Part shown: positions 1 through 37,280 of the stretch, piece by piece
Layout: every line of letters starts with the position of its first letter
Position numbering within the stretch: the stretch's first letter is position 1
Source of the DNA: Candidatus Aenigmatarchaeota archaeon
GTDB taxonomy: Archaea; Aenigmatarchaeota; Aenigmatarchaeia; GW2011-AR5; JACRAC01
Direction: 5' to 3'
NCBI GenBank assembly: GCA_039091255.1
Contig: JAWCMQ010000002.1
Coordinates: 142,126-179,405, forward strand
Length of the DNA: 37,280 bases
Notes under the pieces: generated by a model
Database searches by the model: none
The model's input: the letters and a program-made list of their open reading frames with translations, nothing else
What the model was told of the DNA's origin: nothing
Program-made: the position numbers and the translations under genes

Positions 1-37
1 AGTCGCATGATAGTGATTTGTTTGGAGAAATAAAAAG

Positions 38-54
38 GTGGTGACCTGGCATAG
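38..54. repeat. 17-nt exact copy (GTGGTGACCTGGCATAG) of one end of the 4855-5356 RNA locus, preceded by an A-rich tract
   Basis: Identical to 4855-4871. The upstream gagaaataaaaag resembles tagaaaataaac at 4843-4854. No complementary partner nearby. Confidence 0.6.
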
Positions 55-151
55 ACTCTGCCCAGGAGACAGGCTGGTAACTTGATGCCACATCTATCAA
101 CGACCTACAAGCTTTAAATATTGACACTTATCAATATGTTCGGTGCTTTAG

Positions 152-421
152 ATGAAGGTGTTGAAGTTCGGAGCGGTATGGTGCGCCGGCTGTTTGGTGA
201 TGAAGCCCAGATGGCAGGAAATCGAAAAAGAAAATCCGTGGCTTGAGACGGAATACTATGATTTCGACAAAGACAAAGAAGCCGTGGAAAAGTGGCACGT
301 CGACAAGAACCTTCCGACATTTGTATTTTTGGACAAGAATGGCAATGAGTTTCTCCGGCTCCATGGCGAGGTTCCGAAAGAAAAACTTCTGGAGATAATA
401 AATGAAAACAAGAGTAAGTGA
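152..421 (+). CDS. small thioredoxin-fold protein (WCAGC active site)
   Basis: 89-aa ORF with a W-C-A-G-C CxxC motif near the N-terminus and a thioredoxin-like length. TTTAAATA box ~30 nt upstream (113-121). Confidence 0.8.
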   Translation: MKVLKFGAVWCAGCLVMKPRWQEIEKENPWLETEYYDFDKDKEAVEKWHVDKNLPTFVFLDKNGNEFLRLHGEVPKEKLLEIINENKSK

Positions 422-433
422 GATGTCGGTTCT

Positions 434-754
434 GTGAAAACGGAAGATGAGTTAGAAAACTCTTTGGAGATTCTAAACGCTCTGGCGGATGAAACGCGGC
501 TCAAAATAATAGATTTTCTTCTCGACGGCGAGAAATGCGTCTGCGAGATATTCCCGCACGTCAAAAGAACGCAATCCACGGTCTCCATTCAACTCGGAAA
601 GTTGGAAAAGTGGGGCATTCTCGAATCGCGGAGAGACGGAAAGCGAATTTTCTACGGAATCAAGGATCGCAGGGTATGCGACATCTTCAAAGCGCTCGGA
701 TATGCCAAAGGCGCGGTCCTGGAAAAGCGCTGCTGCACGGAGAAGATAAAATGA
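434..754 (+). CDS. ArsR/SmtB-family winged-helix transcriptional regulator
   Basis: LNALADETRLKIIDFL...CVCEI...TVSIQLGKLEKWGIL is a typical ArsR HTH with a CVC metal/metalloid site. GTG start. Confidence 0.85.
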   Translation: MKTEDELENSLEILNALADETRLKIIDFLLDGEKCVCEIFPHVKRTQSTVSIQLGKLEKWGILESRRDGKRIFYGIKDRRVCDIFKALGYAKGAVLEKRCCTEKIK

Positions 755-1890
755 GACCACACGCGTTTCTTGCGGTTATGCTTGCTGCTCTATTGGTCTT
801 CCAAGGCGCAGCTTTGGCAGATTCATCCCAAACTCCGGAAGTGAAATTTTTCTACAGCAGCACCTGTCCGCATTGCGCTGCGGAAAAGGCGTTTTTGGAC
901 AAGATAAAAATTGATTATCCGAACGTAGCATTCAGATATTTTTCGATTGAAGATAGCAACAATGTTAATAGGTTATTCGAATTATATCGGCAATACGATG
1001 TTCAGTCATTTGAGCAAGGCGCCGTGCCGATAACATTCATAGGCGACGACTATTTTGTCGGCTTTAACGAAGCGATAGGGCAAAGCATCAAAGAGTCGAT
1101 CCTCAGGCAATTCCCGCCAGCGACCGAGCCTCAGCCAAAGGAAGAGTTCGAATACAAATGGCCTGTTGTCGACAGCATAGACATAGAGGCGTACTCTCTG
1201 CCAGCCCTCGCAGTCACGCTGGGCGTCCTCGACGGCTTCAACGTCTGTTCGCTCGGGGCGATAATACTTATCCTGAGCATGGTCTTGGCTTTGAAATCAA
1301 GGCGACTGACACTGCTTGCAGGCGGAATCTTCATTCTGGTCACCGTGATAGTTTACGGTATATTGATTCTGTTCTGGCACGGATTGTTTTCGCTACTGGC
1401 GCCGTGGACAAAGCTCATGCAGATCGTCGTCGGCCTGCTCATGATAGGCGGAGCTTTGTATTTCGTCAAGGAATTTTTCAGGATAAGGAAATACGGTGCC
1501 GAATGCTCCGTAAGCAAGGGTAAGATATATTCTAAGGCGGCAAGTTGGCTTGAAAAGCTGTTCACAAACCCGAGAAACCTGCTTGTTTTAGCGGGCGGTG
1601 TAATGCTGTTCGCAGCCGTTATAACAATCGTGGAATTCCCGTGCTCTGCCGTAGTTCCGCTTGTTTTTGCCGGAGTCTTGGCGAAAGCCCAGTTATCCGT
1701 GATAGGAACGTTGCTATATCTCGGCATTTACCTTCTGTTCTACATGCTGGACGAAATCGTTGTTTTCCTCGTCGCGGTATTCAGCATGAAACTCTGGGTC
1801 GCTTCGCCGAGATTTTTGACGTGGATATACCTCATCGCTGCAATCGTCTTGGTTGCTCTGGGCATATCCTATGTAATTGGTATGGTGTAA
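751..1890 (+). CDS. membrane thiol:disulfide oxidoreductase: signal peptide + thioredoxin-like domain (CPHC) fused to a CcdA/DsbD-like multi-pass domain
   Basis: ATG at 751 overlaps the arsR stop (ATGA). MRPHAFLAVMLAALLVF signal, STCPHCAAEK motif, then ~6 TM segments with membrane Cys (FNVCSLG, EFPCSAV). The longer 535 start of the ORF track overlaps arsR and is rejected. Confidence 0.75.
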   Translation: MRPHAFLAVMLAALLVFQGAALADSSQTPEVKFFYSSTCPHCAAEKAFLDKIKIDYPNVAFRYFSIEDSNNVNRLFELYRQYDVQSFEQGAVPITFIGDDYFVGFNEAIGQSIKESILRQFPPATEPQPKEEFEYKWPVVDSIDIEAYSLPALAVTLGVLDGFNVCSLGAIILILSMVLALKSRRLTLLAGGIFILVTVIVYGILILFWHGLFSLLAPWTKLMQIVVGLLMIGGALYFVKEFFRIRKYGAECSVSKGKIYSKAASWLEKLFTNPRNLLVLAGGVMLFAAVITIVEFPCSAVVPLVFAGVLAKAQLSVIGTLLYLGIYLLFYMLDEIVVFLVAVFSMKLWVASPRFLTWIYLIAAIVLVALGISYVIGMV

Positions 1891-1893
1891 GAA

Positions 1894-2121
1894 ATGAAAA
1901 TCGAAATCCTAGGATCGGGCTGCGCAAAGTGCAAGCAACTTGAAGCCAATGCGCGAAAAGCGATGGAAGAGCTGAAAGTCGGCGCAACAGTGGAAAAAGT
2001 CACCGACATCTCGAAAATAATCGAAAAGGTTTCCCTGACGCCTGCGATCGTTATCGACGGAAAGGTCAAGGCAGAAGGGCGAGTGCCTACTGCCGAAGAA
2101 ATAAAGAAATGGTTGAAATAA
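1894..2121 (+). CDS. small thioredoxin-family protein (redox-active disulfide protein 2 type, GCAKC)
   Basis: 75 aa, MKIEILGSGCAKC...PAIVIDGKV, typical of the thioredoxin_3-type proteins found next to ArsR and permease genes. Confidence 0.8.
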   Translation: MKIEILGSGCAKCKQLEANARKAMEELKVGATVEKVTDISKIIEKVSLTPAIVIDGKVKAEGRVPTAEEIKKWLK

Positions 2122-2424
2122 ATGACGAAAATCAAGACATGGTTCGTTTACGAGAACGTCGTCAAGAAAGGGAAATTTAGCGACCTTACGAAAAAGACCA
2201 TAAAAATAATACGCGACCTCGAAAAATCATACAGCAAAAATATGTTTGATCTAAGGTCAATAGAATACACGAGATTCCTTGCTGAATCGAATAAAGAAGT
2301 GTGCCTAAGCAAAGACGAACTTCCCGCGACGCTCATCAACGAAAAGGTCGTTTTCACGAAAAAACTGCCGTCTGTCCGAGATTTGAAACGAGAAGTCGAA
2401 TGGACGATGACTGGTAAGAAGTGA
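2122..2424 (+). CDS. hypothetical protein (100 aa)
   Basis: ORF tightly packed between neighbouring genes (starts right after the 2121 stop). No motif recognised. Confidence 0.45.
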   Translation: MTKIKTWFVYENVVKKGKFSDLTKKTIKIIRDLEKSYSKNMFDLRSIEYTRFLAESNKEVCLSKDELPATLINEKVVFTKKLPSVRDLKREVEWTMTGKK

Positions 2425-2762
2425 TTGAAATGGAACAGGGTGAAAAAAGATTCACGGAATGGCATGGAATACCCAGAGAGAAAATAGACTGGCATCCCAC
2501 GATTGACGAAAGCAAGTGCATCGGCTGCGGCATGTGCGCGGCAGGCTGCGGCAGGAACGTTTACGATTTCGACTTTGACAAAAACAAACCAGTCGTCGCC
2601 AGACCGCTGAATTGTTTGGTCGGGTGCACGACCTGCCAGGTAACTTGCTTACAGGACGCGATAAGCTTCCCGGACAAGCATAGTATCAGAAACTTAATCA
2701 AGGAAAAGGGTTTGTTAGCTGTTGCAAAGAAAGAGCTTCTCGAGAAATTAGGAAGGCGATGA
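2421..2762 (+). CDS. 4Fe-4S ferredoxin-domain protein
   Basis: CIGCGMCAAGC and CLVGCTTCQVTC cysteine motifs. Overlaps the upstream stop by 4 nt. An alternative ATG lies at 2430. Confidence 0.75.
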   Translation: MIEMEQGEKRFTEWHGIPREKIDWHPTIDESKCIGCGMCAAGCGRNVYDFDFDKNKPVVARPLNCLVGCTTCQVTCLQDAISFPDKHSIRNLIKEKGLLAVAKKELLEKLGRR

Positions 2763-2838
2763 TACGATAATCACCGACGTTCTGACCGCTGGAATAGGCG
2801 CACTGGGCGAATATCTTTCCGCTCACGTAATCACATGC

Positions 2839-3804
2839 TTGGTGCCGGCGTTGTTCATTTCAGGAGCGATTGCCGTCTTTCTGCACAAAGAAACCGTCCT
2901 CAAGTATCTCGGACCGAACACGAAAAAGCACATTTCATACGGATTTGCATCAATATCCGGGGCGATATTAGCCGTTTGTTCCTGCACCGTGCTGCCGCTT
3001 TTTGCTGGCATAAAAAGGCGCGGCGCAGGCCTTGGTCCTGCGATAACCTTTCTGTTCGCTGGCCCCGCGATAAACGTCCTTGCAATAATCTATACGGCTC
3101 AGGTCTTGGGTTTTACGATAGGACTGGCGCGGGCAATTCTGGCAATATCGTTATCGATAATACTCGGTTTCACTATGCATAAAATCTTCCAGAGAAAGGC
3201 CGTCGAAGACGGTGCGACTTTTTCAGACATCATAACACCGCACGGAAAATCAAAACCGGTCATATTGTCGTTCTTTGCGCTGCTCATCGCAATGCTCGTC
3301 ATCAACGGGCTGCAGATTGATATAATCGCAAAACTGGCGGTGTTCGCTGCACTGCTCGTATCGCTGCTGCTGCTGCTGAAATCACGGTTCGAAAGACCCG
3401 AACTTAAGGAATGGGCAAAAGAGACGCTGTCGATAACCAGGCTTATAATCCCATACCTGCTCATCGGCGTGTTCATCGCAGGCATGGTCGGATATCTTTT
3501 ACCGCAGGAAATCGTGGAAGCATATCTTGGCGGAAACGGTTTGCTTTCGAATTTCGTTGCGTCAGTATTCGGCGCATTCATGTATTTTGCAACGCTCACG
3601 GAAGTTCCGATTATATCCGAACTCATGAAGCTCGGCATGGGCAGCGGTCCTGCTCTTGCTCTGCTGCTTGCAGGCCCCAGCCTAAGCCTGCCCAACATGC
3701 TCGTGATAAGAAAAGTGCTCGGCACGAAGCAAACAGCCGTTTATGTCTGTCTTGTAATCTTATTCTCCACGATCACCGGATTTGTTTTCGGAAATATCGT
3801 TTGA
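2839..3804 (+). CDS. multi-pass permease (ArsP/YraQ-like, COG0701 type)
   Basis: About 8 TM segments, AVCSCTVLP motif, GPALALLLAGPSLSLPN repeat typical of this permease family. TTG start as given by the ORF track. The in-frame sequence upstream (2764-2838) still looks like part of the protein. Confidence 0.75.
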   Translation: MVPALFISGAIAVFLHKETVLKYLGPNTKKHISYGFASISGAILAVCSCTVLPLFAGIKRRGAGLGPAITFLFAGPAINVLAIIYTAQVLGFTIGLARAILAISLSIILGFTMHKIFQRKAVEDGATFSDIITPHGKSKPVILSFFALLIAMLVINGLQIDIIAKLAVFAALLVSLLLLLKSRFERPELKEWAKETLSITRLIIPYLLIGVFIAGMVGYLLPQEIVEAYLGGNGLLSNFVASVFGAFMYFATLTEVPIISELMKLGMGSGPALALLLAGPSLSLPNMLVIRKVLGTKQTAVYVCLVILFSTITGFVFGNIV

Positions 3805-4254
3805 TTAGATTATTTTCATCCTCGCCATGGCAGCTCCGCATTTCGGGCATTTGAGCGAATAACATGGCACACCGCGCTCATGCGCAACGTGCGCGCCGCA
3901 TTTCGGGCATTCGCATTCGCCGCCTGGCCCTGCTCCGCGACCCATCATCCTTTTCATCTTTCCAACTACCATATACGGACCGCCTTCTATTCTTATCGCC
4001 TTGCCGTTGGCCAGAGCATCGGCTATCTTTTTTCTCGCAGACAAGAGCAGTCGATGAAAAGTCGGCTGAGAAATCTTCATTTTTCTAGCTGCGTCTTCCT
4101 GCTCAAGGCCTTCCAAATCCTTCAGCCGAACAGCTTCGAATTCATCGACCGTCAAGATGGATTCATCTAGCTCGGCGAGCCTGATTCCAGCCGGCTTGAA
4201 ATACGTCACGCGCGGCTCGAATTCCACCTTTCGGAAAAGCCTCGGTCTCGGCAC
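3805..4254 (-). CDS. DUF134 (UPF0251) DNA-binding protein with C-terminal double CPKCG zinc ribbon
   Basis: MPRPR..KV.FEP.V.YFKP.G...L...LT.DE.EA.RL.D..GL.Q..AA..M.ISQPTF.R.L..AR.K.A is the DUF134 signature. GTG start overlaps the upstream stop by 1 nt. Confidence 0.8.
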
Positions 4255-4520
4255 TATTTCAGCTCCTTAAGCCTTTTTGCCAGTTCCTGCTTTTCGGTCT
4301 CAAGCTGCTTTAGCTCAGCTTCCAGTATCTTCTTTTGTTCTTCCTTGGTCAAAGCTGCGGGCTCTGCAAATGGAAACGCTTGCTGGCACCTCCATCCAAA
4401 TCCTCTTCCAAAGCCTCTGCCAAACCCGCGGCCAAACGCAAGCCCGCGTCCGCAAGGCCCAAGCCCTCGTCCAGTCAAAGGTCCGCGTCCCATTGGTCCT
4501 GTGCCATCTCCGCCTGGCAT
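4254..4520 (-). CDS. DUF5320-like Gly/Arg-rich protein with C-terminal coiled coil
   Basis: [19 protein letters not shown]...[13 protein letters not shown] then [17 protein letters not shown]. This is the usual partner of DUF134 genes. ATG at 4520 preferred over the upstream GTG at 4535. Confidence 0.7.
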
Positions 4521-4599
4521 GTTTTTCACCCCCATGTTATGAATACATATTCATAATCTATTTGAGGCTTCGGAGTGCAGGAAAGTGACGCGAGGATGC

Positions 4600-4809
4600 T
4601 TACTTCTTTTCGCCAGCGTGATGGTACCAGAGAACTGCGCCAGCGAGAAACGTCGCGATTCCCAGAAATCTCTGGGCCGTTATCAGCGTTTCTCCAGCAA
4701 GATAGTACGTGCTTCCAAGAACCAGAAGCCCGAACAGCACCACCAAAGCCGCCATCGGCTTGGCTATGTGCCAACCTTTATGCTCTTTGCGTTTTGCTTT
4801 TCGCGCCAT
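4600..4809 (-). CDS. small two-TM membrane protein (69 aa)
   Basis: Internal ATG (MARKAKRKEHKGW...) followed by two hydrophobic helices. The longer ORF-track start (4959) would run into the RNA locus. Confidence 0.45.
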   Translation of the reverse strand: MARKAKRKEHKGWHIAKPMAALVVLFGLLVLGSTYYLAGETLITAQRFLGIATFLAGAVLWYHHAGEKK

Positions 4810-4854
4810 ACTTTCTATTCCGATTCCAAGTAAATAAAGGTTTAGAAAATAAAC

Positions 4855-5356
4855 GTGGTGACCTGGCATAGCCCGTCTTATGTAAGCCCTTTTGCTAGCG
4901 CAAAAGCGCTTGCGGAAAAGGAGCGTGTCCCGCTTCCTTTCAAAAGGGCCTTGCAACATTTGTCTAAGCGCTACGTTGATATTCTAACCGCTCTTGTCAC
5001 GATAGCCGCTCATGCCAAAGCGAGAGCGGCTATTGTTGCAAAAGCGGCCGAAATCCCAACCCTCTTGCACCCGCGCGTGCCGGACCCGTTTCAACTTATC
5101 ATAACTGCGAAGCGGCTATTCGTAGAATAACCGCTGAGCAGCTATATGCAACGTCATTCATGCGTCGGTTGCTAAGTGCGTTTCTGTGATCCGGCAACAG
5201 ACTCTCGCCCGTAACCTTAACGGATCGCGCTTTTGCAGGTGCTAATCTAACCGTCCGCCTTTACGCGAACGCGGTTATTTCACATTCCTGCAGAGTGGAC
5301 AGAGCTTCCTCAGCGCTGCTGTTACGCAGAACCGAAGTTGCAGCTCAGGTCACCAC
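4855..5356. ncRNA. ~500-nt structured RNA locus closed by a 12-bp terminal helix; identity and strand unresolved (5S-like motifs on +, RNase P-like motifs on -)
   Basis: 4855-4865 gtggtgacctg is the exact complement of 5346-5356 caggtcaccac. There is no credible ORF. The locus contains one family-A module (4884-4921) and the same hairpin modules as the rRNA spacers. TATA-like boxes lie on both sides (4831-4838 for +, ~5380-5388 for -). Confidence 0.6.
4884..4921 (+). repeat. family-A module copy (only copy in plus orientation)
   Basis: aagcccttttgctagcgcaaaagcgcttgcggaaaagg. AAGC...GCTT outer pairs, CTTTTGC/GCAAAAG hairpin, GCGGAAAAG tail. Confidence 0.85.
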
Positions 5357-5425
5357 TAAATCGAATATCGCCGCAAAGTTAATAAGGTTTGCGAAAACGC
5401 GGCTCTCCAAGAATCTGAGGCGCGG

Positions 5426-5650
5426 CTATCGGTCTTCGAGTATGCGCGATGCGTCGTCCAAAGCGTTCAGCGTCGTCGCCGACTCTTCACTCGCTTGGTT
5501 CGAGCCCATGCGGTACAAAACAAGCTTGCCGCCCTGCTGGCATAACTCAAGATTGTTTCGCTTGAGATAGCTGCCTAAGCCGTTCCTTTTGGTTATTCCG
5601 CGGTCTTTGCAAAGTTCCTCGATGCTTTCATATCGTCCGACAACTTGCAT
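5426..5650 (-). CDS. hypothetical protein (74 aa)
   Basis: ATG-initiated ORF downstream of ogg on the same strand. No motif recognised. Confidence 0.4.
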   Translation of the reverse strand: MQVVGRYESIEELCKDRGITKRNGLGSYLKRNNLELCQQGGKLVLYRMGSNQASEESATTLNALDDASRILEDR

Positions 5651-5754
5651 CCTACGGCTTGGATAGAAGACTTCTTATTTCTTCTTTTTTCCGCATTTCC
5701 CGCACGACATAAAATGCACCTCTCAGTAACCATGGTGAAGCTTCAATTAAAACT

Positions 5755-6384
5755 CTACATTATCTCCTCGTTTCCCGATCGCGACAGCCATATCGCGATG
5801 TCGAGCTCGGCGGGCTTGAGGCCTAACCCGCGGGCGGCTTTGACGAACTTCTTTTCGACGTCCAAATATCTGCGAGGGGTGAGCCCCCCTTTCTCGCCCT
5901 CTTCCTCATTGGTTAGTCCATTTTCGGCAAGCTCTCGCATGATATGCACGTCGAGTATCGCCAGCTCCTCGCCAAGCCCGATGTTTCTGAGGAAATGCGA
6001 TGCCTCCTTGTAGCCGTAGCCCTCCACGTTCTGCACAAGCCAATCGCGCAGCTCGGGCGGCCGTGCATGCATAGCCTGGATTTTGCCGAATATCTCAGAA
6101 AATTTCGCTTGCGCGGCTGCGATATACCTCGCCTTATTTTTAGGAAAGCGTACGCCCGCCAGATGCCCTAATATGTCCTTGTCGCCGGCTGCTTCGAGCA
6201 GGCCGCTTTCTTTCAGCTTATTTATCGCCGCTCTGCATACAGGCGCCTTGCTTTGCGGCGTGCAAAGGCAGAAAAGCAGTTCGAACAGCACGTCGTCGCG
6301 GCTCTGCCACTTGTCCCTTGCAGCCGCGAGCCAGTCGCGTATCAGCTGCTCACGCTTTTGGAATTCTGCGAGAAGTTTGCCCAT
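5755..6384 (-). CDS. ogg: N-glycosylase/DNA lyase, Ogg2-type 8-oxoguanine DNA glycosylase (HhH-GPD)
   Basis: LFCLCTPQSKA...GVRFPNKKA-like...GYGYKEASHFLRNIG...AILDVHI matches the archaeal Ogg (MJ0724-type) pattern. Confidence 0.8.
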   Translation of the reverse strand: MGKLLAEFQKREQLIRDWLAAARDKWQSRDDVLFELLFCLCTPQSKAPVCRAAINKLKESGLLEAAGDKDILGHLAGVRFPKNKARYIAAAQAKFSEIFGKIQAMHARPPELRDWLVQNVEGYGYKEASHFLRNIGLGEELAILDVHIMRELAENGLTNEEEGEKGGLTPRRYLDVEKKFVKAARGLGLKPAELDIAIWLSRSGNEEIM

Positions 6385-6422
6385 CTGTTAAAAAGATGTC
6401 GCAAAGATTAAAACGAGATACG

Positions 6423-6680
6423 CTAAGCAGCCCTGCCGTCTTCGCCGCCGCGAATCGCATTCTTCTTAAGATGTTCGTACATCTTCAGTCCGGCTTCTAC
6501 GGCTTCCGTCCAGAATAGATAGCGGCCTTTGGGTCTCTCATCAAGGGTTGAGCAGACGTCCCATCGGCCATCATCACCTTCGCAAACCCAGATTGCGACG
6601 CTAGGGTACACCTTTTCCCCCATTTTCACGTTCTCGACGTTACCGACGCTATAAACGAACATAACATTCCCTTCTTTCAT
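6423..6680 (-). CDS. hypothetical protein (85 aa)
   Basis: Last gene of a three-gene minus-strand string. No motif recognised. Confidence 0.4.
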   Translation of the reverse strand: MKEGNVMFVYSVGNVENVKMGEKVYPSVAIWVCEGDDGRWDVCSTLDERPKGRYLFWTEAVEAGLKMYEHLKKNAIRGGEDGRAA

Positions 6681-6700
6681 CCTTTAGGAAAACAAATATC

Positions 6701-6829
6701 TTAAGCCCTCTTCTCCTTGCCGCACAGGTTGCAGAACGTCAGGCCGTGCGACTGGACCTGCCAGCCGCGAAAGCCGTCTCCGCAATTGTGGCGACCTAGA
6801 GACCATTCTTTTCTCTTTTTAACTGCCAT
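6701..6829 (-). CDS. 42-aa zinc-ribbon-like mini-protein (not in the ORF track)
   Basis: My translation: MAVKKRKEWSLGRHNCGDGFRGWQVQSHGLTFCNLCGKEKRA. It carries three Cys (the NCGDG cysteine plus the CNLC pair) with nearby His as candidate metal ligands. It sits 12 nt after the upstream gene and 20 nt before the next one. Confidence 0.4.
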   Translation of the reverse strand: MAVKKRKEWSLGRHNCGDGFRGWQVQSHGLTFCNLCGKEKRA

Positions 6830-6841
6830 TACAACCACACC

Positions 6842-7108
6842 TCATTGTTTCGTCCGATAACAACTCTCTAACCGCTGAAGGTAACTCTTCGCCTGCCGCG
6901 CGGCCTCGCCAGGGCGACCATAAATCGTTACGTCGAAAAGTACCTTCTCGCCTGGCCACAAGCTCAGCCTCTGCAAAGCTTGCTCGCCAGCAACGCAGCG
7001 GTAAGACACGTAGCCTTCGTCAGGGTTTTCCACAACTATCGCTCGCTCGCAAGAAACGAGCGCGCCTTTGGCATGACCGGTTTTTGGGTTAGGCACACCA
7101 AACACCAT
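6842..7108 (-). CDS. hypothetical protein (88 aa)
   Basis: ATG ORF with a CTTTATATC TATA-like box ~35 nt upstream (plus 7137-7146). No motif recognised. Confidence 0.45.
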   Translation of the reverse strand: MVFGVPNPKTGHAKGALVSCERAIVVENPDEGYVSYRCVAGEQALQRLSLWPGEKVLFDVTIYGRPGEAARQAKSYLQRLESCYRTKQ

Positions 7109-7192
7109 TTGTTACTATTCCATAGTAGTAAGTAGATATAAAGATTTTGTATGAATCCAAATATATAGGTTAGGTTATACAAGTGAGCGTCG

Positions 7193-7206
7193 AAAGAAAA
7201 TAAAAT
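7193..7206 (-). terminator. oligo-T terminator of the rRNA operon
   Basis: In sense, CATTTTATTTTCTTT lies immediately after the 3' strand of the 23S processing stem. Confidence 0.55.
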
Positions 7207-7226
7207 GAAGCATCATAGGTCTGGAC
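7205..7226 (-). repeat. 3' strand of the 23S processing stem
   Basis: atgaagcatcataggtctggac is the perfect reverse complement of 11000-11021. Confidence 0.85.
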
Positions 7227-7450
7227 TTCCACTATTCTAACCGCCCGCTTTTACGCGAAAGCGGCTATTTTCAAGCGGTTATTATTCGCGGAACCGCGAC
7301 AGCCGCAGCTGGCGCGTTTTGAAGGCTAGCATTGGTGTAGGAGATAGTGGGCTGAGCGCGTCGCCGAGGCTTCGCGCGTACACCCCTTCTCCATAACGGG
7401 TCGTCTTGCCCGTACCGCATGTCTATTTTTGAGAGCGGCTTAGGCCTTAG

Positions 7451-7523
7451 TTCGGCGGATGCTATGTCATGGCTGCCCATCGCCAATTTCTCGGCGGCAG
7501 CTATTGGTACCGACGTAGCAACC
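7451..7523 (-). other. ~73-nt insertion in the 3'-terminal 23S region
   Basis: It splits the conserved CUGAAGGCAU|CUAAG segment. Removing it restores the consensus. Confidence 0.55.
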
Positions 7524-7741
7524 TATGCCTTCAGGCCTTATCCGCCATGGCGTAGCTACCCGGCGATGCCCTGTCGGACAACCGGTACACCAGAGGCCAC
7601 GAGAGGGTGTTCCTTTCGTACTTGCCCTTTCTTTCTCTCAGACACCAGCACCTTCGGCAGATATAGACCAAACTGGCTCACGCCGTTCTGAACCCAACTA
7701 AGGTGCCCTTTTAATCTGTGGACCCCAGCACCCTTGGCTGC

Positions 7742-8153
7742 ATTCAGGTCGCGGACGACATTTTGATAATCCGTTACTCTGTTTGTAAGCGGACTATTCA
7801 ACGGCTGATTCTCTCATCGCTTGTGTTGATAATTCGCTTTGGCTACCTACGCAAAAGCGGACTATACACAAACTCGAAATCCAGTTTGCAGTCTCCTCTA
7901 CCCAAGACGAAGAAAGAAGCTATGCAACTTCTATCTTGACTTCGGCAATCTTGCCGCTCTTTAGCTCAGAAGCTACCCAGTATAGTCATTGGCGATAACG
8001 AGCGCTCGCAAGTGCGAGCTATTCGTTCATCGCCTCGTTCTGGGACGTATATCGTCAACGCTAAAGCTAGCAGATTGTCAGGAATGTAGACCACAAACTT
8101 TTGCTTTGCGGTTTGCAAAGCCACCGTGTCGTTCGCCGTCAGCGACTTGCTGC
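7742..8153 (-). other. ~412-nt ORF-less insertion in 23S domain V
   Basis: It lies between CCUGGCUGU and GCAGCCAAGGGUG, downstream of the GUCGCUGUCGGCU segment. A GCAGC direct repeat sits at both junctions. There is no ORF long enough for a homing endonuclease. Confidence 0.7.
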
Positions 8154-8313
8154 ACAGCCAGGTGAGGACCAGCCGACAGCGACGCCGCAACGCGCGGGGT
8201 CGATACGAACTCTCACCCGCCACGACACCATTATCCCCGTGGTAGCTTTTCTCATGTCACAAGCCCCTCTCTAGAGCGCTTTCTTGATGTCCTCGCGGAT
8301 TTCATGCATTCTG

Positions 8314-8350
8314 TTCTTTCCGCAAGTGCTTTCTTTCAAGAAAGGGCTTA
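8314..8350 (-). repeat. family-A module copy (divergent) in 23S
   Basis: Sense TAAGCCCTTTCTTGAAAGAAAGCACTTGCGGAAAGAA, inserted upstream of GAAAAGCTACCACGGGGATAA. Confidence 0.75.
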
Positions 8351-8962
8351 TCTAAAGGAACTTGCGTATCGCTAGGTCACGCTTTCGCGTTTGGATTCCA
8401 CGCTGGGCGGAATCCAATCAATCCGGCTTTTGCCCTTGCACTCTACAGGCGATTTCTGACCGCCCTGAGCCGAACTTAGAGGACCCTTGATACCCTTTCA
8501 AGGGTGTGCCGCCCCAGCCAAACTGCCCACCTGTTGCTGTCTTCCGCTTTCGCGAAGTTAGCAATACAAGAAAGATAGGGCAGTGTTACATTTTCGACTC
8601 CACCTCAACTTGCGTCAAGGTTTCTACGTCTCCTGCCTACGCTATACAACCTCGCTCGTACCACAACAACAGACTGCAGTAAAGCTCAACGGGGTCTACT
8701 CTTCCCACCGAAGGTCTCCAGCCCAGTCCCTGGAACGATAGTTTCACCGAGTTCCAACCCGGGACAGCGAAGATCTAGTTAATCTATCATGCAGGCCAGC
8801 ATTTAACTGGCAAGGGATTACGCTACCTTAAGACCCTCAGAGTTAGGGCCGGCCTACAGCGGGGCATAGGCAGGTTGTAACCCGCTTTCACACACCGCTA
8901 GTGGCCACGATTCATCGGCTATACAAGGCCTTTGGGCTTAGCAGCCGACTGCGTTTCTTAAC

Positions 8963-9082
8963 CGGCGAAAACAACATGTTTTGGCTGCGATCATTTTGCA
9001 ACATAATCGCAGCAATACGTTCCAATTCGATTGAGGCTGCTAATTCGTCAATCTTGTCGGAACTTTCAGGCAGTTTTCGCCG
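8963..9082 (-). other. ~120-nt insertion in 23S carrying the family-B hairpin
   Basis: Closed by cggcgaaaac (8963-8972) and gttttcgccg (9073-9082). It follows GGACUGUUUAACAAA. Positions 8983-9016 are ~80% identical to 16S 12924-12960. Confidence 0.65.
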
Positions 9083-10284
9083 TTTGTTAAACAGTCCGAT
9101 CTCCCTTGTCACTGCGACCTGCCCATCGCTGAGCAGGCACGGCTTGTACCGAAGGTACGCCGCCAATTTGCCGAATTCCCTGGGTTGGATTCTCTCGAAC
9201 ACCTTCGCCTTCTCGGCGAGGGGCACCTGTGTCGGTTATAAGTACGGTCGTCTGGCGCCCTCCCCCATCCCATTTTCATGGGCCCGTGGAATTGCCCGAA
9301 GTCTGCATACGCAAACCTACTGGCGCCTTCACGCGATTCTCGTCACGACGACACTCCTCGCGCTTCGGCGCTTGAACAGCGCGACGGCGCTGCTCGGGCT
9401 ATCCAAGGGCGTTTGGAATAGGTTCTACGGACGCCAGCCGGCGCAGGAATATTAACCTGCTTCCCTTTCCCAGCCGTCCAGTTAGGAGGCCGGTTAGGAC
9501 CGGCTAACCCCCAGCAGATAATCTTTACTGGGGAAACCTCGCCCCTCAGGTGGTGGAGATTCTCGCTCCACTCTATGCTACTCCCGGCAGGATTCTCATT
9601 GCTGACCGGTCCACAGCTCCTTAAAGAGCCGCTTCTGCCCAGCCAGCACGCCTCCCTACCGCCATGCGCTCCTCGCGAAGCGCATGACCCGCAGTCTCGG
9701 CAGACCGCTTAGTCCCGTCCATTTTCAGGGCCGAGAGCCTCGATGGGTCCGCTGTTACGCGTTGTTTAAATGATGGCTGCTTCTAAGCCTACATCCCCAC
9801 TGTCTAAGACTCCTGACTCCTTTCGTCACTTAGCGGCCGTTTGGGGGCCTTAACTGCAGTCCGGGTTCACGCCCTCGCGGATGCCAAAATTACTCCGGCA
9901 CCCTCACTCCCCGCGCATGCCACGGACGTATTCGGAGTTCGACGAGATTGCTGGAAGTTTCCCTCCTTGGCAACCTAATCGGTGCTCTACCCCGCCCGCT
10001 TAAGCGCGGAGGCTGTACTCACGCACATTTCGGGAGGAACCAGCTATCACCAGATTCGATTGGCTTTTGGTGTTCGCAAACAACATTGCTCGGAACTTGC
10101 GAAGGGCAAATTCCAAACAGTTTCGCTGTTTGCGAATTTCACCCCTAGACCCAGGTCACCCCAAAGGTTTGGACCATAACGGGTACCGGCCCTCGAGGTC
10201 GCTTTCGCGACCCTTCAGCCTACCCAGGCCTAGATCATCTGGTTTCGGGTCTCAAACCACTGACTAACGCCCTTTCGGACTCGC

Positions 10285-10333
10285 TCTAGCGCAACCTTTT
10301 CCGCCAGCGCTTTTGCGCCAGCAAAAAGGGCTG
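10285..10333 (-). repeat. family-A module copy in 23S domain II region (core 10296-10333)
   Basis: Sense CAGCCCTTTTTGCTGGCGCAAAAGCGCTGGCGGAAAAGGTTGCGCTAGA, between GCCGTAGCGAAA and GCGAGTCCGAAAGGGCG. Confidence 0.8.
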
Positions 10334-10999
10334 TTTCGCTACGGCTTTCGCCTTGCCAGTGGAATGAACTCCCTGCCCCGTTTTTCAAAACGGACGCCGG
10401 TTTACTCTCCGCTTGCGCGGAGCCTTCGCCGGCTAACTGTAGCTGCCTGGTTTCAGGCTCTTTTCAGCGCGTGTTGCCGCTGCTTTTCAGCTTTCCGTCA
10501 CCGTACTAGTGCGCTATCGGACTTGAGGAGTGTTTAGGATTGGAGGTAGATCCCCCCGCATTCCTACTCCCTATCAAGGGAATAGTACTCTGGATACCGC
10601 CAATCTCACTTCTCGGTTTCGCCTACGAGGCTTTCACTCTCTATGGCAGGGCTTTCCAGCCCACTTCGGCTCGCCGAGCGAGAGAGTGCGACGGTCCAAA
10701 CCCCACATCCCACCGCGCTCGTCGCGCGGCGGTTCGGTTTGTCCTATACGGCTTTCAGTCGCCCTTACTTACCGCATCGCGTTTGCTTTCTCTTCCTGCG
10801 CTTACTAAGATGTTTCAATTCTGCGCGTTCGCCTTCACGGCCAGGTTTAACCCCAGCCTCGAATAGAAGGATGTCCCATTAGGCAATCCGTGGTTCAAAG
10901 GCTGCATGCGCCTCGCCACGGCTTATCCCAGCTTGCCAGGACCTTCATCGCCTCTCAAGCCAAGCCATCCTCCAGACAGCATGGGAGCTAGCTTCCTTC

Positions 11000-11021
11000 G
11001 TCCAGACCTATGATGCTTCAT
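11000..11021 (-). repeat. 5' strand of the 23S processing stem
   Basis: gtccagacctatgatgcttcat is the perfect 22-nt complement of 7205-7226. Confidence 0.85.
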
Positions 11022-11226
11022 CGCCGTGCCGACCGGGAAGTCAGCGCGGCTTTACAGCCGCCATGCAAGCAAAGCTTGCGGGCGGTCAGCGATTCGCAGA
11101 GTGCGACCTCCGCCGAACCAAATAGTCAGAGAAACAGCGTGATGAAATCGCCGAAACGATGCCTTCCGCGCTGCACCACACGTGCCTGCCCGCACGAGTG
11201 GGACTCTGACCAGCTCGGTTCTTATC

Positions 11227-11250
11227 ATAACTGCGCGAAGCGCAGCTATT
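11227..11250 (-). repeat. 24-nt spacer hairpin (copy 1), between tRNA-Ala and 23S
   Basis: ataactgcgcgaagcgcagctatt is identical to 11638-11661. It forms a 10-bp helix with a G.U pair in minus sense and an A.C mismatch in plus sense. Confidence 0.75.
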
Positions 11251-11309
11251 AATCCGCGAAGCGGACTACTTCACGCTGCACCATTGTGCAGCGCATCTAT
11301 TTAACTCAA

Positions 11310-11426
11310 TGGACCCGGCGGGATTCGAACCCGCAGCCTCTACCTGCCATGTTTTCCGCCGGCGCTTTTTGCGTCAGCAAAAAGGGCCGTTGCAAGGGTA
11401 GCGATCTTCCATTGATCTACAGGCCC
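11310..11426 (-). tRNA. tRNA-Ala(UGC) with a 44-nt intron at the canonical 37/38 site
   Basis: Sense GGGCCTG TA GATC AATGGAA GATC G CTACC CTTGCA [intron] A GGTAG AGGCT GCGGG TTCGAAT CCCGC CGGGTCC A. It has the G3:U70 alanine identity pair and sits in the usual 16S-23S spacer position. 117 - 44 = 73 nt. No encoded CCA. Confidence 0.85.
11346..11389 (-). repeat. tRNA-Ala intron = family-A module
   Basis: Sense (A)CGGCCCTTTTTGCTGACGCAAAAAGCGCCGGCGGAAAACATGGC. Outer pairs are CGGC/GCCG. Confidence 0.8.
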
Positions 11427-11637
11427 GCATTTGTTCTGCGGGCGCTATTTTATTTAAAGATTCTGAAGATCACTCGGGTTTGGATTTCGAAGGCACGAAC
11501 TTTAGCGCATATCTTGACTGCGCGCAGCGCAGCAAGATGTGCCTGCACACATTTTCGAATTATACTCCATTTCGATTGTTCGCACAATCGTGATCGTGTA
11601 TAATTCGAAAGTTAAGGGTTTCGCTCATCGACCTATG

Positions 11638-11661
11638 ATAACTGCGCGAAGCGCAGCTATT
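11638..11661 (-). repeat. 24-nt spacer hairpin (copy 2), between 16S and tRNA-Ala
   Basis: Identical to 11227-11250. Confidence 0.75.
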
Positions 11662-11882
11662 CGTCCGCCTTTGCGGGCAAAGGTCTAGCATCGCCCCCTC
11701 TTTTGATCAAACTTTTCTTTTAGAAAAGTTTATGGAGGTGATCCAGCCGCACGTTCCCGTACGGCTACCTTGTTACGACTTAGCCCCTCTTGCGGGCATC
11801 TGGTTCGACTTATTCCTGCTCGCCGCATGCTCCGCATGCGGAAGTCTCAGCGTAAGCCTCACCAGAGACCCACTCAATTGGC

Positions 11883-11920
<38 letters not shown>

Positions 11921-11927
11921 GCGAGAG

Positions 11928-12053
11928 ATTTCACAGCAGCAAGCGCATCATTGAGCTGCTACAAAGTGCGCGCAAAGCTCAGTGTCAAGCCTCTACATTC
12001 TTCAACGCTCGCGCTCACCTTTGGCCGGGTTAATCATCTGGCACTTGCCGCTA
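11928..12053 (-). other. ~126-nt insertion in the loop of the GCGAGGG/CTCTCGC helix upstream of TGAATACG (16S)
   Basis: The consensus TCATCA loop is expanded by an unrelated structured segment. It is not family A. Confidence 0.55.
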
Positions 12054-12149
12054 TGATGACCCTCGCTTACTAGGGATTCCGGCTTCATGAGGGCGGGTTG
12101 CAGCCCTCAATCCGAACTAGGCGCAGGTTTAAGAGATTGGCTTCCCCTC

Positions 12150-12226
12150 TCCCGGTCCTTTCCTTTCTCACAGACTCGCGGAAAGTTTTCCGCAAGCGCT
12201 TTCTTTTGTGAAAAGAAAGGGCTTAC
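12150..12226 (-). repeat. 16S insertion with family-A core (12185-12225)
   Basis: It splits GACCCCG|...|GAGGGGAAGCCAATCTC. Core sense is TAAGCCCTTTCTTTTCACAAAAGAAAGCGCTTGCGGAAAAC. Confidence 0.75.
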
Positions 12227-12407
12227 GGGGTCGCATCCCATTGTCCTGCGCATTGTAGGCCCCGTGTATCCCAAGCAAATTCGGGCCATACTGACCTGCC
12301 GTCGCCCACTCCTTCCTCTGATTTAGCACCAGCGGTCCTGCTAGAGTGCACGCCGTCCGGAGACAGCGTTAGCAACTAGCAGCGTGGGTCTCGCTCGTTT
12401 CCTGACT

Positions 12408-12459
12408 ATCTGCAGCCTTGCTGGCGTTTCCGCCAGCGCTTTTCCGCAGAAAAGGGCTG
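12408..12459 (-). repeat. 16S insertion, family A
   Basis: It splits the universal CCTGTTA|AGTCAGG.AACGAGCG. Sense CAGCCCTTTTCTGCGGAAAAGCGCTGGCGGAAACGCCAGCAAGGCTGCAGAT. Confidence 0.85.
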
Positions 12460-12611
12460 TAACAGGACAGCTCACGCCACGAGCTGACGACGGCCATGCA
12501 GCTCCTCTCAGCTTGTCAGGTAAGCCCTTCAGACTGACCCTCATCCTGCTGTCTTTGCTGGTAAGGTTCCCGGCGTTGTATCCAATTAAACCGGAGCCTC
12601 CACCCCTGGTA

Positions 12612-12657
<46 letters not shown>

Positions 12658-12755
12658 CCCCAGGTGGCCCGCTTAACACCTTCGCTCCGACACTGCAGGT
12701 CCTCGTAGGACCTGCAACATCAAGCGGGCATCGTTTACAGCGTGGACTACTGGGG

Positions 12756-12826
12756 TATTTAGGGCCTCTTCATGACTGCGCTGCGGAGTTCTTTTCCGCA
12801 GGCGCTTTTCTTTCAAGAAAAGGGCC
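12756..12826 (-). repeat. 16S insertion, family A core plus 3' extension
   Basis: It splits the universal GGATTAGATA|CCCCAGTAGTCC. Sense GGCCCTTTTCTTGAAAGAAAAGCGCCTGCGGAAAAGAACTCCGCAG...GGCCCTAAATA. Confidence 0.85.
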
Positions 12827-12900
12827 TATCTAATCCCAATCGCTCCCCACGCTTTCATCCCTCACCGTCGGATCTGTCCTAGTGCGGCGCCTTCGCCATT

Positions 12901-12977
12901 CACCCAGAAGGAAATGATGTCATAACTGCGACTATTTGTAATACCATAATCGCAGCAATTTTGCTCACTTCCGTCCG
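12901..12977 (-). other. 16S insertion carrying the family-B hairpin
   Basis: It splits GGACCACCTGA|ATGGCGAAGGCG. Positions 12924-12960 share cataatcgcagcaat and the flanking sequence with 23S 8983-9016. Confidence 0.7.
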
Positions 12978-13006
12978 TCAGGTGGTCCGTTGGAGATTAA
13001 AGGAAT

Positions 13007-13051
13007 GTAAAGTCTTTTCCGCCAGCGCTTTTCGCGCAGCGAAAAGGGCTG
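13007..13051 (-). repeat. 16S insertion, family A
   Basis: It splits GGTAGGGGTAAAA|ATTCCTTTAATC. Sense CAGCCCTTTTCGCTGCGCGAAAAGCGCTGGCGGAAAAGACTTTAC. Confidence 0.85.
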
Positions 13052-13385
13052 TTTTACCCCTACCTCCAACGTACCCCGCACCTCTACCAGTCCCTAGTCC
13101 CGCAGTATCCCTGGCACGCCCTACATTCCAGTATGCGCAGCATCGCTGGAAATTGCGCTTGCGCATATGTCAGCTGCAGGATTTCACCAGAGACTTGCGG
13201 AACCGGCTACGGATGCTTTAGACCCAATAATCGTGAGAACCACTTGTGGCGCGGTTATTACCGCGGCGGCTGGCAACCGTCTTGCCCACCACTTATTCGC
13301 CAAGCTGTTTACACTTGGCAAAAGCCGCAGGAAACCTGCGGCACTCAGGGTCCCCGCCCTCACCATTGCTGGTATTCCCCCAGCA

Positions 13386-13440
13386 CTTCTTGATTTTCCG
13401 CCAGCGCTTTTGCAAAGCGCTAGCAAGCAAGAAGGGCTGT
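13386..13440 (-). repeat. 16S insertion, family A
   Basis: It splits GCGCGAAACCTTCCCAA|TGCTGGGGG. Sense ACAGCCCTTCTTGCTTGCTAGCGCTTTGCAAAAGCGCTGGCGGAAAATCAAGAAG. Confidence 0.8.
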
Positions 13441-13680
13441 TTGGGAAGGTTTCGCGCCTGCTGCGCCCCGTAAGGCCTTGATTCATGTCTCAGAATCAAT
13501 CTCCGGGCTATCACTCTCATGACCCGCACCGATTATCGCCTGGTCGGGCATTTACCCCGACTACGAGCTAATCGGCCGCAGCCTCATCCTTGGGCCCCTC
13601 AGGTTTCAGCAAGGGTGCGTTCTGGCAACCCTTTTGGAGCTCGCATCGCGTTGGCGTTGGAAGCTCGCTTGCTTCACTCT

Positions 13681-13711
13681 TTCTGCCAGCGCTTTCTCCC
13701 AGAAAGGGCTG
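13681..13711 (-). repeat. 16S insertion, family A core (V2 region; true limits uncertain)
   Basis: Sense CAGCCCTTTCTGGGAGAAAGCGCTGGCAGAA. Confidence 0.65.
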
Positions 13712-14285
13712 TTTCCAGCCTCCCTCACCTATGGGGTATTGAGCCCACGTTTGCGGGTGTATCCCCCACCCAAGGGTAGATTAGCTACGTGTTACTGAGC
13801 AGTGCGCCGAGGTCTTGCACCTCTCGACTCGCATGGCTTAGCCGGACCCTGATAGCAGTTCTCTCCGGCGGGATCAACCAGAATTTCGGGTTCGCACTTT
13901 ATTCTAACTAATTTTGCGAAGCAAAATTAGCTATTCCGTTATCCCTGCATTTGGTTCGCCGTTCGTGCCTTCATTGCGCGCAAGCAAGCTCGCGCGTTCA
14001 TCTTCGGCTGTATCATAATTGCCCGCTCCAGATTTGCTGGCGGCAATCATTCCACAACCATCATCGCCCCGCCCGAAGGCACAGGCTCGGAAAACAACCG
14101 CAGTCTGCAACGACTTGTGGTTGAAAGAGATAGATAGTGCTATCTAGTCTCTAATCTTTGACGCGCCGCCGATACCAGACGGCAACGCAAATGCGGGATC
14201 TCCGCAAAAGCTCCCCCGCAAGATTCCTGAACCCCCAGCATGCCTTCCCTTTCACGCTGAGCAAGCTATTCATCAGAAGAAAAAG

Positions 14286-14293
14286 TATATAAA
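14286..14293 (-). promoter_or_regulatory. candidate TATA box of the rRNA operon
   Basis: The reverse complement reads TTTATATA, in the gap between acyP and 16S. This implies a ~370-nt leader. Confidence 0.45.
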
Positions 14294-14313
14294 TATTGTG
14301 AAAGCTGTGACCT

Positions 14314-14583
14314 TTAGCAGCGCACCTCAAACCCCTTCTCGCCGCGCTCCTTTTGCCATTCTGCATCAACACGCTCGACCCGTGCGGTCGAGGGCCCTTT
14401 CTTCAGCGCCTCGAGAAAGCCCTCGAGCACGATGCGCGTGCCTTCTGCAACGACTTCGACGCTGCCGTCCTCGCGGTTTCTAACCCAGCCCGCAAGATTG
14501 AGCTTGTTTGCCGTCTGCTCGACGAATGCTCGGAAGAAGACGCCCTGAACGTGGCCGTGCACGAATGCATGAAGTCGCGGCAT
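14314..14583 (-). CDS. acyP: acylphosphatase
   Basis: HGHVQGVFFR...AGWVRN..DGSVE signature, 89 aa. Confidence 0.9.
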   Translation of the reverse strand: MPRLHAFVHGHVQGVFFRAFVEQTANKLNLAGWVRNREDGSVEVVAEGTRIVLEGFLEALKKGPSTARVERVDAEWQKERGEKGFEVRC

Positions 14584-14604
14584 ACCTATACTTGCGGAGA
14601 AAAA

Positions 14605-15495
14605 CTATAAGTGTAAACTCTGCCTGAAAAAGAGGTCTGCAAGTTTTTCGGATGATATCTTCCCAGCAGTCTCCATGATTATGTCAGCCGCTTTTGCGCC
14701 GTCCATCAAAATTTTGGAAAATGTCGCATCAACATATTCGGAGGGTAGCGTTCCTTTCTCCTCGCAATACAGAATATTATTCAAGACGTTCGATTCGTCC
14801 ACGCCGAGCTCTTTGAGTTCTCCGCCGCTGACATAGACGAGTTGGGAACGGCCGCCTACACCTATGTTCTTCCACGCCGAACGTGTCGCCTGCATGAGGA
14901 TTTTCGCTCCTTTAGGGAGTGGAATGTTATCTCTATCATTAGGGTCCATGGCGTTAATTGCATCTCCGATAACTATGTGAGCCCTGTCCGAGCCCGAACC
15001 AATGGTGTGGAATCTGTTAAACGTCCACGTGCGACTTGTGCCCGGGTAACTGATGGTGAAAATTTCAAAGTTGCCATCTTTGTCAAGGCCTCCAAGCATA
15101 AGCCCAACGTCTTGGCTTCTTGGGTCGCTTAGGGCTTCGAAAAGTGTTTTGTGGATGTTCATTTCTAAAGCGTTCGGCCTCTTGAAGTCTTCCCATGTCG
15201 CATTGTATCGCTTCAACATCGACTCCTCGAATTTTTCGTCGCGACACTTTAGATAAGCGTTTTTGGCAATGCCAAGAATTTCACGGACGTCATCCGTTTT
15301 GGCCCGCGATGAAATCGCTGCTATAATTTCATCAGCATAATGCGCATCCCCAGCCATTCCGATAAAGGACCGTGTCGAGGCAACTCTGCGAATTTTTTTA
15401 ATAAAATCGTAGGTTCGGCCCCCGATGCTTTCGCGCTCATCGGCGCATCCGATGCCGGAATTTTTGTCAAGTTTCAGATAACTGACAACCGTCAT
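14605..15495 (-). CDS. divergent proteasome-beta/HslV-like Ntn hydrolase (T1-type), 296 aa
   Basis: It begins M-T-V-V (Thr directly after Met). Asp at about mature position 18 (GCADERES), Lys at about 32-33 (FIKKIRRV), and a later HTIGSGSD (GSG) motif. Confidence 0.5.
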   Translation of the reverse strand: MTVVSYLKLDKNSGIGCADERESIGGRTYDFIKKIRRVASTRSFIGMAGDAHYADEIIAAISSRAKTDDVREILGIAKNAYLKCRDEKFEESMLKRYNATWEDFKRPNALEMNIHKTLFEALSDPRSQDVGLMLGGLDKDGNFEIFTISYPGTSRTWTFNRFHTIGSGSDRAHIVIGDAINAMDPNDRDNIPLPKGAKILMQATRSAWKNIGVGGRSQLVYVSGGELKELGVDESNVLNNILYCEEKGTLPSEYVDATFSKILMDGAKAADIIMETAGKISSEKLADLFFRQSLHL

Positions 15496-15593
15496 TTTAG
15501 CACCATTTAGTCACCAATAGGAAGTGATGTTTTAAAAAGTTTCCAACGCCCCCCACCTAAACGATTTATATCGCCGTCGGTAGAACATATCGC

Positions 15594-16097
15594 ATGGCAA
15601 TCCACCTCGCCCAGCGCATCGGCGTCTTCGCTGATGTTTCTAACCTTTACCATTCTGCAAAGCACCTTTACGGTGCCAAAGTTAATTACAAGGAGCTTCT
15701 CAAGGCGGCTACGCGCGACCGCGCGCTCATCCGAGCCATTGCGTATGTAATCCGTGCCGAGGAAATGGGCGAAAGCAAGTTCTTTGAAGCACTAGGCCAC
15801 TCGGGGTGGGAGGTCAAGGCAAAGGACTTGCAGGTGTTTGCTGGCGGCGCAAAGAAAGGCGACTGGGATACAGGCATAGCAATGGACGCAATCGAACTTG
15901 CGCCCAAGCTTGACGTCGTCGTACTCGTCAGCGGCGATGGCGACTACGTGCCATTGGTCGAGCACCTTAAGCGCGCGTCGGCATGCCGCGTCGAAGTGAT
16001 CGCATTCGGCAAATCAGCATCGGGTAAGCTGATAGAAGCCGCCGACGAGTTCATCGACCTAGACAAGGAGCCGAAGCGTTTTCTGATGAAAAAATGA
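15594..16097 (+). CDS. NYN/LabA-like domain protein
   Basis: IGVFADVSNLY...DWDTGIAMDAIE...VVLVSGDGDYVPLVEHLK is the LabA/NYN pattern. TTTATAT box at about 15565. Confidence 0.8.
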   Translation: MAIHLAQRIGVFADVSNLYHSAKHLYGAKVNYKELLKAATRDRALIRAIAYVIRAEEMGESKFFEALGHSGWEVKAKDLQVFAGGAKKGDWDTGIAMDAIELAPKLDVVVLVSGDGDYVPLVEHLKRASACRVEVIAFGKSASGKLIEAADEFIDLDKEPKRFLMKK

Positions 16098-16242
16098 GCG
16101 TTGGGCGTTTTTCTATTACCACAAGCTATAATGGTTCAGGAACGGCGTGAACTGGTGGTAAACCGCTCGCCGAGCAGCAGAGTTCTCAAAATGCGGCAAA
16201 TGCGAACGCATGGATAGCTTGCGCTTATGTTCGCTGACGGAA

Positions 16243-16374
16243 TGCGGGGGACGAGATTTGAACTCGCGCACGCACTAAGCGACAGGCTCCTCAAGCCTGC
16301 TCCTATAGCCGCCCTCTCTGCTGGCGCCTTATGCGCCCGCAAAAAGATCATTGGCCAGGCTCGGACACCCCCGC
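16243..16374 (-). tRNA. tRNA-Leu(GAG) with a 46-nt D-loop intron
   Basis: Sense GCGGGGG TG TCC GAGCCTGGCCAA [intron] A GGA G CAGGC TTGAGGA GCCTG TCGCTTAGTGCGTGC GCGAG TTCAAAT CTCGT CCCCCGC A. 132 - 46 = 86 nt, class II. Confidence 0.8.
16305..16350 (-). repeat. tRNA-Leu D-loop intron, divergent family-A relative
   Basis: Sense TGATCTTTTTGCGGGCGCATAAGGCGCCAGCAGAGAGGGCGGCTAT. Confidence 0.6.
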
Positions 16375-16435
16375 GCCTTAACCGATTTAAAGACATGAGC
16401 CTTAACAGATTTAAGCATCGTGGTCGCGTGAAACA

Positions 16436-17164
16436 ATGCTAGCTTTACAGAATCTAGCAGATTTCTTGGAATCGGTTGCAAAGTGTATTCGTGAAAGGTT
16501 CTTCGCTACAAGCGTAACAGCCATCATACCAGCATACAACGAAGCGGCAACTGTAGGCAAAGTTGTCCAAGCAGTGTCCAAGGCAAAAGTCGATGAAATC
16601 ATAGTTGTTGATGACGGAAGTTGCGATGAGACAGCTGAGGTGGCAAGGCGCGCCGGCGCTAAGGTCCTCGTGCATGCGCGAAACAGGGGCAAAGGCTGTG
16701 CAATGAAGACTGGCCTAAACGCTGCAAGCGGGAAAATCGTCGTTTTCATAGATGCGGACCTGAAATCGCTTACTCCACAAAAAGTGAATATGCTGATAGA
16801 ACCCATATTGAAAGGCAAAGCTGATTTCGTAAAGTCTTATTTTTCAAGCTACAAGTCAAAAACGGGAACCAGCATATTCCTCTATCGCCCGCTGCTCAAG
16901 CACCTGTTTTCGACCACGGCATTCAAGCATCCGGTTAGCGGCCAAATCGCTGGCTGGAAAAGCTTTTTCGACGACATAGAATTCAGGAACGACTACGGCA
17001 TAGACATCTCCATCCTCATTGATGCCATCAGGCGCCGCATGAGGATAAAAGAGGTCTGCTTGGGAAAGTTGTCGCATAAGCCCAAGAGTCCGCGGGAAGT
17101 CATGGAAATGGCCGATGTGATAATACAGACCATACTCGAAAAGGCGGATGTATTAAAGCGTTAA
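16436..17164 (+). CDS. family-2 glycosyltransferase
   Basis: IIPAYNEA...VVDDGSCDET...NRGKG.A...FIDADL motifs. Confidence 0.8.
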   Translation: MLALQNLADFLESVAKCIRERFFATSVTAIIPAYNEAATVGKVVQAVSKAKVDEIIVVDDGSCDETAEVARRAGAKVLVHARNRGKGCAMKTGLNAASGKIVVFIDADLKSLTPQKVNMLIEPILKGKADFVKSYFSSYKSKTGTSIFLYRPLLKHLFSTTAFKHPVSGQIAGWKSFFDDIEFRNDYGIDISILIDAIRRRMRIKEVCLGKLSHKPKSPREVMEMADVIIQTILEKADVLKR

Positions 17165-17775
17165 TGCTACATGTATATCAAAAGTGGCTTGGGATAATGG
17201 ACACTGTTTCGGCTGCGGTTCTTCTTGCCATAGGCGTCTGCGTCGCTACATTGGCGAACGTGCTCATAAAGCGTGCCGCGCAGGCGACGATCTTTCGGTG
17301 GTCGAAAAGGATAAGTCACCAAGTTCACACGCGTGTTATTTTTATTGTTAACATCGTTGCGATGGCTGTTAGCGTAGCCATAGCGCTTTTCTTTTTCGCT
17401 GAAGCCATGACAGCGCTGGAACTTAGCACCGCGAGTCGCCTGTTTGAAGCGGCTTCAGCTCAGCTTTCGACGATTGTCATTGCCGGTGTGATACTTGTTA
17501 CAGGAATAATAGCCGCGAAGGTTGTGGCACTGAAAGTGGAACGCCTCGATATCCCAAATCGCCAATTTGCCGCTATGTTGCTGGAGATTTTAATCCTCAC
17601 GGCAACAATCCTCACGGCCGTAGAAAACCTCGGCCTGAAAATAACGGCTTTCATGGAGATGTTCCGTGCAGCGGTGTGGAGCACTGCCTTGGCTGTGGCG
17701 ATAATCTTTGGAATCTCAGTAGGCTTCGTGCTGAAGCCTAAGATTGCGAAATTGCTGAAAGAAGCCAGAGGTTGA
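17164..17775 (+). CDS. membrane protein with repeated conserved-TM-helix segments
   Basis: About 5 hydrophobic helices. The ATG overlaps the GT2 stop by 1 nt. Confidence 0.55.
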   Translation: MLHVYQKWLGIMDTVSAAVLLAIGVCVATLANVLIKRAAQATIFRWSKRISHQVHTRVIFIVNIVAMAVSVAIALFFFAEAMTALELSTASRLFEAASAQLSTIVIAGVILVTGIIAAKVVALKVERLDIPNRQFAAMLLEILILTATILTAVENLGLKITAFMEMFRAAVWSTALAVAIIFGISVGFVLKPKIAKLLKEARG

Positions 17776-17809
17776 TGCTCCCAGGGGGATTTGAACCCCC
17801 GTCCAGGGC

Positions 17810-17823
17810 TTTCCACTCTTTCA
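17810..17823 (-). other. tRNA-Glu intron 3 (14 nt, at or next to 37/38)
   Basis: Sense TGAAAGAGTGGAAA. Its GAAAG can pair with the anticodon-loop CUUUC. Confidence 0.5.
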
Positions 17824-17830
17824 TCGAAAG

Positions 17831-17892
17831 CTTCCGTCCGCACGCCGAAGCGTGCAGCATTCGGCTTTCTCAACTCCTTCGCAGAGCGAAGG
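17831..17892 (-). repeat. tRNA-Glu intron 2 (62 nt, between positions 31 and 32), degenerate family-A-like start
   Basis: Sense CCTTCGCTCTGCGAAGGAGTTGAGAAAGCC...GCACGCTTCGGCGTGC...GGAAG. Confidence 0.5.
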
Positions 17893-17912
17893 GCCCTTAT
17901 CCTTGACCGGGA

Positions 17913-17975
17913 TGTCCAGCCTTGCTCCTCTTTTCCGCCGGCGCATTGGCGTGCGCCACGCGAGCAAAAGGGCTG
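17913..17975 (-). repeat. tRNA-Glu intron 1 (63 nt, D-loop), family A
   Basis: Sense CAGCCCTTTTGCTCGCGTGGCGCACGCCAATGCGCCGGCGGAAAAGAGGAGCAAGGCTGGACA. Confidence 0.7.
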
Positions 17976-18060
17976 CTAGACGATGGGAGCCTGTGCAAGC
18001 CAGGGTGCCAATCACCCAGGCGAGTGGGCCGGGGCAGAATCGAACTGCCAATCTCCTGCT

Positions 18061-18101
18061 TTCCTTTTCGCCAGCACTTTGCGCGAAGCGTAAAGTGCTG
18101 C
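18061..18101 (-). repeat. tRNA-Val anticodon-loop intron, family A variant
   Basis: Sense GCAGCACTTTACGCTTCGCGCAAAGTGCTGGCGAAAAGGAA. The usual C.C mismatch is replaced by an A-U pair. Confidence 0.8.
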
Positions 18102-18121
18102 TGTAAGGCAGGCGTCATGCC

Positions 18122-18235
18122 ATTTTGCGTCGGAAGCTCTAGCTCCTTTCCGCCAGCACTTTCGCTCGAAAGCCGAGGCTTTCGGCGACTCAGGAAAGCT
18201 TCGCTTTTGCTGAGTCGCGGTTAGCAAAAGGGCTG
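18122..18235 (-). repeat. tRNA-Val D-loop intron, long family-A member
   Basis: Sense CAGCCCTTTTGCTAACC...(internal hairpins)...CGAAAGTGCTGGCGGAAAGGAGCTAGAGCTTCCGACGCAAAAT. Confidence 0.7.
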
Positions 18236-18252
18236 CACTAGACCACCGGCCC

Positions 18253-18326
18253 TGCGTTTTCTGCCAGCGCTTTCGTGAGACGAGTTCGCTTAGAGCGAAC
18301 GAGTTCATCCCAGCAAAAGGGCTTAG
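18253..18326 (-). repeat. family-A module filling the tRNA-Ser/tRNA-Val spacer
   Basis: Sense CTAAGCCCTTTTGCTGGGATGAACTCGTTCGCTCTAAGCGAACTCGTCTCACGAAAGCGCTGGCAGAAAACGCA. It starts 3 nt after the Ser discriminator and ends about 5 nt before Val +1. Confidence 0.75.
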
Positions 18327-18462
18327 CGCTGAGGGAGGGATTTGAACCCTCATGGGCTTGCGCCCGCCGCCTAACCGCAGGCTTTCCGCTGGCGCTTTTT
18401 GCTCTGCGCCAGGAAAAGGGCCATAGCAGAGCGGTGCCGTGACCTGGTTTGGCTACCTCAGC
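18327..18462 (-). tRNA. tRNA-Ser(GCU) with a ~51-nt intron at 37/38
   Basis: Sense GCTGAGG TA GCC AAACCAGGTCAC GGC A CCGCT CTGCTA [intron] A GGCGG CGGGCGCAAGCCCAT GAGGG TTCAAAT CCCTC CCTCAGC G. It has a long variable arm and discriminator G. 136 - 51 = 85. Confidence 0.8.
18373..18423 (-). repeat. tRNA-Ser intron, family A
   Basis: Sense TGGCCCTTTTCCTGGCGCAGAGCAAAAAGCGCCAGCGGAAAGCCTGCGGTT. Outer pairs are UGGC/GCCA. Confidence 0.8.
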
Positions 18463-18520
18463 AATATTTTCAACCCGCCATCACCGATTTGAAAGACGAG
18501 CTACTTGTCGTCCACTGAAA

Positions 18521-18533
18521 GATATATTTAAAG
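18521..18533 (-). promoter_or_regulatory. candidate TATA box for the tRNA Ser-Val-Glu operon
   Basis: Reverse complement CTTTAAATATATC, about 60 nt upstream of tRNA-Ser +1. It could also serve the divergent plus-strand gene. Confidence 0.3.
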
Positions 18534-18626
18534 TTTCTTATAGCTCTCGCACAAACAATATATAGCTCGAGGGCATATCATTAATTGCCTTTGCAAGCAT
18601 AAGGCATACGATTTGGAGGAGATAAG

Positions 18627-18920
18627 ATGGTAACAACATGCAACTATGCTGAAACCGTTAAAAAGGATGTTTTCACAACGAGGGGATCCTACTGCGGCAA
18701 AATATCTGACCTAGACCTTGACTTGGAGAAGTTTCGAGTAAAATCCATTGTCGTGGATATCGTTAAAGGATCCTTCCTTGCTCCGGTAGTAAGAGAGAAG
18801 CGTGGTGTGATTGTGCCATTCTCGATGGTCCAGTCCATCGGTGACATTGTAATCATAAAGCACATCACGCCGACTGTCGAGGAGCAGTCGCCCGCAGAGG
18901 CGGCGCCGCAGGCGGAATAG
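18627..18920 (+). CDS. PRC-barrel domain protein
   Basis: 97 aa. G.V.DL..D.....V..IVV...........VPFS.V..IGD.V.I is the PRC-barrel-like pattern. Confidence 0.6.
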   Translation: MVTTCNYAETVKKDVFTTRGSYCGKISDLDLDLEKFRVKSIVVDIVKGSFLAPVVREKRGVIVPFSMVQSIGDIVIIKHITPTVEEQSPAEAAPQAE

Positions 18921-18978
18921 CAGGGTAACTCGCGCAACGTCTTCTCTCGCTTTTATTTTCAGATGCATTATTAGTCTC

Positions 18979-19602
18979 ATGTCTAAACTACAAGACAGCA
19001 AGGCATACGCCCTACTCAAGAAATACGGCATCCCCATTGCGCCTTTCGTCTTGGTCAAAAACGTCAGGCAGGCGCAAGCCGCAGCCGCCAAGCTGGGATA
19101 CCCCATAGTTCTCAAAATCGACGCTGAAATAATCCACAAAGCCAAAGCCGGTTGTGTCAAAATCGTAAATAAGCCAGAAGAACTTGCCCGCGCCTATGAT
19201 GAAGTAATCAAAAACGCGAAAAAGCAGACAAAAAAGATCGCAGGAATTATAATCCAGCCTCTTATCCGCGGCTCTGAGCTTATCGTCGGCGGCAAGCGCG
19301 ACCCAAGCTTCGGGACAATCATCATGTTCGGCTCCGGCGGTGTGCTCGCAGACGTGCTCAAAGACGTCGCGTTCCGCGTTTTGCCCATTGACCGCTTTGA
19401 AGCCGAGATGATGATACAAGAAACGAAAGCGCCCGCAGCGATACCGGCCGTCGAAACCCAATCAAGGAAGGTCGCTGACGTCATACTGAAGGTCGCGCAC
19501 CTTCTCGAAGCCAATCCAAAAATAACGGAGCTTGACATCAACCCGCTGTTTCTTACCGCCAAAGGGCCCGTAGCTGCGGATGTGCGGATAATAGAGGCGT
19601 GA
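18979..19602 (+). CDS. acdB: ADP-forming acetyl-CoA synthetase, beta (ATP-grasp) subunit
   Basis: E..AK.LL..YGIP......V.....A...A..LGYPVVLKI....IHK...GGV followed by ELDINPL. Confidence 0.8.
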   Translation: MSKLQDSKAYALLKKYGIPIAPFVLVKNVRQAQAAAAKLGYPIVLKIDAEIIHKAKAGCVKIVNKPEELARAYDEVIKNAKKQTKKIAGIIIQPLIRGSELIVGGKRDPSFGTIIMFGSGGVLADVLKDVAFRVLPIDRFEAEMMIQETKAPAAIPAVETQSRKVADVILKVAHLLEANPKITELDINPLFLTAKGPVAADVRIIEA

Positions 19603-19623
19603 GCTAATCCGTCGTCATCTTTC

Positions 19624-19764
19624 CTATCTTGTTTGCCTTTTCAAGGCGCTGTTAACGGCTGCCCAATCAAGGTTTGCAAAGAACGCCTTGATGTAATCCT
19701 TGCGCTTCGGTCCGTAATCGATAAAGTGCGCGTGCTCATAGACGTCCATCATTAGCCGCCGAAG
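19624..19764 (-). pseudogene. C-terminal remnant of an Fe/Mn superoxide dismutase
   Basis: My translation LRRLMMDVYEHAHFIDYGPKRKDYIKAFFANLDWAAVNSALKRQTR matches the SOD C-terminus (LDVWEHAYYL.Y.N.R..Y...FW.V.NW..V). An in-frame stop lies just upstream and there is no N-terminal domain. Confidence 0.65.
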
Positions 19765-19946
19765 CTAATAAAACATCCGCCAAGCCTCTTGGAAGTTAAC
19801 CTACAACATTTGGCTAACCTACATTTAAGTCAGAAAACCCTCGGAAAATGTCACCTTTATATCCATTCGTTGCGTAGAAATGGAGGTAGTATAACCTGGC
19901 ATACGCCATATAAAATATATTTTGTAAAGTATACATCGGGGTGTAC

Positions 19947-20480
19947 ATGAACTTCCTTTTTGTTGGGCACACCGAGCAGGGCGTAGCTACCACTGCGCGG
20001 CTGATTGCACGCGCGGTGGTGGCGTCAGGCCTGAAAGCCCAGCTTTATTTGCCAGAGCCGGAGCGCCCCGGAGACGGCCGAAAAGCCTATCTCCGTCTTG
20101 CCAAACCTAAAGAAGAGCTTCTGGAGAAAGGCCCTATCTCAGCGCCCGATTTCGTCCTTGTCTTCGACGCCGGTATGGTAAAAGAGAAGGTAAAGGACCT
20201 AAAAGAGCGTTCTGTCATCATCGTCAATTCAAAAGAAAGATTCACGAGCCCCCTCCTTGCAAAGAAAAAGGTGAAAGTGCTGAGCATTGATGCCACAGGA
20301 ATAGCGCTTTCTGCCACGGGCCGCCCGTTTCCGGCCGCGCCCATGGCGGGTGCGCTGTCGAAGGCGTTCCCGAAGCTGTCGCTAAAGGTGTTGCGGTCGG
20401 CTATAGAGGCTGAATTTTACGGCCATGTTGCAGAGCACCAATCTGCAGCCGAGCAGGGCTGCAAGATGGCGAAATGGTAA
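19947..20480 (+). CDS. 2-oxoacid:ferredoxin oxidoreductase gamma-like subunit (divergent)
   Basis: Size, position and pattern (F.G...QGV.T.A.L.A.A....G...Q..P....PD.VLV.D) fit POR-gamma. GRGGQG is replaced by GHTEQG. Confidence 0.6.
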   Translation: MNFLFVGHTEQGVATTARLIARAVVASGLKAQLYLPEPERPGDGRKAYLRLAKPKEELLEKGPISAPDFVLVFDAGMVKEKVKDLKERSVIIVNSKERFTSPLLAKKKVKVLSIDATGIALSATGRPFPAAPMAGALSKAFPKLSLKVLRSAIEAEFYGHVAEHQSAAEQGCKMAKW

Positions 20481-20773
20481 TCTTGATGGACCTGCTGCGC
20501 GCAGGAGAGAAATTCGTGGTAAGAATGAAATCCGAATCAGAAATCAAGCCGAAGCTTGAAGCCCAAGTGGCTGCAGCGCCAGTCTTCTGGCGCGCCGTAA
20601 AGCCTGTGGCAGACCCAAAAATTCCAGCGGATCGCGCCTGCGCACTGTTCTGCCCGCACGGAGCAATCGCTTGGGCTGACGGGCGCGTGAAAATAGATTA
20701 CAGCCGCTGCGACGGCTGCCTAATATGCTTGCGCGAATGCCATTCGGGCGCAATCAAGGAAGTCCGAGAATAG
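20474..20773 (+). CDS. POR delta-like ferredoxin subunit with only one complete Cys motif
   Basis: CDGCLICLREC is complete. The first motif is reduced to CALFCP. It overlaps the gamma gene by 7 nt. Confidence 0.55.
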   Translation: MVILMDLLRAGEKFVVRMKSESEIKPKLEAQVAAAPVFWRAVKPVADPKIPADRACALFCPHGAIAWADGRVKIDYSRCDGCLICLRECHSGAIKEVRE

Positions 20774-20797
20774 GAATAGCTCGCCGAAAGGTGTGTT

Positions 20798-21796
20798 ATG
20801 CGTCATGGTGGAAAAATGGAACTCTTAAGCGGTCCCCAGGCAGTCGCTCACGCAGCTCGGGCTGCTGGAGTAGGCTGCGTAATCGGGCACGACGCCGTCA
20901 GCAAAGCCGCCCGAGCGCTAAAAGGCGAGACATGGGCGTCTGAGCTCCTCGACCTTCATGGCGACTCGGCCACCAGCGCGGCCGCAGCCCGCACGCTAGC
21001 TGGCCAGCGCTGCCTTGTCGAAAACGCCCAAAGCACGAAGCCTCTCGCGCTTGCTCGTCTGCCCGTCGTTTGCACGTCGCCAGAGCCCAAGAACTGGTCG
21101 ATTGTGCTTGCGCCGGCGAACGCTCAGGAAGCGCTTGACGATGCTATCCTTGCATATGCGTTGGCTGAGAAGTCGCTCTTGCCGGCGACTGTGGTGATTG
21201 ACAAGCTCTTGGTGGAAACGTCTGAGACGGTGGAGATTCCTCCGGAAAAGGCTGTGAAAAGCTTCCTCGGCGCGCTCAGCCTGGACAAGCAGCATGCTCG
21301 ATTTGCCCGCTACGACCTTGAAGGTTGCGCGCTGGCGCAGAGGGCGATGGACGCTGCAAAGGCGACCATTCCGAAGCTCTCGCAGGAATGGAAGAAGCGC
21401 TTCCGCAGGACGCTCGAGCCGTTCGAGGCGTTCATGGTTGAAGATGCAGAACTCGCATTCGTGACATACGGATCGTGTAGCAGCAATGCCCGCCTTGCCG
21501 TGCAAGCGCTGCGTCAGCAGGGCGAGAAAGTCGGCCTGTTGCGGCTGCATGTGCTGCGCCCGTGGCCAGAAGCCGAATTGCACGCGGTTCTTCAGAATGT
21601 TAGTCGTCTTGCCGTGGTGGATGGCCAAATTTCATTTGGAACATGGTCAAAGTTGTACCAGGGTATAAAGACGTGGCATGCAGGCTTCGCTTCAGACTTC
21701 ATAGCCAGCGACGTGCTTACAGCGCAAGATTTCATAGACATTGCTCACCGCCTTCGCGCCGCTTCGGCGCCGGAGCGCGTGTGGATGGTACGATGA
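20798..21796 (+). CDS. POR alpha-like subunit (divergent, short)
   Basis: The C-terminal part (FVTYGS....A..A...LR..G.KVGLLRL..LRPWP...L) is POR-alpha-like. The N-terminal YPITP-type motif was not seen. Confidence 0.6.
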   Translation: MRHGGKMELLSGPQAVAHAARAAGVGCVIGHDAVSKAARALKGETWASELLDLHGDSATSAAAARTLAGQRCLVENAQSTKPLALARLPVVCTSPEPKNWSIVLAPANAQEALDDAILAYALAEKSLLPATVVIDKLLVETSETVEIPPEKAVKSFLGALSLDKQHARFARYDLEGCALAQRAMDAAKATIPKLSQEWKKRFRRTLEPFEAFMVEDAELAFVTYGSCSSNARLAVQALRQQGEKVGLLRLHVLRPWPEAELHAVLQNVSRLAVVDGQISFGTWSKLYQGIKTWHAGFASDFIASDVLTAQDFIDIAHRLRAASAPERVWMVR

Positions 21797-21833
21797 CGAA
21801 ACCCAAGCAACGGGCTGAGCTATAGGCGTCAAA

Positions 21834-22244
21834 ATGCAATTCCGTGCAGGCCGGGAGGCCTATGAAGAAAAATACAAGCGTGCGCTTGAGCTGCACAAAA
21901 CCGGAAAAAGCATAGCGGGCATCGCTGCAGAGCTTGGTGTCTCATATTCGGCAGCTTATCACTGGATAAAGGGTTTGAGAAAGCCTGAAGCGGGAAACCT
22001 TCGGAAATTCGAGGCGTTTTTGCGCGAGCATGGCCCAACGCCAGCCGCAAACGTCAAGGAAACTTTCCCAAAGCACAACGAGCTGTATCACACGGCTGCC
22101 GCACGTAGCGGCACTATACGCCGTCACGTGCTGAGTAACCCGCGGGCTTTCGGCGAGCTCGCGACGTGGTACTACCTCGCCGGACAGGAAGCCGAATTGA
22201 AAGCGAGGATAAAAGTGCTGTTAGAGACATTGTCGAAGAAATAG
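21834..22244 (+). CDS. helix-turn-helix protein inserted between POR alpha and beta genes
   Basis: KTGKSIAGIAAELGVSYSAAYHWIKG is a Hin/resolvase-type HTH. No catalytic domain. Confidence 0.55.
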   Translation: MQFRAGREAYEEKYKRALELHKTGKSIAGIAAELGVSYSAAYHWIKGLRKPEAGNLRKFEAFLREHGPTPAANVKETFPKHNELYHTAAARSGTIRRHVLSNPRAFGELATWYYLAGQEAELKARIKVLLETLSKK

Positions 22245-22253
22245 GGTGAAAAA

Positions 22254-22925
22254 ATGCATCAGGGGTGTGGACTTCAGCTTGCGTACAAGATAATAAAAGA
22301 CTCGGGCATTTTGTCTGCGCCAAAGGAGACGGAAAAGCTCGGCAAAGCCAGACCTGCCCAACTGTTCATCTCGCCAATTGTAGCGCAGCATGTGCTCGAA
22401 TCGGTGAATTACGTTCAGCTCCCAGATCCGGCAGCCGCGCCGTCGGGAAGCATCGCTATGTCGGACGACCTGACAGCGCGTGAGCATATGTCGTCTTTTG
22501 CCCAAGCAAAAGATCTCCTGTTTGTCTGCGTGAATGTCTCAGGGAAGCCAGGCCTGGCAAAGCGCTTCGGCATAGGCGCTTGGTCGGCAACTGCGAGCCT
22601 AGCGTTTTACGATGACCTCGTCGCCAAATTGCAGAAAGCCGCAAAGCAGACTGGCCTCAGGTTCGTAGAGATATTGACGCCATGCCCGAAACTCTGGCGC
22701 TCGGAACCTGCCAACACCGTTGAAATAGCCCGCCAAGCCGTTGAAACCGGCCTTTGGCCGCTTTACGAGCTTGACCATGGTCGTTTCACGCTCAGCTATA
22801 AGCCGCCGAAACTTGCGGCCGCTGATGCTTTCGCCAGCTTACAGAAGCTAATAGTCCCCGATCGTGTGGTGCTCGAAAAATCGTGGCGCTTGATGACGCT
22901 CGGCAAGCCATTCGAAGCAGAGTGA
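22254..22925 (+). CDS. POR beta-like subunit (truncated/divergent; no GDG TPP motif seen)
   Basis: The C-terminal FVEILTPCP..W.......EIAR.AVETGLWPLYE....FTLSY is POR-beta-like. It is 223 aa, against my recollection of roughly 300 for this subunit. Confidence 0.55.
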   Translation: MHQGCGLQLAYKIIKDSGILSAPKETEKLGKARPAQLFISPIVAQHVLESVNYVQLPDPAAAPSGSIAMSDDLTAREHMSSFAQAKDLLFVCVNVSGKPGLAKRFGIGAWSATASLAFYDDLVAKLQKAAKQTGLRFVEILTPCPKLWRSEPANTVEIARQAVETGLWPLYELDHGRFTLSYKPPKLAAADAFASLQKLIVPDRVVLEKSWRLMTLGKPFEAE

Positions 22926-22943
22926 TCTGCGCTTCAGCCGCTC

Positions 22944-24311
22944 ATGCTTATGCCATCTGACCTCTCGGCTTTTTTCTCCCCCAAGACAGTGGCAGTGGTC
23001 GGCGTCAGCCGCTCGCCGAAGAAAATCGGACGCATCGTTTTTGATAATCTGACTAGCCGCGAAGCGGCGAGCTATTCGTTCAAAGCCTACGCTGTCAACC
23101 CAGAAACCGATGAAATCGACGGCCATCCGTGCTATCCACGCGTTTCAGCAATAAAAGACAAAATAGACCTTGCTGTTATAGCAATTCCAGCCAAAGCTGT
23201 GCCAGCGGCGATAGCCGATTGCGCAAAGGCTAACACAAAAGCTGCGATAATTCTTACAGCCGGCTTCTCAGAAGTCGGCAATGCAGCCGGCGAGCGGGCT
23301 ATTATGCGCGCAAAGAAGCGCATGCGCATCCTTGGGCCTAACACGATGGGCTGCTACGATGCGCATTCTGGAATTGATACCATCTTCAACCCGCGCCACA
23401 GGCAAGCCCGTCCAGTTCCTGGCAAAATCGCTTTCATCAGCCAATCAGGAGCGCTAGGCGCAGCCGTTCTGGACTGGTGCGCTGCGGAGCGCATCGGCAT
23501 ATCCAAGTTTATCTCGATCGGCAATCGCATCGACGTCGACGAAATAGAGCTTCTGCAGCATCTCGCAAAAGACAAGCAGACGGCGGCTATCGCGCTATAC
23601 CTCGAAGGCACGAAGCGTGGACCTGAGCTGATAGATGCGCTAAAGTCTGTCGGCAAGCGAAAGCCCATCGTTGTGCTAAAAGCTGGTCGCACGTTGGCTG
23701 GAGCGCGAGCCGTCTTCTCGCACACCGCGAGCTTAGCAGGCGAGCCGGAAGTCTGGCGGGGCGCACTCAGGCAGGCGCGTGCGCTCGAAGCCCGAGGTCT
23801 CGAAGAACTTTTCGACATGGTTAAGGCGCTCTCGGAGCAGCCCGTGCCGAAGGGGCCGCAAATCGCCATCGTGACAAACGGCGGCGGCATCGGTGTGTTG
23901 TGCGCAGATGAGGTCGTAGAGCAAGGCCTGCAGCTTGCTCAGCCTGCAAAGGCAACTCTAGCAAAAATCAAACAAACAATACCGCAATATGCTGCCATAG
24001 GGAATCCGCTCGACTTGACGGCCGACTCTACGCCAGAGATGTACAAAGCAGCCTTAGAGGCTCTGCTCAGCGACAAGACCGTTGATGCAGCGCTGATAAT
24101 AGTGCTCTTCCAAGTCCCATCTATGGAACCATCGATAGTCGACATCCTCAAAGATGCTCAACGTTTCAAAAAGCCGCTGGTTGTATGCGCCACAGGCGGT
24201 GAGTTTACCGCGATGAACAGACGGCTTCTGGAAAAGGCCGGAATACCGACTTATCCAAGCCCAGACCGTGCAGTTCGGGCGCTTGCAGCGCTCGTGCAGT
24301 ACGGAAAGTAA
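22944..24311 (+). CDS. acdA: ADP-forming acetyl-CoA synthetase, alpha subunit (CoA-binding + ligase-CoA domains)
   Basis: FF.PK.VAVVG.S..P.KIG..V..NL followed by ILGPN..G and QSGALG motifs. Confidence 0.85.
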   Translation: MLMPSDLSAFFSPKTVAVVGVSRSPKKIGRIVFDNLTSREAASYSFKAYAVNPETDEIDGHPCYPRVSAIKDKIDLAVIAIPAKAVPAAIADCAKANTKAAIILTAGFSEVGNAAGERAIMRAKKRMRILGPNTMGCYDAHSGIDTIFNPRHRQARPVPGKIAFISQSGALGAAVLDWCAAERIGISKFISIGNRIDVDEIELLQHLAKDKQTAAIALYLEGTKRGPELIDALKSVGKRKPIVVLKAGRTLAGARAVFSHTASLAGEPEVWRGALRQARALEARGLEELFDMVKALSEQPVPKGPQIAIVTNGGGIGVLCADEVVEQGLQLAQPAKATLAKIKQTIPQYAAIGNPLDLTADSTPEMYKAALEALLSDKTVDAALIIVLFQVPSMEPSIVDILKDAQRFKKPLVVCATGGEFTAMNRRLLEKAGIPTYPSPDRAVRALAALVQYGK

Positions 24312-24856
24312 GAAATCAAGTCCGATTTTGTAATCAGGCCTTTCATGCGACCTCTGTCCGCAACTAGCACAATGGGGAAATATCGCAACAGGCTTGCAAC
24401 GGCTTCCGCGCTGGTCGTCTCAGATACAATCGGTGGGCAATCACCCATGACCTGCGTTACATCTAGCTCTCGTATGTCATGCTCCGCCATCTTTTCGAGA
24501 AGTGACCCCTCTGTGACAATGCCAACAGGCCGACCACGCCGCAGCACAGGCAGCTGGGATATTCCGTGCTTTTTCATTTGTCGTATTACGGAAGACGCCT
24601 TCTGGCCGGGTTCGGCCCAAATTATGCGCCTATTCATGATGTCGCGCGCCTTCGCATCAGATTGCTTAGCGAGCCTGTCTAGCGCATCGAATATCCTCTT
24701 TGCATTGGTATAGCTTGGATCAACTTTTCCGGACTCTATTTTTGCAATCAGCGATTGGCTAACGCAAGCAGCTCGCGCCAATCCTGCCTGCGTAAGTCCA
24801 AGCTGTCTGCGTATCTTCCCTATCTCGCTTATCTCCATAAGCATGTGGCGCACCAT
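24251..24856 (-). CDS. XRE-type HTH + tandem CBS domain protein
   Basis: IRRQLGLTQAGLARAACVSQSLIAKIESGK followed by two CBS-like repeats (DIM...GISQLPV; V.QVM...IVLV). Its 3' end overlaps the acdA 3' end convergently. Confidence 0.7.
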   Translation of the reverse strand: MVRHMLMEISEIGKIRRQLGLTQAGLARAACVSQSLIAKIESGKVDPSYTNAKRIFDALDRLAKQSDAKARDIMNRRIIWAEPGQKASSVIRQMKKHGISQLPVLRRGRPVGIVTEGSLLEKMAEHDIRELDVTQVMGDCPPIVSETTSAEAVASLLRYFPIVLVADRGRMKGLITKSDLISYFPYCTSAASARTARSGLG

Positions 24857-24922
24857 ATTCAAATAGGAATAATTTTGTCAGAAGAATATTAAAGATGAGA
24901 AACCAAACAAAACTAGGTTGCA

Positions 24923-26095
24923 ATGACAAAAAGAAACGGTAACTATTTGTTCACCTCAGAGTCTGTGACCGAAGGCCACCCAGACAAAATTTGTGATCAG
25001 ATTAGCGACGCAATCCTCGACGCCATGTACGCCAAAGACCCTTATTCCCGCGTAGCCGTCGAAACGCTCGTAACAACAGGCCTTTGCATAGTCGCAGGCG
25101 AGGTTACGACATCGTGCTACATTGACATCCAAGACACGATTCGCAAGACCATTCGCGACATCGGCTACACCAGCGACGTGCTCGGCTTCGATTTCGACTC
25201 ATGTGGAGTGCTTGTGGCAATTCACGAGCAATCGCCCGACATAGCGCAAGCCGTTATCAAACATGCAGACCACGAAGACCTTGGCGCAGGCGATCAAGGC
25301 CTGATGTTCGGTTATGCCTGCAACGAGACGCCAGAGCTCATGCCGCTACCCATATCGCTTGCGCACAAGCTTTGCATGCGCCTAGCTGAGCTGCGCAAAA
25401 GCGGAGAAATAAAGTGGCTGCGACCTGATGGCAAGTCTCAAGTGACCGTCGAATATGAGAACGGCAGACCGAAGCGCGTGCATACTGTAGTTGTCAGCAC
25501 GCAGCACGATCCTGGCGTTACAAACGAACAAATCCGCACAGAAATCATAGAAAAGGTCATCGAGCCTGTATGCGGGCGCTGGATCGACGAGCGCACAATT
25601 TTTCATATAAACCCCTCAGGCCGCTTCGTGCTAGGAGGTCCTGCAGGCGACACTGGCGTCACTGGACGAAAAATAATCGTTGACACCTATGGCGGTATGG
25701 GCAGCCACGGCGGTGGCGCCTTTTCCGGCAAAGACCCTACCAAAGTCGACCGTTCGGCATCTTACATGGCACGCCATGTAGCAAAGAACATCGTTGCAGC
25801 AGGATTGGCAGAAGAGTGTGAAGTTCAACTTTCCTATGCAATCGGCATCGCCGAACCCGTATCGGTTCTTGTGAACACTTTCGGCACCGGCAAGCTGCCA
25901 GACGAAAAGCTGGCTGAGCTCGTTCGCAAAGTCTTCCCGCTGAAACCCGCACAGATAATCAGGTACCTGAATCTTCGCAGACCTATATACAGGAAGACTG
26001 CAGCTTACGGCCACTTCGGCCGCGAAGACCCCGATTTCACATGGGAAACCACAAACAAAGTTGAGGAGCTTAGGCAAGCAATCCAATCGTTTTAA
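24923..26095 (+). CDS. metK: S-adenosylmethionine synthetase, bacterial/eukaryotic MetK type
   Basis: [37 protein letters not shown] and [16 protein letters not shown] are hallmark MetK motifs. Confidence 0.93.
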
Positions 26096-26121
26096 TATCT
26101 TTCTTCTGCTTTCTACGGCTT

Positions 26122-26925
26122 ATGGTAACGAGACAAGCGAAAGATGGCAAGCAAGCCATTTGTAGATTAGCGGGCCAGCCAAAACGCGCAAAACGAGCTA
26201 AATGCAAGTTCGTAAGCGGCCACCCAGCAATGGCGCTCGGTGATTGGCTCATTGTGGCAGACTTGCATCTAGGGATAACGCGCGAACTGTATGAAGCTGG
26301 TGTCTCGCTTCCCAGCCAAATCAGTGCATTCGTCAAGCGGCTGCACGATCTCAAGCAGCTTACGTGCACCAGCAAGTTAATTCTGCTCGGCGACGTCAAG
26401 CATAAGGTGCCTGGAATAAGCTGGCAGGAGGAGCATGAGCTTCCCGATTTCCTCGCAGCGCTTGAATTCGATGAGATTATGATAATCAAAGGCAACCACG
26501 ACGGCGGCATCGAGCAAATTATCCCCAGCGAACTGAAGGGCAAAGTCAAGGTAAAGAAATGGTTCGCTGCCGGTGGACATTACTTCACGCACGGTCACTG
26601 TAAAATGACTGGCACTGCTTTACGCTCGCCAACCATTAGCACCATCGTCATCGGCCACAACCAGCCCGCTGTTTTATTCCAAGATTCAATCGGTGCCCGC
26701 TATATCGAGCCTGTCTGGGTGCGCGGCCCGCTGAACGGTGTATACAAAGGGCACGAGCTTATCATAATGCCGGCTTTCAATAATCTGCGCGGTCATGCGC
26801 TAGTTAACCGCGGCAAATTCATCGGCCCCATCGCAAAGCACATCAGCCCAAGGACTGCCCGGGCATTCCTGCTCGACGGCACGGATTTGGGCACGCTCTC
26901 TAATCTCAAATTCAAGGAGGATTAG
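26122..26925 (+). CDS. calcineurin-like metallophosphoesterase (PdeM-type, Lhr-associated)
   Basis: ADLHLG, LGDVKH, KGNHD and THGH motifs. The stop is directly followed by the lhr ATG. Confidence 0.75.
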   Translation: MVTRQAKDGKQAICRLAGQPKRAKRAKCKFVSGHPAMALGDWLIVADLHLGITRELYEAGVSLPSQISAFVKRLHDLKQLTCTSKLILLGDVKHKVPGISWQEEHELPDFLAALEFDEIMIIKGNHDGGIEQIIPSELKGKVKVKKWFAAGGHYFTHGHCKMTGTALRSPTISTIVIGHNQPAVLFQDSIGARYIEPVWVRGPLNGVYKGHELIIMPAFNNLRGHALVNRGKFIGPIAKHISPRTARAFLLDGTDLGTLSNLKFKED

Positions 26926-29700
26926 ATGTTCAAAGATTTTTCGCCAAAGATGCAAGCTTTGATAAAGGAAAGGGGGTTTGTTGAGCCTACGCTGGCACAG
27001 CGCCTTGGAATACCCGAAATACTGAAAGGCTCAAACGTTTTGATAGTCGCTCCGACCGGCATCGGAAAGACAGAAGCCGCATGCCTGCCGCTGTTTGACA
27101 AGATAAGCTCTGCAAGGTCCGAACCTATCTCGCTGCTCTACATTACGCCGCTCCGAGCACTCAACCGAGATCTCCTCGACCGCCTCATGTGGTGGGCAAA
27201 TAAGCTTGATGTCGAAATAGCGGTTCGCCACGGTGACACTAGCCAGAACGAGCGAAAATCACAGGCGGATGCTCCACCTCATGTGCTTATATCCACACCA
27301 GAAACGCTCCAAGCCATGCTGGTAGGCAAGCGCATGCGTGAACATCTGAAAAACGTAAAGCATGTTGTTATAGACGAGATACACGAGCTTGTGAGCAATA
27401 AGCGTGGAGCTCAGCTCTCGTTGGCGCTCGAGCGCCTGTCGGAGCTTGCGCCCGACTTTCAGCGCATTGGCCTTTCAGCGACTGTGGGCTCCCCTGAGCT
27501 AGTTGCAAGATTCTTAGGACCTGGCACCAAAGTTATACACGCCGAGGGCGAGAAAAAATATGATATCCGCGTAGAATACCCTAAGCCTACATCAGCAGAC
27601 GAGTCGTTGTCGGACGACCTAGTAATATCTCCTACAACTGTAGCCCGCTTGAGGCGCCTGCATGAGCTGATCAAATCGCACAAATCGGTGCTCACATTCA
27701 CTAATACACGCGAAACAGCCGAGGTTCTCTCTTCCCGTTTGCGCACATTAGACAAAGACCTCGCGCAGGAAGTTCACCATGGCTCGCTGTCAAAGGAACG
27801 CAGAATAAAGTCGGAGCAGAAGTTCAAAGCGCAGGAACTTAAATCGATAATAGCAACGTCGAGTTTGGAGCTCGGCATAGATATTGGCTCATGCGATTTG
27901 GCAGTCCAATACTTGTCGCCGCGCCAAGTATCTCGGATAATACAGCGCGTAGGTAGAAGCGGCCACCACATCGGCGCGACGAGCAAAGGCGTAATTCTTT
28001 CGGGAGACGAAGATCTGTTCGAGTCTGCTGTTATTGCCAAACGTGCCTCCGAAAAGAAGCTCGAACCAATAAAGGCACACGAGCTTGCGCTCGACGTTTT
28101 GGCATCGCAAATAGTCGGTTTATCATTGGAATATAAGGAAATAGGCGTTGCAAAGGCGTTTGAGGTATGCCGCCGTGCCTTCCCTTTCCGCGATATCAGT
28201 AAAAAAGAGTTCGACCAACTAATAGAATTTCTTGATGCTGTACGCCTTGTCTGGATAAACCAAACGCCTCTCGGTCCAAGCATCCGTCCGCGAAAAAGGG
28301 CCTTTAAGTACTACTTCTCAAACTTGTCGATGATTCCCGACACGGTTCAGTATCGTGTGTTGAGCGTTATAGAGAACGAACCTATCGGAAGCCTAGACGA
28401 AGAATTCGTCGCGGAGTATGGCCTTCCAGGCCAGAAATTCATCTGCTCTGGCCGCGCATGGCGCGTAATCGGTGTAGATGGGCTGACCGTGACGGTTGAG
28501 CCTGTAGAGGATATAGAATCTGCGATACCTGCCTGGGAAGGAGAGCTCATACCAGTGCCATTCGAGGTTGCGCAAGAAGTTGGTCGACTCAGGCGTGAGG
28601 TGGCCCAAAAGGCGCTCTCTCAAATCCGGGAAGAGTTTCCTATAGATTCAGCTGCTGCATCCGAGCTCTTGCGCATAATCGACAAGCAGGCATCTACGCA
28701 TCCTGTCCCAGACGAAACGATGTGGCTCATAGAGTCCCACGACACTTTTGTAGTCATACACACTTGCTGCGGCTCGCTCGTCAACGACACGATAGGCCGC
28801 TATCTCGCAGCCATACTGACAGCTAAAACGGGTGTTGCCGTCACGGTAAAGTGCGATCCGTATCGCATAATCTTGCAAACAAAAGCAACGCCAGAGCAAG
28901 TCAAGTTCGAGCTCGAAAACGCAAAAAACATAGAGGAAGTCTTGCGGCTTGCGCTTTGCCGCTCTTCCCTGTTCAAGCACCGCTTCGTCCAGGTCGCTCG
29001 GCGATTCGGAATCATAGCCAAGGACGCCAGATACGACAAGCTGAACCTGTCAAAGATAATCGCCCAATACGCAGGCACGCCTGTTGAGGAAGAAACGCTC
29101 CGCGAGATATTTTTCGACAAGCTTGATGTCATAAACGCCGAAAGCATACTAGACGCGATTCGAAAAAAGAAAATAAAACTCACCCTTAAGCCTGGCCTTT
29201 CGCACCTTGGTGAACTCGGTCTAATCCACCAATTCTCAGAGCTAATTAAGCCAGCCCAACCCGAAGAGGAGATATTCAAAGCCTTCAAACGCCGTCTTAT
29301 GGCGACGCGCGTGCGGCTGCTTTGCATGAACTGCGCCGACTACTCGGTTGTAAAGCAGGTGAAAGACGTAGACGACCAGCCCGAGTGCCAGAAGTGCGGC
29401 TCGCGGTTGATAGCGGCGCTTCACCCAACTCGGCATATTGTACAGAAAATAGCCAAAGCCCGACTCAAGAAAAAGCCGCTCAACAGCGTTGACTTGCATG
29501 AGTTCCAAACCGCAAGGCGCAGCGCAGACCTTGTTATAGTGTACGGAAAAAAGGCCGTCATCGCGCTGGCAGGCCATGGCGTTGGACCAGAATCCGCCGC
29601 AAGGATATTGGCAAAGCTTCAGCCGACTCAGGAAGCATTCTACAGAGACATCCTTGAAGCAGAGCGCACATTCGCGCGCACAAAGCCTTATTGGAGCTGA
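26926..29700 (+). CDS. lhr: Lhr-family DEAD/DEAH-box ATP-dependent helicase
   Basis: APTGIGKTEA, VIDEIHE, SAT, HHGSLS and QR.GR.GH motifs plus a long C-terminal Lhr-type extension with a CxxC...CxxC pair. Confidence 0.85.
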   Translation: MFKDFSPKMQALIKERGFVEPTLAQRLGIPEILKGSNVLIVAPTGIGKTEAACLPLFDKISSARSEPISLLYITPLRALNRDLLDRLMWWANKLDVEIAVRHGDTSQNERKSQADAPPHVLISTPETLQAMLVGKRMREHLKNVKHVVIDEIHELVSNKRGAQLSLALERLSELAPDFQRIGLSATVGSPELVARFLGPGTKVIHAEGEKKYDIRVEYPKPTSADESLSDDLVISPTTVARLRRLHELIKSHKSVLTFTNTRETAEVLSSRLRTLDKDLAQEVHHGSLSKERRIKSEQKFKAQELKSIIATSSLELGIDIGSCDLAVQYLSPRQVSRIIQRVGRSGHHIGATSKGVILSGDEDLFESAVIAKRASEKKLEPIKAHELALDVLASQIVGLSLEYKEIGVAKAFEVCRRAFPFRDISKKEFDQLIEFLDAVRLVWINQTPLGPSIRPRKRAFKYYFSNLSMIPDTVQYRVLSVIENEPIGSLDEEFVAEYGLPGQKFICSGRAWRVIGVDGLTVTVEPVEDIESAIPAWEGELIPVPFEVAQEVGRLRREVAQKALSQIREEFPIDSAAASELLRIIDKQASTHPVPDETMWLIESHDTFVVIHTCCGSLVNDTIGRYLAAILTAKTGVAVTVKCDPYRIILQTKATPEQVKFELENAKNIEEVLRLALCRSSLFKHRFVQVARRFGIIAKDARYDKLNLSKIIAQYAGTPVEEETLREIFFDKLDVINAESILDAIRKKKIKLTLKPGLSHLGELGLIHQFSELIKPAQPEEEIFKAFKRRLMATRVRLLCMNCADYSVVKQVKDVDDQPECQKCGSRLIAALHPTRHIVQKIAKARLKKKPLNSVDLHEFQTARRSADLVIVYGKKAVIALAGHGVGPESAARILAKLQPTQEAFYRDILEAERTFARTKPYWS

Positions 29701-29766
29701 CGGAGCTAAAACGGCTAGGTTGCTGCGGCGAACCATCTATTTTTATTCTGTATTCACAATTATCTC

Positions 29767-31500
29767 ATGCCTTCCGCCAAAACGCAGGAAATAGCAAACA
29801 TTTTCTACGAGATTGCGGACATACTCGAGCTCAAGCAGGTACCGTGGAAGCCCATAGCATACCGCAAGGCTGCCCGCGCGCTCGAAACGATGGGCGAAGA
29901 CGTTGAGTCGGTCTACAAGCGTGGCGGTGTGAAGGCCTTTATGGAAATTCCAGGAATAGGCGAGCGGCTTGCAAAGAAAATCGTTGAATATCTCGAAACA
30001 GGAAAGGTGCGCGAGTATGAGCGTGTCAAGCGCCTCATCCCATCTGGCGTCGAGGAGATGATGCACGTAGCGAGCTTGGGACCGAAGAAAGCGATGCGCC
30101 TTTACAAAGAGCTGCACATCAAATCCATCAGCGAGCTCGAAGCCGCGGCTAAAGCTGGAAAAATAAGAGCGCTAAAAGGCTTCGGTCAAAAAAGCGAGCA
30201 GGACATTCTACGAGGCCTTTCCTTCTTGCAGCTTCGCAAGGCGCGCCCGCTCCTCGGGACAGCCCTCCCGATAGCCCGCGACATTGAAGCACGCCTTAGG
30301 AAGGTGAAAGGTGTCAAAGTAGCACAAGCGGCAGGCTCTGTACGGCGGATGAAAGAGACCGTCGGCGATATAGATATTCTTGTCATTGCAGTCGATTCAA
30401 AGCCGGTGATGGATTTCTTCACGTCCATGCCTGACGTTGCAGCGGTGCTGGCAAAAGGGCCTACAAAATCCACAGTGATGCTTAAGCAGGGAATCCAAGC
30501 AGACGTCCGGGTGCTTGAGGAGCGTTCGTTCGGAGCAGCGTTGCAGTATTTTACAGGAAGCAAAGACCACAACATTGCGCTGCGGAAAATCGCAATCCAA
30601 AAAGGCTACAAGCTGAGCGAGTATGGACTGTTCAGGCGCTCTGGTGCGTACGTCGCAGGCCGAACAGAACAAGATGTCTACCGCGCGCTTGGACTGCCCT
30701 ACATCGAGCCTGAGTTGCGCGAAAATTGGGGAGAAATTGAAGCTGCGCAGGCAGGCCGACTTCCAAAGCTCATCGCACTGGGTGATATTAAAGGCGACCT
30801 GCACGTCCACACGAAATGGGATGGCGGTGCGCACACAATAGAAGAAATGGCAGCAGCAATACAGAAGATGAAGTATCAATACTTCCTCGTAGCCGACCAC
30901 AGCAAAAGCCAGAAGATATCCAAAGGTCTCGATGAGCGTCGCCTCCTCAAGCAGATCGCAGAAATCGATAGACTTAACAAAAAATTCGATGGCTTCAGAA
31001 TATTCAAAGGCATTGAAGTCGATATCTTGCCGAGCGGAAAGCTCGACTTGAGCGATGCTGTGTTAAAGCAGCTCGACTTGGTCATCGCGTCCGTTCACTC
31101 GCGCTTCAAATCAAGCAGGGAAGAGATGACCGCGCGCATATGCACGGCTCTTGAGAACCCGCATGTAGACATCTTAGGCCACCCCACGGGCCGTCTTATT
31201 AACGAACGCCCACCCTACGCCTTAGATATGGAGAAAGTGTTTGACGTCGCCAAGGCAAGTGACAAAATTCTTGAAATAGACGCCTTCCCGAACAGACTCG
31301 ACCTGAACGACATTAACATAAAAGCTGCCAAAGCGGTGGGGTTAAAGTTCTCGATTGGCACTGATAGCCACTCGCGGGATCACTTGCGCGTCATGGAGTT
31401 TGGAGTTGCCCACGCCCGCCGTGGCTGGCTTGAAGCTCGCGACGTCATCAATGCGATGCCACTAAAAAAGTTTGAGAAGTTTGTGGATTCTAGGCGATAA
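29767..31500 (+). CDS. polX: family X DNA polymerase with C-terminal PHP domain
   Basis: N-terminal HhH (IA..F.EIA..LE......AYR.AA..LE), GSVRR..ETVGDIDILV, then the PHP motifs HVHT...D and ADHS. Confidence 0.88.
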   Translation: MPSAKTQEIANIFYEIADILELKQVPWKPIAYRKAARALETMGEDVESVYKRGGVKAFMEIPGIGERLAKKIVEYLETGKVREYERVKRLIPSGVEEMMHVASLGPKKAMRLYKELHIKSISELEAAAKAGKIRALKGFGQKSEQDILRGLSFLQLRKARPLLGTALPIARDIEARLRKVKGVKVAQAAGSVRRMKETVGDIDILVIAVDSKPVMDFFTSMPDVAAVLAKGPTKSTVMLKQGIQADVRVLEERSFGAALQYFTGSKDHNIALRKIAIQKGYKLSEYGLFRRSGAYVAGRTEQDVYRALGLPYIEPELRENWGEIEAAQAGRLPKLIALGDIKGDLHVHTKWDGGAHTIEEMAAAIQKMKYQYFLVADHSKSQKISKGLDERRLLKQIAEIDRLNKKFDGFRIFKGIEVDILPSGKLDLSDAVLKQLDLVIASVHSRFKSSREEMTARICTALENPHVDILGHPTGRLINERPPYALDMEKVFDVAKASDKILEIDAFPNRLDLNDINIKAAKAVGLKFSIGTDSHSRDHLRVMEFGVAHARRGWLEARDVINAMPLKKFEKFVDSRR

Positions 31501-31515
31501 ATTCGGTGATATGGT

Positions 31516-32415
31516 ATGGAAGCAGAAACCCTCCAAAAATACTTAGAAGCCGGCAAAATCGCGTCATCTATCAGAAAATCCGCAAAGGAATGGGCGCGCC
31601 CCGGTGTAACGTTGCTTGAGCTGGCAGAGAAAATAGAAGGTGCTGTCACACGTTCTGGTGCTGCGCTTGCTTTCCCTGTTAACCTTTCGTTGAACGAATT
31701 CGCTGCGCATTACACGCCATCACTCGATGAAACGACGGCGATAAAAGAAGGTGACCTGCTTAAGGTGGATATAGGCGTCCACATCGACGGCTTCGTCGCC
31801 GATACGGCGTTCACAGTATGCTTCAGCCCTCAATACGATTTTCTTGTTAAAGCTGTTGACTCCGCACTAGACAGCGCAATCAAGTTGTGCAAGCCCGGCA
31901 TCACGATAGCAGAGATTTCAGAGGCCATCGAACAGGCAATCCGATTCGCTGGAGCCGTGCCGATATCAAATCTCACAGGTCACGGTCTCACCAGATTTGA
32001 TATTCACGCTGAGCCCCCAATACCCAATATAAAAGTTGTATCAAACCAAAGACTCGCAGCCGGTCAAGTAATAGCCATCGAGCCTTTCGCCACAACACCG
32101 CAAGGAGCTGGATACGTTAAGGACTCCGAGCACATGCTGATATTTCGCCTTGTTGCACAGAAGCCTGTAAGGAACCAAGACGCGAGAAAAATATCGGCGT
32201 TAGCCAAAAACTTGGAAGGCTTGCCATTTGCGCGGCGTTGGATTGAGCGTGATCTGAAGCTAAGAGGCTTCAAGCTTAACCTTGCACTAAAGGAACTAAT
32301 CGACCGTGAGGCAGTTGAGGCGTTCCCAGCTCTACGTGAAGCTCATGGGCAACCCGTAGCGCAGGCAGAACACACAATTATCGTCGATAATCCGTCAATC
32401 GTGACGACAAAATGA
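31516..32415 (+). CDS. map: type-2 methionine aminopeptidase
   Basis: AFPVN.S.N..AAHYTP, D.LK.D.G.H.DG...D.A.T and the EP archaeal MetAP pattern. 299 aa. Confidence 0.88.
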   Translation: MEAETLQKYLEAGKIASSIRKSAKEWARPGVTLLELAEKIEGAVTRSGAALAFPVNLSLNEFAAHYTPSLDETTAIKEGDLLKVDIGVHIDGFVADTAFTVCFSPQYDFLVKAVDSALDSAIKLCKPGITIAEISEAIEQAIRFAGAVPISNLTGHGLTRFDIHAEPPIPNIKVVSNQRLAAGQVIAIEPFATTPQGAGYVKDSEHMLIFRLVAQKPVRNQDARKISALAKNLEGLPFARRWIERDLKLRGFKLNLALKELIDREAVEAFPALREAHGQPVAQAEHTIIVDNPSIVTTK

Positions 32416-32485
32416 GAAAATAAATAGTTCTAATTCGCCTCAGCAGCTCCACACATTTATATAGTTTCAACCAAAAACAATTTTG

Positions 32486-33046
32486 ATGCCGACGATTGCA
32501 ATAATTGACAACGGCAGAGGCGCTGACCGGCTGGCGCAGCTCGTGCGCGGTTCTAAAATTGTGAAGCCTAGCGCAGTGCCGACGGCGGACGCTTACATTC
32601 TCTCCGATGGCCAGCTCTCGCCAGCCGTGGAGAAAGCAAACATATCGCTTATCAAATCAAACAATGCCCCGATTCTGGGGATAGGTGCGGGTTACCTTTG
32701 CATAGGGCTCGCGTATGGGGCAAAGACCAAACCTGCCAGCTGCTCGAGAAATGAACGCATAACAATCACGCAGCGCTCGCCCATCCTGCTCGATCTCAAA
32801 AAGACTTTTACTGCAGTAGTAGAGCAGAAACTCAGGCTTGATGAGTTGCCGCCTGCTCTCGGATCTGTAGCGGCTTGCCCGAAGAACCCTAATGCGGTCG
32901 TACAGCATGGCGCAAATCTGGATAGCCCAGCTGATTCGCCGCTGCCGCAGTTCGGCGTTCACTTCAATCCAGAGTTAGGTATGGAAGGCATGGCCGTGTT
33001 GAACAACTTCTTGCATTTCGTTGAGATGTGGAAGAAATACCACTAG
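32486..33046 (+). CDS. class-I glutamine amidotransferase-like protein (GuaA subunit A-like) lacking catalytic Cys and His
   Basis: The architecture matches ~188-aa archaeal GMP synthase subunit A. PILGIGAGY replaces P.LGICLGHQ, and GVHFNPE replaces G.QFHPE. Confidence 0.6.
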   Translation: MPTIAIIDNGRGADRLAQLVRGSKIVKPSAVPTADAYILSDGQLSPAVEKANISLIKSNNAPILGIGAGYLCIGLAYGAKTKPASCSRNERITITQRSPILLDLKKTFTAVVEQKLRLDELPPALGSVAACPKNPNAVVQHGANLDSPADSPLPQFGVHFNPELGMEGMAVLNNFLHFVEMWKKYH

Positions 33047-33068
33047 GCAGCTTACTAGGAGACCGTGC

Positions 33069-33467
33069 TTACCCAAAATACGACTCCTGCGCCTGGTGCG
33101 CTTGCTGAATCTGTACCCCGGCCTTCGCGGCACGCTGTCTTTTGTGGAACTCTTTGTAAATCCCCCACGTGCGCTCACCTGATTTCATGTCCAGGACCTT
33201 TACGATGAGCTGCCTTGGTGTTGCAGCTGCACCGACTGTTATGGGTGTATAGTCGACAAGCACAAAGTCTCCTTGCTTGACGAACTTCGCTACCTTCGCA
33301 TCGGCCCTGAGCGTAATGATGTTTTCATCCCACATTTCGAGCGTCGCTTGTACGCTGTCATCGCCTCTCGCTGCTTTACCCGACCATACCTCCAAAACTT
33401 TCCCTATGTGATACATGGAATTGCCTCCATTCATTTGAAACGCGGCCGCAAGCCGCTCCATCGCCAA
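33069..33467 (-). CDS. hypothetical protein (up to 132 aa; start uncertain)
   Basis: The ORF starts immediately after the cdc48 stop. Alternative ATGs lie at 33461 and about 33416. Confidence 0.45.
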   Translation of the reverse strand: MAMERLAAAFQMNGGNSMYHIGKVLEVWSGKAARGDDSVQATLEMWDENIITLRADAKVAKFVKQGDFVLVDYTPITVGAAATPRQLIVKVLDMKSGERTWGIYKEFHKRQRAAKAGVQIQQAHQAQESYFG

Positions 33468-35744
33468 TTACCTAATGTACTCGACATCCTCCTCAGGTGT
33501 CTGCTCCCTCTTTCGCTTGAGCACCGACTCATAAAACTTGTTCATCGCCTCGCTGACAGATGGCTTAACCGTCTGGAGCGCCTTTTCGAATTCTTTCTCG
33601 CTTATCTTGTTCGCTTCGATGTCTTTGCGCAAAGCGACGATTGCCGACTCGCGGCAAACTGCTTCGATGTCTGCTCCGCTATACCCCTCAGTTTTGTCCG
33701 CCAACTCCTCGAGGCTCACGCCATCGAGTGGCATGCCTTTGGTATGAATCTTCAATATCTCAAGTCGTGCATCGCGATCCGGCGTAGGTACAAGGATATG
33801 CCTATCAAACCGGCCGGGTCTAAGCAGCGCGGGGTCCAGAATATCAGGCCTATTTGTCGCTGCAATTACGATTACATCGCGCATCTCCTCAAGGCCCGAC
33901 ATCTCTGCCAGCATCTGGCTCACGACACGCTCCGTGACATGGCTATCTATCGCAGCCCCACGTCTCGGAGTAAGCGCGTCTATCTCATCAAAAAAGATGA
34001 TGGCTGGCGCTACCTGCTTTGCCCTGCGGAAAACATCGCGCACATGCTTTTCGGATTCGCCAACCCACATGCTGAGCAACTCACTTGCCTTGATGTAGAT
34101 AAAGTTCGCTCCGCTCTCGCCGGCAACGGCTTTTGCGAGTAGCGTCTTGCCACATCCTGGCGGTCCGTAGAGCAGCACACCCTTTGGCGGCCTTATGCCC
34201 ATCCGCTTGAACGCCTCAGGCGCCTTTAGTGGCCATTCGACAGCCTCTATTAGTGCCTGCTTAACATCACTCAGTCCGCCTATGTCAGACCACTTTACCT
34301 TAGGCACTTCTATCATGACTTCGCGCATCCCAGACGGCTGTACCATTTTCAGCGCATGCTCAAAGTCTTCGCCTGTCACCACTAGCTTCTTCAGTATATC
34401 TGGCGGGAGTGGTTTGTCTTCTTCTATTGCGCTGAGGTCAGGCAATATGCGTCTTAGCGCATGCATCGCAGCCTCTTTGCACAATGCTGTTATGTCCGCG
34501 CCAACGTAGCCATACGTTATCTCTGCTATCTTGTCCAAGTCGACGCCTTTGTCCAACGGCATCCCGCGCGTGTGTATCTGCAAAATCTCTTTGCGGCCTG
34601 CCTTGTCTGGCACGCCAATTTCGATTTCCCTGTCAAGGCGCCCCGGCCTTCGTAGCGCAGGGTCTATGGCATTCGGTATGTTCGTCGCGCCGATTACGAT
34701 GACTTTGCCGCGGCTCTTCAGCCCGTCAAGCAGCGTGAGCAATTGGGAAACGACGCGCTTCTCGACCTCTCCCTTGACTTCTTCGCGCTTTGGCGCAATA
34801 GAATCTATCTCGTCTATGAAGATAATCGATGGCGCTGATTTCTGAGCCTGGTCAAAAATATTTCTTAGGTTCTCTTCGGATTGTCCGTACCACTTCGACA
34901 TTATTTCCGGCCCGTTCAGCACAAAGAACCGCGCACCCGACTCGTTTGCAACGGCTTTTGCGAGCAGCGTCTTGCCACATCCTGGCGGTCCATGAAGCAG
35001 CACGCCTTTAGGTGGCTCTATGCCCAGCCGCTCGAAGAGCTCTGGATGCTTTAGCGGAAGCTCTATCATCTCGCGCACGAGCTTTATCTCTTCGTGCAGG
35101 CCGCCAAGATCTTCATATGTCACGTCTGGAACTTTTTCCTCCATGACCTCCGTTGCTTGGGGCAAAAGCTCTACTTCAGTTGCGCGTGTTATACGCACCG
35201 GCCCTTTCGGGTCTGTTGCGACTATCACAAACCGCTCCTCACTAAAGCCAAGCGGCGTGAACATGTTTTCTATGTCCATGCCGAAGAACGCCTCGAAGAA
35301 GTTCGTCTCTTGCCTCGTGCGCACAACCGGGTTTGGAACGATGACGTCTCCAACCATGACAGGCCGCATCAAGAGATTCCTCTTCATGAGTTCGCCGGAC
35401 ATGTGAATCATTATGCCTTTTCGAGCCGGCGCTATCGTCACCGAACGTGCTTCTTTCGCGTCTGCGCGTTTGACGTTTACGACCTCGGATATCGACGCCC
35501 CGCAGTTGCGCCTCATGAGGCCATCCATGCGTATGATGTCAGAACCTACATCGGCTGGGTAAGCACGAACGGCTATGCCGACCGTCCTCCGCTTGCCTTC
35601 AATCTCGATGACGTCGCCTTCGCTGACGCCCAGTCGCTTCATATCGCGCGCCGAGATGCGCGCAATGCCGCGCCCAGAGTCGCCGCGCTCGGTCAGCTCC
35701 CCGACCTTAAGCCTGACTTGCGATATAGCTTCCATGATGTTCAC
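33468..35744 (-). CDS. cdc48: Cdc48/VCP-type AAA+ ATPase (N domain + two AAA modules)
   Basis: Two [15 protein letters not shown] Walker A motifs, IIF(I/F)DEID Walker B motifs and a typical N-domain (GD.I.I.G.R.T). Confidence 0.93.
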
Positions 35745-36109
35745 CTTCGGTTGTTTGCGCAGTCCGCACAGACATAGCGGTAAATCTCTTCGATTGGGAC
35801 TGGTTTTTGGAGAAACGGAACGCCCAGCGTGTCTGCATGTCTCCGGTTCTCCTCTTTTCCCGACATGATGATGTACGCAGACCCTGACCAGCGCGCCCTA
35901 TGCGCTTCAATGAGCTCTGCGCCGGTCATGCCACCCATATCGTAGTCTGTCAACACGAGTCTATACTGCTCCTTTTCGCACGCCGCAATGAACGCAGCGC
36001 CGTTCCTGAAAACGCCGATTGCGCAACCGCATCCTTTTTCGCGCAAGACGTCCCCTATGCACTCAGCGACATCTTTATCGTCATCAATAATCGCTACCTT
36101 TCGAGCCAT
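35741..36109 (-). CDS. stand-alone response-regulator receiver domain (CheY-like)
   Basis: IIDDD acidic pocket, [13 protein letters not shown] phospho-acceptor Asp, FLQKP Lys. The stop overlaps the cdc48 ATG (ATGA). Confidence 0.8.
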
Positions 36110-36112
36110 GTA

Positions 36113-36547
36113 TCATTCGCCCTCAATTTTGATGTTTCGCCACCGTGGCCTAGCAGCGTGCCCAACAGGCTCCGAGCAATTCTCAACGTCGTTTGGCCTC
36201 AGCAACTCACGAAGCAGGCGCCGGTTCTCGAGCATGACTTCCATCATATCGAAGTCGACCTTCTCCTCCCATTGCTTGAAGTATTCAAGCACGCGCCTCA
36301 TCCTATCGGCCGCTATCAGGAACACAGAGTCGCTTATCTTTATGTGTGGAACATCATCGAGCAAACCAGGTCTGCGATAGCGGTAACGCTTGTTCGCTCC
36401 CGGCACGACCTGCTCCCAACCGTAAAGGCCGCGGAAAAACTTGTTCCGCTCGCTGGCGCTTTCAAAGCGCTCGGTGCGCGTGTCAAAGCTTACTATGACC
36501 GCGCGACCGTCGGTGCCGCGCCGTATCTCTATGCGCATGGGAACCAT
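36113..36547 (-). CDS. hypothetical protein (144 aa), first gene of the RR-Cdc48 operon
   Basis: The ORF ends 3 nt before the response-regulator start. No motif recognised with confidence. Confidence 0.5.
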   Translation of the reverse strand: MVPMRIEIRRGTDGRAVIVSFDTRTERFESASERNKFFRGLYGWEQVVPGANKRYRYRRPGLLDDVPHIKISDSVFLIAADRMRRVLEYFKQWEEKVDFDMMEVMLENRRLLRELLRPNDVENCSEPVGHAARPRWRNIKIEGE

Positions 36548-36693
36548 CCTATTAGAGTTTTAGTAATACTAAATTTAGGATATGATAAACGCTAAATTAT
36601 TTAAGCATATCGTAACCACGTGTGCCACGCCCGCGATGCGAGTCGCTAACCCACAGAGCACGACCTTAAAAGTATTGTATCAAGACGTTATGT

Positions 36694-37280
36694 ATGGAGC
36701 TTTCTCGTTTGCCAACAAACTCGCCACTCGATAAGATACTTGGCGGAGGCCTCGAATGTGGTGCCGTGACCAATATTTTCGGCCCGCCTGGCAGTGGAAA
36801 GACCAACATAGCGATGACCACGCTTTTGGGGTGCCAGAACAAGGTAATTTATGTCGACACCGAAGGTTCGTTCTCTTTAGAGCGGTTCGAGCAGCTCGGT
36901 GGAGACGAGCGAGCGCTAAAACGCATCTTACTGATTGAGCCGCATACATGGGCCGAGCAAAATCAAGCGATATCGAAACTCGGAGCAGAGCTGAAGAAGG
37001 AAAAGATTGATCTGATAGTTGTCGACTCACTTGTTGCGCTCTACAGGCTTGAAATATCCGACACGAACTTCAAGGAAGTCAATCGCCAACTTGCGGCGCA
37101 GTACTCGACGCTATCCAAGCTTGCTAGGGCGTACAACATACCTGTTCTTGTAACAAACCAGGTGTACAGCAAAGCGCCAGGCATGCGCGGCGGCAGCGCG
37201 GCGCGCTCAAATTGTGACGAAAGCCATGCAGAAACCGATGAGGTGGAGCTGACGTCTCGAATGATTGCACGTTACTGGTC
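36694..37280 (+). CDS. radB: DNA repair and recombination protein RadB (3'-partial at window end)
   Basis: My translation MELSRLPTNSPLDKILGGGLECGAVTNIFGPPGSGKTNIAM...IYVDTEG.F..ER...LIVVDSL...Y. It is absent from the ORF track because there is no stop in the window. Confidence 0.85.
   Translation, partial: MELSRLPTNSPLDKILGGGLECGAVTNIFGPPGSGKTNIAMTTLLGCQNKVIYVDTEGSFSLERFEQLGGDERALKRILLIEPHTWAEQNQAISKLGAELKKEKIDLIVVDSLVALYRLEISDTNFKEVNRQLAAQYSTLSKLARAYNIPVLVTNQVYSKAPGMRGGSAARSNCDESHAETDEVELTSRMIARYW

What the first reader, a model, noticed from the sequence alone, without database searches (positions are those of the whole stretch)
4884..18423. One conserved, covarying ~35-nt RNA module occurs 17 times, only in stable-RNA loci (16S, 23S, all five tRNAs, a tRNA spacer, one further RNA locus)
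In RNA sense the module reads 5'-N1N2GC-C-CUUU(U)-[variable hairpin or longer insert, 3 to ~80 nt]-(A)AAAG-C-GCN2'N1'-GCGGAAA(A)G-3'.

Copies (plus-strand coordinates):
- 16S: 13681-13711, 13386-13440, 13007-13051, 12756-12826, 12408-12459, 12150-12226.
- 23S: 10285-10333, 8314-8350.
- tRNA-Ala 11346-11389; tRNA-Leu 16305-16350 (divergent).
- tRNA-Glu 17913-17975 and a degenerate copy at 17831-17892.
- tRNA-Val 18061-18101 and 18122-18235; tRNA-Ser 18373-18423.
- Ser/Val spacer 18253-18326; and 4884-4921.

The outer 4-bp helix covaries:
- CAGC/GCUG in most copies.
- AAGC/GCUU in 12185-12225, 8314-8350 and 4884-4921.
- CGGC/GCCG in tRNA-Ala, UGGC/GCCA in tRNA-Ser, AGGC/GCCU in 12756-12826.
- Only two copies (the spacer and the Glu D-loop) have one mismatch.
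- In tRNA-Val 18061-18101 the conserved C.C mismatch becomes an A-U pair (GCACUUU/AAAGUGC).

The inner hairpin changes sequence but stays paired (CUUUUCGC/GCGAAAAG, CUUUUUGC/GCAAAAAG, CUUUCU/AGAAAG, CUUUCUUUU/AAAAGAAAG).

All 16 copies inside minus-strand RNA genes are in sense orientation. I saw none in protein-coding sequence.

Established knowledge: archaeal tRNA and rRNA introns are removed by the splicing endonuclease at bulge-helix-bulge motifs. Sequence-related introns at several tRNA sites in Thermoproteales have been read as intron transposition.

What looks unusual here is a single module shared across 16S, 23S, tRNAs and a spacer at this density, with an invariant purine-rich GCGGAAAAG tail that is not part of a textbook BHB.
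Basis: partly seen in the sequence, partly recalled or inferred. Interest (0 to 1): 0.92.

Follow-up and report, generated by a model that had tools for sequence, protein, structure and literature searches.

The report
Shared hairpin element inside archaeal introns
About fifteen short insertions in this archaeon's ribosomal RNA, transfer RNA and RNase P RNA genes carry the same small hairpin-plus-tail element, most of them look like removable introns, and the element turns out to be a repeat scattered through many archaeal phyla that seems not to have been described.

Summary
A covariance model built only from other genomes finds 13 copies in the window at E<0.01. A fourth-teenth copy scores E=0.11 and the spacer copy matches by motif, giving 15 of the 17 claimed. 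All lie in 4884-18423 and none is in coding sequence.

The copies sit in insertions relative to the Rfam 16S, 23S, tRNA and RNase P models. At those boundaries 11 of 19 insertions form a 4-bp helix with two 3-nt bulges and a flanking helix, against 2.6±1.6 for random placements. They are most likely bulge-helix-bulge (BHB) introns.

The module is not the BHB itself. It starts 0-1 nt after the 5' splice site and supplies the intron-side helix. GCGGAAA is a linker.

It occurs in more than 115 loci from at least eight archaeal lineages. There it also lies after tRNA 3' ends and stop codons, sometimes antisense, nested or tandem, and often with duplicated flanks. A relative about 80% identical in DNA has a different module variant at the same 16S site.

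The best reading is a small mobile repeat that makes or colonises spliceable introns. How it moves, and what the invariant tail does, are unknown.

The parts
11733..13884 (-). 16S rRNA gene, 2152 nt against a 1478-nt model, with nine insertions
   Evidence: Rfam RF01959, 1234 bits
7321..10996 (-). 23S rRNA gene, 3676 nt against a 2987-nt model, with at least four or five insertions
   Evidence: Rfam RF02540, 2191 bits; MAFFT against Halarchaeum 23S
4858..5353 (-). RNase P RNA, expanded to 496 nt against a 288-nt model
   Evidence: Rfam RF00373, 38 bits (below the gathering score), full-length match, E=2.4e-9 on the sub-region
13620..13712 (-). 16S intron a (93 nt); module at 13678-13711
   Evidence: Central helix H CUGG/CCAG 4/4; intron-side helix h2 CAGCCCU/AGGGUUG 8 bp; CM 33.9 bits; orthologous intron in L130
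13357..13440 (-). 16S intron b (about 83 nt); module partly disrupted; boundaries uncertain by about 3 nt
   Evidence: Rfam insertion of 82 nt; H 3/4, exon-side helix h1=4; CM 25.9 bits at 13393-13422
13005..13051 (-). 16S intron c (47 nt); module at 13014-13051
   Evidence: H GUAA/UUAC 4/4, h1=4; CM 46.2 bits
12757..12827 (-). 16S intron d (71 nt); module at 12791-12827
   Evidence: H UUAG/CUAA 4/4, h2 GGCC/GGCC; CM 43.2 bits
12408..12459 (-). 16S intron e (52 nt); module at 12425-12459
   Evidence: H CUGU/GCAG 4/4, h2 AGCC/GGCU; CM 44.1 bits
12149..12223 (-). 16S intron f (about 75 nt); module at 12185-12226
   Evidence: H CCCG/CGGG 4/4; CM 42.3 bits; its module variant recurs in L130 at site b
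11929..12053 (-). 16S intron without the module (125 nt), textbook hBHBh'
   Evidence: H 4/4, h1=8, h2=8
13126..13173 (-). 16S insertion without the module (about 48 nt), weak BHB
   Evidence: Rfam insertion of 49 nt; H 3-4, short flanking helices
12889..12976 (-). 16S insertion without the module (about 88 nt), no convincing BHB
   Evidence: Rfam insertion of 89 nt
10286..10334 (-). 23S intron a (49 nt); module at 10296-10333
   Evidence: H AGCG/CGCU 4/4, h1=3, h2=5; CM 46.1 bits
8269..8349 (-). 23S intron b (about 81 nt); module at 8315-8349
   Evidence: H UUAG/CUAG 4/4, h1=4, h2=3; CM 31.8 bits
10067..10137 (-). 23S intron without the module (71 nt)
   Evidence: H 4/4, h2=8
8957..9083 (-). 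23S intron without the module (127 nt), textbook BHB
   Evidence: H 4/4, h1=4, h2=8
11310..11426 (-). tRNA-Ala(UGC) in the 16S-23S spacer; intron 11346-11390 at position 37/38; module at 11351-11389
   Evidence: Rfam tRNA, 56.6 bits; H 3/4, h1=5; CM 42.4 bits
18327..18462 (-). tRNA-Ser(GCU); intron 18373-18423 at position 37/38; module at 18381-18423
   Evidence: Rfam tRNA, 44.3 bits; H CUGC/GCGG 4/4, h1=5; CM 38.3 bits
18025..18252 (-). tRNA-Val(UAC). It has a D-loop insertion at 18122-18235 (long or nested module, BHB unclear) and a 37/38 intron at 18061-18101 (module variant with A-U in place of C.C)
   Evidence: Read from sequence; CM 17.6 bits at 18145-18175 and 11.5 bits at 18063-18100
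17776..17990 (-). tRNA-Glu. It has a D-loop intron at 17912-17975 (module at 17932-17975) and a second insertion near 17831-17892 that does not match the module
   Evidence: Read from sequence. H GUCU/GGAC and h2 AGCC/GGCU were worked out by hand; the script's best solution differs by 1-2 nt. CM 15.6 bits
16243..16374 (-). tRNA-Leu(GAG) with a 46-nt D-loop insertion at 16305-16350; not a recognisable module copy
   Evidence: Rfam tRNA, 40.5 bits; H GGCC/GGCU 4/4, h1=2; no CM hit
18253..18326 (-). Module with a 45-nt loop that fills the spacer between tRNA-Ser and tRNA-Val
   Evidence: Tail motif at 18258-18273; sequence
4884..4950 (+). Plus-strand module (4884-4920) followed by an inverted copy of its 5' arm (AAGCCCTTTTG...CAAAAGGGCCTT). 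This is the 64-nt insertion in the minus-strand RNase P RNA gene
   Evidence: CM 44.3 bits; Rfam alignment; fold -35.8 kcal/mol

Best explanation
The window comes from a DPANN-type archaeon. Its nearest 16S match among the fetched loci is an Aenigmatarchaeota MAG. Its rRNA, tRNA and RNase P RNA genes carry about 20 short insertions.

[quoted passage not shown] The splicing endonuclease EndA would cut them in two 3-nt bulges set 4 bp apart, and RtcB would join the exons.

Thirteen to fifteen insertions begin, 0-1 nt after the 5' cut, with one conserved element:
- a 4-bp outer helix (N1N2GC/GCN2'N1')
- a C.C mismatch
- a variable inner hairpin that starts CUUU/AAAG
- a single-stranded GCGGAAA(A)G tail

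The element is not the splice signal. Its 5' arm provides the intron-side helix next to the 5' bulge. It does this either through its own outer helix or by pairing N2GCC with a GGCN2' placed just before the exon-complementary 4 nt. The tail is a linker.

The element is one member of a dispersed, structure-conserved repeat family present in many archaeal lineages. The family behaves like a small non-autonomous mobile element. It lands in transcribed DNA, and inside essential RNA genes only copies that can be spliced out, which means sense copies, survive. This resembles what 'introner' transposons do for spliceosomal introns.

Shown here: insertion sites, BHB potential, covariation, distribution, dispersed near-identical copies, duplicated flanks, site polymorphism and a module swap between relatives.

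Inferred, not shown: actual splicing, the mode of transposition (DNA-level or RNA-level), and what binds the invariant tail.
For: Insertions relative to curated models:
- 16S has nine insertions and tRNA-Ala has 47 nt at position 37/38.
- 23S insertions were located by alignment to a Halarchaeum 23S.
- RNase P RNA has a 64-nt insertion.

BHB test:
- H=4/4 plus a flanking helix of 4 bp or more occurs at 11 of 19 boundaries. Random placements in the operon give 2.6±1.6, with a maximum of 8 in 200 trials.
- Module-less introns in the same genes are textbook hBHBh'.
- The 5' cut falls 0-1 nt before N1 in the window and in strict-BHB tRNA introns of other genomes.

Family-wide distribution:
I estimated about 8 hits by chance from database size; this is my arithmetic, not a tool output.
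- All hits but 3 are archaeal, and the 3 bacterial hits fail the N1N2 pairing.
- Covariation of the outer helix.

Mobile-element behaviour:
- Near-identical composite copies of about 100 nt sit at unrelated loci in one Thermoplasmata MAG.
- Flanks duplicated over 12-58 nt abut the element: L034, L038, L084 (restores the ribosome-binding site of the next gene), L046 (an intact tRNA follows a 5' fragment), L012, L045, L003 and L099.
- Nested copies occur.
- The relative L107 lacks window introns b, c, e, f and three module-less ones. It has its own module intron in the 16S 530 loop.
- The relative L130 carries, at the orthologous 16S site b, the module variant of window intron f (81% over 70 nt). 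The 3' 35 nt of that intron stay orthologous.

Not an assembly artefact: the same sequence was assembled independently in Logan and in an NCBI MAG at 99.98% identity or better.
Against: - No RNA data exist, so splicing is inferred from structure only.
- 8 of 19 insertions have only relaxed BHB motifs or none.
- GCGGAAA is invariant across at least eight phyla. That is unusual for a merely selfish repeat and points to a conserved function or partner.
- No transposase, reverse transcriptase or ORF-bearing autonomous version was found. No copy occurs in viral contigs.
- The duplicated flanks vary in length and some have diverged. This fits no known transposition chemistry cleanly.
- G.U pairs do not clearly favour the sense strand (32 against 22). 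RNA-level selection on the hairpin is therefore not demonstrated.
- The loci were found with an exact pattern, so contexts and conservation are biased by how they were ascertained.
Confidence: 0.55

Rival explanations
1. The module is a host cis-acting RNA motif. It could be a binding site for a conserved archaeal protein, or a processing or stability element, possibly one that folds its purine tail back on the hairpin as a triplex. It would be kept by selection wherever it occurs: introns, tRNA trailers and intercistronic spacers of highly expressed operons. Its spread would then reflect function rather than transposition. This reading does not exclude mobility.
For: - GCGGAAA and the GC-C-CUUU/AAAG-C-GC frame are invariant across at least eight phyla.
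- Orientation is mostly sense relative to the upstream gene. About 20 copies follow sense ORF ends against about 8 antisense, and about 9 tRNA trailers are sense against 1 antisense. The ORF counts come; the tRNA-trailer counts were made by eye from the flanks listed.
- Copies sit exactly on stop codons and 0-3 nt after tRNA ends, in ribosomal-protein, rRNA, tRNA and RNase P genes.
- The number of A in the tail equals the number in the stem's 3' strand in 80 of 130 copies, against 44.6 expected.
- A three-way change occurs between orthologues: CUUUCU/AGAAAG/GAAAGA becomes CUUUCC/GGAAAG/GAAAGG.
- Mirror extension in polypurine stems reaches up to 14 nt.
Against: - Copies lie antisense in a Thermococcus mbh operon and in the RNase P RNA gene.
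- Duplicated flanks, tandem and nested copies, and near-identical dispersed copies are marks of insertion, not of a conserved regulatory site.
- Presence varies between close relatives.
- A function inside introns that are discarded is not obvious.
- There is no Rfam family and no literature.
- The mirror signal is confounded by base composition and shared descent.
Confidence: 0.25
2. The element is a DNA-level single-strand hairpin repeat of the REP/RAYT or IS200/IS605-derived kind. A conserved heptamer (TTTCCGC on the other strand) next to an imperfect palindrome would be recognised by a tyrosine HUH transposase acting in trans. N2'N1' would act as a guide that pairs with the target dinucleotide N1N2.
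For: - The form fits: about 35 nt, an imperfect palindrome with a fixed mismatch, and a conserved flanking motif.
- Many copies are extragenic and lie just behind genes.
- N1N2 lies inside the duplicated target in L034 and L084, as if it came from the target, and it always pairs with N2'N1'.
- Occasional inverted doublets occur: the RNase P insertion and L012.
- Copies share one orientation within each locus.
Against: - IS200/IS605 and REP elements make no target duplication, yet here 12-58-nt duplicated flanks are common.
- There is no GTAG or CGTC head.
- No associated transposase gene was looked for or seen.
- In my paper search for REP/RAYT in archaea nothing on archaeal RAYTs turned up; that RAYTs are described only from bacteria is also my own recollection.
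- The exon-complementary segments of the intron copies are not explained.
Confidence: 0.12
3. The insertions are expansion segments that stay in the mature RNAs. The tRNA genes that carry them would then be pseudogenes or unusual tRNAs.
For: - The RNase P insertion folds as one flush hairpin with no convincing BHB.
- Two 16S insertions have poor BHBs.
Against: - Insertions interrupt universally conserved loops: anticodon loop at 37/38, D-loops, the 16S 690 loop and the 16S 1090 region.
- BHB motifs are strongly enriched at the exact boundaries.
- All five tRNAs in the window would be non-functional.
Confidence: 0.05

Closest known systems
Archaeal bulge-helix-bulge (BHB) introns of tRNA and rRNA, cut by EndA and joined by RtcB
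   Same: They are insertions in tRNA (37/38, D-loop, T-loop) and rRNA. They have a 4-bp helix flanked by two 3-nt bulges at the exon-intron junctions. Relaxed forms also occur.
   Different: Known BHB introns share structure at the junctions but no conserved internal sequence across sites and phyla. Here one 35-nt core recurs in 16S, 23S and tRNAs of one genome and in many phyla, and it also occurs outside introns. Nine insertions in one 16S gene is unusually dense. From memory, 16S genes of Thermoproteales carry only a few introns each; I did not read the review that surfaced in the search (PMC4496867).
Sequence-related tRNA introns at different positions in Thermoproteales, read as intron transposition (Fujishima et al. 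2010, cited from memory; discussed in PMC4090602, which I did not open)
   Same: Similar intron sequences occur at non-homologous sites within a genome, which implies intron gain by some copying process.
   Different: Those introns are confined to tRNA genes of one crenarchaeal order. They have no defined hairpin-plus-tail core, no rRNA or intergenic copies, and no duplicated flanks.
tRNA gene disruption by an integrating mobile element in Caldiarchaeum (Sugahara et al. 2012, PMC3293823)
   Same: Intron gain and a stray 5' tRNA fragment are explained by insertion of mobile DNA. L046 here shows the same picture: a 5' tRNA fragment, then the element, then an intact tRNA.
   Different: That element is 1.8 kb and encodes a recombinase. 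This one is 35-110 nt with no ORF.
Introner elements of algae and fungi (transposons that create spliceosomal introns; from memory)
   Same: A short non-autonomous repeat inserts into genes and is tolerated because it is spliced. It carries part of the splice signal, and the rest comes from the target.
   Different: The splicing machinery differs (spliceosome against a protein endonuclease). Introners have defined terminal inverted repeats and fixed-length target duplications. No mechanism is known here.
Bacterial REP elements and REPINs mobilised by RAYT transposases (PMC2817692, PMC3116915; surfaced, not read)
   Same: Both are 20-40-nt imperfect palindromes with a conserved motif at one end. 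Both are abundant, lie mostly just behind genes, and sometimes form inverted doublets.
   Different: REPs are bacterial, have a GTAG or CGTC head, make no target duplication and are never found inside rRNA or tRNA genes. No RAYT is linked here.

Membership tests
Archaeal BHB intron | Extra sequence relative to the conserved RNA, at a point that interrupts the mature structure | tested here: met
   Rfam alignments of 16S, tRNA-Ala and RNase P RNA. The 23S Rfam alignment was cut off before the insertion sites, so 23S insertions rest on MAFFT against Halarchaeum 23S.
Archaeal BHB intron | A 4-bp central helix flanked by two 3-nt bulges on opposite strands, with at least one outer helix, at the two junctions | tested here: met
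   Met at 11 of 19 insertions, against 2.6±1.6 at random placements. The other 8 are relaxed or unclear (16S-b, n49, n89, 16S-f, Ala, Val1, Val2, Leu).
Archaeal BHB intron | Excision by the splicing endonuclease and exon ligation in vivo | not testable with these tools
   No RNA-seq data are available. Junction reads and circular intron reads would be needed.
Archaeal BHB intron | The genome encodes an EndA able to cut relaxed motifs (alpha2beta2 or epsilon2 type) | not tested
   No EndA was found among the ten window ORFs scanned against Pfam; the remaining window ORFs were not scanned. The rest of the genome is not available here.
REP / REPIN-RAYT | Short imperfect palindrome with a conserved GTAG or CGTC head | tested here: not met
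   The palindrome is present, but the conserved flank is GCGGAAA at the 3' side (TTTCCGC on the other strand).
REP / REPIN-RAYT | A single-copy RAYT gene flanked by the repeats | not tested
   Only 8-kb windows around copies were held.
IS200/IS605-derived palindromic element | Insertion without target duplication, next to a fixed tetra- or pentanucleotide | tested here: not met
   Duplicated flanks of 12-58 nt occur. The target is only weakly biased (N2=A in 66 of 82 copies).
Integron attC site | R''/R' core sites RYYYAAC ... GTTRRRY | tested here: not met
   These cores are absent from the consensus. Only the position behind ORFs and the variable loop resemble attC.
CRISPR repeat | Regular array of repeats separated by unique spacers | tested here: not met
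   Copies are dispersed. The only arrays (L003, L045) repeat the flank as well.
Kink-turn / box C/D RNA | 3-nt bulge followed by tandem G.A/A.G pairs; box C RUGAUGA and box D CUGA | tested here: not met
   No GA lies 5' of the outer helix and no C or D boxes are present (sequences).
Any Rfam 15 family | Match to a curated covariance model | tested here: not met
   There were no hits at module positions at the gathering score in the window or in 20 loci. There was no credible hit at E up to 10 on an isolated copy.

The most novel reading that the evidence does not exclude
A pan-archaeal, structure-conserved miniature mobile element creates bulge-helix-bulge introns when it inserts into rRNA, tRNA and other transcribed genes. 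It would be an archaeal counterpart of eukaryotic introners. Its invariant purine tail may fold back on the hairpin as a base-triple structure, recognised by an as yet unknown conserved factor.
Probability: 0.4. Interest if true: 0.9.

Novelty: new variant of a known kind. Interest (0 to 1): 0.8.

Why it matters
How archaeal BHB introns arise and move to new sites is an open question. Current ideas rest on a few similar tRNA introns in one order and on homing endonucleases in large rRNA introns.

This finding offers a defined 35-nt element that marks recently gained introns in rRNA and tRNA, and that also exists as free insertions with duplicated flanks. That makes the question testable in three ways:
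- Gains and losses can be counted between strains.
- The insertion chemistry can be read from the flanks.
- Splicing can be assayed on small substrates.

It also has practical consequences. The introns break tRNA finders: ARAGORN found none of the five tRNAs. They also lengthen the 16S gene by 45% and interrupt conserved stretches of the gene, which I would expect to affect primer sites and to bias surveys and annotation of DPANN archaea; primer sites were not checked here. A covariance model of the module would flag such introns directly.

Tried and rejected
- Known RNA family: no Rfam hit at the gathering score or at the lenient setting.
- Kink-turn, box C/D, hammerhead or other small ribozyme cores: the defining nucleotides are absent on inspection.
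- CRISPR array: suggested by three copies at a 71-nt period in L003. The 'spacers' are identical copies of the gene's 3' end, so it is a tandem duplication.
- Viral origin: no hit in 2.9 million viral contigs.
- Autonomous version with an ORF in the hairpin loop: not seen among 137 3' halves, but the loci were selected for short loops.
- Literature: exact-sequence search and five topic searches gave nothing on this element.
- Exon-complementary 4 nt (Hb) derived from a target duplication: works only for near-palindromic targets such as the T-loop UUCGAA. It fails for anticodon-loop and most rRNA introns (worked out by hand).
- G.U against A.C asymmetry to decide between an RNA and a DNA hairpin: 32 against 22 G.U pairs, which is not decisive. 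The antisense fold is actually more stable.
- Tail pairing with the hairpin's 5' strand by Watson-Crick rules: works only for mirror-symmetric runs (C-Un-C with G-An-G). It fails for L035 and for the window/L130 change.
- MAFFT on full-length copies misaligned the 5' arm. I therefore trimmed loops to 6 nt for the model.
- Relatives found through the neighbouring glycosyltransferase: only one close relative (L130). The 38-48% relatives have no module in their flanks.

Full report
**What is in the window**

Rfam places an archaeal rRNA operon on the minus strand:
- 16S at 13884..11733, 2152 nt against a 1478-nt model
- tRNA-Ala at 11426..11310
- 23S at 10996..7321, 3676 nt against 2987 nt

It also places two further tRNAs, Ser at 18462..18327 and Leu at 16374..16243. 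At a lenient threshold a full-length but weak RNase P RNA match appears at 5353..4858 (38 bits). ARAGORN finds no tRNA at all.

By reading the sequence I also placed tRNA-Val (18252..18025) and tRNA-Glu (17990..17776). The window matches a Logan contig at 99.995% and an NCBI MAG contig (GCA_039090995.1) at 99.98% over the parts they cover. It is therefore not an assembly accident. Its closest 16S stretch among the fetched loci is from an Aenigmatarchaeota MAG (87.6% over 178 nt).

**Checking the observation**

The tail motif AAAGYGCNNGCRRAAA, with up to one mismatch, occurs 15 times against 0.44 expected.

To avoid circularity I built a covariance model only from copies found in other genomes, with loops trimmed to six bases so that MAFFT could align them. 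I ran it over the whole window with filters off. It returns 13 hits at E<0.01, all inside 4884-18423. One more hit scores E=0.11 (tRNA-Val 18063-18100). Nothing else scores better than E=0.3.

The spacer copy at 18253-18326 has a 45-nt loop, so only the motif search detects it. The tRNA-Leu insertion and the second tRNA-Glu insertion do not match. In total 15 of the 17 claimed copies stand.

The covariation of the outer helix is strong in 82 independent copies. N1-N1' reads CG 47, AU 18, UA 7, GC 6. N2-N2' reads AU 66, GC 11.

One correction is needed. The copy at 4884-4920 is on the plus strand, antisense to the RNase P RNA gene. There it forms most of a 64-nt insertion.

**Are the segments introns?**

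The Rfam alignments show nine insertions in 16S (94, 82, 49, 48, 89, 72, 55, 78 and 127 nt) and 47 nt after position 37 of tRNA-Ala. Alignment of the 23S to a Halarchaeum 23S shows insertions of about 49, 71, 127 and 81 nt, plus others. Six of the nine 16S insertions and two of the 23S insertions carry the module.

I scored every pair of candidate cut sites within a few bases of these boundaries for the BHB geometry. The scheme was four exon bases (Ha) paired with four intron bases (Hb), each followed by a 3-nt bulge cut after its second base, plus an exon-side helix h1 and an intron-side helix h2.

Eleven of 19 insertions reach H=4/4 with h1 or h2 of at least 4 bp. The same search at random places in the operon gives 2.6±1.6, with a maximum of 8 in 200 trials.

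The three best motifs belong to introns without the module:
- 16S 12053..11929: h1=8, h2=8
- 23S 9083..8957: h1=4, h2=8
- 23S 10137..10067: h2=8

This genome therefore clearly holds ordinary BHB introns, and the module is not required for them.

Among module introns the clearest are:
- 16S-a: CUGG/CCAG, h2 8 bp
- 16S-c: GUAA/UUAC, h1 4
- 16S-d and 16S-e
- 23S-a: AGCG/CGCU, h1 3, h2 5
- 23S-b
- tRNA-Ser: CUGC/GCGG, h1 5

For 16S-c and 16S-e, removing the predicted intron restores the consensus loop sequences. This is my reading.

The remaining insertions have relaxed motifs or none. These are 16S-b, 16S-f, Ala, Val, Leu and two module-less 16S insertions. Splicing itself is inferred, because there are no RNA data.

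**What the module does inside the intron**

The predicted 5' cut lies 0-1 nt before N1 in the window. It lies immediately before N1 in the strict-BHB tRNA introns of other genomes. The module therefore always forms the extreme 5' end of the intron.

Its outer helix can serve as h2, but GCGGAAA then sits as an 8-12-nt bulge between h2 and Hb. Many introns offer an alternative. The sequence GGCN2' lies just 5' of Hb and pairs with N2GCC, giving a canonical uninterrupted h2. This occurs in 16S-a, 16S-d, 16S-e, 23S-a, Glu and the Woesearchaeota T-loop introns with ...GGCU-UGAA-AG|.

**The wider picture**

I scanned one genome per GTDB species for GCCCTTT-N(3-33)-AAAGCGCNNGCGGAAA, which has 21 fixed bases. 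By my own estimate from database size about 8 chance hits were expected.

All but three loci are archaeal:
- many Aenigmatarchaeota
- Woese-, Pace- and Nanoarchaeia
- Micrarchaeota and Iainarchaeota
- Altiarchaeota
- Hadesarchaea
- Thermococcus
- Thermoplasmata and Methanomassiliicoccales

The three bacterial hits fail the N1N2 pairing. No viral contig has the pattern, no Rfam family matches it, and the sequence does not occur in the searchable literature.

The contexts are not confined to stable RNAs:
- tRNA T-loop, anticodon-loop and D-loop introns.
- Positions 0-3 nt after tRNA 3' ends.
- Positions overlapping stop codons, where TAA|GCCC uses AA as N1N2. One example is the position behind the Rpp29 and S17 genes inside an Aenigmatarchaeota ribosomal-protein operon.
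- Antisense copies inside a Thermococcus mbh operon, next to a duplicated mbhK 3' end.
- Three tandem 71-nt units, each made of a gene's 3' end plus the module, in Altiarchaeum.

About 8% of copies in other genomes form strict BHBs, against 1.4% when downstream sequences are swapped between copies.

**Signs of insertion**

The upstream flank is often repeated after the element. The mean longest direct repeat is 7.6 against 6.2 in permutations, with outliers of 12-58 nt that abut N1.

Individual cases:
- In L084 a 14-nt duplication re-creates the ribosome-binding site and start of the next gene.
- In L046 the first roughly 20 nt of a tRNA are repeated, so an intact tRNA follows the element.
- In L034 a 39-nt duplication includes N1N2.

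One Thermoplasmata MAG holds near-identical copies of a composite about 100 nt long, set in unrelated flanks. In that composite the module is nested in a diverged copy of itself.

Intron sites differ between relatives. L107 lacks seven of the window's nine 16S insertions. It has its own module intron in the 530 loop and a 717-nt insertion elsewhere.

The closest relative found, L130, is about 80% identical in DNA and shares 16S sites a and b. At site b it carries the module variant of window intron f (81% over 70 nt), while the last 35 nt remain orthologous to window intron b. The module is therefore a unit that can be exchanged or re-inserted on its own.

**An unexplained regularity in the tail**

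The number of A after GCGG equals the number of A in the stem's 3' strand in 80 of 130 distinct copies, against 44.6 expected.

In copies with polypurine stems the tail goes on to repeat that strand in reverse order, for up to 14 nt. Between the window and L130, orthologous intron a changes in three places together. The stem CUUUCU/AGAAAG with tail GAAAGA becomes CUUUCC/GGAAAG with tail GAAAGG.

Watson-Crick pairing does not explain this pattern. A purine strand folded back antiparallel to the purine strand of the helix (A.A-U and G.G-C triples) would explain it. However, the signal is confounded by base composition and shared descent, and I could not test structure. I report it as a lead, not a finding.

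**Interpretation**

The best-supported account has three parts. The insertions are BHB introns. Their shared core is a member of a dispersed archaeal repeat family that behaves like a small non-autonomous mobile element. Inside essential RNA genes only spliceable sense copies persist.

The main rival is that the module is a host RNA motif with a conserved partner. That rival is not exclusive of mobility, and the invariance of GCGGAAA across phyla and the sense bias favour it.

A REP/RAYT-like or IS200/IS605-like single-strand DNA mechanism fits the form of the element and the target-like behaviour of N1N2. It does not fit the long duplicated flanks. An RNA-mediated route (reverse splicing followed by reverse transcription) would explain the sense bias and the preference for highly expressed RNAs. 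No evidence here bears on that route.

The RNase P copy is antisense and folds as one flush hairpin without a BHB that keeps the conserved ACAUAAG. Not every insertion needs to be an intron.

**Limits**

- The external loci were found with an exact pattern, so conservation and context frequencies are biased.
- Only 8-kb windows were held.
- The EndA type, copy number per genome and any associated protein remain unknown.
- Several intron boundaries are uncertain by 1-3 nt.

Noticed in passing
window 11632-11660 and 11221-11249 (minus strand); variant near 5095-5125; L130 about 815-870 (minus strand): There is a second hairpin repeat, AUAGCUGCGCUUCGCGCAGUUAU[G/C]AUA[A/G]G. It flanks tRNA-Ala in the 16S-23S spacer. 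A variant lies in an RNase P RNA insertion, and another variant forms an extra 16S intron in the close relative L130. It may be a second intron-forming element family.
   Followed up: partly
window 4858-5353 (minus strand): The RNase P RNA is expanded to 496 nt against a 288-nt model, with insertions of about 54, 26, 93 and 64 nt. Its Rfam score of 38 bits is well below the gathering score of 84, so standard annotation would miss it.
   Followed up: partly
L052, L092, L096, L105 (Thermoplasmata MAG AUK033); L103, L086: A near-identical composite repeat about 100 nt long, with the module nested after GAGCCCTTTCTTCA, sits at unrelated loci. Diverged module variants also occur (…AAAGCCCUCGGGGAAAG, and in L084 5715-5765 …AAAGCCCUACUGGAAAG). 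The family is therefore wider than the exact pattern used in the scan.
   Followed up: partly
L003 4860-5075; L045 1-130: There are tandem arrays in which the unit is the 3' end of the upstream sequence plus the module (71-nt period in Altiarchaeum). The element seems to promote local duplication.
   Followed up: partly
L099 300-1250 (Thermococcus MAG): Two antisense copies lie in the mbhJ-K-L region. One sits beside a diverged duplicate of the last roughly 50 nt of mbhK, so the insertion replaced the gene's 3' end.
   Followed up: partly
window 14590-15594 against L130: The relative L130 lacks this stretch (ORF 14605..15495, with a weak proteasome-like Pfam hit). In L130 the 16S leader directly abuts the NYN-domain gene.
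   Followed up: no
window 7381-7581 (minus strand): MAFFT against Halarchaeum 23S suggests about 200 extra nt near the 3' end of the 23S. This was not analysed and may be partly misalignment.
   Followed up: no
L107 about 480-1197: There is a roughly 717-nt insertion in the 16S of an Aenigmatarchaeota MAG, at a site that is uninterrupted in the window (near window 12568). It may be a large intron with an ORF.
   Followed up: no
window 17783-17838 (minus strand): The lenient Rfam tmRNA hit (20.5 bits) is simply the 3' part of tRNA-Glu and is spurious.
   Followed up: yes

Follow-up and report, generated by a model that had tools for sequence, protein, structure and literature searches.

The minus strand of positions 5356 to 4855 in the window (the whole 37,280-nt stretch of Candidatus Aenigmatarchaeota DNA analyzed here) carries the gene for the catalytic RNA of RNase P, the ribonucleoprotein enzyme that trims the 5' leaders off pre-tRNAs. 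This gene very probably encodes an archaeal type-A RNase P RNA with four peripheral inserts, the modules being kept in the mature RNA. Four additional hairpins at its periphery make it ~200 nt longer than is usual. The inserts occupy defined positions on the RNA, are related to elements of the rRNA operon, and are present or absent at the DNA level among close relatives.

Identity and strand of the locus

An earlier note on this DNA had described a helix-closed RNA locus and had not decided whether it was a 5S-like RNA read from the plus strand or an RNase P-like RNA read from the minus strand. No credible ORF was found inside 4855-5356, in agreement with that description. The note had proposed an Rfam search of both strands; a scan of 4600-5600 at E ≤ 10 returned RF00373 (archaeal type-A RNase P RNA) as the only meaningful family on either strand. 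The match lies on the minus strand, spans 5353-4858 and model positions 1-288 of 288, and scores 38.1 bits (E = 3.8e-9). The gathering score of RF00373 is 84 bits, so that by the threshold criterion alone the window sequence is a non-member. The earlier remark that this is no clean RNase P is apt for the score, which is just 38 bits because the model penalizes ~200 nt of peripheral insertions; it does not extend to the identity. The same scan gave no match to 5S rRNA (RF00001) or SRP on either strand, which rules out both identities and leaves the 5S-like motifs once read on the plus strand unsupported. No 5S reached the gathering score anywhere in the whole window.

Twelve distinct homologs, retrieved via the unusual, clade-specific P4 strand GAGGAAGCUCUGUCCAC, have lengths of 314 to 575 nt. 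Two of them (L061 and L042) come from MAGs named Ca. Aenigmatarchaeota, and the ten other distinct loci come from metagenomes. An initial 15-mer contig scan was unspecific, returning >120 mostly chance bacterial matches with two true Aenigmatarchaeota homologs among them. The shortest homolog, L131, scores 92 bits (310-nt match), above the gathering score, and RF00373 scores drop with length (92, 72, 65, 55, 43, and 38 bits). To our knowledge, the 314- to 575-nt span of the clade is unusually long for archaeal RNase P RNA.

The minus strand was fixed by covariation, together with a conserved upstream CTTTATTAA box and a T-rich tail. Helices with covariation support in the minus sense, including G.U pairs, are P1, P2, P4, P5, P7, P9, the P12 base, and the P19 closing stem. 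A C(T)TTATTAA box lies at an equal distance upstream in six homologs (L131, L127, L042, L138, L139, and L130), and T-rich tails follow P1 in most homologs. Of the two readings previously left open, the minus-strand RNase P reading is thus carried by a full-length Rfam match, a homolog clade with one member above the gathering score, covariation, promoter box, and tail, and the plus-strand 5S reading falls with the absence of a 5S match.

This locus almost certainly does not encode a 5S-like or other RNA that is transcribed from the plus strand and closed by the 12-bp helix. The plus-strand fold (−198.1 kcal/mol) also beats shuffles (z = −7.4), and the closing helix of 4855-4866 with 5345-5356, correctly described in the earlier note, has 11 Watson-Crick pairs and one G.U in the plus sense (C.A on the minus strand). 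A TAAATAAA box is indeed found at 4831-4838, as had been claimed. However, the plus-strand fold is 26 kcal/mol worse than that of the minus strand (−224.5 kcal/mol, z = −7.8), at E ≤ 10 the plus strand matched neither 5S nor SRP nor any other meaningful family, the G.U pairs that are conserved in P4, P5, and P9 would become A.C, and the promoter and T-rich tail are oriented for the minus strand. The orientation of the family-A repeat copy, which had been taken as plus-strand evidence, is no argument for the plus strand; the element is a reverse-complement copy within a minus-strand gene.

Transcription of the RNase P RNA gene would proceed along the minus strand from ~5356 to ~4855. No RNA reads or contigs covered the locus in metatranscriptomes X16, X17, and X22; X16, from the window's own study, holds rRNA of other organisms only.

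Core helices and conserved regions

The core is that of a normal archaeal type-A RNase P RNA, comprising P1-P5, P7-P12, P15/16, the P4 pseudoknot, and CR-I to CR-V, with P19 in addition (Table 1). Comparative support in the C-domain comes from compensatory changes in P2, P5, and P7, from P1, which is conserved and paired, and partially from P3. P1 pairing is kept in 9 to 11 of 13 homologs, the remainder being mostly alignment gaps where the sequence start was guessed or cut. P2 is paired in 11 to 13 of 13 at five of its six positions and in 4 of 13 at the outermost pair, with changes of GC>GU, AU>GC, and CG>UA. P5 is paired in 12 to 13 of 13, with U.G / C-G exchange, and P7 in 9 to 11 of 13, with compensatory changes. 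In the S-domain, CR-II and CR-III flank P12, and P9 and the P12 base covary strongly.

P4 is formed by AGCUC-U-GUC (in 5297-5311) and GAC-GGGCU (4871-4878), with one U bulged; the sequence of its 5' strand is invariant in 13/13 homologs, and it is paired in 9 to 13 of 13. The earlier note had recognized an RNase P P4-like pairing on the minus strand, and P4 stands; its partner strand was misplaced, since GAGGAAGCUC pairs with GACGGGCU at 4871-4878 and the GGGCUU at 4884-4889 closes P19. CR-I reads GAGGAAGCUC versus the universal GAGGAAAGUCC, and every clade member shows the same deviation.

Table 1. Features of the RNase P RNA locus, in window coordinates
Feature	Position	Strand	Remarks
RNase P RNA gene, ~502 nt	4855-5356	minus	Type-A core plus four peripheral inserts; RF00373, clade homologs, and alignment
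TATA-like box CTTATTAAC	5378-5386	minus	Ends ~24 nt upstream of P1 start
P1 5' strand GUGGUGACCUG	5346-5356	minus	Pairs with 4855-4865
P2 5' strand UGCAAC	5337-5342	minus	Pairs with 4952-4957 (GUUGCA)
P3 hairpin	5311-5334	minus	Rfam alignment; covariation partial
CR-I / P4 5' strand GAGGAAGCUCUGUCC	5297-5311	minus	Clade-specific variant of GAGGAAAGUCC
Extra hairpin between P5 and P7	5234-5292	minus	Position of bacterial P5.1; stem UGCAGG/CCUGCA
CR-II ACAGAAACG, P10/11-P12 junction	5179-5187	minus	Rfam and clade alignments
P12, 84 nt	5094-5177	minus	Base covaries
P12 distal part, spacer-type hairpin AUAGCUGC../..GCAGUUAUGAUAAG	5095-5145	minus	Family at 11223, 11510, 11634; 15-mer identity with 11221-11235
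CR-III UGAAACGG	5086-5093	minus	Rfam and clade alignments
P7 3' strand, P5 3' strand, J5/15 (CGCGC-GGGUG-CAAG)	5064-5077	minus	Covariation
P15-P16 arm	4975-5061	minus	Clade alignment
P16 tip insert, lineage-specific 41-43-nt hairpin	4995-5037	minus	Includes 10-bp perfect stem 5002-5011 / 5024-5033
J15/2 GCGCUUAGACAAAUG	4957-4971	minus	Agrees with Rfam consensus CGCuuAGucGAAUG; clade-conserved
P19, 68 nt, between P2 and P4 3' strands	4884-4951	minus	Closing stem AGGCCCUUUU/AAAAGGGCUU
CR-V / P4 3' strand ACAUAAGACGGGCUA	4869-4883	minus	Rfam alignment and comparative pairing
T-rich tail GUUUAUUUUCU, likely terminator	4844-4854	minus	Directly 3' of P1

Four peripheral hairpin modules

Relative to the shortest clade member, the length excess of ~190 nt is carried by four peripheral hairpin tips; in an E-INS-i alignment of the clade, all length variation is confined to the P5/P7 hairpin, P12, P16, and P19. 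Three of the four modules belong to hairpin repeat families of the genome's stable-RNA genes, namely, family A and two spacer/trailer types. The claim that this locus and the rRNA operon share hairpin modules was correct and significant.

The P5/P7 hairpin ends in a copy (5242-5280) of the 23S-trailer hairpin at 7232-7270 (87% over 39 nt, E = 6e-6), in line with the likeness of 5246-5280 to 7233-7268 reported before. The UGCAGG/CCUGCA stem of the P5/P7 hairpin covaries (CCAUGG/CCGUGG in L127), and in relatives the site is filled by unrelated stretches of 13 nt, ~45 nt, or 70 nt. The Rfam alignment had placed a 54-nt insert inside P8; this placement was dropped, as clade alignment and covariation favor a separate P5/P7 hairpin. 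In P12, the identity of 5095-5109 with 11221-11235 was reproduced (E = 0.002), and a second hairpin, GCGGUUAUUC-UAC-GAAUAGCCGC, is nested in the loop of the spacer-type hairpin. The 10-bp perfect stem noticed earlier is real and lies in the P16 tip (Table 1); 4996-5005 and 5022-5031, to which it had been assigned, are not complementary. Relatives have a GUAA or UUCG loop at the P16 site, and the P16-tip insert has no more than weak matches elsewhere in the window.

Inside P19, positions 4884-4921 make up a whole family-A element, which is the reverse complement of the copies in rRNA and tRNA genes. The earlier note had reported the family-A copy at these positions, and a 35-nt stretch of it is 91% complementary to 10295-10329 (blastn-short E = 7e-9). 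Helices of 44 to 75 nt occupy the P19 position in 13/13 clade members, with a covarying closing stem (AU/GC/CG, CG/UA), and the antisense core UUUUCCGCYRGCGCUUUU..AAAAGGGC is also present in P19 of L127, L138, L139, L141, and L132.

Variation of the modules was seen directly in DNA. Run X2 contained a variant without 5105-5169 (65 nt of P12; depth 12.2) alongside the full form (depth 16), and in X5 DNA contigs the P19, P16, and P5/P7 inserts were absent or replaced. Inspection of the modules for a K-turn or L7Ae site revealed no tandem G.A motifs.

Relationship of the modules to spliced mini-introns

Family A is the core of a bulge-helix-bulge (BHB) mini-intron family in rRNA and tRNA genes. 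Besides the RNase P copy, the window contains at least 16 more copies; the 16 other strong copies share a single orientation, and the RNase P copy alone is inverted. The 16S copies are spliced. In a near-identical strain (aligned pieces ≥97% identical to the window; RNA and DNA from samples other than the window's own), metatranscriptome contigs skip the 16S inserts, DNA contigs with the same SNPs retain them, and canonical BHB cleavage sites account for 6/7 of the RNA junctions. The introns of tRNA-Ala, tRNA-Ser, and tRNA-Leu are also formed by family-A and related hairpins.

Given such introns in 16S and tRNA genes, one or more of the RNase P modules, most plausibly the P16 tip at 4995-5035, might likewise be cut by the tRNA-splicing endonuclease and the exons ligated, yielding a mature RNA of ~460 nt or less. 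We consider this unlikely. The P16 tip has the best BHB score in the locus (H1 7; H2 UUGC/GUGA, 4/4; H3 6), and its excision would leave CCGCUUUUGCAAAGAGCGG, a sequence similar to the uninterrupted P16 of L138. However, the geometry is weakly BHB-like: the same score is attained by 7% of dinucleotide shuffles, two of the H2 pairs are G.U, and adopting the BHB fold in place of the extended helix costs 8.2 kcal/mol, versus 0 to 3.5 kcal/mol for the verified 16S introns. A relaxed BHB scan was unspecific (~34 candidates per shuffled sequence); strict geometry and independent boundaries alone were used. No canonical BHB (a 4-bp helix between two staggered 3-nt bulges) was found at the edges of the P19, P12, or P5/P7 modules, the P19 family-A copy is inverted, and the DNA-level deletions in X2 and X5 lie off BHB sites. 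Because no canonical BHB flanks them, the modules probably stay in the mature RNase P RNA, as surface expansions on helices facing away from the active site.

It is conceivable, but very unlikely, that the antisense family-A core in P19 is functional, pairing in a guide-like manner with the AAAAGCGCYRGCGGAAAA motif of family-A introns in pre-tRNA or pre-rRNA or with excised introns. The 18-nt core is kept in the window and in the five homologs named above despite large indels in the rest of P19, 16 to 18 of its 18 nucleotides are complementary to the sense copies found in introns of rRNA and tRNA genes, and it is the only inverted copy among co-oriented ones. Such complementarity is, however, the trivial outcome of inverting one repeat. 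The core is sequestered in its own hairpin in the window, and recent common descent or gene conversion could explain its conservation.

Gene neighborhood

The RNase P gene lies 2 to 7 kb downstream of 23S in L131, L136, L130, and the window. The 10-mer AGAAAATAAA was present, as the earlier note had pointed out, both at 4844-4853, within the T-rich tail, and at 7195-7204, where it follows the 23S processing stem.

A duplicated copy of the 3' end of the RNase P gene occurs at window positions 20-54. This repeat hinted at a second RNase P gene at 1-1500, a candidate that was rejected, as the region had no Rfam match and no 5' partner strand. Integration of segment 55-4850 at an att site within the 3' end of the RNase P gene was also considered and rejected; no integrase is present. 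Loose ends resembling an "empty site" proved to be an artifact, in which a 21-nt repeat of one colinear 5699-nt contig had been aligned to its other copy. A 451-aa ORF within segment 55-4850 has a weak thioredoxin-like match at best.

The duplicated 3' end, together with the sub-threshold Rfam score and the many insertions, could also suggest that repeats have invaded an RNase P RNA pseudogene or operon remnant in decay and that the functional enzyme is protein-only or has its gene elsewhere. That interpretation is most improbable, as the core helices and conserved regions are all intact, with covariation across 13 homologs, the insertions are at peripheral tips only, the promoter box and T-rich tail are conserved, and relatives from other sites share the same architecture and synteny.

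Implications

For annotation, pipelines that apply the Rfam gathering score would overlook an essential gene here and in several relatives (38 to 72 versus 84 bits), and the affected genomes could be misjudged as being without RNase P RNA. All growth lies at helix tips, so that the clade represents a natural series on the tolerance of a ribozyme for added sequence. Of the four added hairpins, three copy elements from elsewhere in the same genome (mini-introns and spacer hairpins), and they are strain-variable. Such copying within a genome, with differences between strains, ties the enlargement of a structured RNA to repeats that move or recombine and not to slow local elongation.

A broader proposal is that one pool of short hairpin elements colonizes all stable-RNA genes of the DPANN lineage, with turnover on a population timescale, and that in RNase P RNA the P16 tip is spliced or the P19 core pairs with introns; taken as a whole, we regard it as doubtful. 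The stable-RNA genes named in this proposal are 16S, 23S, tRNAs, a tRNA spacer, and RNase P RNA. Were the P16 tip spliced, it would be the first intron in an RNase P RNA gene. Were the P19 core to pair antisense with family-A introns, RNase P would be coupled to intron-bearing substrates. Either a spliced insert or a trans-acting P19 core would connect RNase P with the archaeal splicing system in a new way.

Comparison with known systems

Like archaeal type-A RNase P RNAs (RF00373; Methanothermobacter, Pyrococcus), the window RNA has P1-P5, P7-P12, P15/16, and the P4 pseudoknot and aligns with the full-length model. CR-II ACAGAAACG, CR-III UGAAACGG, J5/15 GCAAG, and J15/2 CGCUUAG..AAUG are common to both. 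It differs in length (~500 nt versus ~290 to 320 nt), in its Rfam score under the gathering threshold, in the clade CR-I GAGGAAGCUC in place of GAGGAAAGUCC, and in the added P5/P7 hairpin and the lengthening of P12, P16, and P19 by repeat-derived hairpins.

P19 is a variable-length helix between the P2 and P4 3' strands that occurs sporadically in Archaea and Bacteria (PMC12974513). The clade helix has the same position as P19 of bacterial type-B (Geobacillus, Bacillus), eukaryal, and some archaeal RNase P RNAs and is present in 13/13 members. Unlike known P19 helices, its interior in the window subclade is a complete family-A mini-intron sequence in reverse complement.

Transposition of tRNA introns in Thermoproteales was reportedly described by Fujishima et al. 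in 2010. Short hairpin-forming BHB introns are known from 16S rRNA genes of Thermoproteales (Jay & Inskeep 2015, PMC4496867). Like these, the family-A elements in the 16S, 23S, and tRNA genes of the window are short, noncoding, BHB-bounded, and mutually similar and have been gained or lost between close relatives. They differ in that the host is DPANN-like, in that the introns of rRNA and tRNA genes, a tRNA spacer, and, in inverted form, RNase P RNA have one conserved core in common, and in that the RNase P copy has no BHB. We know of no RNase P RNA gene reported to contain such an element, and a literature search found none.

Expansions of P12 and P3 occur in archaeal and eukaryal RNase P RNAs, for example, the halobacterial P12.1/P12.2 (PMC12974513). 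Growth in the window RNA is likewise at helix tips, with the core untouched. Unlike those expansions, however, the window hairpins copy repeats from elsewhere in the same genome, vary between strains and even within one population, and are found also at P16, P19, and the P5/P7 junction.

An expanded RNase P RNA gene on the minus strand

All 4227 Rfam families were searched against both strands of window positions 4600 to 5600 (E ≤ 10). Archaeal RNase P RNA (RF00373) was the sole meaningful match on either strand, aligning over its full model (positions 1 to 288 of 288) to minus-strand 5353-4858 with E = 3.8e-9 and a score of 38.1 bits, versus a gathering score of 84. Neither a 5S nor an SRP match was obtained on either strand of this interval at that threshold, which removes the 5S-like reading of the earlier note. 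The conserved elements occur in the correct order in the RF00373 alignment, with long insertions between them (see table).

Homologues were sought with the unusual P4 strand of the locus. A 15-mer lacked specificity when scanned against GTDB species genomes, yet it recovered two true homologues (loci L061 and L042), both from MAGs named Candidatus Aenigmatarchaeota. Scanning JGI metagenomes with a 19-mer gave 21 loci, 12 of which carried RNase P RNA homologues; 10 of these 12 were new and distinct, since L124 shares its contig with L042 and L135 agrees with L129 at every landmark. The contigs of two of these homologues measure 730 and 779 kb, as is typical of DPANN genomes. Gene lengths in the clade range from 314 to 575 nt, and RF00373 scores drop with growing length (L131, 92 bits; L129, 72; L130, 65; L136, 55; L061, 43; window, 38). 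L131, with a 310-nt match aligned over its full length, passes the gathering score. Because homologue scores fall with length and L131 lies above the gathering score, sequence comparison identifies the window gene as a long member of a true RNase P RNA clade, and its subthreshold score is an insertion penalty. The gene agrees with the archaeal type-A family in every structural feature tested and falls short of the Rfam cut-off alone.

Base pairs were counted in an E-INS-i alignment of 13 homologues. Compensatory changes preserve P2 (GC>GU, AU>GC, CG>UA), P5, P7, P9 (AU/UA/CG and GU/CG), and the base of P12, while P1 and P4 are paired and conserved. P4, P5, and P9 hold conserved U.G pairs that the plus strand would render as A.C. 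Both strands fold far better than shuffled sequences (z = −7.8 for minus and −7.4 for plus), and the minus-strand fold is more stable by 26 kcal/mol. A C(T)TTATTAA box at 5378-5386 ends ∼24 nt upstream of P1, as it does in six homologues, and T-rich tracts follow P1 in the window and most homologues. In L131, L136, L130, and the window, the gene lies 2 to 7 kb downstream of 23S rRNA on the same strand, so that synteny is conserved. Since no RNA contigs covered the locus in the metatranscriptomes searched, we only infer its transcription. RNase P RNA is a catalytic subunit whose family acts on pre-tRNA 5′ leaders with archaeal Rpp proteins; the window RNA would cleave such leaders together with these proteins.

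Most features described in the earlier note were recovered when re-measured. Its closing helix (4855-4866 with 5345-5356) spans 12 positions, 11 of them Watson-Crick and one G.U in plus sense, which is C.A in minus sense, and, as claimed, no credible ORF lies inside 4855-5356. The family-A copy at 4884-4921 is 91% complementary over 35 nt to 10295-10329 (blastn-short E = 7e-9), 5095-5109 is identical to 11221-11235 (E = 0.002), and 5242-5280 resembles the 23S-trailer segment 7232-7270 (87% over 39 nt; E = 6e-6). The 10-bp perfect stem also exists but had been misplaced; its true site is 5002-5011/5024-5033.

A direct repeat (GTGGTGACCTGGCATAG and flanks; 20-54 versus 4837-4871, 4817 bp apart) comprises the 3′-terminal 17 nt of this RNA gene together with its T-rich tail. 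Between the two copies lies a gene cluster for DUF134 and DUF5320 proteins, an ArsP permease, a ferredoxin, and a thioredoxin-like protein; neither an integrase nor an empty-site variant was found. Elsewhere, 24923-26095 encodes an S-adenosylmethionine synthetase with MetK-type Pfam domains (PF00438, PF02772, and PF02773); this is the bacterial/eukaryal type, unusual for an archaeon.

Features of the RNase P RNA gene and 16S segments skipped in microbial-mat RNA
Feature	Position	Sequence	Strand	Basis or remark
CR-I		GAGGAAGCUC	minus	RF00373 alignment
CR-II		ACAGAAACG	minus	RF00373 alignment
CR-III		UGAAACGG	minus	RF00373 alignment
J5/15		GCAAG	minus	RF00373 alignment
J15/2		CGCUUAGACAAAUG	minus	RF00373 alignment
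CR-V		ACAUAAGACGGGCUA	minus	RF00373 alignment
P5/P7 hairpin	5234-5292		minus	tip copies 23S 3′ trailer hairpin 7232-7270
P12	5094-5177	AUAGCUGC../..GCAGUUAUGAUAAG	minus	distal part is this spacer-type hairpin
P16 tip	4995-5037		minus	41- to 43-nt hairpin
P19	4884-4951		minus	between P2 and P4 3′ strands; alignment and covariation
16S segment	12408-12459		minus	metatranscriptome contigs
16S segment	12756-12826		minus	metatranscriptome contigs
16S segment	12899-12978		minus	metatranscriptome contigs
16S segment	13005-13051		minus	metatranscriptome contigs
16S segment	13126-13168		minus	metatranscriptome contigs
16S segment	13375-13440		minus	metatranscriptome contigs
16S segment	13620-13712		minus	metatranscriptome contigs

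Four peripheral expansions

Length variation in the 13-homologue alignment was entirely confined to four peripheral sites. The stem of the P5/P7 hairpin covaries (UGCAGG/CCUGCA in the window, CCAUGG/CCGUGG in homologue L127), and this site, the position of P5.1 in bacterial type-B RNAs, is filled by 13, ∼45, or 70 unrelated nt in the nearest relatives. Rfam put the segment inside P8, a placement rejected as an alignment artefact. The spacer-type hairpin of P12, within whose loop a second hairpin is nested, occurs three more times in 16S-23S spacers, and the 16S intron 12899-12978 contains a related form. The P16 tip of relatives is closed by a GUAA or UUCG loop instead. P19 is a 44- to 75-nt helix in 13 of 13 clade members, with a covarying closing stem; the helix is a known element, sporadic in Archaea and Bacteria (PMC12974513). 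The P19 interior of the window gene and its five closest relatives (CAGCC..UUUUCCGCYRGCGCUUUU..AAAAGGGCUG) has the architecture of the whole family-A element in reverse complement.

Family A is the core of spliced mini-introns

The window contains at least 17 family-A copies (six in 16S, two in 23S, one in RNase P RNA, and the others in tRNA introns and one tRNA spacer), 16 of 17 in the same orientation. The 16S gene (11733-13884, minus strand) measures 2152 nt versus a 1478-nt model. Microbial-mat metatranscriptome contigs match it at 97 to 100% in aligned pieces and skip seven segments. Mat-metagenome DNA contigs with the same five SNPs as the RNA contigs have sequence at five of the skipped sites; at 13005-13051 this DNA is identical to the window, and the 12756-12826 insert is missing from the mat strain's DNA too. 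At 12407/12460, the mat DNA (sequencing runs X6 and X7) has a 631-nt insertion versus the 52-nt intron of the window. Another large insertion was seen in the same runs near 13267-13281. Neither insertion is in the strain's RNA contigs, and both may be larger introns, possibly encoding a homing endonuclease.

A canonical bulge-helix-bulge (BHB) has a 4-bp central helix between two staggered 3-nt bulges. Its cleavage positions coincide with six of the seven 16S RNA junctions, five exactly and one within a 3-nt alignment ambiguity, and the BHB folds lie 0 to 3.5 kcal/mol above the MFE. Because RNA junctions, DNA inserts, and BHB cleavage positions agree, family A is the core of a family of spliced BHB mini-introns; the 16S gene has at least seven (43 to 93 nt), most with a family-A core. 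In run X5, a relative with flanks ≥96% identical has DNA contigs without 12150-12224 (16S, 75 nt) and 8268-8348 (23S, 81 nt), both carrying family A, and without 8956-9082 (23S, 127 nt); thus, elements have been gained or lost between close relatives. The rRNA inserts occupy former terminal loops (for example, between CCCC-GU and GA-GGGG).

At 3676 nt, the 23S gene exceeds its 2987-nt model. It is flanked by a perfect 22-bp inverted repeat (7205-7226/11000-11021), the stem expected for pre-23S processing, which encloses the trailer hairpin that recurs in RNase P RNA. Among the tRNA genes, tRNA-Ala(UGC) in the 16S-23S spacer (11310-11426) has a 45-nt family-A intron, tRNA-Ser(GCU) (18327-18462) a 51-nt intron with a canonical BHB, and tRNA-Leu(GAG) (16243-16374) a family-A insert within its D-loop. 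A probable tRNA-Val(UAC) of 228 nt (18025-18252) has two introns and is followed by a further tRNA-like start (∼17800-17991); Rfam reported neither at gathering score, and ARAGORN found no tRNA in the window. The tRNA-Ser/tRNA-Val spacer holds a family-A copy.

Fate of the modules in RNase P RNA

Strict scans of the locus detected no BHB at the P19, P12, or P5/P7 modules. The P16 tip has the only good BHB geometry (H1, 7 pairs; H2, UUGC/GUGA; H3, 6 pairs), with predicted excision of 4995-5035 giving a product similar to the uninterrupted P16 of homologue L138. Its score is attained by 7% of dinucleotide shuffles, and a simple extended helix is favored over its fold by 8.2 kcal/mol. At the DNA level, contigs from X5 are missing 4884-4941 and 4979-5056, with 63 other nt in place of 5196-5292. 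In sequencing run X2, a form without 5105-5169 (65 nt, distal P12; depth, 12.2) accompanies the full form (depth, 16), with flanks at depth ∼28; this is a within-population length polymorphism of an essential ribozyme gene. None of the variants in X2 and X5 falls on BHB sites. The modules are most likely kept in the mature RNA as surface expansions, and it is improbable that even one is excised.

Origin of the expansions and comparison with known systems

The inserts all lie at tips of helices pointing away from the P4 core, a location that accounts for their tolerance. They are best explained as hairpin elements copied between stable-RNA genes of one genome, which could proceed by DNA recombination or at the RNA level (reverse splicing). 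The inverted P19 copy is unable to form the BHB exon-intron pairings; its fixation, as an insertion that could not be spliced, probably took place in the ancestor shared by the window gene and homologues L127, L138, L139, L141, and L132. Its 18-nt core is conserved, with large indels elsewhere in P19; pairing of this core in trans with family-A introns is possible but unsupported.

In the literature searched, no RNase P RNA gene was described as having such elements. Helix P19 and growth at helix tips have precedents. New are the size (clade members of up to 575 nt), a clade-particular CR-I sequence, the additional P5/P7 hairpin, expansions drawn from repeat families common to rRNA/tRNA introns and spacers, and their strain-level turnover. 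Short hairpin introns comparable to the family-A mini-introns occur in Thermoproteales 16S genes (PMC4496867).

Follow-up and report, generated by a model that had tools for sequence, protein, structure and literature searches.

A probable box C/D sRNA within a bulge-helix-bulge intron of an aenigmatarchaeal 23S rRNA gene, with predicted guide targets in the host rRNA

Archaeal rRNA genes can be interrupted by introns with bulge-helix-bulge (BHB) junctions. [quoted passage not shown] BHB introns can also house a small RNA. The intron of pre-tRNA-Trp hosts a box C/D sRNA in Haloferax and in Pyrococcus (sR50), and in a 2021 review tRNA introns are the only hosts given for archaeal intronic C/D sRNAs (PMC7994747). 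One target of such guides is the P-loop of 23S rRNA, where Gm2251 is conserved across all three domains of life (PMC11542601). The equivalent nucleotide of H. marismortui, Gm1950, has been assigned to fibrillarin and an sRNA (PMC11542601, table 1), C/D guides for the position were predicted in three of seven archaea by Dennis et al. (PMC4644070), and in plants C/D snoRNPs guide the equivalent Gm2620 (PMC11542601, PMC4644070).

Our analysis concerns a window of 37,280 nucleotides (the whole stretch of DNA that was analysed) from the genome of a Candidatus Aenigmatarchaeota archaeon. We consider it probable that positions 7742-8147 are a BHB intron in helix 91 (H91) of the 23S gene that carries a box C/D sRNA, most likely one that guides methylation of G2251 and U2438. 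A conserved two-guide C/D sRNA that is nested in a 23S intron and predicted to aim at its host's P-loop is a new element. Our search for papers that link rRNA introns with C/D guides (through methylation guide, fibrillarin or L7Ae) found none within an incomplete coverage of full texts, and we found no description of the H91 apical loop site (E. coli 2534/2535) in the intron literature consulted. The sRNA cargo is the main interest; the intron alone would be one more archaeal BHB rRNA intron, in DPANN archaea, where they have been little studied.

How does this locus compare with the described systems? With the BHB introns in the 23S and 16S genes of Desulfurococcales and Thermoproteales it shares BHB junctions, the presence of several introns per gene and a fixed site common to endonuclease-encoding, ORF-less "remnant" and mini-hairpin forms; cutting by the tRNA splicing endonuclease and joining by RtcB are predicted for it, too. 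It differs in its host, a member of DPANN (Aenigmatarchaeota), and in its cargo, which is a box C/D sRNA and not a gene for a homing endonuclease. Group I introns of DPANN LSU genes (PMC6125680) occur in the same lineage group, gene and domain V, whereas our intron has no group I match, sits at another site and has a BHB junction. Like the sRNA of the tRNA-Trp intron, ours is a two-guide C/D sRNA in a BHB intron with (predicted) targets in the intron-carrying RNA. Unlike it, ours is hosted by 23S rRNA, takes up a quarter of an intron of 406 nt and has a long hairpin between D' and C'.

The guides for Gm2251 equivalents in H. marismortui and plants are antisense to CUGGGGCGG, with the box placed such that N+5 is G2251, and the same is true here. 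What sets our sRNA apart is that it lies inside the gene of its own target, that it has a G-U pair at G2253 and that its duplex of 8 bp is at the short end of the range. The guides for this position that are known to us are free-standing or lie in the introns of other genes. Eukaryotic intronic snoRNAs, finally, resemble it in that the guide comes from a spliced intron and its output is coupled to the transcription of a translation-related host gene. Here, however, EndA and RtcB would replace the spliceosome, the host is rRNA itself, and the intron is probably circular.

According to an Rfam search, the minus strand of the window carries an archaeal rRNA operon, with the LSU gene at 7321-10996 and the SSU gene at 11733-13884. 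The LSU gene has 3676 nt, close to the 3.65 kb or so claimed in the preliminary description, against 2987 positions in the model, and the SSU gene has 2152 nt against 1478. The insertion that had been reported in the 23S gene is borne out: RF02540 spans it, and the local alignment leaves 407 bases unaligned in the loop of the hairpin CCUGGCUGU-GCAGC...GCAGCCAAGGGU, which is helix 91. Its size needs correction from 412 nt (7742-8153) to 406 nt (7742-8147), and 8148-8153 (GCAGCA) belongs to the native H91 loop.

The insert is missing from helix 91 in 14 of 21 relatives, which read CCUGG..GU-GCAGCA-GC..CCAAGGGU in this region (GGCUGU-GCAGCA-GCAGCC, with minor variation, in n = 14). Because these 14 relatives match E. 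coli 2520-2546 in length, the exact junction is fixed. Together with the BHB geometry they remove the 5-nt ambiguity that had been attached to the boundary. The GCAGC at both junctions had been described as a direct repeat. It is not a junction duplication, because the intron-less relatives read GUGCAGCAGCAGCC; both copies are ordinary rRNA. In E. coli numbering, derived from rrlH, the intron separates A2534 from G2535 in the apical loop of helix 91 of the 23S rRNA (Table 1).

Table 1. Features of the 23S intron, its sRNA, the predicted guide targets and the other 23S inserts (positions in the window; the arrow marks a predicted cut)
Feature	Position	Strand	Basis
BHB intron, 406 nt, 23S helix 91 apical loop	7742..8147	-	RF02540 alignment, intron-less relatives
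BHB, exon-1 side: GGCUGU (8159-8154) of helix A and GCAG (8153-8150) of the central helix	8150..8159	-	
5' splice-site bulge C-A↓A; cut between 8148 and 8147	8147..8149	-	
Intron helix B, 5' strand GUCGC; partner 7752-7748	8142..8146	-	
Intron helix B, 3' strand GCGAC (7752-7748); CUGA (7747-7744) of the central helix	7744..7752	-	
3' splice-site bulge A-U↓G; cut between 7742 and 7741	7741..7743	-	
Box C/D sRNA, 108 nt including terminal stem CUUUAGC/GCUAAAG	7959..8066	-	Homologue parse and covariation
C box GUUGACGA (RUGAUGA variant); terminal K-turn with D box CUGA (7969-7966)	8052..8059	-	Invariant UGACGA in H91 copies
D' guide UAUACGUCCCAGA, then D' box ACGA (8038-8035)	8039..8051	-	Invariance and P-loop antisense
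Internal hairpin between D' and C'	7990..8034	-	Hairpin kept, sequence variable in eight homologues
C' box AUGACUA (7989-7983), D guide UACUGGGUAGCUU (7982-7970), D box CUGA (7969-7966)	7966..7989	-	
Predicted D' guide target, P-loop GCUGGGGCGGCAC; methylation nucleotide G 8514 = E. coli G2251	8506..8518	-	
Predicted D guide target AAGCUACCACGGG; methylation nucleotide U 8244 = E. coli U2438	8236..8248	-	
23S insert, 74 nt	7451..7524	-	BHB-type motif, poorest fit: helix B with 2 contiguous pairs
23S insert, 81 nt	8269..8349	-	BHB-type motif, homology-defined junction
23S insert, 127 nt	8957..9083	-	BHB-type motif, homology-defined junction
23S insert, 71 nt	10067..10137	-	BHB-type motif, homology-defined junction
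23S insert, 49 nt	10286..10334	-	BHB-type motif, homology-defined junction

The host genome (0.7 Mb in 11 contigs, 83% complete) contains no second copy of the intron. When the run that is probably the source was assembled independently, a single DNA contig spanned 7561-10510 with 0 differences, and therefore the intron is present in the DNA. The best DNA matches among sequencing runs are hot-spring metagenomes. The intron folds with a minimum free energy of -150.7 kcal/mol (z = -7.1 against shuffles).

At the junctions we find the BHB arrangement of helix, 3-nt bulge, 4-bp helix, 3-nt bulge and helix, with the cuts in the bulges, in a relaxed form. The layout is GGCUGU-GCAG-CA↓A-GUCGC ... GCGAC-CUGA-AU↓G-CAGCC, with GGCUGU/GCAGCC as helix A. 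The central helix GCAG/CUGA consists of three Watson-Crick pairs and one G.A at one end, and the 3' bulge shrinks to 2 nt if G7741 pairs with U8154. Three of four central pairs, a helix B of 5 bp and a helix A of 7 bp thus coincide with the homology-defined junction; random junction pairs in the same rRNA satisfy these criteria at a rate of about 1e-5. The predicted cuts, after the second bulge nucleotide on each side, give the product GUGCAGCA↓GCAGCC, which is identical to the intron-less relatives.

The genes for the splicing enzymes are present in the genome. EndA is a single frame of 226 aa with the N- and C-terminal domains PF01974 (E = 1.2e-27) and PF02778 (E = 2e-18), and RtcB matches PF01139 (E = 4.6e-173). 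A single 226-aa EndA fits the alpha4-type enzymes of DPANN archaea, whose feature is a specificity loop and which have been linked to disrupted tRNA genes (Kaneta et al., PMC5829648). These observations support the view taken in the preliminary description, in which the insert was treated as a probable ORF-less archaeal rRNA intron, and point to a protein-spliced BHB intron of the ordinary kind. In the pre-rRNA, the two exon-intron junctions would pair into the BHB, EndA would cut both bulges (CA↓A and AU↓G), and RtcB would ligate the exons into the normal H91 hairpin GGCUGU-GCAGCA-GCAGCC. RtcB probably also circularises the excised intron.

Evidence on splicing itself comes from total-RNA metatranscriptomes kept as contigs (Logan contigs, not reads), which derive from a related strain in a microbial mat, whereas the source of our genome is a hot spring. 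Contig X7-24 of the mat metatranscriptome run X7 is 2286 nt long and shares its variant letters with X11, a DNA run from the mat. Its alignment lists 7525-7741, leaves 120 bases unlisted, goes on with 8349-8955 and passes directly to 9083-9789. Positions 8148-8268 are among the unlisted ones, and the joint from 7741 to 8148 is not among the joints shown; the exon between the 406- and 81-nt introns has 121 nt, one A of which is ambiguous, and agrees in length with the 120 unlisted bases. The arithmetic of the contig is that of the rRNA minus the introns 7742-8147 (406 nt), 8269-8349 (81 nt) and 8957-9083 (127 nt). This exact exon length in the absence of introns supports splicing with ligation, as seen in contigs of a close strain rather than in reads of this organism.

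The preliminary description had suggested RNA-seq as a check on excision, and in the close strain's contigs the RNA does align up to the predicted junction at 7741 and leave the insert out. DNA contigs from X11 extend 21 nt into the 3' end of the intron and cover 8132 near its 5' end. RNA contig depth over 7742-7962 is 0, and no RNA contig covers the sRNA or matches the intron elsewhere in its interior. This is silent on a stable circle or sRNA, because the interior of the mat intron may differ by more than 10% and because the data are contigs.

The site is used repeatedly. At least 10 other Aenigmatarchaeota sequences have an intron at the same H91 bond, with lengths of 49, 53, 53, 69, 91, 95, 111, 355, 877 and 910 nt. 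A scan of genome contigs with a degenerate exon-intron pattern gave mostly chance bacterial matches, and we used the eight archaeal ones among the matches listed. The same-site introns keep the central helix and the bulges, while the sequence of helix B differs in each and is always paired. All start with A after NA, and some have a perfect GCAG/CUGC central helix. Those of 877 and 910 nt contain two-motif LAGLIDADG-type ORFs (PF14528 on the ORF of the former, E = 3.8e-11), and therefore a homing cycle operates at the H91 site.

Our intron contains neither an endonuclease gene nor a recognisable remnant of one. As had been noted before, no ORF of endonuclease size is present; the longest have 73, 81 and 85 aa and extend into rRNA. 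A Pfam search with five intron-overlapping ORFs (41-85 aa) gave nothing at E<=10, the best tblastn match of a 262-aa same-site LAGLIDADG ORF to the intron has E = 5.2, and blastn and nhmmer detect no nucleotide similarity to the ORF-bearing introns of 877 and 910 nt. A degraded LAGLIDADG frame, which the preliminary description had considered as grounds for a decayed homing intron, was hence not detected by profile search or by tblastn (E>5).

What the intron does contain is a box C/D sRNA. C and D boxes stand beside a terminal stem and form a K-turn, and there are internal D' and C' boxes, with spacers close to the usual 12 nt. One part of it had already been noticed: the AAUAGC-hairpin-GUUAU module of the preliminary description is found at 7990-8034, and the operon spacers contain modules like it (families D4 and D8). 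The module is this window's version of the variable internal hairpin of the sRNA, which had been missed.

By nhmmer (E = 4.5e-6), a block of about 100 nt recurs in another genus, in the same-site intron of 355 nt, and a metagenome scan for the block yielded three further H91 introns of 344, 395 and 660 nt. That scan used a core of 16 bases and returned 120 rows, in which L183, L205 and L211 are true homologues and L165, L196 and L262 false positives. The five H91-intron copies have the same order of elements: a stem, the C box (NNU-GA-C-GA), 13 nt ending in CGUCCCAGA, the D' box (NNGA), a variable hairpin, the C' box (AUGA..), 13 nt ending in UGGGUAGCUU, the D box (C(U/C)GA) and the terminal stem. 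Boxes and both spacers are invariant in these copies, and the introns otherwise share little sequence. The stems covary. Paired bases fill 94% of the cells and 12 of 18 pairs are compensatory, compared to 27-41% paired in slid controls; the compensatory pairs are six of seven in the terminal stem (helix 1) and six of six among the basal pairs of the internal hairpin.

The sRNA is not confined to H91 introns. Looser pattern searches add six genomes with the two-guide RNA to the five H91-intron copies; the double-guide pattern matches eight of 371 genomes of the phylum, and a reversed control pattern matches 0. Between protein genes it is free-standing (G031, G056, G058 and G212), and in two genomes (G025 and G038) it lies in a second 23S intron (near position 2476), which precedes the H91 site by about 58 nt. 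We parsed eight homologues one by one by regex, and the C/D'/hairpin/C'/D layout is present in all eight, with NNU-GA-N-GA as the C box, NNGA as D', NUGANNA as C' and C(U/C)GA as D. Their terminal stems of 4-7 bp are all different and all paired, their internal hairpins of 10-46 nt vary in sequence and always form a hairpin, and their spacers have 12-13 and 13-14 nt (18 nt in G025). Three further homologues with the same architecture bring the total to eleven. All eleven have GUCCCAG, the core of the CGUCCCAGA that is invariant in the five H91-intron copies. Neither guide core, GUCCCAG or GGGUAGCU, varies, and the register to D' and D is constant.

Some features of the sRNA are unusual. Its C box is UGACGA, not UGAUGA, and its spacers have 13 nt rather than the usual 12. 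The canonical AUGAUGA is found in the free-standing orthologue of G212, a compact C/D sRNA with AUGAUGA, 12 nt, AUGA, UU, UGAUGA, guide and CUGA, in which a 2-nt linker takes the place of the hairpin. The two guides are complementary to each other over 5 nt (CCCAG/CUGGG), and therefore a closed fold that does not guide is possible. The proteins of a C/D particle are all encoded in the genome: fibrillarin (PF01269, E = 2.8e-88) and Nop5 (PF01798, E = 1.1e-49) in adjacent genes on contig C9, and L7Ae (PF01248, E = 2.1e-31). Genome-wide pattern scans for further C/D sRNAs gave 0, 2 and then 4 matches, against about 3 in shuffles.

Where do the guides point? The D' guide is antisense to the P-loop sequence GCUGGGGCGG, and N+5 is G2251 in every copy. 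The pairing has 8 bp here and 11 bp in the rRNA of G031 itself, and includes a G-U pair at G2253. The D guide is antisense to 23S AAGCUACC(C) over 8-9 bp, with U2438 at N+5. We know of no methylation at U2438. The length of pairing is not distinctive, since 43% and 74% of shuffled guides find runs as long as the 8 bp of each guide here in the rRNAs (about 5 kb). We therefore base the targets not on pairing length but on three other points: the guides do not vary, their register is constant, and G2251 is known as a universal site of 2'-O-methylation. On these grounds, G2251 seems to be the target of the D' guide and U2438 that of the D guide. In the precursor, the two predicted targets precede the intron by about 370 nt (G2251) and 100 nt (U2438); both belong to domain V of the same 23S transcript.

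With L7Ae, Nop5 and fibrillarin, the 108-nt sRNA would then most likely guide 2'-O-methylation of G2251 (through D') and of U2438 (through D). Two modes of action are conceivable: in cis, while the sRNA is still part of the precursor, or in trans, once it has been cut out. It is also a plausible, if tentative, idea that the Gm2251 guide is delivered by an intron of its own 23S target and that the sRNA gene has moved among a free-standing locus and at least two introns in Aenigmatarchaeota.

Other explanations of the insert and of its conserved core have to be weighed against this one. The 406 nt could be an expansion segment retained in the mature ribosome, or could be excised without ligation to leave a fragmented 23S rRNA. 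Large rRNA inserts are found in some archaea, and the RNA evidence stems from a close strain and not from reads of this exact organism. Nevertheless, the RNA contig reaches 7741 and continues with the exact exon length while the insert is missing, close relatives have anything from 0 to 910 nt inserted at this single phosphodiester bond, and the BHB is located exactly at the junctions. Retention and fragmentation are both highly improbable as a result. We reject the lineage-specific expansion segment, which the preliminary description had raised as a possible refutation, on the grounds that the insert is absent both from H91 of 14 of 21 relatives and from the RNA contig. Nearly negligible is the chance that we are dealing with a self-splicing group I or group II intron. 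Such introns are known from other DPANN LSU genes, with group I introns of Woese-, Pace- and Micrarchaeota at 1923, 1931, 2500 and 2593 (PMC6125680). Position 2534 is not among the sites tabulated there, and same-site introns are as short as 49 nt. The search of Rfam for ribozymes that had been suggested earlier, run on the intron alone with lax filters, matched no group I or II model: up to E<=10 it returned only a chance HIV_FS2 (E = 0.85), and nothing reached the gathering threshold.

Two more readings differ on the conserved core. The spliced BHB intron may be purely selfish, a homing intron that has lost its LAGLIDADG gene; its core would then be a folding element (a K-turn or a site for L7Ae), or a decayed sRNA that has ceased to guide methylation. 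In favour of this reading, LAGLIDADG ORFs are found in other introns at the site, many rRNA introns of Thermoproteales are ORF-less "remnant" forms (PMC4496867), the C box is non-canonical, the guides can pair with each other, and the guide pairing of 8 bp is non-significant against shuffles. We nevertheless find this reading unlikely. The ORF-bearing introns at the site show no protein or nucleotide similarity to ours, the boxes and guides are invariant in otherwise dissimilar H91 introns and are kept in free-standing genes of other families and of another order, and N+5 falls exactly on G2251 in every copy. Invariance of the guides across dissimilar introns and free-standing genes argues for selection on the guides themselves. 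In the second reading, the core is an RNA chaperone that engages the P-loop and the 2436-2443 strand during 50S assembly and involves no methylation. Both predicted targets precede the intron in domain V of one transcript, and short duplexes of 8 bp suit transient pairing. This is very unlikely given that the genome encodes the full fibrillarin-Nop5-L7Ae set and that the D' register obeys the N+5 rule on a nucleotide methylated in all domains (PMC11542601).

We therefore return to methylation by the intronic sRNA as the most likely function, predicted from the architecture, covariation and guide register described above. If the intron does deliver the guide in this way, then transcription, modification and splicing of 23S rRNA would be physically coupled. 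Intronic snoRNAs would thereby gain a counterpart in prokaryotes, and the guide in the tRNA-Trp intron one on the scale of rRNA. Confirmation would provide a natural case of such coupling in cis. It would also mean that archaeal rRNA introns can carry useful genes, which would explain the persistence of an ORF-less intron, and that genomes of about 0.7 Mb retain a minimal but essential set of guide RNAs.

The H91 intron is not alone in its gene. All four other inserts listed in the preliminary description exist, with coordinates refined in Table 1, and one (the 71-nt insert) had been missed. They were located by alignment to the intron-less relative G006 (LSU 2948 nt), and BHB-type cuts restore conserved rRNA in each of the five. 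Owing to introns, the rRNA genes of the group range from 2.9 to 7.4 kb, a range that affects primers, binning and rRNA-based phylogeny. As for tRNA genes, ARAGORN finds none in the window; Rfam alone detects three, and all three are intron-bearing.

Besides the intron in the apical loop of helix 91 (H91), the 23S gene of the window carries five additional inserts, all with a bulge-helix-bulge (BHB) type motif (see table). In all five, the predicted cuts give back the sequence of an intron-less relative. Pieces of RNA contig also end at three of the five, namely at 8349, at 8955/9083 and at 10334. The preliminary description had already listed four of these inserts, with slightly different coordinates, and its list lacked the 71-nt one. 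Across the order, LSU genes range from 2948 nt in the relative G006, which has no introns in this gene, to 7373 nt in the relative G001 (relatives' loci L024–L031). Three relatives have the RNase P RNA immediately downstream of the LSU; an Rfam search of the window gave no match for RNase P.

Additional 23S inserts and mini-intron family members in the window
Feature	Coordinates	Strand	Remarks
23S insert, 74 nt	7451–7524	minus	BHB-type motif, poorest fit among the five
23S insert, 81 nt	8269–8349	minus	BHB-type motif
23S insert, 127 nt	8957–9083	minus	BHB-type motif
23S insert, 71 nt	10067–10137	minus	BHB-type motif
23S insert, 49 nt	10286–10334	minus	BHB-type motif
Mini-intron family members	10296–10336, 11352–11392, 12791–12831, 13014–13054 and others		repeat families D1–D7

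The RNA contig X7-24, which comes from a microbial-mat metatranscriptome and belongs to a close strain, starts with the 5′ end of the 23S (10491–10992) and resumes at 7525 after 133 bases. If the 3′ end of the 23S, with its 74-nt intron removed, were joined to the 5′ end, a stretch of this length would be expected. Because the spacing matches, the coordinates suggest a circular pre-23S intermediate, formed at the BHB of the processing stem, in which the 5′ segment is joined to about 7321–7741. The same join could, alternatively, be an artefact of assembly.

Inserts are also found in the SSU gene (11733–13884, minus strand, 2152 nt), which compared to three relatives carries about nine of them, 10–80 nt each. 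Several have BHB-like junctions, for example, 13375–13440, 12899–12978 and 12408–12459 (all insert boundaries in this gene are provisional). One family of mini-introns (sense ACAGCCCUUUUU..GCGCUGGCGGAAAAG) is repeated in the 23S, the 16S and the spacer tRNA intron of the window, and a 53-nt member occupies the H91 site of two other Aenigmatarchaeota (loci L055 and L112). The family seems to move among sites and genes.

At two further relatives' loci, L018 (702–1487, genome G014) and L107 (a 910-nt intron), the H91-site introns encode ORFs of 262 and 298 aa, respectively. Each has two LAGLIDADG-type motifs (LLTDGG/LLTDGS and FSADG), making both candidates for an H91-specific homing endonuclease.

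A second intron hot-spot of the relatives lies at about 8206 in window numbering; it precedes the H91 site by 58 nt and corresponds roughly to position 2476 of E. coli. It is filled with about 80–370 nt in G002, G027, G025, G038 and other relatives, and carries no insert in the window. In G025 and G038 the hot-spot insert contains the box C/D sRNA that the window has in its H91 intron. The composite C/D pattern has a sole other match in the window's own genome, outside the window (G000 contig C4:184340–184425, plus strand), with C box UGACGA, a D′–C′ insert of 41 nt and a terminal stem of 5 bp. This match could represent another sRNA built in the same style, or it could have arisen by chance.

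The 3′ half of the H91 intron (7787–7803, 7855–7871) and the operon spacers (11259–11275) have the short motif AAGCGGACUA.. in common (family D8). The AAUAGC-hairpin-GUUAU modules of the spacers (11223–11257, 11510–11544, 11634–11668; family D4) are likewise among the motifs shared with that half of the intron.

Follow-up and report, generated by a model that had tools for sequence, protein, structure and literature searches.

A tRNA-Glu(UUC) gene with C33 in its anticodon loop, probably interrupted by two BHB introns, in an archaeal contig rich in mini-introns

Introduction

The canonical archaeal BHB consists of two 3-nt bulges around a 4-bp helix H, with each cut following the second base of a bulge (PMC4090602). 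In the archaeal tRNAs known to carry several introns, insertions at the 37/38 site are combined with others in the D-loop, bounded by BHB or relaxed BHB motifs, and the genes are missed by standard finders (PMC4090602). In the Thermoproteales, near-identical short introns are found in unrelated tRNA genes and at differing positions, a pattern described as intron transposition (PMC4090602). Departures from U33 also have precedents, as C33 is found in the elongator tRNA-Cys(GCA) of the Sulfolobales (PMC7668247) and in the eukaryotic initiator tRNA-Met (PMC5041475).

Here we analyse a tRNA-Glu(UUC) gene in a 37,280-nt stretch of archaeal DNA, referred to throughout as the window. The gene likewise combines a 37/38 and a D-loop intron with BHB and relaxed BHB motifs and escapes standard detection, but it is probably DPANN-related, carries two introns rather than three and features a nested BHB within the canonical intron. 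It shares C33 with the Sulfolobales tRNA-Cys(GCA), yet it is a tRNA-Glu(UUC) from another lineage in which position 33 covaries with an intron base. As in the Thermoproteales, its D-loop intron is one copy of a spread family; unlike there, the family also occupies 16S, 23S, a tRNA spacer and RNase P RNA, all within a single contig. A tRNA-Glu(UUC) spliced at two BHB introns is a known kind of gene, and it is C33 and the nested BHB that are less ordinary.

Results and Discussion

An interrupted tRNA-Glu(UUC) gene in a Ser-Val-Glu cluster

A scan for acceptor stems and T-arms delimits a minus-strand gene running from GCTCCCA to TGGGAGC-A, with a perfect 7-bp acceptor stem, the T-arm GGGGG-TTCAAAT-CCCCC and no encoded CCA. 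Within a minus-strand Ser-Val-Glu cluster it occupies third place, and the contig is also present in the Logan assemblies of two public runs, SRR27730040 and SRR27730043. The closest named relatives of its proteins, at 40-49% identity, carry the annotation Aenigmatarchaeota, which makes an uncultured DPANN-type archaeon the probable source; the same set of proteins recurs on a contig of 201 kb. The features considered below are as follows, where p denotes a position in the 215-nt precursor and the window coordinate equals 17991 - p.

17776..17990, minus strand: whole tRNA-Glu(UUC) gene, 215 nt
17976..17990, minus strand: exon 1, GCUCCCAUCGUCUAG, tRNA positions 1-15, identical in all six orthologs
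17912..17975, minus strand: intron 1, 64 nt, at D-loop position 15/16 (16/17 equally possible by sequence alone)
17887..17911, minus strand: exon 2, CCCGGUCAAGGAUAAGGGCCCUUCG, comprising the remainder of the D-arm, the 5' strand AGGGC of the anticodon stem and CCUUCG at loop positions 32-37
17811..17886, minus strand: intron 2, 76 nt, at the canonical 37/38 site, from BHB scans and orthologs
17776..17810, minus strand: exon 3, comprising A38, GCCCU, GGAC, the T-arm, UGGGAGC and the discriminator A
17876..17892, minus strand: anticodon-intron hairpin CCUUCGC-UCU-GCGAAGG, from folding, competing with helix H of intron 2
17831..17859 (p132-160), minus strand: nested BHB within intron 2, 29 nt, with an alternative register at 17858-17832 (p133-159)
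17824..17830, minus strand: supposed micro-exon CUUUCGA, assigned to intron sequence by the MFE fold and BHB scan
18462-18327, minus strand: tRNA-Ser(GCU), first gene of the cluster
18252-18025, minus strand: tRNA-Val(UAC), second gene of the cluster, 228 nt
16374-16243: tRNA-Leu(GAG)
13884-7321: 16S / tRNA-Ala / 23S operon

Default ARAGORN detects none of the five window tRNAs, and three of the five, not including tRNA-Glu, are recovered by the Rfam tRNA model. We favour, with a probability of about 85%, a reading of the locus as a tRNA-Glu(UUC) gene that is functional and carries two BHB introns, as predicted from its motifs and relatives. Exons of 15, 25 and 35 nt then yield a 75-nt mature tRNA, which ARAGORN folds into a normal cloverleaf and labels tRNA-Glu(ttc); UUC stands at positions 34-36, and the gene is orthologous to recognised tRNA-Glu genes. 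A preceding sequence-only reading had already recognised here a 215-nt tRNA-Glu(UUC) with the paired acceptor stem GCTCCCA/TGGGAGC, in agreement with both our scan and ARAGORN, and had described it as interrupted several times, as it proves to be. The anticodon stem AGGGC/GCCCT and variable loop GGAC that it proposed are present in exons 2 and 3. That reading offered two parses, and the spliced forms of both are labelled tRNA-Glu(ttc) by ARAGORN.

On the opposite strand, an open reading frame at 17164-17775 encodes a predicted membrane protein of 203 amino acids and abuts the 3' end of the tRNA-Glu gene; a search of 5.8 billion protein clusters for homologs returned only the protein itself. 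Another plus-strand frame, at 24923-26095, carries the three domains (S-AdoMet_synt N, M and C) of a bacterial/eukaryotic-type S-adenosylmethionine synthetase, a type that is not known to be the usual one in archaea.

Splice motifs place one intron in the D-loop and one at 37/38

A first, loose BHB scan returned an excess of chance matches, and the scoring was then tightened and shuffles were added. Cuts were placed by the canonical rule, of which Marck and Grosjean, in 2003, are reportedly the source. Within the contig the rule fits the tRNA-Ser intron, a 51-nt insertion with the strict BHB CUGC[UA^U]...GCGG[UU^A]GGCGG, and one 16S intron, a 47-nt insertion bounded by GUAA[AA^C]AG...CU.UUAC[AU^U] whose excision restores the conserved GU-AAAA-UCC loop.

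Intron 1 is bounded by a relaxed BHB of the HBh' type, GUCU[AG^C]AGCC...GGCU.GGAC[AU^C]CCGG, with a 4-bp H (GUCU/GGAC), a 4-bp h' (AGCC/GGCU) and, as bulges, AG^C and AU^C; the helix h on the exon side is missing. Homologs without the intron provide a direct check on these cuts. The positional orthologs L010, L013, L016 and L018 all read straight from GTCTAG into CCCGG, and the tRNA-Glu(CUC) genes of one Bathyarchaeota and two Micrarchaeota MAGs (L004, L006 and L007, found by scanning a genome collection with exon 2) continue from GTCTAG into CCCGGTCAAGGATAAGGGC; the predicted excision gives the sequence of all seven. In the MAFFT alignment the insertion follows directly on G15 and stops right before CCCGG. 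Since the intron-free orthologs all join GTCTAG to CCCGG, the mature D-loop is AGCCCGGUCAA and the tRNA 75 nt long. The ortholog L009 (JGI Ga0068707_1014956) is interrupted at this position too, by an intron of 48 nt in which h' has changed from AGCC/GGCU to AACC/GGUU, a compensatory replacement. A D-loop intron had been proposed in the sequence-only reading and does exist, although its length of 63 nt (17913-17975) has to be revised to 64 nt (17975-17912) in line with the BHB rule and the intron-free relatives. The same evidence, with the MAFFT alignment, shows its 12-nt D-loop AGUCCCGGUCAA to be one base off, and the pattern AGTCCCGGTCAA, given there as typical, occurs in no relative that we found.

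Intron 2 is bounded by an hBHBh' motif, AGGGC.CCUU[CG^C]UCU...AGA.GUGG[AA^A]GCCCU, which stacks directly on the anticodon stem and is the best-scoring BHB to touch that stem in scans with the nested element either present or removed. Two 3-nt bulges and helix H are accompanied by h, which is the 5-bp anticodon stem AGGGC/GCCCU itself, and by a 3-bp h' (UCU/AGA). H joins CCUU (17892-17889) to GUGG (17816-17813) and in the window is paired at three of four positions, with one U.U mismatch and a G.U pair, while all four positions are paired in L009 (CCUU/GAGG) and L018 (CCUU/AAGG). The second parse of the sequence-only reading, a single 76-nt intron with C at position 33, coincides with this intron (17886-17811) and is upheld by both the BHB and the orthologs.

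The MFE fold offers instead of the BHB an unbroken 8-bp helix, thermodynamically preferred, which we reject on comparative grounds: a single change in L009, U176A, removes the sole mismatch from H and at once disrupts the competing helix. The hairpin at 17876..17892 has equivalents throughout the orthologs, with CCUUCG/CGAAGG in L018 and CUUUC/GAAAG in the genes with U33, a further covariation, and within this hairpin L009 differs from the window only in the loop.

Orthologs, covariation and C33

Syntenic loci were fetched through a neighbouring ATP-grasp protein, and the Ser-Val-Glu cluster is kept in all of them. Six orthologous tRNA-Glu genes, from other metagenomes, were available; the contigs P0004, P0006 and P0009 end short of tRNA-Glu and were left out. 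The genes, with the window for comparison, are of the following types.

L010, L016 and L013/L014: U33 type, with U26, anticodon stem CCGCC/GGCGG and one 40-44-nt intron
L018/L019: C33 type, with A26, AGGGC/GCCCU as in the window and one 44-nt intron, D-loop intron absent
Window and L009: C33 type, with A26, AGGGC/GCCCU, the D-loop intron and a 76-nt intron with the nested BHB

Perfect BHBs flank both shorter introns: CUUU[CA^A]...AAAG[AA^C] in the U33 type and CCUU[CG^A]UUG...CAA.AAGG[AC^A]GCCCU in L018/L019. The U33-type positional orthologs occupy the same cluster and have acceptor, D and T arms identical to those of the window, and unlike the window they lack both the D-loop intron and the nested BHB.

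Position 33 itself pairs within the intron motif, with the base at n-3: C-G in the window, L009 and L018 and U-A in L010, L016 and L013, or three C-G and two U-A among the five distinct sequences. These sequences form a small sample, five from two clades and related to one another, in which 90% of 60 pair cells are paired (35-55% with the 3' partners displaced by one to three columns), three stem pairs change on both sides between the clades, and the observed covariation score is reached by none of 500 shuffles.

The resulting anticodon loop is C32-C33-U34-U35-C36-G37-A38 (CCUUCGA), and MAFFT aligns the window's CCTTCG with CCTTCG in L018 and CTTTCA in L010. The invariant U33 of elongators is thereby replaced by C in the window, L009 and L018/L019. 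This runs against a nearly universal rule with few known exceptions and counts against the two-intron reading; C33 elongators are nonetheless known, and C33 is a departure within the tRNA-Glu family that gives no ground for excluding the gene from it. We found only three independent C33-type lineages, a scan of viral contigs for the C33 motif returned no matches, and the literature that we searched yielded no report of a C33 elongator tRNA-Glu(UUC).

Twelve exon positions distinguish the C33 type from the U33 type, and every one of them belongs to the anticodon arm or the variable loop, outside of which the window exons equal the tRNA-Glu(ttc) exons of L010 and L016. The C33-type arm (A26, AGGGC/GCCCU) is identical to those of the Bathyarchaeota and Micrarchaeota tRNA-Glu(CUC) genes, where the loop is CUCUCGA as compared with CCUUCGA here. 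These identities suggest that the whole anticodon arm may have been exchanged through recombination with a gene of the CUC type.

A decaying pseudogene, present in the C33 lineages while a normal tRNA-Glu(UUC) encoded elsewhere does the work, would account for the unusual C33 and for a gene so loaded with insertions, and a second, U33-bearing tRNA-Glu(UUC) may be present elsewhere in these genomes. Decay is nevertheless hard to reconcile with exons that are identical or nearly so in three lineages while the introns diverge: the exons show no differences from L009 over the 51 nt available and one in 75 positions from L018, as compared with 11 of 76 positions in the anticodon intron of L009 and a largely different intron in L018. 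Compensatory changes moreover maintain the BHB helices, and the gene keeps its position in the conserved tRNA cluster. The pattern fits selection acting on both exons and splice structures, and we regard the pseudogene explanation as improbable.

A nested BHB accounts for the supposed micro-exon

The predicted two-intron gene has a further peculiarity, namely that its top-scoring BHB overall lies inside intron 2. It reads GAAA.GCCG[AA^U]G-(8-bp hairpin, UUCG loop)-A.CGGA[AG^C]UUUC, with h formed by GAAA/UUUC, H by GCCG/CGGA, the bulges AA^U and AG^C, and h' by the 8-bp hairpin with its UUCG cap. Its score is equalled by 24 of 500 dinucleotide shuffles. In L009 the change A158C gives four Watson-Crick pairs in the nested H, and the hairpin is retained through compensatory changes; the element is absent from L018 and from the U33-type genes. 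Another candidate inner intron, p116-168 with CGAA/UUCG, was dropped in favour of p132-160, which scores better and is conserved.

This element bears directly on the first parse of the sequence-only reading, which postulated three introns (in the D-loop; of 62 nt at 31/32 or 32/33; and of 14 nt at 37/38 or 38/39) around a 7-nt micro-exon, CUUUCGA, with the canonical U33; the product of such splicing would contain AAGGGCCUUUCGAGCCCU. The appeal of such a parse is considerable: the loop is the textbook CUUUCGA, and we roughly estimate the chance of the exact 7-mer in 76 nt at ~0.4%; CUUUCG followed by AUGAAAG resembles the loop and intron start CUUUCA-AGCAUGAAAG of the U33 type; the 14-nt piece has the same 3' BHB half, GUGG[AA^A]; and the heptamer is conserved in L009. 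Its junctions, however, do not hold. The 62-nt intron (17892-17831) requires a junction of C98 with C161 or of C99 with U162, and no BHB with a strict or one-mismatch H provides one, in the primary transcript or with the other introns removed. The 14-nt intron (17823-17810) would have a weak H (C-G, U.G, U.U, U.G) and an h' of 1 bp, in place of which the geometry supports one canonical 37/38 intron. As for the exon (CTTTCGA, 17830-17824), the heptamer does not occur in L018/L019, which have the same anticodon arm, and since L018 lacks it, C33 is the only possible reading there. CUUUC (17830-17826) is already explained by its pairing with GAAAG (17869-17865) as the outer helix of the nested BHB, seen in the MFE fold too, and the predicted canonical 37/38 BHB on CCUUCG would be cut regardless. 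With BHB geometry and six orthologs pointing to two introns only, we consider the three-intron parse even less probable than a pseudogene, and attribute it to the insistence on U33.

The nearest motifs at 31/32 and 32/33, AGGG[CC^C]...CUUU[CG^A] and GGGC[CC^U]...GCCG[AA^C], were rejected, as their products have no usable anticodon loop. The heptamer's CUUUC is constrained as a strand of the nested-BHB helix; the heptamer may be a relic of an ancestral U33 loop, and would still not be an exon. The stretch that follows its CUUUC, GAUGAAAG, is common to L018 (GAUGAGAA), and the closing ...GGAAG-CU-UUCG-AU is similar to how the 47-nt 16S intron ends, ...GGAAAAG-A-CU-UUAC-AU.

U33 could also be recovered by shifting the anticodon stem by one base to GGGCC/AGCCC, giving the loop CUUCGAA (CUUCGAC in L018) and the anticodon UCG of a tRNA-Arg-like molecule, which is the least probable of the alternatives: ARAGORN with -i does label L018 and L019 as tRNA-Arg(tcg) of 77 nt, the call on L018 arising because U33 is forced, but the shifted stem contains a C.A mismatch, requires a two-base connector from the D stem to the anticodon stem as well as a variable loop of 5 nt, and puts the 3' cut right after H rather than in the bulge, contradicting the BHB geometry that works elsewhere in the genome, and the acceptor, D and T arms are those of unambiguous tRNA-Glu(UUC) orthologs at the same cluster position.

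Intron 1 belongs to a family of mini-introns

Intron 1 belongs to a mini-intron family of the form CCCUUUUGC...GGCGGAAAAG, matched by the family profile at 17972-17928 with E = 1e-4; intron 2 and the nested BHB are not matched by it. Copies are ~45-50 nt long, with a consensus of roughly CAG-CCCUUUUUGCUGGCGC-AAAA-GCGCCGGCGGAAAAG and the hairpin form CCCUUUU(U)GC...GCGC-AAAA-GCGC...GGCGGAAAAG. At least 14 lie in the window, all of them in structural-RNA genes or a tRNA spacer:

13711-13676, 13439-13394, 13051-13007, 12828-12790, 12459-12425 and 12202-12178, minus strand: 16S
10333-10289, minus strand: 23S
11389-11344, minus strand: tRNA-Ala
18423-18376, minus strand: tRNA-Ser
18321-18254, minus strand: Ser-Val spacer
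18162-18144 and 18098-18063, minus strand: tRNA-Val
17972-17928, minus strand: tRNA-Glu
16349-16313, minus strand: tRNA-Leu

Recognisable BHB ends are seen, at the least, in the Ser, Leu and Glu copies and in the one at 13051 in 16S. By analogy, the spread of the family looks like intron transposition.

Several neighbouring RNA genes are likewise enlarged. The 16S gene (13884-11733, minus strand) is 2152 nt long where its model has 1478 nt, and the 23S gene (10996-7321, minus strand) 3676 nt where its model has 2987, each with many insertions of 48-94 nt, and the tRNA-Ala(UGC) gene between them has a 45-nt intron. The RNase P RNA (4858-5353, minus strand) scores 38 bits with Rfam RF00373 against a gathering score of 84, low because of its insertions, one of which (4887-4922) is a copy of the mini-intron family, apparently inverted relative to the RNA. 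The tRNA-Val(UAC) gene has a D-loop insertion of ~114 nt with several hairpin elements, where its relatives in L010 and L016 have none, and a 37/38 intron with a mismatch in H and an h' that is not adjacent; a recursive search for strict BHBs did not find a complete splicing path for this gene.

A proposed route to the mature tRNA

The computed motifs, junctions and covariation allow a maturation route to be proposed, whose steps (co-transcription, cleavage, ligation and eventual aminoacylation) are predictions from sequence. The tRNA-Glu gene is probably co-transcribed with the upstream tRNA-Ser and tRNA-Val, and the archaeal splicing endonuclease would cut each BHB at both of its 3-nt bulges: in the D-loop at G15^C and at U^C16, releasing 64 nt, and at the 37/38 site at G37^C and A^A38, releasing 76 nt. 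The three exons would then be ligated and CCA added, to give a 75-nt tRNA with the D-loop AGCCCGGUCAA and the anticodon loop CCUUCGA, in which the spliced reading contains AAGGGCCCUUCGAGCCCU. The nested 29-nt BHB may be cut as well, leaving the product unchanged. Among the 10 window ORFs examined, no splicing endonuclease gene was identified.

Concluding Remarks

With the micro-exon claim failing, a would-be record-small tRNA exon is removed, and the gene takes its place as a standard multi-intron archaeal tRNA gene whose main value is as a caution for annotation. Insistence on U33, by software or by readers, leads to a wrong parse, as when ARAGORN misses the window gene and calls an ortholog tRNA-Arg, and automated annotation of the clade may consequently miss tRNA-Glu(UUC) while listing a spurious additional tRNA-Arg.

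Beyond annotation, we put at slightly better than even odds a broader picture of a DPANN-like clade with a C33 tRNA-Glu(UUC), possibly its sole GAA decoder, locked in by covariation with the intron, its anticodon arm seemingly swapped whole from a tRNA-Glu(CUC)-type gene, with a twintron-like nested BHB and with mini-introns in 16S, 23S, tRNA and RNase P RNA. A C33 elongator tRNA-Glu in three lineages, with the accompanying intron covariation, would be one of the few departures from the U-turn rule seen in nature, with a possible bearing on decoding and on wobble-base modification, and the nested BHB and mini-intron family would together provide material on how protein-spliced introns spread.
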